Positions 1 through 64,000 of a DNA stretch of 64,000 nt are shown in pieces. The stretch is from Macrostomum lignano (taxonomy: Eukaryota). A model generated the notes under the pieces. That model was not told the origin of the DNA. It worked only from the letters and a program-made list of their open reading frames with translations, and searched no databases. Made by a program: the position numbers and the translations under genes. The stretch covers positions 124,001-188,000 of the forward strand of contig NIVC01001277.1 in the NCBI GenBank assembly GCA_002269645.1, read 5' to 3'. Positions within the stretch are counted from its first letter, which is position 1. Each line of letters starts with the position of its first letter.

Positions 1-343
<343 letters not shown>

Positions 344-501
344 CACACAGAGTAGCTTAGCGGTTAGACTGTAATTGTGAGTGTTTAGTGGGACCTTTCT
401 ATTAAACGCTGCCTTGCAGTCCCGCAGAACATGCAGTAGCTCTCTGCATGACAGGCAGAGGCAAGAGCTCAGTGGGATCGAATTTCACCACTCTTACTCA
501 C

Positions 502-647
502 TTGAGGCCGACCAGAATTTCAACGCATGTGCTAAAATTTCCAAGCCGAAATGCGGTGACAGCCAGCCGGGCGATCGAGTTGAACAGCGACAGTCGCTCC
601 TCTGGTGACGGCTGCGTGACGATGAGGTGCGTGATCCAGGAGCTCAC
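502..647 (-). CDS. Exon: CDC25 RasGEF domain (VSSWITHLIVTQPSPEERLSLFNSIARLAVTAFRLGNFSTCVEILVGLK)
   Basis: Not in ORF track (no ATG). Acceptor cgtaag| and donor CTCAA|GTGAGT. Matches the CDC25 VSSW...GNF...EI..GL pattern; human PLCE1, from memory, has EVSSWVTWLIL...MGNYNAVMEFLAGL. Confidence 0.85.
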
Positions 648-1187
648 CTTACGAATGAGGAAGATTGAGAATCGACTGGTGGGTGTTTGCAGATATCAGA
701 AATAATCGCTGATTTGCCAAAAGGGTGACGGAGTGCGCAGAAGAATCAAAACCCCGTGTATTGAGTTGCATGCATTGACGGCATTCTGTTATTCCTTTCA
801 GAGCCCGAATTTACCAAGGAATTTTCCAAATGGGAGGCAGGAAATGATGAGGAATGGAGAGATGGACAAGCCAGACCTAAGGAAATATGACTAATTAATC
901 CTCGTAATTTGAGTGAAAAATAATTGACATAAAAATGAAGGCCACTCAGCATTGATCATTTATGGACAGGCAGTCCTTATATGGTAGGGCACTACTCTAA
1001 TATCGTAAGTAAAATCCCATTCCTTAGCAATTAGTGAGCAGGTTTTTCAGTCTTCGAGATGCAGAAGATGAAATTCTTAAGATGCCTGCAAATCGCGTTC
1101 TGTCCCATATTGAGAACCGCATTGAGAACCTCAATAGACAATAATTTTTTTCAGGGCATCAAATGACAAATCTTGGTCGGGCATTCT

Positions 1188-1418
1188 TACAATGCTGGCT
1201 ACAGATACAGATGTGACCCCCCCTCTTACAATGCTGGCTACAGATACAGATGTGACCCCCCCTCTTACAATGCTGGCTACAGATACAGATGTGACCCCCC
1301 CTCTTACAATGCTGGCTACAGATATAGATGTGACCCCCCCTCTTACAATGCTGGCTACAGATACAGATGTGACCCCCCCTCTTACAATGCTGGCTACAGA
1401 TACAGATGTGACCCCCTT
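1188..1418. repeat. 39-bp minisatellite, ~6 copies
   Basis: Unit ACAATGCTGGCTACAGATACAGATGTGACCCCCCCTCTT. Confidence 0.95.
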
Positions 1419-1439
1419 CGAGCGCTCGCGCAGCCGCAC

Positions 1440-1737
1440 AATGAGATCTTTGACCGTCTTGTCGCTCTGACCGCCGCCCAGACCTGCCTTGGTAGTGTCG
1501 AAAGCTACGCTGCGCAGGTAGGCCTGAGGCGGAACAGACAGGAACAGGCGGTGCTCGCTGTCAGACATGAGCAGGGCCACCTCCTCGGGAAAGTGGATCA
1601 GAGCCTGCAGTTCCTCGAGCTCGTCGGAGTGCACCATGGTGGCCTCAATGTCTGAACGCAGCAGAATGTGCCGACGGTGCAGATCTGTCGGGTGAAGTCG
1701 AGCATCTCTGTCGAGTTTTGACAGTCTGAGTCTTATG
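1440..1737 (-). CDS. Exon: start of CDC25 RasGEF domain (DELEELQALIHFPEEVALLMSDSEHRLFLSVPPQAYL...TVKDLI)
   Basis: Within ORF 1131..1760. Phase-2 acceptor ctttag|. FPEEVA motif as in the PLC-epsilon RasGEF. The donor position is uncertain (1440 or within the adjacent 39-bp repeat). Confidence 0.8.
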
Positions 1738-1874
1738 CTAAAGTGATTCAAGAGTCCCATTGGGAATCAGTAAAACAGTAAGATTCACCAGAATCGAGGC
1801 AGCTCTGGCATTGTACAGACATAAGTTCAGTTTTTTTAGTTATTAGATGGGTCACCTTTCAAAATTCGTTTCAC

Positions 1875-2023
1875 CTGTCGGCTTGAATGAAGTCTTTGAA
1901 GTGCCATTCCGTTATTAAAATCTGCTTCCTTTTCCACACTTCCCTTGAGCGAAGCCTTGCACGCGCTTGGCTTTGGAAAGTGGAGAAAGCTTTTCTTGAC
2001 CCCAGAAAGTCGGATGGTTTGTA
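1875..2023 (-). CDS. Probable linker exon (YKPSDFLGSRKAF...REVWKRKQILITEWHFKDFIQAD)
   Basis: catttag| acceptor (phase 0) and GACAG|GTGAAA donor (phase 2). Open frame; phases join the FERM-C exon to the CDC25 exon. Confidence 0.6.
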
Positions 2024-2279
2024 CTAAATGCTTCTGTCTCCCATCAAAAAGTTATTGATTGTCCAGTTGGCGTTTATACTCGTGTGGATACTTGTTTATT
2101 ATTTGTCTAGTTTTACGTTGAGAACGTGGGGAAAAGCTCACTGAGATACCGGAGGCTTCTTCGAAACCACCAACGGGAAATTTTTGCGATTTAGTTAGTG
2201 TTTACCGCTGAGCTGTTTTGTCCCTCATCGAGTATTCTCATAGAATCATCTTACCGAACTCTAGGCTGCTCCGTCTAAC

Positions 2280-2678
2280 CAGAAGCCCGTCGCACTCGAG
2301 AACTTCGCACAGTGCCAAAGACAGCGATCGAAGCGTGTCCTCGCCAGGGCACAGCAGCGTCCAGGGTCTGCAGGCCTGGAACTCCAGCTCCACCGCGTGC
2401 GCCGCGGGCGGCCGACGGGTCAGGTGCCACTGGCGCAGCTCCGAGACTGGCTGCGACCGGATGAGCGACTTGGTCTTGCCGTCCAGCAGCACGATGCGCT
2501 CCTCCGAGATGCCGAGCAGTCGGGACTGCTTGCGCTGCAGGCCACTCCGCGGCAGCTCCTTCACCTGGTAGATTTTGCAGCCATATGAGGGCAGTTTCCG
2601 GCAGAGTTTGGCGTACATCTGCTTCAGCTTCATCTCGTTATCGTAGAACGGTGTGTGCCACAGTTTGCTGTGCTTCTC
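2280..2678 (-). CDS. Exon: end of FERM B-lobe and FERM C (PTB/PH-like) lobe
   Basis: EKHSKLWHTPFYDNEMKLKQMYAKLCRKLPSYGCKIYQVKE...RLLGISEERIVLLD resembles the talin-type Y..LCR.LPtYG...F.VKE motif. ttccag| acceptor. Candidate donors CTG|GTTAGA (2280) or TTCG|GTAAGA (2255); in-frame stop at 2238 if unspliced. Confidence 0.8.
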
Positions 2679-4483
2679 CTGGAAATGTGTTAGTTAGTTT
2701 AGTTTGCAGAGGGGCTTATGAAAATGCCACGAACCAAGCCGACAGTCTTTCGTCAATGTAAACCGTCTGTGCCTTTGTGGTTGTCTCTTATATACGAGAA
2801 GCCTCCAGACCAAATTTTGTGCAAGAGAGGCAAATTAATGCGGCCCCCCACGGAACCGAACCTGGCTACTGTGGCTCAAGAGTCGGACGCGTCAAACGTT
2901 GAGCTGCTCTGCCACTCGAAGTGTGTGAACGTGATTGGCATTTAGAAGTTCGTTCGATTTTTTTTATCATCAAGAAGCTAGATTGGTTTATCCAATATGT
3001 AATTTTTACATGCATTTTCAAGTGCATCTGATTAACTGGGAAAACTTGCCGATTAGTTGTCTTTCTGGTGAGAGTCAGCAGGGTGTGCGACTTAAAAGTA
3101 GCTGGAAATTCCATGGCCGAAATCATGGCGATAACCGGCCAGAAGTGCGAAAAGACCTTCGCCGATATCTCTCAATCAGACGTGACAAGGTGCTAAAGAA
3201 GTGCAGCGACGCCGTAAGCAAGGTACTGGACATGGAGAAAAACACTACACCGGATTCAGATGGCCATGTTAGTACAAGCGCGTGCCCATCAGCCAGTACT
3301 ACAGATGGCCCAGTAGTCAACACAAGCGTCTGCCCAGGCAACATCCAGAGCTCAACGGTCCAGGAGGCGGTCAACTTCGCAAACGCTCATCCAAATGGCA
3401 AGAACATCTTCGTCATGAAAAATCGCACGTTCAACCAATGCAGTCTGTGAGAATGCTGGCTGCAACTGACACCACAAGCCAAAATATTTCAAGAGACTTT
3501 AGCCCTCTTGAAATTTGACTGTATTTCCTAGTGTTTCTTGTCATATTTTTGTTACTGTGCATTGTTCTATTGTATTGTATTGTTACTGTGTGGTATGCTG
3601 TTTTTCCAAAATAATTGTGGACATTATCCACAAGTCGTCGACATTATCCAGAACCCAAGGACATTATCCAGAAGTGACGCTAGAACCACAGGCTATAAAG
3701 TAAAATCAAAGTTTTTACCACAGTACTGACTAGCGACAATGTCTATGGAGTTTCTTGCAAGGCATCTTTCTGCATAGCCTTTCTGGCGGATCAATTTTTA
3801 GAAAATTGATTTAAAATATACAGACGAACCTACCCTCGGATATTTCCCTCGGGAACAAAGCAATAAATATTGGTAAAAGTTTCTTTTTGTCTGACAGAGA
3901 AAGAGAGAAATCTGCCACTTCGCTTCATCCGCCCCAGCGGAAGCGGCGGTTATGTGGCGCTGAATACAAAAAAACTATCTGGAATCCGGGACACCGCGGC
4001 GGGGGGGCGGCTTCAGTTTTAATTTCCTGCAATCCCGGCCTCGCTCTACCCGTGACGTGGATCCTAAAGAGAAAGTGAGACAGAGATGATAAGAGAGAGG
4101 GGGGGGCACTCGGGGATTAGGACTCGACGGGCTTCCTCCGGCCCTAATTCTTAATTAATTAGCCGAGGTGGAAAAAGTTCACGTATCAACTGGGGGCGGC
4201 TGCCCTGACTCTCCGGCCCCTCCCGCAGCCCTGCGTCAGCATCGGGATAATAATATGTAGGCTGCCGGATGGACTCAGATGACAGACACATTTCAAGGGT
4301 GATCCTTCGAGAGCATGGGACGAGATTTTTATCGACCCAGAACAGTATAGCTCTACCTAGAGCTTTAGCCCTTGGCAACTGCTCAGCATACGGTCGCGTT
4401 TATATGGATCCAACGCGGCTTATGACCTTGATATGACTATCTTGATTTCTACTCTTGATTTTATGAGCCAACCTTTTGCTTAC

Positions 4484-4663
4484 CTGAATCAGAGCGTGCA
4501 CCTTGCCGCTATTGTGGTAGTCCGGCGGCAGATAGCGAGCCAGAATTCGCTTCATCTCCTCCAGCTGCCTGTCCTCTTCGACATTCTCGCTGACGCAGGA
4601 GAGCTGCTTCATCAGGCGTTTTTTACCGACAGACACTCTTCCAGGTGACCATTTGCCCTGCTG
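4484..4663 (-). CDS. Exon: FERM B-lobe (…EEMKRILARYLPPDYHNSGKVHALIQ)
   Basis: Donor ATTCAG|GTAAGC (phase 0). Tandem acceptors ttcag/cag/cag upstream restore frame with the 4752..4973 exon. Confidence 0.75.
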
Positions 4664-4751
4664 CTGAACAGCACGGGTTGGGAAATGGTTTTGGCACTCT
4701 GAATGCCAGTTCTGTCTTCCCAGCATCCCTCCGTCCTCTCTCAGCACTCAC

Positions 4752-4973
4752 CGATCTCAAAAACTCCTTTCGTCGGCTTGCAACGTCGCCTCGATGCCAG
4801 GCGCCGCCGAACCCGCTGAAGGCGCCAGCAAAACTGAAGGCGCCGCTGCCGCCGCCGCCACCACCGCCGCCTTCCTCGGGCCACGCGTCGTCCAAGTGCA
4901 GCTGCATGGCTGCCAAGGTTGCTGCTTCGTCCTTAGTGCAGGGCAAGTCCCCGCTAGTGACCATCTGTTTGAA
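4752..4973 (-). CDS. Exon: FERM B-lobe (FKQMVTSGDLPCTKDEAATLAAMQLHL)
   Basis: tttcag| acceptor and TCG|GTGAGT donor. FERM-central G.LPC...A..LAA.QL motif. Confidence 0.8.
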
Positions 4974-5039
4974 CTGAAATTAACAGCAGTCGGTTCAACT
5001 TTCAAACATTACGCAAAGGAAACTGAAAGAAAAACTTAC

Positions 5040-5111
5040 CTTTTTGTACTCAATATTGACGGTTTCGCCTTTCTCCTTGCCCTCCGGGTTTTTTGACTTG
5101 CATTGCTGCTC
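5040..5111 (-). CDS. Exon: first helix of FERM B-lobe (EQQCKSKNPEGKEKGETVNIEYKK)
   Basis: tattag| acceptor and AAG|GTAAGT donor. Spliced NIEYKKFKQMVTSGDLPC has the same spacing as talin NLLYVQARDDILNGSHPV. Confidence 0.7.
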
Positions 5112-5179
5112 CTAATATATAAAGTAGGCTTTTTTTGTTTCGGCAGTGCAGAAATCTGGAAATACAATACCGCACCGAA

Positions 5180-7050
5180 CTTCTGAAACACTGCATCCAA
5201 CTCTAGAAACACTACATCCTGCTCTAGAAACACTGCATCCAACTCTATTTAAACACTGCATCCAACTCTAGAAACACTGCATCCAACTCTATAAACACTG
5301 CATCCAACTCTAGAAACACCGCATCCAACCCTAAAAACACTGCATCCAACTCTAGAAACACTACATCCTGCTCTAGAAACACTGCATCCAACTCTATTTA
5401 AACACTGCATCCAACTCTAGAAACACTGCATCCAACTCTATTTAAACACTGCATCCGACTCTAGAAACACTGCATCCAACTCTATAAACACTGCATCCAA
5501 CTCTAGAAACACCGCATCCAACCCTAAAAACACTGCATCCAACTCTAGAAACACTGCATCCAACTCTATTTAAACACTGCATCCAACTCTAGAAACACTG
5601 CATCCAACTCTATTTAAACACTGCATCCAACTCTATTTAAACACTGCATCCAACTCTAGAAACACTGCATCCAACTCTAGAAACACTGCATCCAACTCTA
5701 TTGAAACACTGCATCCAACTCTATTTAAACACTGCATCCAACTCTATTGAAACACTGCACCCAACTCTATTTAAACACTGCATCCAACTCTATTGAAACA
5801 CTGCATCCAACTCTATTGAAACACTGCATCCAACTCTATTGAAACACTGCATCCAACTCTATTGAAACACTGCATCCAACTCTATTTAAACACTGCATCC
5901 AACTCTATTGAAACACTGCATCCAACTCTATTGAAACACTGCATCCAACTCTATTTAAACACTGCATCCAACTCTATTAAAACACTGCATCCAACTCTAT
6001 TTAAACACTGCATCCAACTCTATTGAAACACTGCATCCAACTCTATTTAAACACTGCATCCAACTCTAAAAACACTGCATCCAACTCTATTTAAACACTG
6101 CATCCAACTCTATTGAAACACTGCATCCAACTCTATTTAAACACTGCATCCAACTCTATTGAAACACTGCATCCAACTCTATTGAAACACTGCATCCAAC
6201 TCTATTTAAACACTGCATCCAACTCTATTGAAACACTGCATCCAACTCTATTTAAACACTGCATCCAACTCTATTGAAACACTGCATCCAACTCTATTTA
6301 AACACTGCATCCAACTCTATTTAAACACTGCATCCAACTCTATTGAAACACTGCATCCAACTCTATTGAAACACTGCATCCAACTCTATTTAAACACTGC
6401 ATCCAACTCTATTGAAACACTGCATCCAACTCTATTTAAACACTGCATCCAACTCTATTGAAACACTGCATCCAACTCTATTTAAACACTGCATCCAACT
6501 CTATTGAAACACTGCATCCAACTCTATTGAAACAATGCATCCAACTCTATTGAAACACTGCATCCAACTCTATTTAAACACTGCATCCAACTCTAAAAAC
6601 ACTGCATCCAACTCTATTTAAACACTGCATCCAACTCTATTTAAACACTGCATCCAACTCTATTGAAACACTGCATCCAACTCTATTGAAACACTGCATC
6701 CAACTCTATTTAAACACTGCATCCAACTCTATTTAAACACTGCATCCAACTCTATTTAAACACTGCATCCAACTCTATTGAAACACTGCATCCAACTCTA
6801 TTGAAACACTGCATCCAACTCTATTTAAACACTGCATCCAACTCTAAAAACACTGCATCCAACTCTATTTAAACACTGCATCCAACTCTATTTAAACACT
6901 GCATCCAACTCTATTGAAACACTGCATCCAACTCTATTGAAACACTGCATCCAACTCTATTTAAACACTGCATCCAACTCTATTTAAACACTGCATCCAA
7001 CTCTATTTAAACACTGCATCCAACTCTACGAGCTAGAAACACTGCATTTA
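5180..7050. repeat. 21-23-bp minisatellite, ~80 copies
   Basis: Unit AAACACTGCATCCAACTCTATT(T/G), with a CTCTAG variant. Confidence 0.97.
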
Positions 7051-7124
7051 AGTTCCAAAACACTTCAAGTCGAACACAGTCTCAACTGTCCCAAAACGCA
7101 AAAGTCCCTCTCAGCAATACGCAC

Positions 7125-8225
7125 GCAAGACTTGATGAAGCTCCAGACGCCCTGACACCAGACTCGCTCCGAGTCGCCTAACGTGGCTAACAGTCCTAGC
7201 AATTCTTTGACGTCGTCCTTGGCCAGCAGCAGGTCAGAAGGTGACGTCCGAGCCCAAGTCTCCAACAGTCGACAGGTGGCCACAGCAGAGGCGGCAGGGA
7301 CGGCTGCTAAATCTGGCAAAGTTGGGGAGATTCGGTTCTGCTGCTGGTTTTGCTGATGTTGCTGGTGTGGGTTCTGTTGTTGTTGTGAGGATTCCTGACA
7401 TTTTATGCCAGTCATGTTCGCTGCCGGTAGATTTACAAGCTGACGCTGCAATGCAACCAATTCTGTTGCGGCTGTTGCCTCTGCTTCGCATCTGGCACAG
7501 CGACAGCAACTGTGCTCCTTGTCTGCCTGTTGGTGCTGGTTCTGATGCTGGTGCTGGTGCTGGTGCTTATGCTTATGCTGGTGCTCGTGCTGATGCTGCT
7601 GGTTCAGCCCTTTGCTATTAGATCCCCGCAGAGAAGCTCTGCCCCAACGGAAAAGCCATCGTTCTCCAACTGCCTCGTGCTGATGCTGCTGCTGGTGCTG
7701 CCTGGCGTTCTCAACTCCGCCAGTTGCTCCTAGCAAAGACAAATAGTCATTGTCCTCTTCGTCACCTCCAGCTGTCCTCGCTGAGATCTGATCTTCACTC
7801 TCCTCCGCCGGATGACCAGAAGTCGCAGGTGCTACAGGTGCCGTCTCAATACCACCAGTCGTTGCCAGATCTTTGCGTCTCTCCGCCGTCTCCCAGGGGC
7901 AAACTGGGTCCTCGTCTTCCGGCGGCGATGGCGGAGGCGGCGGCGGCGGCTGTGGCCGCGGCTGGTGCTGCGGTGTTGGCGGCGACGGCTCTGCCGAGTA
8001 GAACTTCTCCGATCGACGCTCCCTGTACTGCCGGCAGAACAGCCGATGGTTGAGCAGCCGGACTAGGATCTGGGGATGCGCCAGGCACGGCAGGGCGACC
8101 ACCAAAGCATCGGCGAGGCAGCGCTCCTCAAGCAGGAGCGACTCCGCGCCAGCATCTGCTGAGCCTAAGAGATACTTCAGGGCTGCCGATGGAAGACTCA
8201 GGCCGGAAGGCAGACGAATGTCGGG
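7125..8225 (-). CDS. Large exon: RasGEF-N (REM)-like helices with long Q/H/P low-complexity inserts
   Basis: ORF 7065..8246. tttcag| acceptor and TGC|GTGCGT donor (phase 0). ALPCLAHPQILVRLLNHRLF and CRLLETWARTSPSDLL resemble REM helices. Confidence 0.7.
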
Positions 8226-9049
8226 CTGAAACATATTTAGAATCACTCGTGAGTAGGGTCAATTCTCTAATTCTTCAAGCACTTTATTGCATACCGGAAT
8301 AATGGATGCAACCGGAAGCCGGCAAACAAGCCGAGTTCCAGACTGTTTGTGACTTTCTTAGTCTTTCTATTCAGTTTATCTGCCCTCGGCTCTGTTTACT
8401 CTGTTTTCTCTCCCTCTGTCCAGTTCAGTCTTGTTGTTCTTATCTCTCTCCCTCGCTGCCATCTGATTGGCTCTTCAATTTCGCCTCTTTTTTTAGTCGC
8501 GCGCACTATACTCCTCTTTTTTATCTGCACTCGGACTCGACTCCCTTTAGTTTAATGTCCGATAAATGTACTCGTTTGGGCCCCGCCGTCCTAATTACTG
8601 CTTCTATTCAAGTCCAATTAATCTGTTCTAATTCTAATTTAAGTAACATAAATAATTAAATAGCATCATTTAGCAACTATTTAAATAGTTCACACTTGGT
8701 AGCCCCACCCAAATGCTATACTTGTTGATTCTCGATAAATTTTCCTCATTTACACACAACAGATTGCCGAGTTTCCGAGCAGCTTCACGCACGATGTGGC
8801 ATAACTTATGTTGTGTTGTGCAAAAAGATTCCGCCCTCCGATGAGTCAGCTCTAGCGTGTAACTCATTCCCTAAGCGCCCTCACACTCACTGTTTGCTAC
8901 GCGCTGATTGGCTGGGCGTTTTTGCTTGTTTACCCCTCCCCCACCCTTGGCTGACCTACGTGCTCCACTTTCTCTCCTTGCGCGGCGGCGATTGGCTGGG
9001 AGGAGTCTGGGTGGGGACGCTGTCTGCGCGGCCTCCCCCATGTTGCAGG

Positions 9050-9746
9050 CAAGGATGACTTAAGTAGAAGGACGGGAAACCTCGTTTCTTAGAAAATTTT
9101 TGGAGGCACTTTTTTCCGAAAAAATACACTACGGAGATAGGAAATTTTCATTTTTTCAGCACAAAAATTGCTATTACTTTTGATAGGAGGCAGATCCAGT
9201 GCTCATCTTTTGATATGTTGTGCCTTTTTTATTTCTCTATCGATATTTATAAAGCTTTTCGTTCAGAAAATTAGGATTCTATGTCAATTTTTTATTCTCC
9301 GTATATTTTCACGTGTCTTGTGATTGAAATACATTAGAATGCCACGGCTCGGCTCTTTGGTTTTAGAAGTCTATTTTATCATTCTTAACTGACTGTTTAG
9401 CAAATATTCGTAACAGAGAAGATAAAATAGATTCATAAAAGCAAATATTGGAGCTGTGTCATGCATTTTTGTGATTTTTAAATACAGGAAATGTACGTAG
9501 AATAAAAAATTAACATAGAATCCAAATTTTCTGAACGAAAAGCTTTATGAATATCGATAGAGCAATAAAAAAGGCACAACATATCAAAAGATGAGCACTG
9601 GATCTGCCTCCTATCAAAAGTAATATCAATTTTTGTGCTGAAAAAATGAAAATTTCCTATCTCCGTAGTGTATTTTTTCGGAAAAAGTGCCTCCAAAAAT
9701 TTTCTAAGAAACGAGGTTTCCCGTCCTTCTACTTAAGTCGTCCTTG
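9050..9746. mobile_element. MITE with ~260-bp TIRs and 8-bp TSD (hAT or P superfamily)
   Basis: 9050-~9310 is the near-perfect reverse complement of ~9486-9746; termini CAAGG...CCTTG; TSD GTTGCAGG at 9042-9049 and 9747-9754; no ORF. Confidence 0.9.
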
Positions 9747-10794
9747 GTTGCAGGCTGTAGTCTATCCAATTGTTGCCAAATTGACGTGACCAACTTTTTC
9801 ACTAAAGTGCCCTGGAAGACACCAAGTAGCATTAGACCCATGCAGTTTCAAAAAGATTAGATAAACGTCATCCAGACGCCGCACAAGGCCGAAGTTACAC
9901 TTCGAGTGGCTTGCCGTCAGCTGCTGCCGTCTAAACAGAGTACATGTAAGTATATTTTTCTGTCTTAATTATTTCGGTTGCCTGGGGGACTAAGGCAACT
10001 GACGACTAAGCTGCAGGTACTAGTAAGGACCCATGTACTAGTACTGTACCCTGTACATCCTACTGACTCAGAAGACTTCGGTCATCTTGAACCGATTTTG
10101 ATAATAACTGCTTTAGTTTTAAAGCCGGGTGAATTCTCTTCAACTCATTTGAGCTGCAGGTTTTTTTAAGGGAGCGCCAGACCCCAAGGGACGCCTCTCC
10201 GTGGCATCCTACTCACCAACTGGTTGATGAACTATTGGGCAGCTTGATCACCAATGACCTATGCTTAACATGCTGACACAGCTGGAACACCCATAAAACA
10301 AGTCCCATTAGGATATCGAATAAAAGTACACTTTGCTGTCTTTTTCCCACGCAGAGAGGCTATTTCACGGCGGATGCCTGATATTCTCCAATGCGGCTCA
10401 AGAATCTGCATTCCGGGCCCTTCCTGATATCCGATCGGCCACTGCCGGCGTATAATCGTAATAATTAAGCTCATTTAAATTTCTTAATCAAGTCTTAAGT
10501 CTAGCAAGATTTTGATCGAATAATGAATTATATTAACCAGCTTTGAGCGCCGAGAGAAGCACCGGATGTTTTTTCTCATCGCCGCACTAACTGATAGCCT
10601 GTCAATTAAAAGCCAAACCTCTCTGCATAATTGACTCTCTGCCCTCCTTCTGCAGTGCTTTCCTACTGGCACTTTAATTACATTGCCAATTCTTCAATTG
10701 ACTCGACAGGAATACCAAAGTATCTTTTCAATTTGGACACAAGGAACTGGCATCCAATTTTGTACACTTTGGATTAGAAGCAACAGCAGCAGCC

Positions 10795-11250
10795 ACCTCC
10801 AGATGTACACACGTAACTACCTCCAAATGTACACACGTAACCACCTCCCGTTGTACACACGTAAACACCTCCAGATGTACACACATAAACACCTCCAGAT
10901 GTACACACATAAACACCTCCAGATGTACACACATAAACACCTCCAGATGTACACACATAAACACCTCCAGATGTACACACATAAACACCTCCAGATGTAC
11001 ACACATAAACACCTCCAGATGTACACATATAAACACCTCCAGATGTACACATATAAACACCTCCAGATGTACACACATAAACACCTCCAAATGTACACAC
11101 GTAAACACCTCCAGATGTACACAAGTAACCACCTCCAGATGTACACGAGTAACCACCTCCCGATGTACACAAGTAACCACCTCCAGATGTACACACACAC
11201 ACACGTAACCACCTCCAGATTTAAACACGTAACCACCTCCCGATGTACAC
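10795..11250. repeat. 24-bp minisatellite
   Basis: Unit AAACACCTCCAGATGTACACACAT. Confidence 0.95.
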
Positions 11251-11404
11251 CCGCCGCCGCCTCCCCATGTGCAAGCAAATTCAATCCCAGCCGCTTCCAA
11301 GTCTAAAAATAGAAACCAAGCCCCAAAGTGTTCCCCAGGCTCAAATGAACACACAGCCTACTAATGCGATCCGCAAGCAGTTGTATATTGAGGAGTACAC
11401 TTAC

Positions 11405-11577
11405 GTCGGTGAGTAGCAGCACCACAGCCTCAAGTGAGCAAGCCTTCAGTTCGCCCTCCTCGTCGAGACAGAATTGATCACCAAAAGCCATTCGTTCAAC
11501 GTAAGCGTCTTCCTGTCGGTACTGATGTTGCTGCTGATGCTGATGTTGTGTCTGACCCGATGCTGTCCACAGTTGTA
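11405..11577 (-). CDS. Exon: REM-like start (FCLDEEGELKACSLEAVVLLLTD)
   Basis: tttttaag| acceptor (phase 1) and GAC|GTAAGT donor (phase 0). Resembles the REM 'kagtLekLve.LT' start. Confidence 0.7.
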
Positions 11578-12144
11578 CTTAAAAATTGGATCGAGAAATG
11601 GATTGACATGAGCACGACTTGTCCAGCAGGATCATCCCGACGAGACTGACCCCCATATTAGGATCTGTCACGCAACTCATTGGAATTTAATCTGGCAATT
11701 GCGTGGCTCAGCTGCCAGCGAACTACCTTGTGATGAAAAACTCTGCATTCGACCAGTGGCAAAAGCTTTCAAAGTACTCTGCTAATAAATAAAGTCTGCG
11801 GTTGCTGCCTGCAACTTCAAGTGGCTGCCACAGTTGACTTAACTGGGAGTTGCTGAGATGCCAAGAATCAAGGGGAGAGTCGGGGTTATGATTAAAGGGT
11901 TAGACTTTCAAGAAAATTATTTCTTTTTGGCTCCCCGACCGGGGGTTAGTTACTAGTCTAATACACTAAAAACGATTTTATGGTCGTAAGTTTGATTGAA
12001 CCAATTTTAATAATCTTGGTCTCATTTTTTCAAAGTCGATCAGATCACCCAAAGCTGAATTAACAAAGCTGACAGAACTTTTGAAAACCCAGGAAGTCGG
12101 TTCTTTGGCACAAAATCAAACTACTTATAAATACTGAGACTAAC

Positions 12145-12391
12145 CTTGATTGCCGAACAGATCAAATCGACCTGCTAAGCAGCGGAACTGGCCCAGGTGT
12201 ACCAGAATTCTTGTTGCCAAGAACTTGACAAATGGCGCATAGCGGGTGGTGTGGTTGGTGTAGTACCATTCGTCAGATGGCAGCAGCAGTTGCAGCAGAC
12301 TGTCCGTGATCAGCAGGTCCAGCAGGTCCTCGTGAGTGCTGGGGTCCAGGGTCAGACAGCCGACCGCTTGCAGCAGCAGGCAGAGCAGATG
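12145..12391 (-). CDS. Exon (HLLCLLLQAVGCLTLDPS...LLLPSDEWYYTNHTTRYAPFVKFLATRILVHLG)
   Basis: tattcag| acceptor and CAAG|GTTAGT donor. Non-repetitive, protein-like tail of ORF 12140..12796. Confidence 0.75.
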
Positions 12392-12399
12392 CTGAATAG

Positions 12400-12735
12400 A
12401 TTGGTCAGGAGGACGTGCAAATTGGTCAGGAGGATGCAATAGTCGGTCAGGAAGGGACTGTAACATGTCAGGAGGACGTGCAAATTGGTCAGGAGGATGC
12501 AATAGTCGGTCAGGAAGGGACTGTAACATGTCAGGAGGACGTGCAAATTGGTCAGGAGGATGCAATAGTCGGTCAGGAAGGGACTGTAACATGTCAGGAG
12601 GACGTGCAAATTGGTCAGGAGGATGCAATAGTCGGTCAGGAAGGGACTGTAACATGTCAGGAGGACGTGCAAATTGGTCAGGAGGATGCAATAGTCGGTC
12701 AGGAAGGGACTGTAACATGTCAGGAGGACGCAAAA
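12400..12735. repeat. 63-bp minisatellite, ~5 copies
   Basis: GGTCAGGAGGACGTGCAAATTGGTCAGGAGGATGCAATAGTCGGTCAGGAAGGGACTGTAACATG-type unit with internal GGTCAGGA subunits. Confidence 0.95.
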
Positions 12736-12825
12736 ATAGTTCAGGCAGACAAGAAAGCAAGTCAGGGGCAAAAGAACACTTCAGAGAGGAAGTCACAGAT
12801 GTGCCTGAAGCAGGTGAAAACGCAC

Positions 12826-13608
12826 CGGATCATAGTTGGGGTCCAGAGTGTCCACCAGTTTGCGCAGGTGACCCTCGGACACCAGTCTGGCCCGAGCCTC
12901 GGCGCTGTGGCAGACGAAGGCGAGCAGGCGCGCGGCCAAGATCTGGTTGCAGTGCAGAGCGCAGGCGCGCATCCGGACGCTCGGCGCGCATTTCGTCCGG
13001 AAGTTCAGCGTCCGACTCTGCGCGGTCAGGCCGGATTGAATGACGGAGATGAGCAGGCCCGGCTCAGCCTGGCTCAGGCGGTCCAGCGCTGAGCCGCCGC
13101 CTGTCTCGGCAGCGCCAGACGGGCGCAGGGAGATCAGCGCCGTGGCCAGCGACGCCCGTCGGGCGGCCGCCGCTGACGTAGCGGAGCCGCCGCCGCTGCC
13201 ATCGCCGGTTGATGAAGCTTGATGATGAGACTGCGGAGTTGGTTGCTGCTGCTGCTGCTGTTGTTGCTGCTGTTGCTTAGCCAGAACGAGGCTGGAGAAC
13301 TGCCGCTGCTGAGTGTCGTCGGCAGCTTCGCTGTCCGCTGAGGCGGCTGCAGCCGCGTCCGCTACGAGGTCGCTGACGCCGTAGGAGAGCGACAGGTCAA
13401 CCAGACGATTGGCAAAAGCCAGAGCAGTGAATTGCAACGACTGATGGCTCACAGCGCCGCCCGCGCCCCCGCCGCTGCTGCCGCTAGCACCGCCTGAAGT
13501 TCCAGCACTGCTCTTCAGCAGGTCAAAGGCCGCCTCAAGAAGTCCGGCCAGACAGGAGTGAACTGAATCTTCTGCCTGCTGCGACTGCTGCAGCTCTGCC
13601 TCGCACGT
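12826..13608 (-). CDS. Exon: helical/ARM-like region with polyQ/polyA/G runs, ending SEGHLRKLVDTLDPNYDP
   Basis: 783-nt open frame; cccag| acceptor and CCG|GTGCGT donor, both phase 0. Confidence 0.75.
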
Positions 13609-13679
13609 CTGGGTGATGGAATGGGTATAATTATGGAATTAATGAGGTCTATTTAACTCTAATTACAGCAAAGTGAAAA

Positions 13680-14220
13680 AGATTCCAGTTTATTTAAACC
13701 AGATTCCAGTTTTTAAAAATCTAATTCCAATTTATTTAAATCTGACTCAAGTTTTTTTAAATCAAATTCCAGTTTATTTAAACAAGATTCCAGTTTATTT
13801 AAATCAGATTCCAGTTTTTAAAAATCAAATTCCAGTTTATTTAAATCAAATTCCAGTTTTTAAAAATCAAATTCCAGTTTATTTAAATCAAATTCCAGTT
13901 TATATTAACAAGATTCCAGTTTATTTAAATCAAATTCCAGTTTATTTAAATCCAATTCCAGTTTATTTAAACCAGATTCCAGTTTACTTAAATCAAAATC
14001 GAGTTTATTTAAACCAGATTACAGTTTATTTAAACCAGATTACAGTTTATTTAAATCAGATTACAGTTTATTTAAATCAGATTACAGTTTATTTAAATCA
14101 GATTGCAGTTTATTTAAACCGGATTGCAGTTTATTTAAATCTGATTCCAGTTTATTTAAACCAGATTCCAGTTTATTTAAACCAGATTCCAGTTTATTTA
14201 AACCAGATTCCAGTTTATTT
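13680..14220. repeat. 21-bp minisatellite
   Basis: Unit TTATTTAAA(T/C)CAGATTCCAGT. Confidence 0.95.
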
Positions 14221-14647
14221 GCACCATATTACCTCTAGCACTTTTTAATATGTTTTTAGTTTTCTACTACTAAATATTTCTGTACCAGACTAAACTTTAA
14301 AAGCCGAGCAGCGACTGCAGAACAGTAAACTAAAACTATCGAACGACATCTAAAAGTACGAATACAAAGTACTTAAAACGACCGGTGTCTCCCATGCGTG
14401 AAAAGCAAGAATCAATGTCACTTTCTTCTGCCAGCATTTCACCGCTTTGATGCCCTGTTGAGTGAAACGAGACCCGCAGCACGCCAGGACTCAGAATTTT
14501 GCTCAACCCTCTTCCCCGCTCTGCCTCTCTCCCTCTCCATCCAACTGTGCTCAGCCATTCTGCTCAGCTTTGAATTTTTTGAGACGCCCTGCCCGCGAAT
14601 GCGATGCGACAAGGCGAGTCGAGCCGGTCAGCAGATCCCCTCCCAAC

Positions 14648-14836
14648 CTGGATGCTCTGCTTTCTAACAAACCTGGCATTAATGTTGGACACAAAAATTG
14701 GAGGAAAAAGATTAATCAGCTCGTCATACCGTCCGGCCCCTGCCGCTGCTCCTGCTGCTGTCAGCGCAGCTGGGCCGTGAGTACAGCTTGTAATTATCTT
14801 GATTGGCGGAGAATATATGATACACTGCTCCCGTGT
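14648..14836 (-). CDS. Exon (TREQCIIYSPPIKII...YDELINLFPPIFVSNINARFVRKQSIQ)
   Basis: gtgcag| acceptor and CAG|GTTGGG donor; 189 nt, phase 0-0, fits its neighbours. Confidence 0.65.
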
Positions 14837-14884
14837 CTGCACTTTCGCAGGGAAAAATTGACTGTGATAAGGGGGGTAGCGCCC

Positions 14885-15480
14885 CACTGAATATCTAGGG
14901 TCGGGGGTAGCAGTGCCCTCCACTGAATATCTAGGGTCGGGGATAGCAGTGCCCTCCACTGAATATCTAGGGTCGGGGATAGCTGTGCCCTCCACTGAAT
15001 ATCTAGGGTCGGGGATAGCAGTGCCCTCCACTGAATATCTAGGGTCGGGGATAGCAGTGCCCTCCACTGAATATCTAGGGTCGAGGGTAGCAGTGCCCTC
15101 CACTGAATATCTAGGGTCGGGGGTAGCAGTGCCCTCCACTGAATATCTAGGGTCGGGGGTAGCAGTGCCCTCCACTGAATATCTAGGGTCGGGGGTAGCA
15201 GTGCCCTCCACTGAATATCTAGGGTCGGGGGTAGCAGTGCCCTCCACTGAATATCTAGGGTCGGGGGTAGCAGTGCCCTCCACTGAATATCTAGGGTCGG
15301 GGGTAGCAGTGTCCTCCACTGAATATCTAGGGTCGGGGGTAGCAGTGCCCTCCACTGAATATCTAGGGTCGGGGGTAGCAGTGCCCACTGAAAATCTAGG
15401 GGTGGGGGTAGCAGTGCCCACAGAACATCTATTGGTGGGGGTAGCAGTGTCCACAGAACATCTATGGGTGGGGGTAGCAG
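14885..15480. repeat. 36-bp minisatellite
   Basis: Unit GTGCCCTCCACTGAATATCTAGGGTCGGGGGTAGCA, degenerating at the right end. Confidence 0.95.
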
Positions 15481-16140
15481 CCTACATCATTCTGTAACCC
15501 CTGAGCTATCACCACAGAGCTCTAAGAACATAAATAAACGTTAAGCACTTTTAGTCAAGTATATTTAAGGACCCTCGACCAGATCAGCTGCCAATCAAGG
15601 CTAAGTTAATCATTTTGCAATACCCCAACGTACACCTCCCGCCGCGAGCTCGTGGATAAGGCGGCTCGTGAGGACAGGCTGGTCACGAGTGCAGCCTGAA
15701 TCTCCCCTTCTCCTCCCCTCTCGTTACAATTCAAGTCTCTTTCGCGTGGTCCAGACAGGGGAAGCATCTGACACACACACGCGCAGGCAAAGCAGCCAAA
15801 GAAACAGGTTGTGGCTACAATGTCTTCTCACAATGCTTCCCGGGCATCGGTCTAGGACTGAGAACAGTTAAAAGCACTGCAGCACCGCCTAAACAGGGAC
15901 AATCGCACTAATTAACAAGTTTTAGTTGAATAAACATAGCGTGCTTCTGCCGCAACTCAAGCGGACATTGCAGACGGAATTCTGCGAGACTCCTTGGCTG
16001 AGACTGTCAACAGAAATGAATCAGTGCGAATGGCTTGGCTCAGAGCTAAAGCGGATTTAGTTAAAGGGTTCTTTCAGCTTTGTAATATGACTAGATTAAG
16101 ATAGCTAATGTCGAGAGAACATTTTAATATCAAAATATTG

Positions 16141-16348
16141 CATCAGCAGCACATTAGCGACATGCTGTATACATCCGCAGCACATTAGCGACATGCTGTA
16201 TACACCCGCAGCACATTAGCGACATGCTGTATACATCCGCAGCACATTAGCGACATGCTGTATGCTTCAGCAGCACATTAGCGACATGCTGTATACATCC
16301 GCAGCACATTAGCGACATGCTGTATACATCAGCAGCACATCAGCGACA
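16141..16348. repeat. 31-bp minisatellite, ~6.5 copies
   Basis: Unit CATCCGCAGCACATTAGCGACATGCTGTATA. Confidence 0.95.
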
Positions 16349-16360
16349 TAACGTGCTCAC

Positions 16361-16554
16361 CTTCATTAAACTATGAAAGAAATTGCTCAACAATTTGTCC
16401 AGCCTCTGTTCCTCATCCAGGCCGCAGTTCTGCATCGAGCTGACGGCCTCGCCAACGAAAGCGCTCATGCCGCGGCAGACGCAGCGAAGATTGTCGCCGC
16501 CGCTGCTGGACATCTTCGTCAGCACGCCGATGCTTCGTTCAAGATCTTCCATGC
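16361..16554 (-). CDS. Exon (GMEDLERSIGVLTKM...DKLLSNFFHSLMK)
   Basis: ccgcag| acceptor (phase 1) and AAG|GTGAGC donor (phase 0). Confidence 0.7.
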
Positions 16555-16857
16555 CTGCGGTGGTTGAAGAAGTGTGTTGCTTTTGTTCTCAACAGAGTCT
16601 GGTCATTTCTGAGCACGGAGGGCAGGCGGGCAGGCTGGAGACAGGCATATAGGCCATATGGGGGCGGGCGACCGCCCAATCCGTACACGCGCTTCTAATA
16701 AATCCGAGCTTCGACCCGGTTGGCTGCTCAAATCCCTTCCTCAGCCTCCTCTCTTGCGGCAGTTACTTTGGCGTTTAAAAAGGGAAATCGCGATGAATTT
16801 TCGCCTCAGTGACCCGTTACGGAACAGCCAGGCTTTATTCATAAAGAACCACAGAAA

Positions 16858-19800
16858 TGGGGGAGGCTGGCCCAGCAACTGAGGATCTGAGAGGCTGGCC
16901 TAGCAACTGAGGATCTGGGAGGCTGGCCTAGCAACTGAGGATCTGGGAGGCTGGCCTAGCAACTGAGGATCTGGGAGGCTGGCCTAGCAACTGAGGGTCT
17001 GGGAGGCTGGCCCAGCAACTGAGGATCTGGGAGGCTGGCCCAGCAACTGACACTCTGGGAGACTGGCCTAGCAACTGAGGATCTGGGAGACTGGCCCAGC
17101 AACTGACACTCTGGGAGACTGGCCCAGCAACTGAGGATCTGGGAGGCTGGCCCAGCAACTGAGGATCTGGGAGGCTGGCTCAACAACTGAGGATCTGGGA
17201 GGCTGGCCCAGCAACTGAGGATCTGGGAGGCTGGCCTAGCAACTGAGGATCTGGGAGGCTGGCTCAACAACTGAGGATCTGGGAGGCTGGCTCAACAACT
17301 GAGGATCTGGGAGACTGGCCTAGCAACTGAGGATCTGGGAGACTGGCCTAGCAACTGAGGATCTGGGAGGCTGGCCCAGCAACTGAGGATCTGGGAGACT
17401 GGCCTAGCAACTGAGGATCTGGGAGGCTGGCCCAGCAACTCAGGATCTGGGAGGCTGGCCCAACAACTGAGGATCTGGGATGATGGCCCAGCAACTGAGG
17501 ATCTGGGAGACTGGCCTAGCAACTGAGGATCTGGGAGGCTGGCCTAGCAACTGAGAATCTGGGAGGCTGGCCTAGCAACTGAGGATCTGGGAGGCTGGCT
17601 CAACAACTGAGGATCTGGGAGACTGGCCTAGCAACTGAGGATCTGGGAGACTGGCCCAGCAACTGAGGATCTGGGAGGCTGGCCCAGCAACTGAGGATCT
17701 GGGAGACTGGCCTAGCAACTGAGGATCTGGGAGGCTGGCACAGCAACTGAGGATCTGGGAGGCTGGCCCAACAACTGAGGATCTGGGAGACTGGCCTAGC
17801 AACTGAGGATCTGGGAGGCTGGCCTAGCAACTGAGGATCTGGGAGGCTGGCACAGCAACTGAGGGTCTGGGAGGCTGGCCCAGCAACTGAGGATCTGGGA
17901 GACTAACCTAGCAGCTGAGGATCTGGGAGGCTGGCACAGCAACTGAGGATCTGGGAGACTGGCCTAGCAACTGAGGATCTGGGAGGCTGGCACAGCAACT
18001 GAGGATCTGGGAGACTGGCCTAGCAACTGAGGATCTGGGAGGCTGGCACAGCAACTGAGGATCTGGGAGACTGGCCCAGCAACTGAGGATCTGGGAGACT
18101 GGCCTAGCAACTGAGGATCTGGGAGACTGGCCTAGCAACTGAGGATCTGGGAGGCTGGCCCAACAACTGAGGATCTGGGAGACTGGCCTAGCAACTGAGG
18201 ATCTGGGAGGCTGGCCTAGCAACTGAGGATCTGGGAGGCTGGCACAGCAACTGAGGGTCTGGGAGGCTGGCCCAGCAACTGAGGATCTGGGAGACTAACC
18301 TAGCAGCTGAGGATCTGGGAGGCTGGCCCAGCAACTGAGGATCTGTGAGACTGGCCTAGCAACTGAGGATCTGGGAGGCTGGCCTAGCAACTGAGGATCT
18401 GGGAGACTGGCCCAGCAACTGAGGATCTGGGAGGCTGGCCCAGCAACTGAGGATCTGGGAGGCTGGCCTAGCAACTGAGGATCTGGGAGGCTGGCTCAAC
18501 AACTGAGGATCTGGGAGGCTGGCTCAACAACTGAGGATCTGGGAGACTGGCCTAGCAACTGAGGATCTGGGAGACTGGCCTAGCAACTGAGGATCTGGGA
18601 GGCTGGCCCAGCAACTGAGGATCTGGGAGACTGGCCTAGCAACTGAGGATCTGGGAGGCTGGCCCAGCAACTCAGGATCTGGGAGGCTGGCCCAACAACT
18701 GAGGATCTGGGATGATGGCCCAGCAACTGAGGATCTGGGAGACTGGCCTAGCAACTGAGGATCTGGGAGGCTGGCCTAGCAACTGAGAATCTGGGAGACT
18801 GGCCTAGCAACTGAGGATCTGGGAGGCTGGCTCAACAACTGAGGATCTGGGAGACTGGCCTAGCAACTGAGGATCTGGGAGACTGGCCCAGCAACTGAGG
18901 ATCTGGGAGGCTGGCCCAGCAACTGAGGATCTGGGAGGCTGGCCTAGCAACTGAGGATCTGGGAGGCTGGCTCAACAACTGAGGATCTGGGAGGCTGGCT
19001 CAACAACTGAGGATCTGGGAGACTGGCCTAGCAACTGAGGATCTGGGAGACTGGCCTAGCAACTGAGGATCTGGGAGGCTGGCCCAGCAACTGAGGATCT
19101 GGGAGACTGGCCTAGCAACTGAGGATCTGGGAGGCTGGCCCAGCAACTCAGGATCTGGGAGGCTGGCCCAACAACTGAGGATCTGGGATGATGGCCCAGC
19201 AACTGAGGATCTGGGAGACTGGCCTAGCAACTGAGGATCTGGGAGGCTGGCCTAGCAACTGAGAATCTGGGAGGCTGGCCTAGCAACTGAGGATCTGGGA
19301 GGCTGGCTCAACAACTGAGGATCTGGGAGACTGGCCTAGCAACTGAGGATCTGGGAGACTGGCCCAGCAACTGAGGATCTGGGAGGCTGGCCCAGCAACT
19401 GAGGATCTGGGAGACTGGCCTAGCAACTGAGGATCTGGGAGGCTGGCACAGCAACTGAGGATCTGGGAGGCTGGCCCAACAACTGAGGATCTGGGAGACT
19501 GGCCTAGCAACTGAGGATCTGGGAGGCTGGCCTAGCAACTGAGGATCTGGGAGGCTGGCACAGCAACTGAGGATCTGGGAGACTGGCCTAGCAACTGAGG
19601 ATCTGGGAGGCTGGCACAGCAACTGAGGATCTGGGAGACTGGCCCAGCAACTGAGGATCTGGGAGACTGGCCTAGCAACTGAGGATCTGGGAGACTGGCC
19701 TAGCAACTGAGGATCTGGGAGGCTGGCACAGCAACTGAGGGTCTGGGAGGCTGGCCCAGCAACTGAGGATCTGGGAGACTAACCTAGCAGCTGAGGATCT

Positions 19801-20030
19801 GGGAGGCTGGCCCAGCAACTGAGGATCTGTGAGACTGGCCTAGCAACTGAGGATCTGGGAGGCTGGCCTAGCAACTGAGGATCTGGGAGACTGGCCCAGC
19901 AACTGAGGATCTGGGAGACTGGCCTAGCAACTGAGGATCTGGGAGACTGGCCTAGCAACTGAGGATCTGGGAGGCTGGCACAGCAACTGAGGATCTGGGA
20001 GGCTGGCCCAGCAACTGAGGATCTGGGAGG
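16858..20030. repeat. 28-bp minisatellite, ~110 copies, with higher-order block duplications
   Basis: Unit GCAACTGAGGATCTGGGAG(G/A)CTGGCC(T/C)A. Confidence 0.98.
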
Positions 20031-20045
20031 GCGGCTGTGACTCAC

Positions 20046-20109
20046 CATTCACGTGCCCAGTCGCCAGCTGAGACGCAAAGCTGACAGTCGTGTTCGTGAC
20101 ATCCGATAT
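20046..20109 (-). CDS. Short exon (ISDVTNTTVSFASQLATGHVN)
   Basis: cttgcag| acceptor and AATG|GTGAGT donor (phase 1), matching the phase-1 acceptor at 16554. Confidence 0.65.
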
Positions 20110-20939
20110 CTGCAAGATTGTGCGTGATATTTTATGCTGACTACTATGAGTAGAAAAGCGACCAACACGTTTCGAGTCTTTAAATTGAATTTTTAAAGTA
20201 AAAATTTAAAATGCATTTGTACAATGCATTTCCTACTCAGATGGAAAACTGACTACAGTTTTGCAGAAATAAACAAAGCAGAAATGCACGGAAGAAGCCA
20301 CTGCGATGCTGGAGAAAGAGAACAAAGCAGCTCCTGTTGGCTTCGCCCGCTGAAACTGGTGCCGCCTGTCAGTTCTGTCAGCAGCTGGGCGCTCCGGATC
20401 GTGCCTTGGCTGTCACAGATTTGAAGTACTATAAATCACTCAAATAAATAAGCTGCGGCATCCTTCGGCTCTCTGCTCTCTCTCATCTCTTTATTCTCCC
20501 CATCTCTTCTCTCTCAGCGCTCCCAGCCGTTCCATTGACTAAAAGGCAGAGTACAAACTGATGACACTTGAATTCTGAGTTCAACAAAGCCCCGAAAGCG
20601 GCTCTTGCAGCAGAGGCGCCGGTAGCAGAGTTCCTTCCTGAAGCACACGTGTTTCAAGCAGCTGAAGCGCGGTCGGTTCTGACCGGCCTCTGCTCCCACC
20701 CTTCCCCAAATTTAGTTCAGCTTACTGTTGGCTAACTTTTAACTGACAGCTTTAAACAGTTTAATGAATAAAAGTTCAAATACAGCAAGCCTCTTCTGCT
20801 TGCCACATCGTTCTTGACTTGGATTAATTACCCTCGTAACCCATAAGCGGCTACGATCGTATCTAACTGCATGAATCAGTCGGTATATCTTTATTCGTCT
20901 CACTTGTATTTGCTTCGAATCTTCTCAATATTTGTTCTT

Positions 20940-21902
20940 CCCTATCTCACTGTCTCTCCTGACTCTCTCTCCTGACTCTCTCCCTCATTTTCTCCCCTCA
21001 CTCTCTTCCTGACTCTCTCCCCTGACTCTCTCCCCTGACTCTCTCTCCTGACTATCTTCCCTGACTCTCTCCCCTGACTCTCTCCCCTGACTCTCTCCCC
21101 TGACTTTCTCTCCTGACTCTCTCTCCTGACTATCTTCCCTGACTCTCTCCCCTGACTCTCTCCCCTGAAACTCTCCCCTGACTCTCCACTGACTCTCTCC
21201 CCTGACTCTCTCCTCTCACTTTCTCCCCTGACTCTCTCCCCTGACTCTCTCCCTTGACTTTCTTCCCTGACTCTCTCCTCATTCTCTCCCCTCACTCTCT
21301 TCCTGACTCTCTTCCCTGACTCTCTTCCCTGACTCTCTCCCCTGACTCTCTTCTCTCACTCCCTCACTCTCTTGAATCTCTTCCTCACTCTCTTGAATCT
21401 CTTCCTCACTTTCTTGAATCTCTTCCTCACTTTCTTGAATCTCTTCCTCACTTTCTTGAATCTCTCCCCTCACTTTCTACCCTCACTCTCTCCTTTGACT
21501 CTTTCCCTTGACTACCTCCCCAAACTCCCTCCCCTAACTCTCTCCCTTGAGTCTCTCCTCTGACTCTCCCCTCCACTTTCTCCCCTCAATTTTTCCCTTG
21601 ACCCTCCCCCCCCTGACTCTCTTGACTATAATTATAAGTAGATTTTTCTGTAAAAACGTGCGTAAATAACCCGACTCATGCCTCATCAATGCAGACTCCG
21701 AGTTCACTGCCATCATTTGTCTCCTGTTGATGCCTTGAGGCCGCAGAGCCCAGAATTCCTCGCTCTCTGGCTAATCGGGTAGCCGTCTGCCAACGGGACG
21801 GCCTTTGCTGTTGTTGCTGCTGGGACCTGCTTGGGGGGTTTTGTTTTGAAGTTTAAACTTTTAGCTGTGGTTTTTATAGCAGTCTAGATCCTTTTGAGAG
21901 TA

Positions 21903-21952
<50 letters not shown>

Positions 21953-22400
21953 GAGAGGATGAGAGCGGAGAAGATGAGAGCAGAGAGAAAGGATGAGAGC
22001 GGAGAGGATGAGAGCGGAGAAGATGAGAGCGGAGAAGATGAGAGCAGAGAGAAAGCATGAGAGCGGAGTGAGAGAGGATGAGAGCGGAGTGAGAGAGGAT
22101 GAGAGCGGAGAGAGAGAGGATGAGAGCGGAGTAAGAGATGATGAGAGCGGAGTGAGAGAGGATGAGAGCGGAGTGAGAGAGGATGAGAGCGGAGTGAGAG
22201 AGGATGAGAGCGGAGTGAGAGAGGATGAGAGCGGAGTGAGAGACGATGAGAGCGGAGAGAGAGAGGATGAGAGCGGAGTGAGAGAGGATGAGAGCGGAGA
22301 GAGAGAGGATGAGAGCGGAGTGAGAGAGGATGAGAGTGGAGTGAGAGAGGATGAGAGTGGAGTGAGAGAGGATGAGAGTGAAGAGAGAGGAGGGGGAGAG
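20940..22400. repeat. CT-rich (20940-21600) and GA-rich (21900-22400, 21-bp unit) low-complexity tracts
   Basis: CTCTCCCCTGA-type and GAGAGGATGAGAGCGGAGT-type units. Confidence 0.9.
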
Positions 22401-22639
22401 CGGAGGTGCTGTGCAATTGCTTTGTAGGTATGTACATCTGCTATGTACATCGGTTTTCCGATATTGATTAGTCGCCGTCTAAAGTATAAATATACCCAGT
22501 GGGAAGGCCAACGTGATCTAAAGGTCGTGTGTACCCCAAAACCAGTCTGATTTTCTCAATACAACAAGAGGCAGAGTGATGCGTAAAAGCATTTCGGGAC
22601 AGAAACAAAGGCAAATTGCAATGCCCAAAGCCTACGTAC

Positions 22640-23737
22640 CTTGGTGCCTGCAGCTGCACTGACTGACAGCTCGTTGACGACTCGTCCCGTCCCGACGGCC
22701 GCCTTCGCCTCCGTGGAGACCGCGACGCTGCCGTGGACGCGCCAAGCCGCAGCGCCAGTTGGATCAGCATCCGGGACTCGCGCCTCATCAGGCCGCCAGA
22801 GTCCAGCTGATCCGCAGTGGCTCCCAGGGCGTTCCGCACTGCGCCGAAGCCTCCGTAGGCGGCGCCGGCCTCGAGAAGGTGCCGAAGGACGCTCAGCGAG
22901 GCCGGCCTGTCCTCGTTTGACGACGTGACCGCAGCGGCCACGGCGAGATGCAGCGGCGAGTTGCCGAGGCACGGCTCCACGCAGTCTGGCCGGGCTCCGT
23001 GCGACAGCAGGATCGCCACCAGGGCCGGGCGGCGCAGCGCCGTGGCCAGCAGCAGCGGCGGAGCTTCAGCCAGCGCTGACGACTGGAAGGCGGCCGAGAG
23101 AGCCAGGCGGGCAGTGAAGGAGCAGCAGCCGCCGCTGCCGTCTTCTCCAGCCTGCTGGATCAGCCATCTCCGAATCCAGTTGGCGTCGGGCTTGGCTCTG
23201 CTGTGCGGCTCAGGCGGCTCGGCGCGCTGCGGCACCAGCCAGTCGGCCAGGGCGGCCCAGGCGCTCGGATCGACCAGCGGGCCCGGCCGGTTCGGCTCGA
23301 ACAGCCCGGCGTTGCCGCCGAACCTCAACAGGGCGCGCAGGCAGTCCTCGGAGTTGCTCAACACCGCGGCGTGCAGACAGCGGCGCAGTCGGCTGGAGTT
23401 CTCGTCCAGCTCCGAGGCGCTGGCGCTAGCGACGATCCCGGAGCTGGAAGATACGACGCGCCACCAACGACGGAGGAGGCGGCGTAGAGTGTCGGAGTCG
23501 CGGCTGTTGATGGCGCGTTCGAGGCTGGCGATGTCGCTGGACGGGATGGCGGCGGAGGGAGGCGACGATGCGGCCGAAGGTGTCGCCGAGTGGCTTCGGT
23601 GGTGAACTGAGATCGGGCCCGAGACGGCCTCAGGCATGGACAGTGCGCTGCTGGAGAGTCTGGGCTGCTGACTGTCGGAGTTGCCGGCTAGGGGGTGAGG
23701 CTGCAGTAACTGCGGCTGCTTCGACATCGTTGAAGAC
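22640..23737 (-). CDS. Exon: ankyrin-repeat region
   Basis: ORF 22468..23727: CLHAAVLSNSEDCLRALLRFGGN, PPLLLATALRRPALVAILLSHGARPD, GNSPLHLAV. Donor CCAAG|GTACGT; acceptor ccgcag| (phase 2). Confidence 0.8.
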
Positions 23738-23749
23738 CTGCGGCTGCTT

Positions 23750-24160
23750 GGTGAGGGGGTCAGGGGTGACTGGTGAGGGCGGTCATGAGGGGGGTCAGGA
23801 GTAGCTGCTGATGCCTGTTGAGGGGGTCAGGGGTGACTGGTGAGGGGGGTCATGAGGGGGGTCACGGGTGGCTGCTGATGCCTGGTGAGGGGTCATGAGG
23901 GGATCAGGGGTGGCCGCTGATGCTTAGTGGAGGGGGTCAAGAGGGGGTCAGGGGTGGCCGCTGATGCTTGGTGGAGGGGGTCAAGAGGGGATCAGGGGTG
24001 GCCGCTGATGCTTAGTGGAGGGGGTCAAGAGGGGGTCAGGGGTGGCCGCTGATGCTTGGTGGAGGGGGTCAAGAGGGGATCAGGGGTGGCCGCTGATGCT
24101 TAGTGGAGGGGGTCAAAAGGGGGTCAGGGGTGGCTGCTGATGCCTGGTAAGGGGGGTCAC
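23750..24160. repeat. 44-bp G-run-rich minisatellite
   Basis: Unit TCAGGGGTGGCCGCTGATGCTTGGTGGAGGGGGTCAAGAGGGG-type. Confidence 0.9.
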
Positions 24161-24499
24161 CATTATACACTCGTATCATAAAATTTCAGAATTGTGTTGT
24201 GTGTGGGGGAACTCTAAGGGGAATAATATTTTCTTGTATTCCTTTCTTTGTCAGCAGCTTGCCAATTGTATTGTGAAAAAAATGACAAGAGAGGCTGAAT
24301 AAGTGCAGGCGCAGTCATGGCTGCTCGCTAAAAATACAAAGAAAGAACGCAGGTGTGAGAGCCACTGCTAGAGAGGGACTTGTTCTAGAGCTTCCTGGAT
24401 TTGCACTTTCAAATTATCGGAAATCTGGGATAGACGGAAATAGACGGATTAAGAGCAGATAGTGGCGAGAGGGGTGCTGTGAGGGCAAAGAGAAGGAAA

Positions 24500-26360
24500 A
24501 GGGAGAGGGTGAGAGGGTGAGAGTGTGAGGGTGAGACTGAGAAAGTGAGAGGGAGAGGGTGAGAGGGAGAGGGTGAGATGGTGAGAGGGAGAGGGTGAGA
24601 CTGAGAAAGTGAGAGGCAAAGGGTGAGAGCGAGAGGATGAGAGAGAGAGGATAAGAGGGAGAGGGTGAGAGGCAGAGGGTGAGAGCGAGAGGATGAGAAG
24701 GAGAGAGTGAAATGGAGAGGATCAGAGGGAGACCATCAGAGGGAGAGGATGAGAGGGAGAGGGTGAGAGGAAGAAGGTCAGAGGAAGAGGGTGAGGCTGA
24801 GAAAGTGAGAGGCAGAGGGTGAGAGGAAGAGGGTGAGAGGAAGAGGGTGAGAGGGAGAGGGTGAGAGGGAGAGGGTGAGAGGGAGAGGATCAGAGGGAGA
24901 GGGTGAGAGGGAGAGGATCAGAGGGAGAGGGTGAGAGGGAGAGGGTGAGAGGCAAAGGGTGAGAGGCAGAGGGTGAGAGCGAGAGCGAGAGGATGAGAAG
25001 GAGAGGGTGAAATGGAGAGGATCAGAGGGAGACGATCAGAGGGAGAGGATGAGAGGGAGAGGGTGAGAAAGAGAGGGTGATGCTGAGAGGGTGATGCTGA
25101 GAAAGTGAGAGGCAGAGGGTGAGAGGAAGAGGGTGAGAGGGAGAGGGTGAGAGGAAGAGGGTGAGAGGGAGAGGGTGAGAGGGAGAGGGTGAGAGGGAGA
25201 GGGTGAGAGGGAGAGGGTGAGAGGGAGAGGGTGAGAGGGAGAGAGGGAGAGGGTGAACGATAGAGGGTGAGAGGGAGAGGGTGAACGATAGAGGGTGAGA
25301 GGGAGACGATCAGAGGGAGAGGGTGAGGGAGAGAGGTCGAGAACGAGAGGGCGAGAGGGAGAGAATCAGAGGATGAGGGTGAGAGGGGGAGCGGATTAGT
25401 TTTGATGGGTGGGTGCCTAAGACTTTCTGAAGCAGAATAGCTAGTGCGAGGCGAGGAAGTCGGGCATGTGCGGGGACGAAGCTCGGAGCTGAGACCGATG
25501 CACCTGCTGTGTCTGCACGCAGGCCCGCTCGGGCAGCAATCAGTAATCGTGTCTGGCGCCCCCTCGGACAGGAAGCGAAACTTGAATAGTCAGGACTCGA
25601 ATTACCTGTTAATTGGCTGATAATTCTACGGCAGGTTGGAGACATTGGACTAGATCTCTTTAACTGGGAAACTCGAAAGGAAGAGAATGAGGGAGAGGGA
25701 GAGAGGAGAGGGAGGGGGAAAGGGAGAGAGGAGAGGGAGAGAGGAGAGGAAGAGGAGAGGGAGAGGGAGAGAGATGAGAAAGGGGGAAAGAAGAGAGGGA
25801 GATAGGAGAGGAAGAGGCAGAGGGAAGAGAGGGAGAGAGGAGAGAGATTCGAAAGGGAGAGAGGAGAGAAGAGAGGGAGAGAGGAGAGGGAGAGGAGAGG
25901 AGAGGGAGAGGGAGAGGGAGAGGGGGAGGGAGAGGGAGAGGGAGAGGGAGAGAGGACAGAGGAGAGAAGAAGAGATGAGAGGGATAGAGGAGAGGGAGAG
26001 AGGAAAGGAAGGGAGGAGAGGGAGGGAGAGAGGAGAGGGAGAGGAGAGGAGAGGGAGAGATGAGAGGGAGAGAGGAAAGGGAGGGAGAAGAGGGAGGGAG
26101 ATAGGAGAGGGAGAGAGGAGAGAGGGGAGAAGGAGAGATGAGAGGGATAGAGGAGAGGGAGAGAGGAGAGGGAGAGAGGAGATGGAGAGGGAGAGGGAGA
26201 GAGGAGATAGAGAGAGAAGAGAGGGAGAGAGGAGAGGGAGAGAGGAGATGGAGAGGGAGAGGGAGAGAGGAGATAGAGAGAGAAGAGAGGGAGAGAGGAG
26301 AGAGATGGGAAAGGGAGGGAGAAGAGAGGGAGAGACGAGAGGGATAAAGGAGAGGGAGGC
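24500..26360. repeat. Purine-rich (GA) low-complexity tracts
   Basis: GAGAGGGAGAGGGT-type units at 24500-25400 and polypurine at 25680-26360. Confidence 0.9.
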
Positions 26361-26778
26361 AAGAGTCTCAGAGGTAATTGAAGGATATTGAAAAAGCCAG
26401 CTAGAGATGCAGCAGACACTGATAGAGTTAGCGCGGGCACAAAGCGGAATTAATCAGAGAGGTAGGCAAATGAATATCCGAATTATCGTTAGAATCGCAT
26501 ATTAATAAATAACTAATCACCCAAGAGGGAAGGCATGACGGCTCAGTCTCAGTGATAACGGGAAGATTAGGAAGTGATTATTCGGGTTGGATCAGCTCGC
26601 GGGAAGCGGAGGCAGCAATGCAGACTGGCAGTATAGTTCAATATTTGCATGAGGCTCAGATAAGGCGGCAGCCGAGGTCTCAGATGGTCCTGTCAGTTCC
26701 CCGACTCCCCTGCAGTCTGCTGTTGCAGAATTCGAAAAAGTTTTCAAAAAAATCCGCGACAGAGAAGCCTTGGCTCAC

Positions 26779-26951
26779 CTGTTGTTCAGGGAGATATGAC
26801 CTTCGGACTTCTTCGAGCTGCCACTAGAAGGAGCTGATGGGCGTTCTGGGTCGGACAGAAGCAGGCCGATAGACATGGCGCGGGCTTTATCCTGAGCGAT
26901 GAGGGAGAGGCAGAGATCGTGCCAAGCCTCTTCATCAAAGCGGCTCGCCAT
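26779..26951 (-). CDS. Candidate first coding exon (MASRFDEEAWHDLCLSLIAQDKARAMSIGLLL...)
   Basis: ATG-initiated open frame ending AACAG|GTGAGC (phase 2), matching the ankyrin exon acceptor. No recognised domain. Confidence 0.45.
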
Positions 26952-27067
26952 TGGCTGTCTGTCTCAGATTTAATGGTGTCAATTTTCAGCCAGATAGAGA
27001 GATGTGCTTTCTATGAGAATAATGCATAGCGGTATTTACTGCCCTCACACTAATCTGCTGAGTTGTA

Positions 27068-28915
27068 TGCTGCTTGAGTAGGGGTGCCATTTCATTTGAG
27101 TAGGGGTGCCATTTCATTTGAGTAGGGGCGCCATTTCATTTGAGTAGGGGCGCCATTTCATTTGAGTAGGGGCGCCATTTCATTTGAGTAGGGGTGCCAT
27201 TTTATTTGAGTAGGGGTGCCATTTCATTTGAGTAGGGGCGCTATTACATTTGAGTAGGGGTGCCATTTCATTTGAGTAGGGGTGCCATTTCATTTGAGTA
27301 GGGGTGCCATTTCATTTGAGTAGGGGCGCCATTTCATTTGAGTAGGGGTGCCATTTCATTTGAGTAGGGGTGCCATTTCATTTGAGTAGGGGTGCCATTT
27401 CATTTGAGTAGGGGCGCCATTTCATTTGAGTAGGGGTGCCATTTCATTTGAGTAGGGGTGCCATTTCATTTGAGTAGGGGTGCCATTTCATTTGAGTAGG
27501 GGTGCCATTTCATTTGAGTAGGGGTGCCATTTTATTTGAGTAGGGGTGCCATTTCATTTGAGTAGGGGCGCCATTACATTTGAGTAGGGGCGCCATTTTA
27601 TTTGATTAGGGGCGCCATTTCATTTGAGTAGGGGCGCCATTTCATTTGAGTAGGGGTGCCATTTCATTTGAGTAGGGGCGCCATTTCATTTGAGTAGGGG
27701 CGCCATTTTATTTGAGTAGGGGTGCCATTTCATTTGAGTAGGGGCGCTATTACATTTGAGTAGGGGCGCCATTTTATTTGATTAGGGGCGCCATTTCATT
27801 TGAGTAGGGGTGCCATTTCATTTGAGTAGGGGCGCCATTTCATTTGAGTAGGGGCGCTATTACATTTGAGTAGGGGCGCCATTTCATTTGAGTAGGGATG
27901 CCATTTCATTTGAGTAGGGGCGCCATTTCATTTGAGTAGGGGCGCCATTTCATTTGAGTAGGGGCACCATTTCATTTGAGTAGGGATGCCATTTCATTTG
28001 AGTAGGGGCGCCATTACATTTGAGTAGGGATGCCATTTCATTTGAGTAGGGGCGCTATTACATTTGAGTAGGGGCGCCATTTTATTTGATTAGGGGCGCC
28101 ATTTCATTTGAGTAGGGGCGCCATTTCATTTGAGTAGGGGTGCCATTTCATTTGAGTAGGGGCGCCATTTCATTTGAGTAGGGGCGCCATTTCATTTGAG
28201 TAGGGGCGCCATTTCATTTGAGTAGGGATGCCATTTCATTTGAGTAGGGGCGCCATTTCATTTGAGTAGGGGCACCATTTCATTTGAGTAGGGATGCCAT
28301 TTCATTTGAGTAGGGGCGCCATTACATTTGAGTAGGGATGCCATTTCATTTGAGTAGGGGCGCTATTACATTTGAGTAGGGGCGCCATTTTATTTGATTA
28401 GGGGCACCATTTCATTTGAGTAGGGGCGCCATTTCATTTGAGTAGGGGTGCCATTTCATTTGAGTAGGGGTGCCATTTCATTTGAGTAGGGGCGCCATTT
28501 CATTTGAGTAGGGGTGCCATTTCATTTGAGTAGGGGTGCCATTTCATTTGAGTAGGGGCACCATTTCATTTGAGTAGGGGCACCATTTCATTTGAGTAGG
28601 GGCGCCATTTCATTTGAGTAGGGGCGCCATTTCATTTGAGTAGGGGTGCCATTTCATTTGAGTAGGGGCGCCATTTCATTTGAGTAGGGGTGCCATTTCA
28701 TTTGAGTAGGGGTGCCATTTCATTTGAGTAGGGGCACCATTTCATTTGAGTAGGGGTGCCATTTCATTTGAGTAGGGCGCCATTTCATTTGAGTAGGGGT
28801 GCCATTTCATTTGAGTAGGGGTGCCATTTCATTTGAGTAGGGGCGCAATTTCATTTGAGTAGGGGTGCCATTTCATTTGAGTAGGGGTGCCATTACATTT
28901 GAGTAGGGATGCCAA
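27068..28915. repeat. 22-bp minisatellite, ~84 copies
   Basis: Unit GAGTAGGGG(T/C)GCCATTTCATTT. Confidence 0.97.
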
Positions 28916-29384
28916 GGAGTTGGAGAATGCAAGAATCGAGAATCCATCAAAGTCGATGCAGATTTTTGGGGATTTTGCAGGAATGCTTAACTCAAACACG
29001 CAGGACAGGCAGAATGTAGACTGACAAAGAGGCAGAGATCCCTATTGAGAATTTATTTAATCAATGGCGTTGCTGCATGAGCGCACAGCTACAGAATGCA
29101 GCGCGAACCACCGTGAAGCCTTTTGCTCAATTCCCGCGCTCAAAAAAAACAGATAAAGTGCGCAAATGCCAAGCATAAAGCACGCCATGCCTACGGCTTA
29201 CAAAGCTTTAAAGCCATTAAAGCTGAGCTCGACTACGGATAAGCAACTGAGACTGCGCTTCATCTGGGATCAGATTGAGTCGCTGCAATTCGCTAGATTG
29301 ACAGAAGCATAGTTACAGCCTTGTCAGTTGCAGCTTTGTGCTGCCCTGTTTATACTACTGAATTAGGCTTTATACCTGTAGATT

Positions 29385-30545
29385 TCAAAATTGCCACCTG
29401 TAGATTGCAAAACTGCAACCTTTAGATTGCAAAACTGCAATATGTAGATTGCAAAACTGCAACCTGTAGATTGCAAAACTGCAACCTGTAGATTGCAAAA
29501 CTGCAACCTGTAGATTGCAAAACTGCAACCTGTAGATTACAAAGTGCCACCTGTAGATTGCAAAACTGCAACCTGTAGATTGCGAAACTGCAACCTGTAG
29601 ATTGCAAAACTGCAACCTTTAGATTGCAAAACTGCAATATGTAGATTGCAAAACTGCAATATGTAGATTGCAAAACTGCAACCTGTAGATTGCAAAACTG
29701 CAACCTGTAGATTGCAAAACTGCAACCTGTAGATTGCAAAACTGCAACCTGTAGATTGCAAAACTGCAACCTGTAGATTACAAAGTGCCACCTGTAGATT
29801 GCAAAACTGCAACCTGTAGATTGCGAAACTGCAACCTGTAGATTGCAAAACTGCAACCTTTAGATTGCAAAACTGCAATATGTAGATTGCAAAACTGCAA
29901 CCTGTAGATTGCAAAACTGCAACCTGTAGATTGCAAAACTGCAACCTGTAGATTGCAAAACTGCAACCTGTAGATTACAAAGTGCCACCTGTAGATTGCA
30001 AAACTGCAACCTGTAGATTGCGAAACTGCAACCTGTAGATTGCAAAACTGCAACCTTTAGATTGCAAAACTGCAATATGTAGATTGCAAAACTGCAATAT
30101 GTAGATTGCAAAACTGCAACCTTTAGATTGCAAAACTGCAACCTGTAGATTGCAAAACTGCAACCTGTAGATTGCAAAACTGCAACCTGTAGATTGCAAA
30201 ACTGCAACCTGTAGATTGCAAAACTGCAACCTGTAGATTGCAAAACTGCAACCTGTAGATTGCAAAACTGCAACCTGTAGATTGCAAAACTGCAACCTGT
30301 AGATTGCAAAGAGCAACCTGTAGATTGCAAAACTGCAACCTTTAGATTGCAAAGAGCAACCTGTAGATTGCAAAACTGCAAAGGCTGTAGATTGCAAACT
30401 GCAACCTGTAGATTGCAAAACTGCAACCTTTAGATTGCAAAGTGCAACCTGTAGATTGCAAAGTGCAAAACTGCAACCTGTAGATTGCAAAGTGCAAAAC
30501 TGCAACCTGTAGATTGCAAAGTGCAACAGGTAGATTGCGAACCTG
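29385..30545. repeat. 22-bp minisatellite, ~50 copies
   Basis: Unit TAGATTGCAAAACTGCAACCTG. Confidence 0.97.
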
Positions 30546-31027
30546 CAATTATAGACTTGTATAAAAAACATTTATTTTCAATTGAAATAATTGAAGAAAA
30601 AAATCCTATTCAATATTTGATGCATAGAAAATATTAATTCAATGCATCTCTAATAAAAAATTTAAGTCATTCGATTTTGTATTTAATAAGGCTAACAACA
30701 ATCCAAACCGGTGGATATCACTAACAGAAAGAATCGGCACAGTGCACAACACATGCAAAGAGTTTTTAATCAGCTCACTATCGAAGGAAATTAACAAAAT
30801 TATTAACGAAATAAAATGATAAAAAACCTATTCATTTCACAGCATATGATTATTTTATCATGAGGTGACAGCCTGTCATAAAATTTTGGGATGGGACAGC
30901 ACTGGCACTTTGTGGATTTCTTGGGCGAAACAAGCATAGGGACATCGCGGAACAGGAACAGGTTGGGCAGAAGGGTCATCTGCCCCCTGGCATTGAGCAC
31001 TTGACATGATGGCAATGGAGTTATCCA

Positions 31028-31340
31028 CTGGCATTGAGATGGGGGCACTGACCCCCCACTGACATGTGATAAAATTGCTTCACTGCAATGACTGAGCTAT
31101 CCAGGGGAGGTCAAGGGAGTCATCTCCCCCCTGGCATTGAGATGGGGGCACTGACCCCCCACTGACATGTGATATAATTGCTTTACTGCAATGACTGAGC
31201 TATCCAGGGGAGGTCAAGGGAGTCATCTGCCCCCTGGCATTGAGATGGGGGGCACTGACCCCCCACTGACATGTGATAAAATTGCTTCACTGCAATGACT
31301 GAGCTATCCAGGGGAGGTCAAGGGAGTCATCTGCCCCCTT
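31028..31340. repeat. 103-bp tandem repeat, 3 copies
   Basis: CTGGCATTGAG recurs at 31028, 31131 and 31234. Confidence 0.9.
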
Positions 31341-31419
31341 TCCTTAGTGAAACGGGGGGTGAGGATGTTTCCTGGGAAAAACTAATCTGCTTTAAGCCTG
31401 ACAGCATGTTCACCGGTAG

Positions 31420-31780
31420 TTACAGCCTGGCGGCAGCGGCGGACGCCACAATTCGTCGAATATCGCGAAGGCCGTCGTCCAGACAGTCGGCCAGTCTGCT
31501 CACGGAGGTGTCAGGGTCGGCGGCCCATCTGTTGAGGTTGAAGAGCACCTTGGCTGGTCCAATGCGATAGAACACTCCGTACCCATCCGGGCACATTGGA
31601 GCCACGCAGCCCACGGCCGTAACGGAGCCCAGGTAGCTGGTGCTCAGCACGAAATTGCCGTTGCCACCGGATTTCGAGTAGGCCGGATCGGTGAATAATG
31701 AAGGCAGCGGGCCGCCCGACTCCATGGCAAGCAATTGAAGGCCGAGCAGGTGACGGTCGCAACCGCGGGCAGCTTCACAT
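31420..31780 (-). CDS. CROT: Carnitine O-octanoyltransferase, exon 4 (terminal; PTS1-like ARL*)
   Basis: GCDRHLLGL, SGGNGNFVLSTS (CROT-type signature), GYGVFY. ccaccag| phase-2 acceptor; TAA at 31420. Confidence 0.9.
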
Positions 31781-31799
31781 CTGGTGGGGGAATGTCGGT

Positions 31800-32600
31800 G
31801 TTAAGCATATGTACATTGTGGTCTACATTGTGTACATTGTGGTGTACATTGTTTTGTACATTGCGATGTACATTTTAGCATATATTGTGATGTACATTGT
31901 GGTGTAAAGTTTAGCGGATATTGTGATGTACATTGTGGTCTAAATTTTAGCGGATATTGTGATGTGCATTGTGGTGTACATTTTAGCGTAGATTGTGATG
32001 TACATTGTGGTGTACATTGTTTTGTACATTGTGGTGTACATTGTTTTGTACATTGTGGTGTACATTGTTTTGTACATTGTGGTGTACATTGTTTTGTACA
32101 TTGTGGTGTACATTGTTTTGTACATTGTGGTGTACTTTGTGTACATTTCGGTGTACATTGTAATTTGCATTTAGTCCCATATTTTAGATTTTCAGTTTTA
32201 TATGTGCAAATAGTTGAGCAAAGTTAAAAAATTGAGCTGCACAATTATTAATACACATTGATTGCGTGCAAAGTGTACAGAAGTCTAAACTACAAGGTTC
32301 CAGTACATTAAAAAATTACATTAGTTAAGCATACTCTTAAAATTTACACCGGTTAAAAAGCAGCTAAAACGTACACAGAGCTAAAAGCACATCACTTAAA
32401 GTACATCCAGAAAGTACATTCATAAAGTACAGCCAGAAAGTATACTCATTCTAGTACATTCATTAAAGTACAGCCAGAAAGTATACTCATTCTAGTACAT
32501 TCATTAAAGTACAGCCAGAAAGTATACTCATTCTAGTGCATTCATTAAAGTACATCTAAAAGTATACTCATTATAGTACATTCATTAAAGTACACCCAAA
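31800..32600. repeat. 24-bp (TACATTGTGGTGTACATTGTTTTG) and ~41-bp minisatellites in CROT intron 3
   Basis: Direct reading of units at 31800-32165 and 32400-32600. Confidence 0.9.
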
Positions 32601-32677
32601 AGTATACTTCGCATCACTGCAAAAACTAAAGCTCCTTAACCCCCCTTCCCCAGAAATCTCGCAGCCCACTTGCACAC

Positions 32678-33156
32678 CTGGCTCTTAGCTCGTTGTGCCG
32701 ATCGTGCGCCGCCAAGATGGCCGTCCGCGCCTCCGCCGTGGCCGCACCGCCGGCCGCTGTCACAGCCCGGCACATGGCCACCGCCTCCGCCGTGCATGAC
32801 CGAATGGTCTCGGTGCGACCCCGATGAAACTGCCTGGTAGTCGCCGTCTGGTAGGTCGGCGCTGGCCTGCCGCCGTGGGCGCGCCAATAGGCCAGCTGCA
32901 GAGCCAGCTGCACCACCGTGTCCGGGTGCAGCCGCAGTCTGCGCAACTCCGACCGGCCGAAATCGTTGAACTCGTGCGGCAGAGCGTCCAGACTGGCTCG
33001 TTGCGACGCGTTCTCGGCCAGCCCTCTGGACGACTCGACCATGAGATGGTTGTCAAGGATTAAGCGAAGCTCGACTGGCACTGCCGGTGGGCCCGAGGCC
33101 GCCTCGCTGCTGTGGTGCCGCTCACATGGGTCCTCAGGGCCGCCCTCGATTCGGCC
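32678..33156 (-). CDS. CROT: Carnitine O-octanoyltransferase, exon 3
   Basis: HPDTVVQLALQLAYWR, TYQTATTRQFHRGRTETIRSCT. gcgcag| acceptor and GCCAG|GTGTGC donor. Confidence 0.9.
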
Positions 33157-33179
33157 CTGCGCGGGTGGGCGAGGTGCAA

Positions 33180-33985
33180 TTTGTACATGATCTAATCTGT
33201 ACATGATCTAATCTGTACATGATGTAATCTGTACATGATGTAATCTGCACATGATTGAATCTGTACATAATCTAATCTGTATATGATCGCCATGATCCGT
33301 ACATGATCGAATCTCATGATCGCCCTGACGACGGGACTGGGACGAGACCTAGACTGACCTAGACTTTGTACATGATCTAATCTGTACATGATCTAATCTG
33401 TACATGATGTAATCTGTACATGATGTAATCTGCACATGATTGAATCTGTACATAATCTAATCTGTATATGATCGAATTTGAACATGATCGAATTCGTACA
33501 TGATCGAATCTGTACATGATCGAATTTATACATGACCTTAAACTATACATGACCTAAACTATACATGACCTAAACTATACATGACCCTAAACTATACATA
33601 CCCTAAACTATACATGACCTAGACTATACATGACCTAGACTATACATGACCTAGACTATACATGACCTAGACTATACATGACCTAGACTATACATGACCT
33701 AGACTATACATGACCTAAACTATACATGACCTAGACTATACATGACCTAAACTATGCATGACCTAGACTATAAATGACCTAGACTATACATGACCTAAAC
33801 TATACACAACCTACACTATACATGACCTAAACTATACACGACCTAAACTATACATGACCTAAACTATACACGACCTAAACTATACATGACCTAAACTATA
33901 CACAACCTAGACTATACATGACCTAGACTATACATGACCTAAACTATACACAACCTAGACTATACATGACCTAAACTATACACAA
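33180..33985. repeat. 16-bp minisatellites (ACATGATCTAATCTGT grading into ACATGACCTAGACTAT) filling CROT intron 2
   Basis: Direct reading; includes a ~190-bp block duplication. Confidence 0.93.
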
Positions 33986-34038
33986 CTTGCACAGTCTAAA
34001 CTGTACATTTTGACATCAACAATAGCAAGCAGCCTCAC

Positions 34039-34633
34039 CTGAGTCTTATAGATCTGGCCTTCAACATAGTAGGTCATCAGCGCGATAGTCATCCCGTCCA
34101 TAGGCGTGTGGCCGCAGTTATTCAGCCACACGCCATCGCCGGTGACCATCAGGTTGCAGGACTTATCCGGCACCACAGATTGAATATCTCCGGTCAGGGC
34201 CAGTTCCAGCAGCCGCTTGTTGCTGCAGCCGCGCTCGTCCAACAGCAAGCTGAGCACGAATATTGCCTGCTCAACCAGGTCGAGATTGCGCTGATTAACT
34301 GGACTGAGGCTGCCCAAATGCCGTCTCGCCTCGAACCAATCAGGCCGAGGAAGGCCGTACAGGCCGGCCGCTGAACCGGCACTGAAGCTGGCATCGCCCA
34401 TCTCGCTGCTGTCAGCCGATGACTCAACAGTCTTCACCAGCCTATCCAGCTGCCTATAGTACTGAGCAACAGTGTAAGGCTGCTCAGCTTCATCCAACAG
34501 GTCTAGCGAAAACATGCGACCGCGGATTAGCACTAGAAAATGTCTGGGCGATGCGCCCTCGCTGCGAGGCCGGAAATGACTGGCCAGGGTGTCCGCCTGG
34601 CGGCCAGGCAACTGGCAGGATGAGAAGTAGCGC
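34039..34633 (-). CDS. CROT: Carnitine O-octanoyltransferase, exon 2 (catalytic His)
   Basis: FSSCQLPG, PDKSCNLMV, NCGHTPMDGM. ccgcag| acceptor and CAG|GTGAGG donor. Confidence 0.9.
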
Positions 34634-34749
34634 CTGCGGCGGGGTGGGGGCGATGATGGCAGATCTGTATAGCTTGTTGGAGATCTCTGAAAGATGATGG
34701 ACTCCTTAAGCATGGGATCTGTAAGATGAGGAATAATTTTCAAGGTATG

Positions 34750-35004
34750 TGATCTAGGGCGTGGGGTCTAGAGGTATGGGATCTGTGGTGTGGGGTCTGG
34801 GGTCTGGGGTGTGGGTTCTGAGGTGTGGGGTCTATGGTATGGGATCTGAGAGTATGGGATCTGAGGGTATGGGATCTGGGGGTATGGGATCTGAGAGTAT
34901 GGGATCTGGGGGTATGAGATCTGAGGGTATGGTATCTGAGGGCATGGGATCTGGGGTATGGGATTTGAGAGTATGGGATCTGAGAGTATGGGATCTGAGA
35001 GTAT
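34750..35004. repeat. 15-bp minisatellite GGGATCTGAG(A/G)GTAT, left part (continues at 44388-44510)
   Basis: The same unit lies on both sides of the transposon. Confidence 0.92.
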
Positions 35005-36009
35005 CCCGTATAGAAAATTTATGGTCACACTTTTTGGTTGTGACCGTGCCGTTACCCTGAAATGGTAACGGTGACTATTTTGTAACCATTTTGTGACCGT
35101 TCCCCTATGGTCACGTATGTGACCGTGCTTTGTGACCGTGTCTTGTGAAGCGCCGAATGAGCGCCTAGAAATACATGGCCGGAAAATCACATATAATGTG
35201 ATTGTTAGCATATTGTTCAGTAGTTCAGAACTTCAATAGCCACTTGTACTTCACGTAGCTGCCTGTACCGTTAAAGCATGTATGGTCATTCCCTCTCTGT
35301 AACGCTTTTGCGACCCTCGCTTCAGTGATCCACTGATCCACAAATGGACCACTGGTCCCACGCAATATCGTGCGCCGTCTGTGCGGCACTAGAATAGGAA
35401 AATCGGGTAATGCACCGACTGCGAACCCCTGATCGAGCAACGTCACCTACGTTCGGTACATCCGCAAGTTTGCGTCGGAGGCAGGCAATAATGGAGTGTG
35501 ATGAGCTGCCACCTACGCCAGTTATGGCGCTTGCATGGCCTTTCACTGCAGGGTCAGAGACCCAGGGCCCCGACGTCACCGCCGAAGACGGCGCATCTGA
35601 GACTCAGGGCCCCGACGTCACCGCCGAAGACGGCGCATCATCAACGGCTGAAGGCAGCAGCGTTGGGTAATAGATATGATACGTGTGCGCCGTCAGAGTA
35701 TAATTGTTATGCCAGAGAATATACATGCAGTTAATGAATGAATTCCTACGAATATCTAAAGTCGTATCTGTGATTTGTAGCCGTACCTAATAATTTTTCT
35801 GCCTGTTTTGTGCAGCTTATTAATCACGAAATACACAGTAAAGTAAGGTGAACGCGTAAGCTTCCTTTCTGAATGCGTGTTTGTGTGTTCATTTGACTTT
35901 GCTCAACCATGCTTTGCTGCTCTGATTGTGCAAAATGAGAATAGATGCCTTACTCTGAATTGCATAATGTCAACACTTAAACCCGCTCTGCAGTTTAACA
36001 TGTGACAAC

Positions 36010-38947
36010 ATGAGCGACATTAATGATCTAAGTGATGACGAAAACGTCGACTCGGTGCTGGAGAGGGCGTGGCAGAAAGTGAAAACGCTTCAAAGACGGT
36101 CAAGAAATCGGCGTTTCCGAGAGCGCCGACGCCGTCTCCGAGAACAGCAGTTGCTGTTCAATCGGCGCCAACAATGGTTACACGGACAAGTGCCTGGTGA
36201 GGCTGGTCCCAGTGGAGCCGCTGTAGCTGTTTCGGGTACGAGGAAAAGAAAGCGATCATCTAGCAGCAGCAGCAGCAGCAGCGAGTCAAGCGCCAGTGAC
36301 AGCGAGCCAAGCGCCAGTGACGGTGAGCCAGGCGCCAGTGACGGCGAGCCAGGCGCCAATGACGGTGAGCCAAGCGCCAGTGACAGCGAATCAAGCGCCA
36401 GTGACAGCGAGCCAAGCGCCAGTGACGGTGAGCCAGGCGCCAGTGACGGCGAGCCAGGCGCCAATGACGGTGAGCCAAGCGCCAGTGACAGCGAGTCAAG
36501 CGCCAGTGACAGCGAGTCAAGTGCCAGTGGCAGCGAGTCAAGCGCCAGTGACAGCGAGCCAAGCGCCAGTGACAGCGAGCCAAGCGCCAGTGACGATGAG
36601 CCAGGCGCCAATGACTGTGAGGCAAGCGCCAGTGACGGTGAGCCTAACGGCGTTGAAGGCGCCGCTGACAGTGGCGGCAGCAGCAGCGATGACGAGCGTG
36701 CAACCGACGCAGCCAAGTTGCAGCACCTCATTGATATGCCCGCCTATGAAGGTGCAACGCAGTCATATGCGACAATAGCGACACGCGTGCAGAAGCTAGC
36801 CATAGAGTTAAAGTTATCAGACAAGGACATCCAAAAGTTGCTGTCCTACACGGGCAATATACTGCCGGAGAATGCAGCATTTCCGCACACGACGCATCGG
36901 TTGATTAAATTTCTTGAACTGACGCCATTCTCCTACAAGAAGAGCACACCTGTTCTGTACTGTATGCTTTGCGAACACGCAATCGTTCCCAAGGAAGCAG
37001 TCAACTGTCCGTATTGTCGCGTCCGCATTGTGCCTTCAGCTGTGGGAACATTCTGGCAAATGGACATACGCAGTCAATTGCGATTACTGATAGAAGATTG
37101 TCGCCTGCTTCGGCACGTAATTTTTCCGGTGGATCAGCCCGCTCACGCGAATTGGCTACACATGGGAAGCAGTGTTGCTTACGCTGAATTCAAGCGGTCG
37201 ATTGATTTGGGTGCGCGAAGCGACCTCACCTACATTGTGTGTATTGACGGATTTCCTGTCTTTAAACGAGCAACAATGGAGCTCTGTCCGGTCTACCTGA
37301 GTATAAACGAGGTGACGGACAAAATGAAGAGCCGATTTTTACTTGTGTGTGGCGTATGGGCAGGCAAACGCAAATTGCGCTCTACGGCATACTTGCCGTG
37401 GCTGGTGGAGCAGCTTAAGTCATTGCGTTCCGAAGGTATCACATTCACACGCGGTGGTGGAGCCGACGGCAGGCAGTGTGGAACATTGCGATTTCATCCT
37501 TATACGAGCGTATGTTTATTATGGACGCTCCGCAAAGAGCAGAAACTAAGTGCATGCGGCAGTTCAACGCTGAATACGGCTGCGAGATGTGCTATACCGT
37601 CACCTTGCACGACACAGACCGCGGAGGTAACGCTAGGATCTTCCCGGAGACACTTTCGGATGCCGCCCTACAAGCCGCAGTAAATGCGAACGTTACGCAG
37701 CCCAATGCGAGAAACTTGGCGGACACCGTCATGCTGGCCAACACGAAGCCCATTAGTCGTGAACACAATCTAGGCGTCGTGGGTCTATCACCGCTCTGTC
37801 GTCTAGAAGGCTTCGACTACGTGAGAGGCTGTCCGCCATGTTATTTGCACCAACTGCTGACTGGCTCGGTGCGCCGTATTTTTGAGCAGTTGTTCCTGCC
37901 TATCGGCAAGAAGCCATCAAGGCTGAGCGCCGCTCCGGAAATGTCCAGGCATATCGCCGAAGTGGATGCTCGTCTCGCATCGCTGCACGTCCCTTCGTCG
38001 CATCAAAGGAGGCCGCGCACAATGCACGAACTGGGACATATCCGAGGACATGAACTGGAGACTCTGCTTCTGGTTTATGCTCCAATGGTTCTGGACGGTG
38101 TTCTTCCCAGGGACCACTTCGACCACTTCATGCTCCTTTCCTCCGGCATCTTTACGCTAGCCATGGAGGGTACGAGCCACGCGCAGATATTGCGAGCAGA
38201 CGCAACTCTGAAGCACTTTTACAGGGCACTGAGTGCTCTATATGACGACACCATGCTGACGTTCAATGCACATCAAGTGGCTGAGCACTTCGGTATGGTT
38301 GGCATGCTATTCGGTCCTATTTACAGAGTTTCCGCTGGCCTCTTCGAATCCACGCATGGGAAATTGCGATCGAACATCCATGGAACGCGTCACGCCGCCA
38401 TAAGGCTGGTGAAATTAGTCACTCGCAAAGCAGCGAATCGCTACCTCTTGTCACTGTTGGGCATTGAAGCGAAAGTTGTCGGCGCGCAGGCTGTTCCAAG
38501 ACAGAGCAAGGCGTGTCTACACACGGCTCGTGCTGCCCGACGGCTGTGAATTGGAGGTATTCCGGCCGCAATTGCGCTTCACACGATACGCGTCCTGCTT
38601 CATTGCCTTTTCTGTCAACACCGTCGGCGAGTCTCTTCGCTTCGAGTTCGGCCGAATCGAGTCGATCTGTGTGGTGCAGGCACATGCGAAGCTGAAGGTG
38701 CGGCGACTGTTAACTGAGGAGTACATTGAGCCACGGGACAACCCGCTGTATCGGTTTTTTCGGAAGGCGCCTGCATGGCGGCTGTGCACTACTGCATGTG
38801 CGACGACTGCTGCGCAGTCCTTTTGTTGACGTGTCCCGGTTCTACTTTGAAGTCGATCCGATGGAGACTGCAGTAGTTCGGCCGTGCTGCGTCTCGGACA
38901 GTCACGTGGCCTTCCTACCGCATTTGCAATTCTCTTACGCTGCATAG
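36010..38947 (+). pseudogene. EnSpm/CACTA-type transposase split by about three frameshifts
   Basis: ORF pieces 36010..37683, 37476..38549, 38464..38829 and 38726..38947. Motifs CxxC..CxxC, CIDGFPVFK..CPVYLSINE, GVWAGKRK, DAPQRA..QFNAEYGCEMC, GCPPCYLH, FNAHQV..GP..SAGLFES. Confidence 0.85.
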
Positions 38948-39749
38948 ATCGATAAGGTATTGCCCAATAATTGTACGTATAAATACTTTATACTATCTAG
39001 TATATACACCCGAAGCAGCTATATTTCTTGAAGTGTAACTGTATAATACGTATTCGATCGTATACGATCAGCGGTCAAACCCCATCCAAAACACTTGCAG
39101 CGTTCGCGACTGCGTGGCGCCCAATAGGAAGCCTATCTGGCTATCAAAAGCAACTGTACGGGAACTGGGCGCCCCCTCAGCGTCCAGACCCGTACAAGTG
39201 CATGCTAGTGAGCGGTGGCGGTGGCGCCGACTCTGGCGGTGGCGCCGACTCTGGCGTCAGCAGGCTGGTTAATAAACGTATTGTGCAGTCGGAAAGTTTG
39301 TCGTCTCCGGTGTACAACCGTTCTTTTAACGTCTGCGAGCATGAGGTTTACGTGAACAAATATTGGTACAATGATGGTATGAACGACTTGCTGTCAGAGG
39401 CGGCAGAGGATGCCGAGGGGACCATAAATACCACTGTGTGACCTCCAGTACGGTGTAACAGTAATATTGTAATTGTATAACTATATTTTACAATAATTGT
39501 AACAATAATACAACAATAATTTATATTGCTACTGCTGTTTCCGTGATCGGGTTTCTCGAACCACACTGAAGGTCCAGTAGTTAATAAATTGTTAATTAAA
39601 TAGTCGCTGTTCCTTCCGCTGTTTCGCGGATTCTTCGTTTTAAATAATTTTAGTAACTTTTATAACACTAGAAAATTAGACAGTGCAGTCACTGTTGGGA
39701 TCAGTAATTAATCGGTAGGTATATATAACTACCCACTACGTAATTACAT

Positions 39750-41015
39750 GTGCATTTTACGCCACGCCTCCCCTTTAAATTTCCAGCGCACACGGGCAAC
39801 ATAGAGCGCGAAGAGTTTGTTGTACAGCTGCTTATGCAGCTGTCTACCGACAGAGCCGGTTTACGGCTGGATGTGCGTCTGCTGACTGCGCAGCAGATGC
39901 CAGCTAATGACCCGCCTATCGGCTCGACCGTGCCCAGTCGGCGACGCTGCCCAGCCCCCAGTCGCTGCCCAGCCGCCAGTCGGCGACGCTGCCCAGCCCC
40001 CAGTCGCTGCCCAGCCGCCAGTCGGCGACGCTGCCCAGCCCCAGTCGCTGCCCAGCCCCCAGTCGCTGCCCAGCCGCCAGTCGGCGACGCTGCCCAGCCC
40101 CCAGTCGCTGCCCAGCCCCCAGTCGCTGCCCAGCCGCCAGTCGGCGACGCTGCCCAGCCCCCAGTCGCTGCCCAGCCGCCAGTCGGCGACGCTGCCCAGC
40201 CCCCAGTCGCTGCCCAGCCGCCAGTCGGCGACGCTGCCCAGCCGCCAGTCGCTGCCCAGCTGCCAGTCGGCGACGCTGCCCAGCCGCCAGTCGGCGACGC
40301 TGCCCAGCCGCCAGTCGGCGACGCTGCCCAGCCGCCAGTCGGCGACGCTGCCCAGCCGCCAGTCGGCGACGCTGCCCAGCCGCCAGTCGGCGACGATCCG
40401 GATGTCGACGCAAGTGATAAATATTGCGAGCATTGCATCATCCTTCTCGACAAGGGCAGCGATTGGCCAGAGGCATGGCACTCGATGCATAGCAGCGACC
40501 CTGCTGTGCGTCAACTTAAAAATATTCTCCTTGACACAGAAAGTGACTTTGACGACGGCCTTCCCCAACCGAAAGCGATTTTTGCTGGCCGAGTCGCGCT
40601 GACTACGGCTCTCTGGTTCGTCGCTTTATATAAGCATGATGATGCCTATCCCTGTGTCCGCAGTGTCGTAGACATCTACTGCGAACACGTGCGTGACACC
40701 GGCGTCGTCCGTACTGCTGGTCCTGGCCCGTCCAATAGTCGACAAGCTGAGTGGCGCTCGTTTCTTAATCAGAGCGAGAGACGCATATGGGCAGCCGCCA
40801 AGAAAGCAAATATTCGACCGCCCGAAGAGACTCGCCGCGGCGCCTATGGCCAAATCCGAGGCGGTCGCTCCGCCAGCCTGCGTCGACTGGTCCGTGTAAT
40901 AGCCGGTCTCATCGATTGCCGCTGGAACATTCATTATGCGTGCTTCGCAGACGCCTTTCTGGCGGTTTTATCGTGCTACTGGGACTTTGGTCCTGCTGTG
41001 TCACCAGCTAACTAG
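39750..41015 (+). CDS. Transposon-borne ORF of unknown function with PVAAQ/PVGDAAQ repeats
   Basis: 421-aa ORF inside the TIRs; unique N- and C-terminal parts flank in-frame 18/24-bp repeats. Start codon uncertain (may be spliced). Confidence 0.6.
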   Translation: MHFTPRLPFKFPAHTGNIEREEFVVQLLMQLSTDRAGLRLDVRLLTAQQMPANDPPIGSTVPSRRRCPAPSRCPAASRRRCPAPSRCPAASRRRCPAPVAAQPPVAAQPPVGDAAQPPVAAQPPVAAQPPVGDAAQPPVAAQPPVGDAAQPPVAAQPPVGDAAQPPVAAQLPVGDAAQPPVGDAAQPPVGDAAQPPVGDAAQPPVGDAAQPPVGDDPDVDASDKYCEHCIILLDKGSDWPEAWHSMHSSDPAVRQLKNILLDTESDFDDGLPQPKAIFAGRVALTTALWFVALYKHDDAYPCVRSVVDIYCEHVRDTGVVRTAGPGPSNSRQAEWRSFLNQSERRIWAAAKKANIRPPEETRRGAYGQIRGGRSASLRRLVRVIAGLIDCRWNIHYACFADAFLAVLSCYWDFGPAVSPAN

Positions 41016-41394
41016 CTATATAGACTTCCATAGCTCTATGTCTGTGCCTGTCTACGCCGATATAGGGCGCACCCGTCTACGCCGATAGGGCATGTTATAT
41101 ATACAATTCTTCTGTGCTACTGTATATAACATCGTCATCCGGTGTTTATAAAAAGTAAATATCTCCACTACTATTAATAATAAAAGCCGAATCCTGCTTC
41201 CTTACTTTTGTTTATTGGCCGGCGCATTTGTTGCTCATTTATTTGTCCGGTTCATTATACACCGTGTACCTGCGTAATATGTATATATACGAAAATATCC
41301 CATGTACTTAGGCTCCCGTTTGTCGTCACTAAATTCCCTTTTTACTACGACGATCTGCCCCCTCGCCTTTCCAGGTCGTGATTAATTCTCTACT

Positions 41395-42987
41395 ATGAGC
41401 TCCAGTAGTAGATGCAGTCGATCGCTTGCGACAGCGGAGTCAGCACCAAGGGAAGGCGCATCAGCGCCGGGCAAAGGCACTTCAGCGCCGGGCAAAGGCA
41501 CTTCAGCGCCAAGCAAAGGCGTATCGCGTTTCTGGATTGTGGAGTACGCCGAGGGGGATGGCGGGCAGCTTGGAGTTTACTCTGAGAAGTGCATCCTTCC
41601 GGACTCAAGCAGAGACAGTAGCCGGGTACTGTCAGTGGACGACTTCGTCACTCTTCGGCCAGGAAAGCCTGGCAGCAAGGTGTACCGTGTTCGACTCCTC
41701 AAGGGCCCATATAAAACTAAGCTGGCCGCCGAGTCCCATGTGAACTCATGTTTGCCAGCACAAAACACGGGCATTACGCTGCCGAACGGGTGTGCCTCTA
41801 GTACTTCACTTCGCCAGGAATTGGCGTCGCTGCGCGCCATTGTGGACAACCTGCAGTCCAGCAGTGACGAAGAGCGTGAGAGCCGACGCCGGCAAATAGA
41901 CTCTCTGGAGAGCCAGCTAGAGGACGCTCAGCTAGAGTCCCAGGGTTATAAGGAGAAGATGGAATTAGCAGAACGCAAAAATGCGGAACTCACCAAAGAA
42001 CTCTCACGTTTGCTTAACTCAACTGAATCAGGACCTGAAAACGGAACCCAACCAACTGCTACTGTTTCCGGTGCCGACACTGCTTCGCAGAGGTACGCTG
42101 CAGACCTGCAAGAGGCGGTCTTTGCTGCTATTGAGCTGCTGCAGAATGCAGTAGTTGTCCAAGAGGGGAACGCAGGCGCAGCAGCAGCAGCTTCTACAGA
42201 CTTTTTGCGCATCCGCCTGTCCGACATACCAGGTCTATCAGCTTCAGGCGCCAATCGGCGGACAATCAACGCACTGGACTGCCACGAGGCTATGCCATTA
42301 TCGGCGGAGGACGACGCAAACTTGGATGCCAGCGCTGAAGCTGCGTTGCTGCGACTTCAGCAAGAGGCTGCTGCCGCCAAAAGGCGTATTATCTTAAGCG
42401 CCCGGAGTCCAGGCGTCACCGTCAGCGAAGACGACTACGCGTCTATTCGACAAATGTCCCGGAAATACTTGGGGGGTGGCCTGCAAGTTTCGCATGCCAA
42501 GGAACTGCTTCGCACCCTGTATAAAGCTGTCTTCAGCACGGAGGAGCTGTTAACTTGCTCCTACACGGGACGCAAAACCAAACGCCTCGCCGATAAGGCG
42601 AAGGCGGCTGTGCCGTCCGATAAGAAGAGAGCAATTGAAGGCTTCGTGAAGCGACTCAAGCTGCCTGTCAAAATCCCACAGGCAACCTGGTCGACGGTAT
42701 TCAAAGGCACCGCCTACAGCGCGAAGCGCAAGCACGGCACTGATAAAGAATCAAATAAAGATGCAGGCAGCCAGCAGCGCAAGAAGAGGAAACGGGCTGC
42801 TGGTGCCGGTGCTGCCCCGACTTCTGCCGCTGCCCCGACTTCTGCCGCTGCCCCGAGTTCTGCCGCTGCATCGAGTTCTGCTGCTGCCTCAAGTTCTGTA
42901 AACAGCGACGAGTCTGCCAGCGGGGATGTCGAGAAAGCAACGAGCAACGAGCCCGTTGCAACCTCAATTGAGCTTGCCGCCCATTGA
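41395..42987 (+). CDS. Transposon-borne coiled-coil + BEN-domain-like protein
   Basis: 530-aa ATG ORF: beta-rich N-terminus, heptad coiled coil, then ELLRTLYKAVFSTEELLTCSYTGRK...AVPSDKKRAIEGFV resembling the BEN/DUF4806 consensus. Confidence 0.7.
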   Translation: MSSSSRCSRSLATAESAPREGASAPGKGTSAPGKGTSAPSKGVSRFWIVEYAEGDGGQLGVYSEKCILPDSSRDSSRVLSVDDFVTLRPGKPGSKVYRVRLLKGPYKTKLAAESHVNSCLPAQNTGITLPNGCASSTSLRQELASLRAIVDNLQSSSDEERESRRRQIDSLESQLEDAQLESQGYKEKMELAERKNAELTKELSRLLNSTESGPENGTQPTATVSGADTASQRYAADLQEAVFAAIELLQNAVVVQEGNAGAAAAASTDFLRIRLSDIPGLSASGANRRTINALDCHEAMPLSAEDDANLDASAEAALLRLQQEAAAAKRRIILSARSPGVTVSEDDYASIRQMSRKYLGGGLQVSHAKELLRTLYKAVFSTEELLTCSYTGRKTKRLADKAKAAVPSDKKRAIEGFVKRLKLPVKIPQATWSTVFKGTAYSAKRKHGTDKESNKDAGSQQRKKRKRAAGAGAAPTSAAAPTSAAAPSSAAASSSAAASSSVNSDESASGDVEKATSNEPVATSIELAAH

Positions 42988-42999
42988 TCACAGTAGCCG

Positions 43000-43255
43000 C
43001 GATTGCTCATTCTATCGAGGCCAAACGGCGCTAATTGCAGTACAATTGCTCATTTTATTGAGGCCAAACGGCGCTAATTGCAGTACAATTGCTCATTTTA
43101 TTGAGGCCAAACGGCGCTAATTGCAGTACAATTGCTCATTTTATTGAGGCCAAATGGCGCTAATTGCAGTAAAATTGCTCATTTTATTGAGGCCAAACGG
43201 CGCTAATTGCAGTACGACTGCTCATTTTATTGAGGCCAAACGACGCTAATTGCAG
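43000..43255. repeat. 43-bp tandem repeat, ~6 copies, inside the transposon
   Basis: Unit GAGGCCAAACGGCGCTAATTGCAGTACAATTGCTCATTTTATT. Confidence 0.92.
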
Positions 43256-43879
43256 CAGTACGATCGCTCTTTCTTCGCCACGCATCGTGATTCATATATA
43301 TGTATATGAATATATATTATGATATATTCTTATACCTGATATATTCTTATTCACAATATATATATATATTGAGGCGGAAGGCCTTTTAGTTCAATAGATG
43401 GAATGGCAGCGAAGAGTTTGTGCTGCTTTGCGCGTGTAATTATATATTTACAAACAACACCAGATTGAGGGGGCAAGCCAAGGGAGGTGCGAAACAGGTG
43501 GCGTGGCGTGATTGGCTACGCCAACCCCCTGGCTTAGCGAGCCGGCTAGCGCGGTGCGCAACCACCCCACCTCAGCTAGACAGAGGTTGGGGGTTTTCCA
43601 GTGCGGCTGCACTGGTGCTGCCGGTCGCGTACAGTCTGGCCGCCCCAATATATATATGAATCACAATATGTTCTTTTCTCTTCATTTATTGCCTGCGTAC
43701 ATTTAAAAACCTCCTATACCCTCCTAATTTACATACATACATACATACATACAAACATAGCATTTTTAACAGTAGCTTGGGCGGTTTTGCTCAGCTCTAT
43801 CGACTAAATAGTCATATCAGTTTGACTTCGCGTTCTCGACCCTTCCTGCTTTTAACCTTCGCGGTATATTCACGTGTCC

Positions 43880-44372
43880 TGTCAACGGTCACTGTCACAC
43901 TCTCTGGTCACAGTACTTCGACGTGAGTGTCACACGACATTCACAACAAACGGTCAAACTGAATGATCACGACTGTCAAGGGGACAGTCACCGTTTATGG
44001 TCAAATGTTGCTCATAGTGTCGTCACACAACCACAGCTATGCGGCAGTTACAGTTGACGGTTACGGTATGCTGACAGGTGACGGTCACAATATACAGTTA
44101 CAGTTGACGGTCACGGTATGGTCACGGGTGACGGTCACAATATACGGTTACACTTGACGGTCACGGTATGGTCACGGGTGACGGTCACAATATACGGTTA
44201 CAGTTGACGGTCACGGTATGGTGACAGGTGACAGGTCCATGGTGACCATGGACGGTCACATTTCACGGTCAAGTGCGTCTCGGGGCACGGTCACCGGTTG
44301 ACCTTCACGGTCACAAAGTACGGTCACCGCACAGTCGCACATCAATGGTCACAAACTTTTTTGGTGACCGTC
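43880..44372. repeat. Right subterminal repeats of the CACTA element ((C/T)GGTCAC, roughly 25 copies)
   Basis: Repeated GACGGTCAC/ATGGTCAC motifs, partly within a ~54-bp tandem unit; mirrored by GTGACC(G) motifs at 35020-35145. Confidence 0.85.
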
Positions 44373-44548
44373 AATTTTCTATACGGGTATCGGATCTGAG
44401 AGTATGGGATCTGAGGGTATGGGATCTGAGAGCATGGGATCTGAGAGTATCGGATCTGAGAGACTATAAGATCTGAGGACGAGGACATGGGATCTGGTGA
44501 CGTGGGATCTGTAAGATGTGACACTGGCCATGCACAGACCACACTCAC

Positions 44549-45057
44549 CTAAACTGTTCCATAGACATATATTTCCCAGCCGCATTCTTATCCACAGGAA
44601 AAGTCTGTTCGCGCAGACTTTTCCACACCACAGCATAGTACCGGCACATCATGGCGGCTCGCTCGGTTGCTGAACCGTCTCTAGCAGGCCAGTACTGATG
44701 GTGATAAGGCCCGACCCCGGCCATGTTGAGCAGAGGATGCAGTGCAGTCCTGTTCGTCAGATAGGCATAGTGCCTCCACCATTCAGCCAGCCAGTTCCTC
44801 TGCTCAGCTGCCCTCTGCTCAAGCCGAGCCTGCAGTTCGCGGCCGATGCCCAATTCGAACTGGCGAGCCAAGTCTCTGGTGGCGGCAAACTCCGAGTCCG
44901 TTAGGAAAGGTCGCGTGGATGACAAATAAAGGTCAAGAGTGTCAGACAGCTTTGGCACTGGATAAGAGGGCAGACTGTCCTCTAGCGAGAATGTAGGCAC
45001 ACCGGATGACCTGGTGAGGTCGGGGAATGCTTCAGTTTTATATAGATCCAGCTCCAT
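44549..45057 (-). CDS. CROT: Carnitine O-octanoyltransferase, exon 1
   Basis: TFSLEDSLPSYPVPKLSDTLDLYL, RNWLAEWW. Donor TTTAG|GTGAGT (phase 2). The four exons total 1944 nt in frame. Confidence 0.9.
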
Positions 45058-46348
45058 TGCGTCTGAGTTCAGCAAGCCGAAAATTTAAACAGAGGATACA
45101 TATAGTGCAAAGTGCTATATTTGGTTTGAATCTTTCCTTGGGATTTGAATCTATACTTGGGATATAATGAGTTGTTACAAATGAAAAAAAGATGAAAAAA
45201 GGTAATGGGGACAGGGTAATGCCAAAAATGGCAGATGAAACTAATAGCTAAAACAATAGACAATAAAAGCCAACACAGGCAATACAAGTACAGATAAAGT
45301 AGCAAGTACATAATTATTGTGTAAAGTACATAATAAAACCAAGCAATATTACCAAATAACATTTATAGCATAGAACTAAAGATAACGACAAAATCAATTA
45401 GCTACTTGGCTTATTATATACTTTACTATGATTGATTAACTTTATCCCTAAACTAATATAAATATAATTTCTTTAGCAAAATTGGTTGTTTTTAGTACAT
45501 GATTTAAAAAAACTCAAATAATTAATCTTTAACACAATGCATGTTTCTACTAGTTTATATGAACATACTAATGAAGATACTTTAGTGCTAGTAGATATTT
45601 TGGTACAAGATGGTTTTATATCAAGTCCCTTTAATTCATATATACTATAATATATATTATAATCTGCTAGTGAATAATGGCATATTAATATAATTCATTA
45701 AAAGAAGAATTATCTACAAACCCTTTTTTCTATATTCTACAATCTTTTGTTGAATTCCAAAAATATAGTGGGTACCTCTAAATTTGTTATAGTAGTGTTT
45801 TCTAAAACCAGTGTTGGGTACTAGTCCATTAGCACGCGAAGGCGTATTCAGCATGCCAGTGAAGTATGAGACAGACTAGGCCCATGGGCTAAGGTCTGCG
45901 ATGCTTCACGCCTGCCCCTATCTTCAGCAGGTCAAGGCTGGTGGGAGGTCTGCACCCTCTATTTGCCTCTGGCAGCCGCAGACCCCCCCCCACGCTGTCT
46001 CGCAAGTCGACCCAGGGTACTCGTCCCCGCGTGTGTTCAAGGCAGTCCCTAGGGCTGCTGGACAGACTGGGCTCCGGCGCTGGCGACCCTATCCAGTGGC
46101 TTCGGCCGAATTTGGGTATGCGGGTCTGGCTCGCCAACCTGCAGGCCGTGGTACTGCTCAACGTACTCTCTAATGCCTAAGGTGTTGACCGTGCCGATGG
46201 GCTGGAAGGCCGGGGAGTAGTCCGGTCGCAAGCGGTCCCCCTCCTGGTGTCGGGCCAGCCTTGAGGGTGCTATTGGCCTACTGCCCGGTCAGGTGGAGCG
46301 GCCGGGTGGGTACCGCGCCCCTTTGAGGGTAGCCCACCAACCTTTTAT

Positions 46349-47889
46349 CATGGCCTTCGAGCCGACTATGGATAAACAAGCTATTTCTAGGGACGGGGAC
46401 CCTTCTAAACCCCAACCTCAGTCCGAAGGACCGGCCGGCCCTGCTGGCAGATCCCAACCGACTGATTCAACTGTGGCAAAGGAAGGACCGGCTGGCTCTG
46501 CTGGCCATCCGACCAGATCCGACCAGATCCGACCAGAGCTACCAAACTCAAAATACCCTAAGACCTGCCAGCTCCGCTGGTGGATCTAAGGGAACCGCGA
46601 GCTCTGAGCCTAAAGGACCGGCCAAATCTGGCAGATCCGATGAAGCTCAGCGGGCTCGGCTTGAGCGCAAACGCGCTAAACAACGCGCCAAAAGGCAGGC
46701 CAAGAAGGGAGCTGCGGGGGCCAAAGCGGCGGCGTCCACCATGGATGCTGAAGCGACTGGAGTCCCAAGGCAACCAGGCGGGCCGGCCGGTGGAAGCTCC
46801 AGTAGTTCAGCGGCGGCGCTCCCTGGAGCTGCTGCCGCGGCTGCTGAGGCCGAAACCACGGCGCAACAAATGGCCACTGCCAACAAGGAGGTTCCTTCGG
46901 GAGCTACCTTTGCGGCGAAGGCCAAGGCCAAAATCCCGGGAGTGATCATCCAAGGTCGCGACCAGGACTGGACCACTGATCAGCTTCAAAAAGTGTGGAG
47001 TGCTGTTGACTCCTATCTGATTGAGCTGACTGTCGAGGAGGGAATCTCCATCGGCGTTGAGCGGATGGTGCTGCGAAGCACATTCGTTCTTATTGCTCCT
47101 AGCAGCGAGGAGGACGCTCGGCGGCTGCTCCAGCGGCTACCGACGGTCTCCTTGGATGCTGACCTTGGTGGAGCTCTTTTTCTTCGCGAGGGCCAGCGTC
47201 CAAAGACGATACCCTATGTGGTTTTCGTCCCTGCTAAGAGCACCGCAGCTGGACCAGACGTTATTCGCCGGGTCCTACTGCGTCTGAACCCCGACCTCCC
47301 TGCTAGTGGACTGGTGTATCACCGCAAAGTCCGCAGGGGGGAGACGGGCAACTCAATTGTCCTCGGCCTTTCCAGCACTTGGGCGAGTCGGTACCCTAAT
47401 GGATCCTCTTTCCAGCTGGGTGCCCTCAAGCTCAAGTTGCGCCGAGGAAAGTCTGCCAAAGGGAAGGCTACTGCCAACCCCGGCATCTCCGGCAAGAGCG
47501 GGGCGCAGTCTAAGGCCCAAGGAAAGGCGCAAGCCGATCCCAAAGCCAAAGCTGCATCTCGCCCCTCTGCTAGCAGCAGTTCGGCGACCGCGGTAACGGC
47601 TCCGGCCGAGCCCCGGGAACCAAACCTGCCAGTCGGAGAAGGAGTTGAGGACGAGGCCGGGTCTTCGGAATCCGAGCTCTCCTCGGCCACCTTGGTGGGG
47701 TCTGAAGGTAAAGATGCAGGTGAGGAAGCTTCCTCCATCCTGTCATCGGAGCCTGAGGACTCTGCTGGGGGGCCGGTGGGGGTGAGGAGGCCATGGACGT
47801 CGACCAACTCCCATCTCCCAGTCAAGCCCCAGCGGCCTGGGACGAGGACGATCTGTTGTCCAAGTCTCCTTGATGGCCCTGGGCTCTAG
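46349..47889 (+). CDS. LINE ORF1, interrupted by a 10-bp tandem duplication near 46510-46530
   Basis: MAFEPTMD... frame and the 46741 frame join if one GACCAGATCC copy is removed. No CCHC knuckle seen. Confidence 0.65.
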
Positions 47890-47912
47890 CCAGATATTGC
47901 ATTTAATACAGT

Positions 47913-50900
47913 ATGACTAAGCTCCACGCTGCCAAAGGAGCGACATTCTGTCTGCAAATAAATTTACAGCATTGCGTATCTGCGTCAGTAAATCTGATGA
48001 AGATTGCTGAGCTGTACAGGCCAGGCCTCATCCTGATCCAGGAACCCTGGATGCGCAACGGTAAGTTGCCCAACATTCCCTCTGGCTACTCTGATTTTTA
48101 TGTGTGTGGCCCGGGGAACAGCCGCCCTAGAGCGGCTATCCTCGCTGCTAGCCATCTCCAGGCTTGGCTGAGGACTGATCTCTCTGATGGAGACCTTTGC
48201 GTCATCCAATCTAATCATTTCTCTCCGCGTACGTGTCTTGTTGCCTCGGTTTATATCCCAGGCGACAGAGACCCTGCTCCCGAGAGTTTACTGCGCCTTG
48301 CGCAGTACTGCGAGTCCCAGAACGCTGAGCTGTGCTTAGGGGGCGACCTCAACGCGCACCACAAGCACTGGGGCAGCAAAGATACCAACACTAGAGGAGA
48401 GGAGCTTCTGGCCCTCATCTCTAACACAAACCTCATGCTCTGCAACCGCGGCAGCACTCCTACCTTTAATAATGGCAGATGGACCGAGGTCCTCGACGCC
48501 ACACTCGTTACCCCAAGACTCTTTGACAGAGTCAAGGAGTGGAGAGTCTGGTCTGAGGAGCCCTCCCTGTCTGACCACTGCTTTATCGCCTTTAATATCG
48601 CGGACACTAAAACCCAGTCTCCGATCACTTGGAGACGCAATATCCGCAACACTGATTGGGCGGCCTACAAGGCTGCCCTTGATCTGCACCTGCAGGAACT
48701 CACGGACTTACGTCCGATTGAGACCTGCGAGGATGTGGATCATATGGCTGAGACGCTGACAGGTTGCATTATTGCAGCCTACGAAGCGGCTTGTCCTGCT
48801 CGCGCCTACAGAGGCAAGACCTCGGCGCCGTGGTGGAACCCGGAGCTGGGGAAACTCAGGCGGAAGGCCAAAAGCCTTCATCGCCGTGCCATGAAGACCG
48901 GAAACCCGGAGGACATGGAGCTTTTCCGGCAAGCCTCCCGCAATTTCAAATCTGAAGTGCGCAAGGCCAAGGAATGTAAGTGGCGCCAATTCTGCAATGA
49001 ATTGGATCAAGACAGACCTACTTCTAGGCTTGTCAAGGCCCTTACAATGGACAAAATGTCCAAATTAGCCATGATAAAAAAAGATGATGGCTCTCTTACT
49101 AAAGACCCTGAAGAAGTGCTTCAGCATATGCTTAGCACATTCTTCCCGAGGGTACCTACTGCTAGACCGGAGCCCAACCATTCGATGGATGGAGCCACCC
49201 TAGCGGCGGGCATTGTCACTGAAGACCTAATCGCTCGTGCGGTCAGAACCTTCAAACCCTTCAAATCTCCTGGACCTGATGGTATCTACCCTGTTCTCCT
49301 TCGTGAAGCAGCCAAGATACCCTCGTTCCTGAGACTCACCCGCAATCTTATGCGGGCCTCTATCCAGCTGGGATACGTTCCCAAAAGCTGGACTGAAGCT
49401 CGAGTAGTCTTTATTCCCAAACCTGGGAAGGGTGACTACCAAAGCGTCAAGGCCTTCCGGCCAATTAGCTTAACGTCAGCAATGCTTAAGCTCACTGAGA
49501 GGCTTATTCTCTGGCGGCTGCTCTCCTGCGAGCTGACAGCGATGCCCCTCAGCAATAATCAGCACGCCTTCCGTACCGGGAGGTCGACTGACAGCGCCCT
49601 GCATGCGATTGTCGAAAAGATTGAACGGGCGGTACTGGGTGACGGTTACGCCCTGGCTCTCTTTCTTGACATTGTTGGCGCCTTCGACAACGTTATCTTT
49701 GAAGCGTTTCAGAGGGCCCTTCAAAATCGCAAAGCTCATGCTACCCTCATACGGTGGATCATGTACATGATCTCCAACCGTACGGTCACTGCCCAACTTC
49801 TTGGGCAAACTGCCTCCACCAGAGTCTGTAAGGGTGGACCCCAAGGCGGAGTCCTCACCCCGACGCTCTGGAACCTGGTCATGGACGCTCTTCTGAGTGA
49901 CTCCCGACCTGACCCCGTCTTCAAAGTCGGGTATGCTGATGACGTCACGGCCATTGTGGCAGGACCGTCTCCCAGCACGCTCAGGGATCTGATGCAGAGC
50001 TTTATCCGCAAAGCAGAATCCTGGGCCAATGACAATGGTTTGGAACTCTCTGAGCCCAAAACCGTTGCCATTATGTTTACCAGCAGACTACGCTGGAACA
50101 TACGTCCTCTGCAGCTCTACGGCAGAGATATTGCCTTCGCGCACCAGACCAGATGTCTCGGGGTCACACTTGACCACCGGCTCAACTGGTCCTTCCACGT
50201 GAAAGCAAAAGCTAAGCGTGCCTCAGCCATCCTGGCCCAGCTCCGACGAGCACTTGGCACTTCTTGGGGTCTATCCCCAAAGCGGCTTTGGTGGATCTAT
50301 ACTTCCGTAGTTAGACCTGCCATTACGTACGCCTCTGTTGTCTGGGTTAGCGCTAGCGCTACCCAGGTCAAAAGCCATGCAGACCTGCTCAACACGATCC
50401 AAGGCAGAGCGTGTAGGCTCATCTGCAACGCCACCAGGTCCACGCCCTTTGCTGGCATGGGGGCCTTTCTTAATCTTCCGCCTCTTGACCTCTTCATCAG
50501 GGGTGAGGCGGCTAGAACGACGCGGCGTCTAATTGATGCCGGCGTCAAATTCATTTACATGAGAGCACCTGCTAAGCGGAACCTTGTCCCGCATAGCGAT
50601 CTGTGCCTCAACTTTCTCAACGAGTGTCAGGCCAATCGCGTCTTCACCGATGGCATTGCCTCAACGCTCAACCTGAGACAGCGCTACTCCGTAGCTATCG
50701 ACTCGCGCGATAACATCAATGACCATTGGAACCCTGGTGAGCTTCATTGCTACACCGACGGTTCTAAGCAGTCAGCCAACACCGGCTTTGGTGTTGGAAT
50801 CTTTCTGAACGGGAGGGTCATCGCTACCCACGCTCAATACACTGGGGTCAACTCCAGTGTTTTCCAAAATGAAGTTCTGGCCATCAGCTCCTGCACTGCA

Positions 50901-51659
50901 GAGCTTCTCGCCACTGGCGTTACTGGTAAGAACATCATTTTCCATTCGGACAGCCAAGCTGCCTTGCACGCCATCAGTGGCTGCAGCACCAACTCTGCTA
51001 CAGTCCTTGACTGTATCAAACTCCTCAATGTGTTGGGTTCCGCCAACAAAATTACCCTTAAGTGGGTTCCGGGGCATGTGGGGATCCGAGGAAATGAGTT
51101 GGCTGACACCCTTGCAAAAGTTGGTGCCTCCGGCTCCTCTCTCGGCCCCGAACCTCTTGTCCCGATTCCTGGCTGTGTCATCGACTCGCGCATCAAAGCG
51201 TGGATCAGGACTCAGCACCGCTCGACTTGGGCGAACCGCACGAACTGCAGGCAATCCAGAGGCGCTGTCCCTCAGCCCTCTCACCAGCTCCGGAAGCTCC
51301 TCTTGCGCCTCTCGCGCAGAGACATCCGGGCTGCCACCATGACCCTCTCTGGTCACGGCTGCTTCTCCAGGCACCAGTACCTGCAGGGCAACGCCACCAA
51401 CGCCACCTGTAGTTTCTGCAACTCAGGTGACGAAACCGCTGAGCATTTCGTCAGCATCTGTCCCGCCTTCACGCGGGCCAGACTCACTTACCTCGGGCCA
51501 CACACATCTATTACTGAAGCGTGCAAACCCGAAAACTTTAATCAGCTCATGCGCTACCTTCGGGCCACCCGCAGGGCTGAACTCTCCTTTCCAGAGAGCA
51601 CCATAGCTGCTGGCGACACTGGGGGACCTCCCTGGGCGGCGCCAACCCTCCGTCCATAG
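47913..51659 (+). CDS. LINE ORF2: AP endonuclease, reverse transcriptase, RNase H, C-terminal CCHC
   Basis: LQINLQH, LIQEPW, GGDLNAH, SDH; SPGPDG, FRPISL, QHAFR, DIVGAFD, GPQGGVLTP, YADD; YTDGSK, FQNEVLAI, SDSQAAL, WVPGHVGIRGNELAD; CSFC..ETAEHF..C. Intact 1248 aa. Confidence 0.95.
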   Translation: MTKLHAAKGATFCLQINLQHCVSASVNLMKIAELYRPGLILIQEPWMRNGKLPNIPSGYSDFYVCGPGNSRPRAAILAASHLQAWLRTDLSDGDLCVIQSNHFSPRTCLVASVYIPGDRDPAPESLLRLAQYCESQNAELCLGGDLNAHHKHWGSKDTNTRGEELLALISNTNLMLCNRGSTPTFNNGRWTEVLDATLVTPRLFDRVKEWRVWSEEPSLSDHCFIAFNIADTKTQSPITWRRNIRNTDWAAYKAALDLHLQELTDLRPIETCEDVDHMAETLTGCIIAAYEAACPARAYRGKTSAPWWNPELGKLRRKAKSLHRRAMKTGNPEDMELFRQASRNFKSEVRKAKECKWRQFCNELDQDRPTSRLVKALTMDKMSKLAMIKKDDGSLTKDPEEVLQHMLSTFFPRVPTARPEPNHSMDGATLAAGIVTEDLIARAVRTFKPFKSPGPDGIYPVLLREAAKIPSFLRLTRNLMRASIQLGYVPKSWTEARVVFIPKPGKGDYQSVKAFRPISLTSAMLKLTERLILWRLLSCELTAMPLSNNQHAFRTGRSTDSALHAIVEKIERAVLGDGYALALFLDIVGAFDNVIFEAFQRALQNRKAHATLIRWIMYMISNRTVTAQLLGQTASTRVCKGGPQGGVLTPTLWNLVMDALLSDSRPDPVFKVGYADDVTAIVAGPSPSTLRDLMQSFIRKAESWANDNGLELSEPKTVAIMFTSRLRWNIRPLQLYGRDIAFAHQTRCLGVTLDHRLNWSFHVKAKAKRASAILAQLRRALGTSWGLSPKRLWWIYTSVVRPAITYASVVWVSASATQVKSHADLLNTIQGRACRLICNATRSTPFAGMGAFLNLPPLDLFIRGEAARTTRRLIDAGVKFIYMRAPAKRNLVPHSDLCLNFLNECQANRVFTDGIASTLNLRQRYSVAIDSRDNINDHWNPGELHCYTDGSKQSANTGFGVGIFLNGRVIATHAQYTGVNSSVFQNEVLAISSCTAELLATGVTGKNIIFHSDSQAALHAISGCSTNSATVLDCIKLLNVLGSANKITLKWVPGHVGIRGNELADTLAKVGASGSSLGPEPLVPIPGCVIDSRIKAWIRTQHRSTWANRTNCRQSRGAVPQPSHQLRKLLLRLSRRDIRAATMTLSGHGCFSRHQYLQGNATNATCSFCNSGDETAEHFVSICPAFTRARLTYLGPHTSITEACKPENFNQLMRYLRATRRAELSFPESTIAAGDTGGPPWAAPTLRP

Positions 51660-52934
51660 CGACGCGTCGGCCGTTCAGGGACTAGCGGAATGGGCGCCCG
51701 CGCCTTCCCGCTGTGTCCCCTCCGGGACAGCCCTGCAGCTAAGTCAGTAAGTCAAGACTAGTCCATTAATAAGCATTAATCTTAATGAGCATTAACAGAC
51801 TAAGATTAAGAATTAAGAATTTTTGCACTAACAGTTTGACAAAAATGGGAATTAATCATTTTGTGAGTTAGGAACAAATTTATGGCTAATGTCAATGACC
51901 AAAGATGCAAAAAAACAAAAAACTCTGATATGTTGGATATGTCAGACATTTTAGAGGTGTCTAACAGTCTGAAAAGAAGTTAAATCATTATGAAATATGT
52001 TAAAATTTATCTAAGTGCCTAATTAATCTCTTTATTTATGATTTACTTATAAACTTTATTGAATTAAAATTGTGAATTTTTTGCCTGCACATGAGCATTG
52101 CTTTGATCTACACTTCTTTCCCAATTTTTGTAACTCTGCTGTACCTGCTAATACTATTGAAACAACATTTCTATTTATATTTATTAACTACAGATACTAA
52201 AATAGCTAGATGAGCCACTCAGCAAATTTGCATTTAAGCTACTTTTAGTTCAGTAGCAAATTAAACTGAAGCATTTTAATGTATTTTCAAGACAAGGCTC
52301 ATTTTATTGGCTCATACCTCCCAGCCTTACCTTACCTTCTTATTGCCTTTTTTGGAATCTATATAACTAAACTTGACTATGTACCATTCCAGCCTAAAGC
52401 GGCCATGTACATTTCAATGGACTAGCTAATGTACATTATTGCTAAACCAATTAGCAAGTTGTTTACGCCTGTAAGCTTAGGCTTCTGAACATATCAAAGT
52501 CATTTTAGCTGCTTTTATTTTTTTATATGTCCTATTTCTATTTGACTAGCCAATAAAAAATCCTGGCCAATAATCCAAGGGTGAGATTTCGGAACTGGTA
52601 ATCTAGGGGTGAGATTTCAGAGCTGGCCATCTAGGGGTGAGATTTCAGAGCTGGAAATCTAGTAGTGAGATTTCAAAGCAAACAATTTATACATGTGACA
52701 TGACATTCAGTTTGTCCTTTGCCAATTTGCATAAGCTGCATTTGTCTTTTCTACAACAATCCACTGTGTGCTTTTTCTGTCTTAATAATCACCCACCACT
52801 ACTAGCAAAGTGTATACATTTTGGTTATATCCTTTTTTTAAAGTTTATTCTCAGAAATGATTTGCCTTCCATTCTTTGTTTTTCTTCTTTTAATAACTAT
52901 GTGTGCAACTTAAAAAGGCACATACCAATAGACA

Positions 52935-53285
52935 GGTAGCTCACCCACTGATGGACAGTTAGCTCATCACTGATGGACAGATAGCTCACCCACTGATGGA
53001 CAGGTAGCTTATCACTAATGGACAGGTAGCTCACCCACTGATGGACAGTTAACTTATCATTAATGGACAGTTAGCTCATCACTAATGGATAGTTAGCTCA
53101 TCACTAATGGACAGGTAGCTCACCCACTGATAGACAGGTAGCTTACCCACTGATAGACAGGTAGCTCACCCACTGATGGACAGGTAGCTCACCCACTGAT
53201 GGACAAGTAGCTTACCCACTGATAGACAGGTAGCTCACCCACTGATGGACAAGTAGCTTACCTACTGATAGACAGGTAGCACACA
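52935..53285. repeat. 23-bp minisatellite, ~15 copies
   Basis: Unit GACAGGTAGCTCACCCACTGATG. Confidence 0.93.
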
Positions 53286-54241
53286 TGAATTCTCTTATAA
53301 AACTTACTGTCTAAAAACTTACAACTATTCAAATTCACAGTTATAGTTTTTATTTTTATATTTAACACAAGTTCTTTGCTGAAAGTGAGGCACTAGAGCC
53401 CCAATCTAGCAGTTAAATAATAAATAATAAATTTATTATTTAGCAGTTAGCATATTAAAAAACTCTCATTCAACAATTTGTCTAGTAGGCCCCCTAGGGA
53501 AAAAAACAAAAAATCTATTGATGAGCTCTTTGGTTTATTCTGCAGTTTTATACATTCTGATAAGCACAAGTGTATGCTAAGTAAATATTGATAGGAAAAA
53601 TCGCAATATACTAAATCTCTTGTCTTATAGGCCTAAGACAAGAGAAGAGAGTAGACAGGAGAGCAGATAGGAGAGCAGAGAGGAGAGCAGAGACAGATAG
53701 AGATAAGAAAGGAGAAAGAAGAGAGGATAAGGGAGAAGGGGGAGAGTCTAGAACAGGGAAAAGAAGAGATGAGAGGAGAAAGGGAAGAGAGAAGGAGTCA
53801 GAAAAGAGAAAAGAGAAAAGTATATAAGAGAGGTGTAAGACCAAGATGGCCACACACCAAGATGGCCACAGCTGGGGTGGGGGTCACGGAAAATGACAGC
53901 TGGTTTACTATTGGATAGCTTCGGGTGGGGAGATGTGGGGTTGCAATGGGGGGGGGGTTTAGACAGGCAGTCAAAATTTTATTAGCATATTGCAGGGCTA
54001 AAGACAAAAATGGTTACAAGTCTTAATTTCCTACTTATAGTAGGGCCCTAAGAGGTATAAACGTATTTTGCATTAAACAAATCTCTTCTTCATATAAAAT
54101 CTGGTGTAGCTTTTTTCCATTTCTCTTACTGGTCGAGACTAATTTACTTGTTTAAAGGGATAAAAACTGGGTAAATTTCATGCCCTGTTCAAAATTCATC
54201 TGTCTCATTCACTGACAGCAGTCTAAGCACTTAGATACAAA

Positions 54242-54951
54242 ATGGCAGGCGCATATCCATGTGTGGTCTGTCTGCAGCCAGTTTGCAATGGACAAGAAGC
54301 AATTGAGTGTTCTCAATGCTTGAATTGGCAGCATCGTGCATGTGATAGTCGCGTCACAATCGATCAGTATTCTGCAATGAGAAATGTTGGTGAGTTTTTC
54401 TGGCTTTGCAATCAATGCAATAGACGGGCTCCTGCAGGTAACTTAGCAGTGTCTCAAGCTGCAGATGCTGCAGTGGTACATGTACAAGCCCCAAATTCTG
54501 GACCAGCGGTTGTTCCTCTGCCTGCTGAAAATCCAGAACCAGTGCATTTGATTCCGGCACAAGCAGAAAATTTTCTTTACCAGTATCTAGATTTCAATGA
54601 CCCTGATCCAGCTCTGGAAGAATCCATTCAAATTCCTCCAGCAGAGCTTGCACCGCCCCGCAGCCCACCTTCCCAGCCCTTTGAGATTCTTACAGGTGCA
54701 GGATGCAGTCACGGAAAAGACCTTCTAGTGCAGTATGCCCAACGAGACCTTGGCCATCTGATGGATGCAAAAACGTGGCGAAATGGCAACATGTACTATC
54801 ACTGCACTAAGCGTTTATCACTGCACTGTCATGGCTCCGCAGTCTGCCGTGCTGATGGAACCATAGAAGCCCTTGCTCCGCACACGTGCGATCCAGTTGA
54901 TCGGCCAGCTCAGAAGAGAAAGGCAGCAAAGGAGATAAAGGAGGGAGCAAA
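54242..54951 (+). CDS. PHD finger + FLYWCH/WRKY-like zinc finger protein, probably the N-terminus of a Mutator-like transposase
   Basis: C4HC3 PHD (CVVC..CSQC..HRAC..CNQC) and YHC-x7-C...HTC. No DDE core seen downstream; 3' boundary is a guess (possible GC donor). Confidence 0.6.
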
Positions 54952-56149
54952 GGGCATGTTGTTTCATGTCATCTATCCATGCCACCCATACCTTATTGCC
55001 ATTTCAGATCATAACGAGTTAAAAAAGCCAAAAAATCCGCACTTACTTAGTTGCTGCACCCAATATAGCCCTGGAGCATATTTAAGAATCACCGCGCACA
55101 TTTCTTGCCAGATATTACACTTTGTTTTATGCTCAAATTTGGGATGGGGGGGTTCATTGCGTCGCACTTACAGAGCAAGCAGCCTTTACTTGGGCTAGTC
55201 ACTGCATGTATGTGTGACTCAGTGCACTTCTACCTCCATAATTCATCATTATCCCATCATCCATCATTATGCATGATATTATATGAGCTACGTATACGAG
55301 CTATTACAATGCAGATATGAGATACCTTTTGCACCCACGTTCGCAGAACAGGCCTGATGAAAGATTTCATAGAAAAACAATTTTTTCATTGTTACAAACT
55401 GTTGTCAATACCTTGGTATCTAGAAATAATATGAAATATCGTGAATGGGTGGCAACTGATGCAGTTTTTTATTTTTGATTTCCACTTGTATTGAGTTCAC
55501 ATACAAGCCGTATTCTGTTGTTTGAGTTGAATACAAAGGTAGGCGGGGTTGCTGTCAATTCAAGCTTGAATGAGCAAAGAGTTAATTTATGGTCAAACAG
55601 TCCTCACACTGCTCCCCTAGTGGTGGTGATGCCTCACGGATCGTTACACTCAAGCCAACCCTAGAGCAACTTTTATTCAATTTTGGCCTGTACTGATACA
55701 ATACGATTGGAAGTCATATAAATGTAGTCTAAATAACTGACTGGCTTGCGTGGAGATAAAAATCTATCTATATAAAACAGCTCACCTCAAATCAGCCATA
55801 TCGTTATTTTTCGTTGCAATCTTTTTTCAGTTTTAACATTTTTAGCCAACTGCTATGGTTGGTAACCATGATAACAATTTGGCTCGTAAATAAATAACTC
55901 AATATAGTGACTTTGCATGCAGCACTTAGCATGAAGCCTCAGATTTATTTATGTAAATATCATTTGTACTCTTTATGTACTGTGGCAAATTTGCACAGAT
56001 ATGAGATGCATGTATTTTTCAGCAAGTACTGATACCCAAGAGACGCAAGGCTTCAATCAAAGTCTGACAATTCTGAAATCTCGTCAAAATAAGCCGAACC
56101 TCTAAATACATGTACAGATACAAGTCTGATACAAACAGAAGAGAGAAGA

Positions 56150-57990
56150 GATCAGATAGGAGAGATGAAAGAGGAGAAAGGAGAGATGAGAAAGCAGAGA
56201 CGAGAAATGCGACAGTAGAGCTAGAACAGAGGAGAGAGGAAAGGGAAGAGAAGAGAAAAAAAAGAGAGAGTAGAAAGGCTAGTTCACGTTGTTCTCAATC
56301 CCATTCCACTATACATGTAGTTTTTATCTAATGTGACTAAGCCAGGTGCTTTTAGTGCAGGGGTTGGCAAACTTTTTACCTCGATTGAGAACCCAGCTCA
56401 TGACTGCCCTTCTAGTCCGCTTTGTTGGCCCCCAAAGCGAAGCGAGGAGTCCTGATGACAGAGTGGGCCAGAGATGAGGAGAGAGGGTAAGGAATAGAGA
56501 AGAGAAAAAAAAGAGAGAGTAGAAAGGCTAGTTCACGTTGTTCTCAATCCCATTCCACTATACATGTAGTTTTTATCTAATGTGACTAAGCCAGGTGCTT
56601 TTAGTGCAGGGGTTGGCAAACTTTTTACCTCGATTGAGAACCCAGCTCATGACTGCCCTTCTAGTCCGCTTTGTTGGCCCCCAAAGCGAAGCGAGGAGTC
56701 CTGATGACAGAGCGGGCCAGAGATGAGGAGAGAGGGTAAGGAATAGAGAAGAGAAATACAAGCATAGGATAAAGGAGAGGCAAAGGAATAAAGGAGAAGA
56801 GAGTTGATGAGAGGAGAGATTAAATACGAGCGGAGAGAGAGGAGAAGGGAGATTAATGGAGAGGAGAAAGGAGGAAAGGGAGAAGAGAATGAAGAAGAAA
56901 AGGAAGATAAGAGCAAAGAGGTGAGGAGAGAGGAGAGGAGAGAGGAGAGGAGAGAAGTGGGGAGAGGAGAGAGGAGAGGGCAGAGATGAGAGAGAGAAAA
57001 GATGAGAGGAGAGGGCAGACATGAGAGAGAAAAGATGAGAGAAGAGGGCAGACATGAGAGAGAGAATAGATGAGAGAGGAAAGGGCAAGAGATGAGAGAG
57101 GAGAGGGCAGAGATGAGAGAGAGAGAGAAAAGATTAGAGACGAGAGGGCTGAGATGACAGAGAAAAGATAAGAGACGAGAGTGCAGAGATGAGAGAAAGG
57201 ATGAGAGACAAGAGGGCACTCCAATTTTTGCTTACTTCTATCATAACTAATACCTTTACCCTCTACCTTTAACTTTTAACATATACAAAAAACACGTCAG
57301 TTTTAGTATATTGAGATAGGTTTGAAACTATTATCCATGATACAAAAATCAAATGTCTTGTGCTAGTAGTGCTACTAGCTTTAGTAGGTAGTAATACCTG
57401 CTGTAAAGGGAAGTGTTTTTTGTTTTACTTAGTCTAATTTCACCAACGAAATCTGTTTTCTCCGAGACTAAGCTATGTCATACCCCACCCCAATCACAGC
57501 CAATAGGAAATGAGGAAATATATAGACTTATTCCTATCCAAGTAGCCATTCAGAGCTGTGGCCATATTGGTCATGCGCCATAAGAGAGAGGTGAATAAAG
57601 ATGATAGAAGAGATAGGGGAGATGAGAAATGAGAAATGAGAAGAGAGAGAAAGGAAAGATGAGAGATCAGAGTGGAGAGATGGGACAATAGAGAGAACAG
57701 AGGAAAGAGAAGAGAGATGTGTGAGAGCAGAGAGGAGAGGAAAGAAGAGAGAAGAGAGGGGGGCGCACCGAGAGGGGAATTAATAAGAATTAATTTTTCA
57801 ATTTTTATGAAAAAGAAGAAAGAAGAGAGGGAAAGAAGAGAAAGAAGAAAGGGAAGAGGAAAGAGGAGAAAGGAGAGGGGAGAGAGTACAGAGAAGAGAG
57901 ATGAGTGATGAGAGAGCAGAAAGCAGAGAGATGAGAAGAGAGGAAAAATGAAAGAAGAGAAAGTAGAGAAAAGATAAGAGAAGAATATAT
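56150..57990. repeat. GA-rich low-complexity region with a 249-bp tandem duplication
   Basis: TAGAAAGGCT recurs at 56271 and 56520 with matching downstream sequence. Confidence 0.85.
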
Positions 57991-58774
57991 AATATAAATA
58001 TAAAACTAAGTAGGCCTATTGATTATAGTTACAGTAAAAACTAGGACTATCTAAAATCATAACCTAGGCTATATTGGTAAATATAAAAAAATAAGTTAGG
58101 CCTAACTTAAACTTATGCCATTGATTAAGTTTAAGTTATGGCATTATGCTTTTTAATTTTATACTGACCCTAAATATTAATATTGAAATTATTTATCTAA
58201 GCTAGAAAATATCCTCATATTAGGCTTTCTTGAACTTTGTCTTTAGATAGCCAGATAGGTGCATAAACTTTATAAAGTAGGCCTATATACATCCAATTTT
58301 TTCAACTTTGAAAACTTTTTCCAGACACTCAGGGGGTGTTGCGACTGTGACTCATGTCAAAAATGATAAATCATAGCACATAGATTTTTCATGGAATTAT
58401 CATAATGGCCCAAAGCCATGGACATATCTTGATGTCCATCATCCATGATTGACTAGGCCTATATGCTGGACTGCTGGTTAAGTTAAGATAGAGATATAGC
58501 ACTAACACTAGGCCTAGTAGAACTGAGTCAAAAAGCAAACAAAAACACAAAGGCAAACAAAAAAACTACGCAATATTAACAGCTGAGCTACATCCTATAT
58601 AATCTAACTAAAAAATAATAAAATTATACTCGATTCCTCGAAAGAGTTACAATGTATAGAAAGTTTCGTGCTGTGCCTGTATAGCTGTATAGAAACTGTA
58701 TCGTGCTTTTCAGCAGAAATTTCGTTTCTAAGAAAGCTTGCTGGCACATGCAGATGATTGATTTCATGCGAAAT

Positions 58775-59840
58775 TGCAGGCCTGTTTTCCAAAAACATCG
58801 GGAATATAACATGAAAAACTCCCGATGCTTATCGAGCCGTAACATGTTACCGTGTTACAAAATACGGTGGATTTCCATTTTCTAGGAAACCATCTCTAAT
58901 GCGCAATAGCTATGTTGACTATAGCATTATATAGCATTGACTAATTTTTATTAGATAGATTGAACCAGTATGATACTAATAGTGCATAGTAAGTAGTAAT
59001 TGGCTAAGCTAACACTAACAGTAGTTATAAATGGTAGACAGTAACTAAAGGTAGTGAAGTTGCTAGCTGAAGTTTAATTAAATAAATCAAATCTTGGCTT
59101 TTTAGTTTTGCATCTTTTTTACTAAGCAGCAAGATTATCCTAATATTATTTTCTTATTTTGTTATATAAAAAGGGCTACAAAGGAAGAATAATAATATTT
59201 AATTATTATTGATATTAGCTACTAATATTGATTCTATCATTTATTAATATTTTATTTTTATGCTTATGCTTATGGCCCCCAAATTATTATTATTAATTTA
59301 TTCTAATCTAATATACTAACTACGATGATCTAATAATCGTTCCAACTGTCAATTAGGTAACAAAAACTTTGCTCTTTGCATTTATACTATTGAAAACTAT
59401 CTATACTTTCAAGTTAGTTAAAATGTAAATATAGGCCTATATATATGAATATCAGGCATATAGCTAAAATTCTTATCAAAGGGGACTTAATCCAAGAATG
59501 AAGAGGGTATGGGAATCCAAGAATAGGGGATCACATCAAATCTTATCAAAACCAAGCCTTAGGGGGGCTAGTGACAGGGTCATCTATATTTATAGTCGAT
59601 AACCTTTTTAGTACAGTGGATAGAGGCTTTTTAGTGGATTAGTGTACTAATAATAATACTGGTGCTAGTGGTCGTGGATCGTAGTGGATTTTTAGTTTGA
59701 AGCTTCGCTGCGCATTATAAATTATTTCATAGAAAACGGAATTCTAACCCGTATTCTATAACACGGTAACATGTTACGGCTCGATAGACATCGGGAGTTT
59801 TTCATGTTATATTGCCGATGTTTATGGAAAACATAGGTGG
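58775..59840. mobile_element. Probable non-autonomous element with ~110-bp imperfect inverted repeats and AT-rich interior
   Basis: 58781-58880 (AACATGAAAAACTCCCGATG..CGAGCCGTAACATGTTACCGTGTT) matches the reverse complement of ~59725-59835; TSD not identified. Confidence 0.55.
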
Positions 59841-59904
59841 AAATTGTTATCTTATTAATTCTCGTTAATTAATTAATTAATTAACTCTCGTTAGTTAATA
59901 ACAT

Positions 59905-61791
59905 GCCGCTCTTCTGTGCCTATGCGCCCATGGCTGCGCGCCCAGAGGAGCACTGGCAGTTTCTGGAGTTCCTGTCAGCGCAGCTGGAGAAGATCGCTCA
60001 ACTCGACACGTCGACACTGTACTGGTACTCGGAGACCTCAACGCCGTCATGCGAAGGTCCGAACGCGCCCGCTTTGTAACGCCACGCGAAAACAACAGTA
60101 CTAAAAATTCCCTAGTGGATTTCATGGACCGCCACGACCTGGTCTCAGCAAACACGCTGTTCAGGAAGCCGCTTCACAGATTGGCAACATTTGCTGGCTG
60201 TAAGCGGCCACGTCGGAAAGCGTGCGGAAAATTTGCTAGGAAGAGACTCGCACAGCTCGACCGCAATGCTGCTTCACCAGCGATCGAGAACGATGACGAG
60301 TGACTAACTGCGATACGGTGGCCCCGTTGGCAGTGCGGTCAGGTCATAGGCTGCTCTACCTGCGACCTGTGCCTGAGGGACCCACTATATCGACCACCGA
60401 AAAAACAGCCAAAGCGCTACTTCCGAGCCCTACACGACCCAGTTACAAGTGGCCGCTTCTGTCTGGCATTTGCCAAAGCGCTGGAAGAACGGCCAGATAC
60501 AACAACCCCAGCCGAGTACCTGGACATCAGTGCCGCCATCCAAGCCGCCGCCACCAAAACTCTGCCGCTGGTGAAGCCAGCAGAAAGGAGTCGGCCAGTG
60601 TGGCAGAACGACGAAGTGCTGCAGCAGGCCCGGCTGACAGTGGAGAGACTGCGGAGGAGCGGACAGCCCTCGGAGAAGGAAAAGGAGACTCTAGCGGAGA
60701 CATTTAAAGCCGGGCAACGCGCCGCTGTGGAGACCGCTATTTAGGAGATCACAGACGTCGTTCCCGCCAAGAAGCCGCATGCCGTCTGGTCGGTCGTCAA
60801 TCAGCTGACAGGCCGCAAGAGATGCAACGCTCCGAACCTGGCGGGTGACACGCCCGAAGAGAGGCGAAACGAGCTGCGGACCTTCTCTGGTATCGTCAAC
60901 GCGCCCCCTCCGCCGCAAAGGGACGATATGTCATAGCCCACGGAGGTTGAGCTGCCAGGGGAGAGCTCCTTTAACATCAGCCCCATCACCATCGACGAGG
61001 TGCTCCAACTTGCAAAGAAGACGCCAGGCAACAAGGCTACTGGACCCGACGACATGCCTGAGGAGCTGCTGCGCCTCCCGCAGGTCGCGCTGGAAGTCAC
61101 GCGAGTGATGAACTACGTGCTAGCTGGGGGCCCCGCCCCTGCTGAATGGCGGATCATCGGGATATCGTCGGGATCCCAAAGAAACCAGCTTCGATCCATC
61201 AAAATCGAAGAACATCGCGGCGCATGGGCGCTTGCCTGAGGCGCATTTCGCACTGTGCGGACTGTCCTGCAGTGCCCCGCGCTGCCGGATCGGCTGAGAA
61301 GGTGGCTGTTCCAGGCCGTCATACAAACCGTCCTCCTTTACAATTGCTGAAACGTGGACACTGACCGGCCCACAGAAGGGCAACTCGACGCCGCTCACAC
61401 TGGACTCCTGAGAGCCGCCTCCTGAGAGTGTCCACTTACTCGCCGATCGCCACCACCAACACCAGCAATGACGAGCTATACCGACGGGCCCAGCTCTCCC
61501 GACCCAGCCAGCTGCTGCACATTCGGCGCCTACAGCTGGTTGGCCACGTCATCCGGGCAGAGCAGTACTGCCCTGAGCCGCTTCGAGACGTGCTGCTGCT
61601 ATCCCTTCAAGGGCCGCGGCGGCTTGGTCAGGCGAGAAATCAGCGTTTCGTCCACCTGCTTCTAAGAGACGCTGAAATCTCTGACCCTCGCGGACTCACT
61701 GTTCTGCGCAAATCTACGCTTGCGCGTGCCTTTTGACAGCAACCCAACTTGGCTTACCCAGGGTTGCTGTAGTTTGTCGTTGTTGTAGTCG
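59905..61791 (+). mobile_element. Degenerate RTE-type LINE with RT core missing
   Basis: APE remnants (VLGDLNA, LVDFMDRHDLVSANTLFRK), KATGPDDMPEELL, C-terminal RRLQLVGHVIR..GPRRLG, degenerate (GTT)n tail. Many frameshifts; no YADD. Confidence 0.8.
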
Positions 61792-62067
61792 ATATTTAGT
61801 CATTCAGTTTTTGATCTACAATAAAGCCAAAAAACGTATCTCAAAATTCGTACGCATAAATTTGGACACTATGTGAGATTCCTAAATACTTTCTCGGATA
61901 ATTGAAAAAAATCAAAAATAAAATTACATGAACAATCAAAATCAATAATCTACGAGCCGTATATATTTGCAATGTACATCAGTCGATGTACATCAAGATT
62001 ATTTGCACATGAATACCTCCACCCCTATAACAACCACACAACAACGAAAACATTCACGTCTCTTACA

Positions 62068-62081
62068 TCCCTTCCTTCCCT
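62068..62081 (-). promoter_or_regulatory. Polypurine tract followed by probable 3' LTR start (TG at 62067)
   Basis: Minus strand AGGGAAGGAAGGGA|TGTAAG about 80 nt after the pol stop; LTR far end not defined. Confidence 0.65.
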
Positions 62082-62160
62082 AAATTGAGGATCATAAAAA
62101 AATATGAAAAGAGGCAGTAAAACCACGAGAATTAAAAACTAGCAAAAATGAATCAGTAAA

Positions 62161-64000
62161 TTAGTTTTGCGCAGCATGAAAATCAGGCGGTCCTCGAGTC
62201 CTTGCAGAACGCCGAGGGCCGACTGCGGTCGGCTCATCCAGCAAGTCCGTCCAGGTCTGCCGCGGATCGACAGCCGGTCTGGGCGGTCGGCCGGCCTCTG
62301 CAACGGGCGGAGTCGGGGCGGACTGCCAGGAAGCGGGCTGCGGCCGCCTGCGCACGAACAGCTTGAGCCGGTCGTGATGCACCACCGTGCTTCGTCTCCG
62401 GCCGGCGGGTTTTGAGATCCGGTAGGTGACGTGGCTCAGCCTCTCGAGCACGCGGTACAGTCCCAGCCACCGCCGACGGAGAGCCTTGTACTGGACCTTC
62501 AGCACCGCCGGGTTGCTGAGCATCACCAGCTGCCCGACTTGGATCGGCGTGAAGTGCTGGCGCTTGTCGTACTGCTGCTTCCGTGACCGCTGTGTCGACT
62601 GCAGGCGCTGCCGCACGAGCTGCAAGCCGGTGCGAGCGTCTGCCAGCGTGTCCGTGACGAGCCTCCTTTCGCCGCCTGCAGGTAAACTGAGCTCTGCCGG
62701 GATCCTGGGGTCACATCCCTGAAGCACTGCGTAGGGCGACCTCTTGGTGGTGCAGTGCGCTGAAGAGTTGTACGCCCAGATGACGTACGGCAGGAAGTCC
62801 GCCCATTTGTTCTGCTGTTCCATGCAGTACGCCGCCAGCATGTCCCTAATGTTCGGTTGAACCGCTCGACTTCAGGGTTGTTGCTGGGATGGATGGAAGG
62901 GCGTCGTTCTTGTCTTGCGAATATCCAGCAGGTGGCACAGCTCTTGGAAGATGTCACTTTCAAACTGACGACCCTGATCGGAGTGGATGACTTCGGGCGC
63001 TCCATGGCGTAGAACGAAACTGCTTAACATCGCATCCGCAACCGTCCGGGCCTCAATGTTGGACACCGCGGTCGCCTCAACCCACTTGGAGAACACGTCC
63101 GTGAAGCAGATGATGTACCTGAGGCCGGTTTCAGTCTCTGGGAGGGGCCCTTTGATGTCTACCTGCACCATCTCCCGAGGAGCTGATGGCACGGTGTTGT
63201 TCTGCAGCGGGGCCCTCTGGTGCTGATGCGGTACCTTGCGACGCTGACACACTTCGCAGCTGCTCACCCAGTGCTGGACTTCGTCCCTTAGGCCGGGCCA
63301 CCAAGCTCTGCTGACGACTCTGGCCAGCGTCCTTTCGGTTCCGAGGTGCCCGCTTGCAGGATCGTCGTGCAGCAGCTGCAGCAGGTCCTGACGAAGCTGC
63401 CGCGGGATGACGGGTTGGCCACTCTTCTTGATGACGCCATCTTCGCCCAGGTTCAGCTTCTTCGTCCTCACCAGGTGTTCTGCGTCATCTGCAGCCTTGC
63501 CACGTCTAGGCTTTTGTCCGAGGAGCACTTGGCGAGCCGCCGCAAGCACTGGGTCGTCAGCCTGCGCTACACGGATGTCGTTGTCCGACCAGGCAGGGTG
63601 CAGCTGGGTCGCCGCTGCCACGTTTTCGCGACCAGGTCTGAAGAGCAGCTTGAAGTTGATCTCCTGCAGAAACGCAATCCATCTGGCTAGCCGGCTCCTT
63701 GGTGTTGAGCAGTCCTTGCAACGGCTTGTGGTCGGTGAAGACGAGAATTTCGCCAGCGGACGCCAAGTAGTTCCGGAAATTCTTCATCGCCCAGACCACC
63801 GCAAGAAGCTCTCTGTGGGTAGTCGAATAATTGCGCTCCGCTTTGTTCAGGATTCTCGACGCGTAGGCTACTGGACACTCGGCACCTTCGTGGAGTTGGC
63901 TCAGGACGCCGGCGACGGCCACTCCGCTGCTGTCACAGCACAACCGGAATCCCTTGGAGAAGTCAGGCAGCTTCAGTACGGGTGGTGCCGACAGAGCTGA
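62161..64000 (-). mobile_element. Ty3/Gypsy LTR retrotransposon pol (RNase H + integrase), frameshifted, truncated by window edge
   Basis: CDSS..AGVL..PVAYASR..ERNYSTTHRELLAVV, TDHKPL; HHCC (HDDPASGH..CEVC); VDIKGP, DVFSK, SDQGRQFES, VERFNRTL; GPY/F-like region. Indels near 63700 and 62840-62885. Confidence 0.92.

What the first reader, a model, noticed from the sequence alone, without database searches (positions are those of the whole stretch)
502..26951. Unusual RasGEF architecture: ankyrin-helical-REM-FERM(B/C)-CDC25 of PLC-epsilon type, with FERM lobes inside the GEF module
Seen: phase-compatible exons place FERM B and C lobes (5111 to ~2280) between a REM-like exon (8225-7125) and CDC25 exons (1737-1440, 647-502) on one strand. 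A linker exon (2023-1875) bridges the phases. Knowledge: the FPEEVA and VSSW motifs typify the PLC-epsilon (PLCE1/plc-1) CDC25 domain, and REM and CDC25 are usually close or separated by PDZ/RA as in RAPGEF2. Inference: one ankyrin- and FERM-containing Ras/Rap GEF, possibly a PLC-epsilon relative or ancestor-like form, with no recognisable FERM F1 lobe. An ORF-only annotation would miss it.
Basis: partly seen in the sequence, partly recalled or inferred. Interest (0 to 1): 0.75.

Follow-up and report, generated by a model that had tools for sequence, protein, structure and literature searches.

The report
Flatworm PLC-epsilon with ankyrin, REM, half-FERM
The region holds the front half of a flatworm phospholipase C-epsilon gene in a long invertebrate form, with ankyrin repeats, a REM-type domain and a talin-like half-FERM ahead of its Ras/Rap-activating domain; the PLC-epsilon papers I read do not mention this layout, though it is widespread in sequence databases.

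Summary
The core observation holds. On the minus strand, canonically spliced, phase-compatible exons encode ankyrin repeats, an armadillo-like helical region, a REM-type region, FERM lobes F2 and F3 (no F1), and the first half of a CDC25/RasGEF domain cut by the window edge. Pfam FERM_M and RasGEF pass their curated thresholds on the spliced product. The F2-F3 part matches talin by sequence (4e-8) and by fold.

Some details are wrong. The "linker exon" 2023-1875 has no homology support. The F3 exon runs to 2255 and most likely joins directly at 1684.

The DNA is Macrostomum lignano. The exons are collinear with 3,000-3,800-residue proteins from snail, nematodes, tick, spider, aphid, starfish and acanthocephalan. 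Those I scanned read Ank...FERM_M-RasGEF-EF-PLC X/Y-C2-RA, which is a long-form PLC-epsilon. The PLC-epsilon motifs FPEEVA and VSSW are present.

Stand-alone Ank-REM-FERM-CDC25 proteins without PLC exist in Capsaspora, Nematostella and a sponge. Frog and amphioxus PLCE1 show none of the N-terminal module.

The PLC core lies outside the window, so it is inferred. A 2026 PLC-epsilon review states that the N-terminus has no homology to other proteins. I rate this a new variant of a known kind, of moderate interest.

The parts
26779..26951 (-). Candidate first coding exon (ATG at 26951, MASRFDEEAWHDL..., donor GTGAGC, ends in phase 2). Unverified.
   Evidence: The sequence and donor were read. It is phase-compatible with acceptors at 23746, 23743 and 23737 in the Ank reading frame. 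No homologue covers it. The next gene upstream on this strand, a carnitine acyltransferase, has its lowest identified exon at 32626, so a start here is plausible.
22640..23746 (-). Ankyrin-repeat exon. An alternative start is the ATG at 23727. The donor is AAG|GTACGT at 22640, phase 2.
   Evidence: Pfam Ank scores 30.2 bits against a cutoff of 21.1, with Ank_3 also above its cutoff and Ank_2 and Ank_4 just below theirs. Orthologue hits fall at 23412-23281 (snail residues 157-196) and at 23100-22939 / 23019-22939 (aphid, about residues 485-537).
16361..16554 (-). Possible small helical exon (MEDLERSIGVLTKM...LMK). Weakly supported, and its link to the Ank exon is unresolved.
   Evidence: It has an AG acceptor and a GTGAGC donor. 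Its end phase (0) fits the acceptor at 13608, but its start phase does not fit the 22640 donor. No orthologue hit.
12826..13608 (-). Helical, armadillo-like exon 1. The conserved part is 13092-12826. The 5' boundary is uncertain. The donor is CCG|GTGCGT.
   Evidence: It matches snail residues 857-945 at 1.8e-22, and also nematode, tick and aphid proteins. The M. lignano UniRef fragments P0002 and P0006 map here. The snail region has a weak ARM_ARMC5 Pfam hit, far below its cutoff.
12145..12391 (-). Helical, armadillo-like exon 2 (HLLCLLLQAVGCLTLDP...FGNQ), ending in phase 1.
   Evidence: P0002 and P0006 are 100% identical here. Orthologues reach 64% identity (snail), with the best E-value 7e-17. 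The intron upstream of it holds a 63-bp x 5 repeat.
11405..11577 (-). Exon carrying the start of the REM-type domain (...EGELKACSLEAVVLLLTD).
   Evidence: P0006 maps here. It aligns with the first REM segment of the Capsaspora, Nematostella and tick homologues. The AlphaFold model shows a beta-hairpin followed by a helix.
7125..8225 (-). REM-type exon. Block 1 is LADALVVALPCLAHPQILVRLLNHRLF and block 2 is AVATCRLLETWARTSPSDLLL...VWCQGVWSFIKSC. The two blocks are separated by roughly 250 residues of low-complexity Q/H/P-rich sequence.
   Evidence: The reading frame is open throughout. It has no Pfam hit of its own. The blocks align with the Capsaspora RasGEF_N match (43.6 bits) and with the conserved h-P-x-I-L-x-RLL-x-H motif of long-form PLC-epsilon proteins. 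RasGEF_N is found in 3 of 7 aligned homologues. The profile touches both REM blocks of SOS2 at E=0.03.
5040..5111 (-). 24-codon exon joining REM to F2 (EQQCKSKNPEGKEKGETVNIEYKK).
   Evidence: AG and GTAAGT sites, phase 0 to 0. It is present in the M. lignano model P0002.
4752..4973 (-). FERM F2 exon a (FKQMVTSGDLPCTKDEAATLAAMQLHLDDAWPEE, followed by a Gly-rich insert).
   Evidence: FERM_M hit. It matches orthologues at the start of their FERM_M region, for example snail residues 1726-1759 at 2.7e-12.
4484..4663 (-). FERM F2 exon b (...KKRLMKQLSCVSENVEEDRQLEEMKRILARYLPPDYHNSGKVHALIQ).
   Evidence: Splice sites are. It lies within the FERM_M envelope. It is hit by snail residues 1837-1877 and by the Biomphalaria-like protein.
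2255..2678 (-). End of F2 plus the talin-like F3 (PTB-like) lobe. The exon ends ...VRRSSLEF|G at donor G|GTAAGA, phase 1. Read-through of this donor would stop at 2238.
   Evidence: Talin-2 F2-F3 matches at 4e-8, and the Trp of window 'RQW' is aligned to talin 'KRW'. AlphaFold gives this region block-mean pLDDT of about 62-85, and Foldseek's top hits are all talin F2F3 or F3 (E about 1e-7; TM up to 0.79 on the isolated F3). The snail protein aligns through to 2256 at 1.7e-40.
1413..1684 (-). Short F3-CDC25 linker plus the start of the CDC25/RasGEF domain (DLHRRHILL...ELEELQALIHFPEEVALLMSD...KTVKDLIVRLRERSKG). The 3' end may instead be 1440.
   Evidence: The acceptor CCGACAG|AT completes the codon GAT. 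The snail orthologue is contiguous across the 2255|1684 junction. The paralogue P0001 has the same junction (...LEFDLHRR...). Ending at 1413 scores 245 bits and ending at 1440 scores 241 bits.
502..647 (-). CDC25/RasGEF exon (VSSWITHLIVTQPSPEERLSLFNSIARLAVTAFRLGNFSTCVEILVGLK) with donor GTGAGT. The gene then leaves the window through an (AGTT)n microsatellite.
   Evidence: On its own, RasGEF scores 34 bits at 3.3e-8, covering profile positions 40-96 of 181. Orthologue hits reach 1e-14. No further exon is seen downstream to position 1.

Best explanation
The region is the 5' half of the Macrostomum lignano orthologue of phospholipase C-epsilon (PLCE1 / plc-1), in the long form found in many invertebrates.

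Shown here:
- One minus-strand gene encodes ankyrin repeats, an armadillo-like helical region and a REM-type domain split by a low-complexity insert.
- These are followed by a talin-like FERM F2-F3 pair without F1, a short linker, and the first half of a PLC-epsilon-type CDC25 domain.

Inferred by orthology:
- The rest of CDC25, then PH, EF hands, catalytic X/Y barrel, C2 and two RA domains lie to the left of the window.

Likely mechanism, inferred from established knowledge of the families:
- As in mammalian PLC-epsilon, the CDC25 domain would load GTP onto Rap1-type GTPases. The lipase core would be recruited and activated by Ras/Rap-GTP on the RA domains, giving a feed-forward loop.
- The REM-type domain would buttress the CDC25 helical hairpin, as it does in SOS, RasGRF and Epac.
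- The F2-F3 pair sits at the same topological position as the RA or PDZ domains of Epac2 and RapGEF2/6. It would tether or gate the exchange module at membranes by binding acidic phosphoinositides and/or NPxY-type cytoplasmic tails, as talin F2-F3 does.
- The ankyrin and armadillo-like parts would act as scaffolding surfaces.
For: Species:
- The UniRef M. lignano fragments P0002 and P0006 match the window's translated exons at up to 100% and 99% local identity.

Domains:
- Ank, FERM_M and RasGEF are above their Pfam cutoffs.
- The F2-F3 part matches talin by sequence and by predicted fold.

Orthology:
- An exhaustive profile search found 91 representative proteins at E<=1e-30. The top long hits are 2,200-3,630 residues.
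- Five of them, Auanema, Adelges, Asterias, Bradybaena and Saccoglossus, were scanned with Pfam. All carry RasGEF followed by EF-hand_like, PI-PLC-X, PI-PLC-Y, C2 and RA. FERM_M precedes RasGEF in four, though in Auanema it scores just below its cutoff. In Adelges it was not listed, but the FERM-RasGEF profile matched that protein across the region.
- Trichinella, Rhipicephalus, Parasteatoda and Biomphalaria-like entries are named PLC epsilon-1 by their sources.
- Window exons hit these proteins in collinear order, from Ank to CDC25.
- The refined 280-residue F3-CDC25 product aligns end to end with snail PLC-epsilon residues 1878-2155 at 45% identity, E=3e-76. Stand-alone relatives reach only 21-33% identity, mostly in split pieces. 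The CDC25 part is 36% identical to amphioxus PLCE1 and 32% to frog PLCE1.
- The FPEEVA and VSSW motifs are confined to the PLC-epsilon clade among the sequences checked.

One gene rather than several:
- In Amphiura, three adjacent same-strand gene models (Ank 1416 aa; FERM_M+RasGEF 482 aa; EF/X/Y/C2/RA 1898 aa) are separated by only 59 and 49 bp.
- In the Ditylenchus locus, exons homologous to residues 546-3081 of Steinernema PLC-epsilon run along one strand, on both sides of the annotated 610-aa 'rasGEF' protein.
Against: - The PLC catalytic core and the second half of the CDC25 domain are not in the window. No M. lignano protein covering them was recovered.
- There is no transcript evidence.
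- Exon connectivity between 22640 and 13608 is unresolved. The 22640 donor and the 16554 acceptor are out of phase.
- The window's own REM region has no Pfam hit. Its predicted structure gave no significant fold match.
- Both AlphaFold models have low overall confidence (mean pLDDT 48 and 53), built from 7-8 sequence alignments.
- Stand-alone Ank-REM-FERM-CDC25 genes do exist in other lineages, so a PLC-less gene is not excluded.
- All the functional roles proposed for REM, F2-F3, Ank and the armadillo-like part are inference.
Confidence: 0.8

Rival explanations
1. It is a stand-alone Ank-REM-FERM(F2F3)-CDC25 exchange factor with no lipase part, like the proteins of Capsaspora, Nematostella and Oscarella.
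For: Such PLC-less proteins exist with the same domain order. The window ends inside CDC25, so the lipase part is unseen. No M. lignano PLC-epsilon core was found.
Against: The F3-CDC25 part is 45% identical in a single alignment to snail PLC-epsilon, but only 21-33% identical, mostly in split alignments, to the stand-alone forms. It carries FPEEVA and VSSW, which the six stand-alone forms checked lack. Among the proteins I named or scanned, every stand-alone form with a known source came from a non-bilaterian animal or a protist, and three came from unnamed environmental or raw-read assemblies.
Confidence: 0.1
2. There are two or more separate or nested genes: an Ank/armadillo-like gene and a FERM-RasGEF gene, or a FERM-terminated transcript ending at the stop at 2238. 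The joined architecture would then be an artefact of reading exons together.
For: Automatic annotations split the locus this way in Amphiura and Ditylenchus. The M. lignano UniRef entries are fragments. Steinernema has annotated short isoforms that end by read-through just after the F3 exon, at the boundary equivalent to window 2255. The connection between 22640 and 16554/13608 is unresolved.
Against: P0002 and P0006 already join the armadillo-like, REM and F2 exons in one model. RefSeq and GenBank models in starfish, aphid, tick, snail and nematodes are single proteins of 3,000-3,800 residues, and those I scanned hold all the domains. The split models sit 49-59 bp apart on the same strand. 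The snail protein and the paralogue P0001 are continuous across the F3|CDC25 junction. A short isoform could coexist with the long one rather than replace it.
Confidence: 0.06
3. It is a decaying duplicate (pseudogene) of PLC-epsilon in a duplicated, repeat-rich genome.
For: M. lignano has at least one diverged paralogue (P0001, 61% identity in the alignment) and a 99%-identical second copy or allele (P0006). The introns are packed with minisatellites, and large low-complexity inserts sit in the REM and F2 regions.
Against: Eight consecutive exons give an 863-residue product with no stop or frameshift. All junctions are canonical. The conserved motifs and the talin-type Trp are intact.
Confidence: 0.04

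Closest known systems
Phospholipase C-epsilon (mammalian PLCE1; C. elegans PLC-1/PLC210)
   Same: It has a CDC25-type exchange domain with the FPEEVA and (RFxE)VSSW motifs. The CDC25 N-terminal half is 32% identical to frog PLCE1 and 36% to amphioxus PLCE1. Rat E530 lies inside FPEEVA.
   Different: The frog and amphioxus short forms show no detectable Ank, REM or FERM; profiles match only from the start of CDC25. A 2026 review says the N-terminus has no homology to other proteins. Here more than 1,000 residues of Ank, armadillo-like, REM and F2F3 sequence precede CDC25. The lipase core is not visible in the window.
Long-form invertebrate PLC-epsilon database entries (e.g. Bradybaena similaris BFY97294.1, 3844 aa; Trichinella britovi KRY51589.1; Asterias rubens XP_033632686.1; Adelges cooleyi XP_050438662.1)
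   Same: The order is the same (Ank, armadillo-like, REM motif, FERM_M/F3, CDC25) and the exon matches are collinear. Identity to the snail over F3-CDC25 is 45%.
   Different: The window copy has a low-complexity insert of roughly 250 residues in REM and a Gly-rich insert in F2. It is cut off in CDC25. As far as I found, these entries are automatic annotations and are not described in papers.
Stand-alone Ank-REM-FERM-CDC25 proteins (Capsaspora XP_004364199.2; Nematostella XP_032222674.2; an Oscarella pearsei transcript; DEP-bearing forms from unnamed environmental/raw-read assemblies)
   Same: The module order is the same. Capsaspora has a Pfam-significant RasGEF_N immediately before FERM_M, and the window's REM blocks align to it.
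   Different: They have no PLC part and lack the FPEEVA and VSSW motifs. Identity to the window product is only 21-33%.
Talin (and kindlin) head, lobes F2-F3
   Same: Talin is the best match by sequence (4e-8) and by fold (E about 1e-7). The Trp of talin 'KRW' is conserved as 'RQW'. From my own knowledge, that Trp is talin-1 W359, which is needed for integrin-tail binding.
   Different: There is no F0/F1 and no rod domain. F2 carries a long insert. The pair is embedded between a REM domain and a CDC25 domain.
Epac2 and RapGEF2/6 (PDZ-GEF): REM - inserted domain - CDC25
   Same: The topology is the same: a folded domain is inserted between REM and CDC25. This rests on established knowledge of those families and was not tested here.
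   Different: In those proteins the insert is an RA and/or PDZ domain, not FERM F2-F3. They have cyclic-nucleotide-binding domains rather than ankyrin repeats. They did not appear as close sequence relatives.

Membership tests
Phospholipase C-epsilon | CDC25/RasGEF domain of PLC-epsilon type (motifs FPEEVA and RFxEVSSW) | tested here: met
   RasGEF scores 27.1 bits against a cutoff of 23.1 on the spliced product, N-terminal half only. The window has HFPEEVA and VSSWITHLIV. These motifs occur in most of the 10 PLC-bearing long forms checked (8 and 8 of 10) and, as FPEEIA and VSSW, in frog PLCE1. They are absent from the six stand-alone forms checked.
Phospholipase C-epsilon | Closest relatives are PLC-epsilon proteins rather than other RasGEFs | tested here: met
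   The 14 highest-scoring comparison proteins are all PLC-epsilon or fragments flanked by PLC exons, at 107-245 bits in single alignments. Stand-alone forms score 39-92 bits. Exons are collinear with these proteins.
Phospholipase C-epsilon | PH-EF-X/Y catalytic barrel-C2-RA1-RA2 core in the same polypeptide | not testable with these tools
   The gene leaves the window at position 502 and below. A search for an M. lignano protein covering CDC25-C/PH found none.
FERM domain (canonical three-lobed) | F2 (FERM_M, acyl-CoA-binding-like) lobe | tested here: met
   FERM_M scores 33.1 bits against a cutoff of 23.8, residues 13-195 of the spliced product.
FERM domain (canonical three-lobed) | F3 (PTB/PH-like) lobe | tested here: met
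   Talin F2-F3 matches at 4e-8. The AlphaFold model shows seven strands plus a C-terminal helix with block-mean pLDDT of about 62-85. Foldseek's top hits are talin F3 and F2F3. The Pfam IRS-type PTB hit is below its cutoff.
FERM domain (canonical three-lobed) | F1 (ubiquitin-like, FERM_N) lobe before F2 | tested here: not met
   No FERM_N hit in the window or in any scanned orthologue. Only about 25 residues lie between the last REM helix and F2. It is therefore an F2-F3 half-FERM, not a canonical FERM.
REM (RasGEF_N) domain | Match to the RasGEF_N profile or fold immediately N-terminal to the exchange module | tested here: inconclusive
   The window sequence alone has no Pfam hit. It aligns block for block with homologues that do: Capsaspora at 43.6 bits, and 3 of 7 aligned members with best E=2.9e-12. 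The profile touches both SOS2 REM blocks at E=0.03. The fold search was not significant; 8 of the 29 weak hits were SOS or Cdc25 chains.
Ankyrin-repeat proteins | Ankyrin repeat profile match | tested here: met
   Ank scores 30.2 bits against a cutoff of 21.1, in two stretches. Ank_3 scores 23.5 against 22.3.
KRIT1-type Ank-FERM Rap1 effectors (considered) | Ankyrin repeats directly followed by a complete F1-F2-F3 FERM, with no GEF domain | tested here: not met
   About 900 or more residues, including the REM domain, separate Ank from FERM. F1 is absent and a CDC25 domain follows. KRIT1 was not among the listed sequence or fold matches.

The most novel reading that the evidence does not exclude
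PLC-epsilon arose when an ancient holozoan exchange factor (Ank-REM-talin-like F2F3-CDC25, still free-standing in Capsaspora, cnidarians and sponges) fused to a PLC core. Most invertebrates, including this flatworm, keep the whole module, while the chordates examined lost it. In the long form, the F2-F3 pair inside the exchange module would bind NPxY-type receptor or integrin tails and phosphoinositides. That would wire adhesion sites directly to Rap1 activation and lipid hydrolysis. It would also explain what the enigmatic N-terminus of PLC-epsilon was originally for.
Probability: 0.3. Interest if true: 0.75.

Novelty: new variant of a known kind. Interest (0 to 1): 0.55.

Why it matters
PLC-epsilon is a much-studied enzyme, implicated in heart disease, nephrotic syndrome and cancer. 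Its N-terminal region is explicitly called structurally and functionally unexplained, and 'without homology to other proteins', in a 2026 review.

This locus and its orthologues show that outside the chordates the enzyme carries a large, recognisable module in front of CDC25: Ank, armadillo-like, REM and a talin-like F2-F3. The same module exists as an independent exchange factor in early-branching animals and in a unicellular relative of animals.

This gives three things:
- a concrete evolutionary origin for the exchange half of PLC-epsilon;
- a REM domain, which the papers I read never mention for PLC-epsilon;
- a testable hypothesis for membrane or receptor targeting through F2-F3.

It also shows that automatic annotation routinely breaks this gene into two or three pieces.

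The limits are that the architecture is already visible in public protein databases, and that the window itself holds only half the gene.

Tried and rejected
Rejected. No orthologue hit them, they gave a worse alignment, and the snail protein and the paralogue are continuous across 2255|1684.
- **Donor at 1440 versus 1413.** Left open (241 versus 245 bits). Orthologues have DLIxRFxE before VSSW, which favours keeping VRLRE. The minisatellite that starts here also repeats a further possible donor, ATT|GTAAGA.
- **Joining the Ank donor (22640) to 16554.** The phases do not fit. At least one exon or a different donor is missing.
- **Internal 'introns' in the REM exon**, as drawn in the UniRef models P0002 and P0006. 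I did not adopt them, because the frame is open throughout and the 8061 donor is weak (GTCCGG). I could not exclude them.
- **Homology between the chordate PLCE1 N-terminus and the long-form module.** Nothing beyond the start of CDC25.
- **AlphaFold of F2-F3-CDC25 and of REM.** Overall confidence was low. Only F3 and the conserved REM helices were confident. The REM fold search was not significant.
- **Literature searches** for FERM, ankyrin or REM in PLC-epsilon and for CDC25 phylogenies. I found no description.
- **Search for the M. lignano CDC25-C/PH part**, using the snail sequence as query. It returned only mollusc, arthropod and unnamed hits.
- **The UniRef label 'RAB3GAP2_C domain-containing'** on P0002 and P0006. 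Pfam did not reproduce it.
- **KRIT1-like and plain talin-like identities.** Rejected on domain order.

Full report
**What is in the sequence**

The minus strand between about 26951 and 502 carries a series of open segments bounded by AG acceptors and GT donors. I translated the segments separately. The 23826-22471 segment gives ankyrin repeats (Ank 30.2 bits, cutoff 21.1). The 4979-4626 segment gives a weak FERM_M match, 2693-2241 a weak IRS-type PTB match, and 695-501 a RasGEF match at 3.3e-8.

Spliced together, the 5111->502 product passes the curated Pfam cutoffs for FERM_M (33.1 bits against 23.8) and RasGEF (27.1 against 23.1). The RasGEF match covers profile positions 10-96 of 181 because the window ends there. 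Against the sequences of solved structures, the best matches are talin-1 and talin-2 F2-F3, down to 4e-8. The Trp of talin 'KRW' aligns to the window's 'RQW'.

An AlphaFold model built on an 8-sequence alignment is poor overall (mean pLDDT 48). It does predict the F3 region as a seven-stranded sandwich plus a C-terminal helix, with block-mean pLDDT of about 62-85. Foldseek's top 28 hits to that model are all talin head, F2F3 or F3 structures (E about 1e-7, TM up to 0.79 on the isolated F3). The FERM B/C lobes and the CDC25 exons on one strand are therefore real and far beyond chance.

**Corrections to the exon model**

The window is Macrostomum lignano. The UniRef fragments P0002 and P0006 match its translated exons at up to 100% and 99% local identity, and already join the helical, REM-like and F2 exons.

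The snail (Bradybaena) protein aligns to window 2684-2256 with its residues 1876-2022, and resumes at window 1685 with residue 2023, with no gap. The M. lignano paralogue P0001 has the same junction...LEFDLHRR....

The donor G|GTAAGA after 2255 (phase 1) and the acceptor CCGACAG|AT at 1684 complete a GAT codon. The refined model scores 245 bits with 12.

Orthologues read DLIxRFxEVSSW. The window's DLIVRLRE is therefore probably coding, which favours a donor at 1413 over 1440, but the difference is small (245 versus 241 bits). A minisatellite begins exactly there.

With exons 11577-11405, 8225-7125, 5111-5040, 4973-4752, 4663-4484, 2678-2255, 1684-1413 and 647-502, the product is 863 residues with no stop.

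Upstream, exon 26951-26779 is phase-compatible with acceptors at 23746, 23743 and 23737. The Ank donor at 22640 cannot be joined in phase to the next candidate exon at 16554, so that stretch is unresolved.

**What the gene is**

An exhaustive profile search with the FERM-CDC25 alignment found 91 representative proteins at E<=1e-30. The best long hits are 2,200-3,630 residues, with the full profile matching at roughly residues 900-2,100 in most of them.

Pfam on Auanema, Adelges, Asterias, Bradybaena and Saccoglossus proteins gives RasGEF, EF-hand_like, PI-PLC-X, PI-PLC-Y, C2 and RA in all five. Ankyrin repeats come first in four of them; the Saccoglossus model begins at FERM_M. FERM_M precedes RasGEF in four, although in Auanema it scores 22.2 bits, just below the 23.8 cutoff. 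It was not listed for Adelges, where the profile nevertheless matched across that region. Source names for Trichinella, Rhipicephalus, Parasteatoda and Biomphalaria-like entries are '1-phosphatidylinositol 4,5-bisphosphate phosphodiesterase epsilon-1'.

The window's exons hit these proteins in collinear order: the Ank exon, the two helical exons, both REM blocks, F2, F3, and the two CDC25 exons. The refined F3-CDC25 product aligns in one piece to the snail enzyme at 45% identity (3e-76). For the CDC25 part, identity is 36% to amphioxus PLCE1 and 32% to frog PLCE1.

FPEEVA-type and VSSW-type motifs occur in most of the PLC-bearing long forms checked and in frog PLCE1, and in none of the six stand-alone relatives checked. 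A rat PLC-epsilon E530G primer spells FPEEVA.

**One gene, often mis-annotated**

In Amphiura, an Ank model, a FERM_M+RasGEF model and an EF/X/Y/C2/RA model lie 59 and 49 bp apart on one strand. In Ditylenchus, the annotated 610-residue 'rasGEF' protein sits in the middle of a run of exons homologous to residues 546-3081 of Steinernema PLC-epsilon.

**The REM-like exon**

The window's REM region has no Pfam hit by itself. Its two blocks are LADALVVALPCLAHPQILVRLLNHRLF and AVATCRLLETWARTSPSDLLL...VWCQGVWSFIKSC. They align with the equivalent blocks of long-form PLC-epsilon proteins, which share a conserved h-P-x-I-L-x-RLL-x-H motif. They also align with the Capsaspora and Nematostella homologues.

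In Capsaspora that segment is a significant RasGEF_N match (43.6 bits against a cutoff of 28.3) lying just before FERM_M. RasGEF_N is found in 3 of the 7 aligned members. A profile of the alignment touches both REM blocks of SOS2 at E=0.03.

The AlphaFold model gives the conserved helices pLDDT of 70-91, but the fold search was not significant. I therefore treat the region as a divergent REM domain, supported by transitive homology.

Only about 25 residues separate its end from F2. No FERM_N hit appears in the window or in any scanned orthologue, so F1 is absent.

**Wider distribution**

The same module without any PLC part occurs in:
- Capsaspora (Ank, RasGEF_N, FERM_M, RasGEF);
- Nematostella (with an IRS-type PTB hit as well);
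- the sponge Oscarella (with an extra N-terminal PTB);
- unnamed proteins from environmental or raw-read assemblies, two of which carry a DEP domain.

Frog and amphioxus PLCE1 match the profiles only from the start of CDC25. Their N-termini show no similarity to the long-form module. The hemichordate Saccoglossus and the echinoderms keep FERM_M.

The simplest reading is an old stand-alone exchange factor that fused to a PLC, with the front part later lost or replaced in chordates. This is inference from presence and absence, not from a tree.

**How it probably works**

The established behaviour of mammalian PLC-epsilon is as follows. The CDC25 domain activates Rap1. Ras or Rap-GTP binds the RA domains and RhoA binds the EF hands, and these recruit and activate the lipase (PMC12501065 and PMC13022664).

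By orthology I expect the same core here. The additional parts would work as follows; this is inference. The REM domain would stabilise the CDC25 hairpin, as in SOS-type exchangers. F2-F3 is inserted where Epac2 and PDZ-GEF carry RA or PDZ domains. It would anchor or gate the exchange module at membranes through phosphoinositides and/or NPxY-type tails, as the conserved talin-type Trp suggests. Ank and the armadillo-like repeats would serve as docking surfaces. None of this was tested.

**Novelty**

Five searches of the paper library found no description of ankyrin, REM or FERM elements in PLC-epsilon. I also read two recent PLC-epsilon papers. The 2026 review says the N-terminus has no homology to other proteins and that its structure and role are open questions.

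The architecture is nevertheless visible in public protein entries; UniRef, for example, calls two Steinernema isoforms 'Band 4.1 domain-containing'. The locus is thus one more member of a database-visible but apparently undescribed long form of a well-known enzyme. I rate that a new variant of a known kind.

**Limits**

- The lipase half is outside the window, and I could not recover it for this species.
- No transcript data were available.
- The 5' exon chain is incomplete.
- The structure models are shallow.

Noticed in passing
window 1-31000 (introns of the gene): The introns are packed with long minisatellites: 28 bp x 113 (16861-20030), 23 bp x 82 (5184-7028), 22 bp x 83 (27074-28908), 22 bp x 50 (29374-30462), 36 bp x 17 (14884-15480), 21 bp x 26 (13680-14220), 24 bp x 17 (10794-11204), 63 bp x 5 (12404-12730) and GA-rich arrays (20949-22405, 23838-26358). 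Several create long spurious ORFs on both strands.
   Followed up: partly
window 1-343: An (AGTT)n microsatellite of about 86 copies fills the left edge of the window, inside the intron after the 647-502 CDC25 exon.
   Followed up: no
window 1185-1416: A 39-bp x 5.9 repeat starts exactly at the candidate donor of the CDC25 exon. It keeps the exon's reading frame open (…GVTSVSVASIVRG… repeated) and repeats a possible donor (ATT|GTAAGA) in every unit, so the true exon end cannot be fixed from sequence alone.
   Followed up: partly
window 2238-2254; Steinernema proteins P0034/P0203 versus P0202: Reading through the donor after the F3 exon reaches a stop after 5 further codons (…LEFGKMIL*). In Steinernema carpocapsae, annotated short isoforms end the same way (…FEVSSGKLFLL*) at the equivalent boundary, while the long isoform continues into CDC25 and PLC. 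A FERM-terminated isoform may be a conserved alternative product.
   Followed up: partly
window 32626-45075, minus strand: Exons of a choline/carnitine O-acyltransferase gene (Pfam Carn_acyltransf, profile positions 2-138, 138-329 and 332-479) lie at 44545-45075, 33976-34743 and 32626-33204. This is the next gene upstream on the same strand, and it has an intron of about 10 kb.
   Followed up: partly
window 46741-51659, plus strand: An apparently intact non-LTR retrotransposon: a 382-aa ORF1 (no Pfam hit) followed by a 1248-aa ORF2 with endonuclease, reverse transcriptase and RNase H domains.
   Followed up: partly
window 62161-63943, minus strand: LTR-retrotransposon integrase split over two ORFs in different frames (Integrase_H2C2 and rve in 62872-63621; Integrase_p58_C and an SH3 in 62161-62841). 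An overlapping upstream ORF (63557-63943) was not examined.
   Followed up: partly
window 36010-43000, plus strand: Three long ORFs (557, 357 and 530 aa) lie inside the acyltransferase intron. The first two have no Pfam match; the third was not scanned. The first has an acidic Ser/Asp-rich repeat. A 421-aa ORF with Pro/Ala repeats lies among them. This may be an uncharacterised mobile element.
   Followed up: no
window 54242-55198, plus strand: A 318-aa ORF with a weak PHD-finger-like Cys/His pattern at its start (20.7 bits, below the cutoff).
   Followed up: no
L001 (Ditylenchus destructor JAKKPZ010000002.1) 51-23738: The annotated 610-aa 'rasGEF domain-containing protein' is a fragment. Exons homologous to residues 546-3081 of Steinernema PLC-epsilon run along the whole 25-kb locus on one strand.
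   Followed up: yes
Amphiura filiformis GCA_039555335.1 (no DNA held): PLC-epsilon is split there into three adjacent gene models (1416 aa Ank; 482 aa FERM_M+RasGEF spanning 153 kb; 1898 aa PLC core), separated by 59 and 49 bp.
   Followed up: partly
M. lignano proteins P0001, P0006: P0006 is 99% identical in BLASTP to the window's FERM-region product, so it is a second allele or recent copy. P0001 is a 61%-identical paralogue of the FERM-CDC25 part. The species therefore carries at least two diverged PLC-epsilon-like loci.
   Followed up: partly
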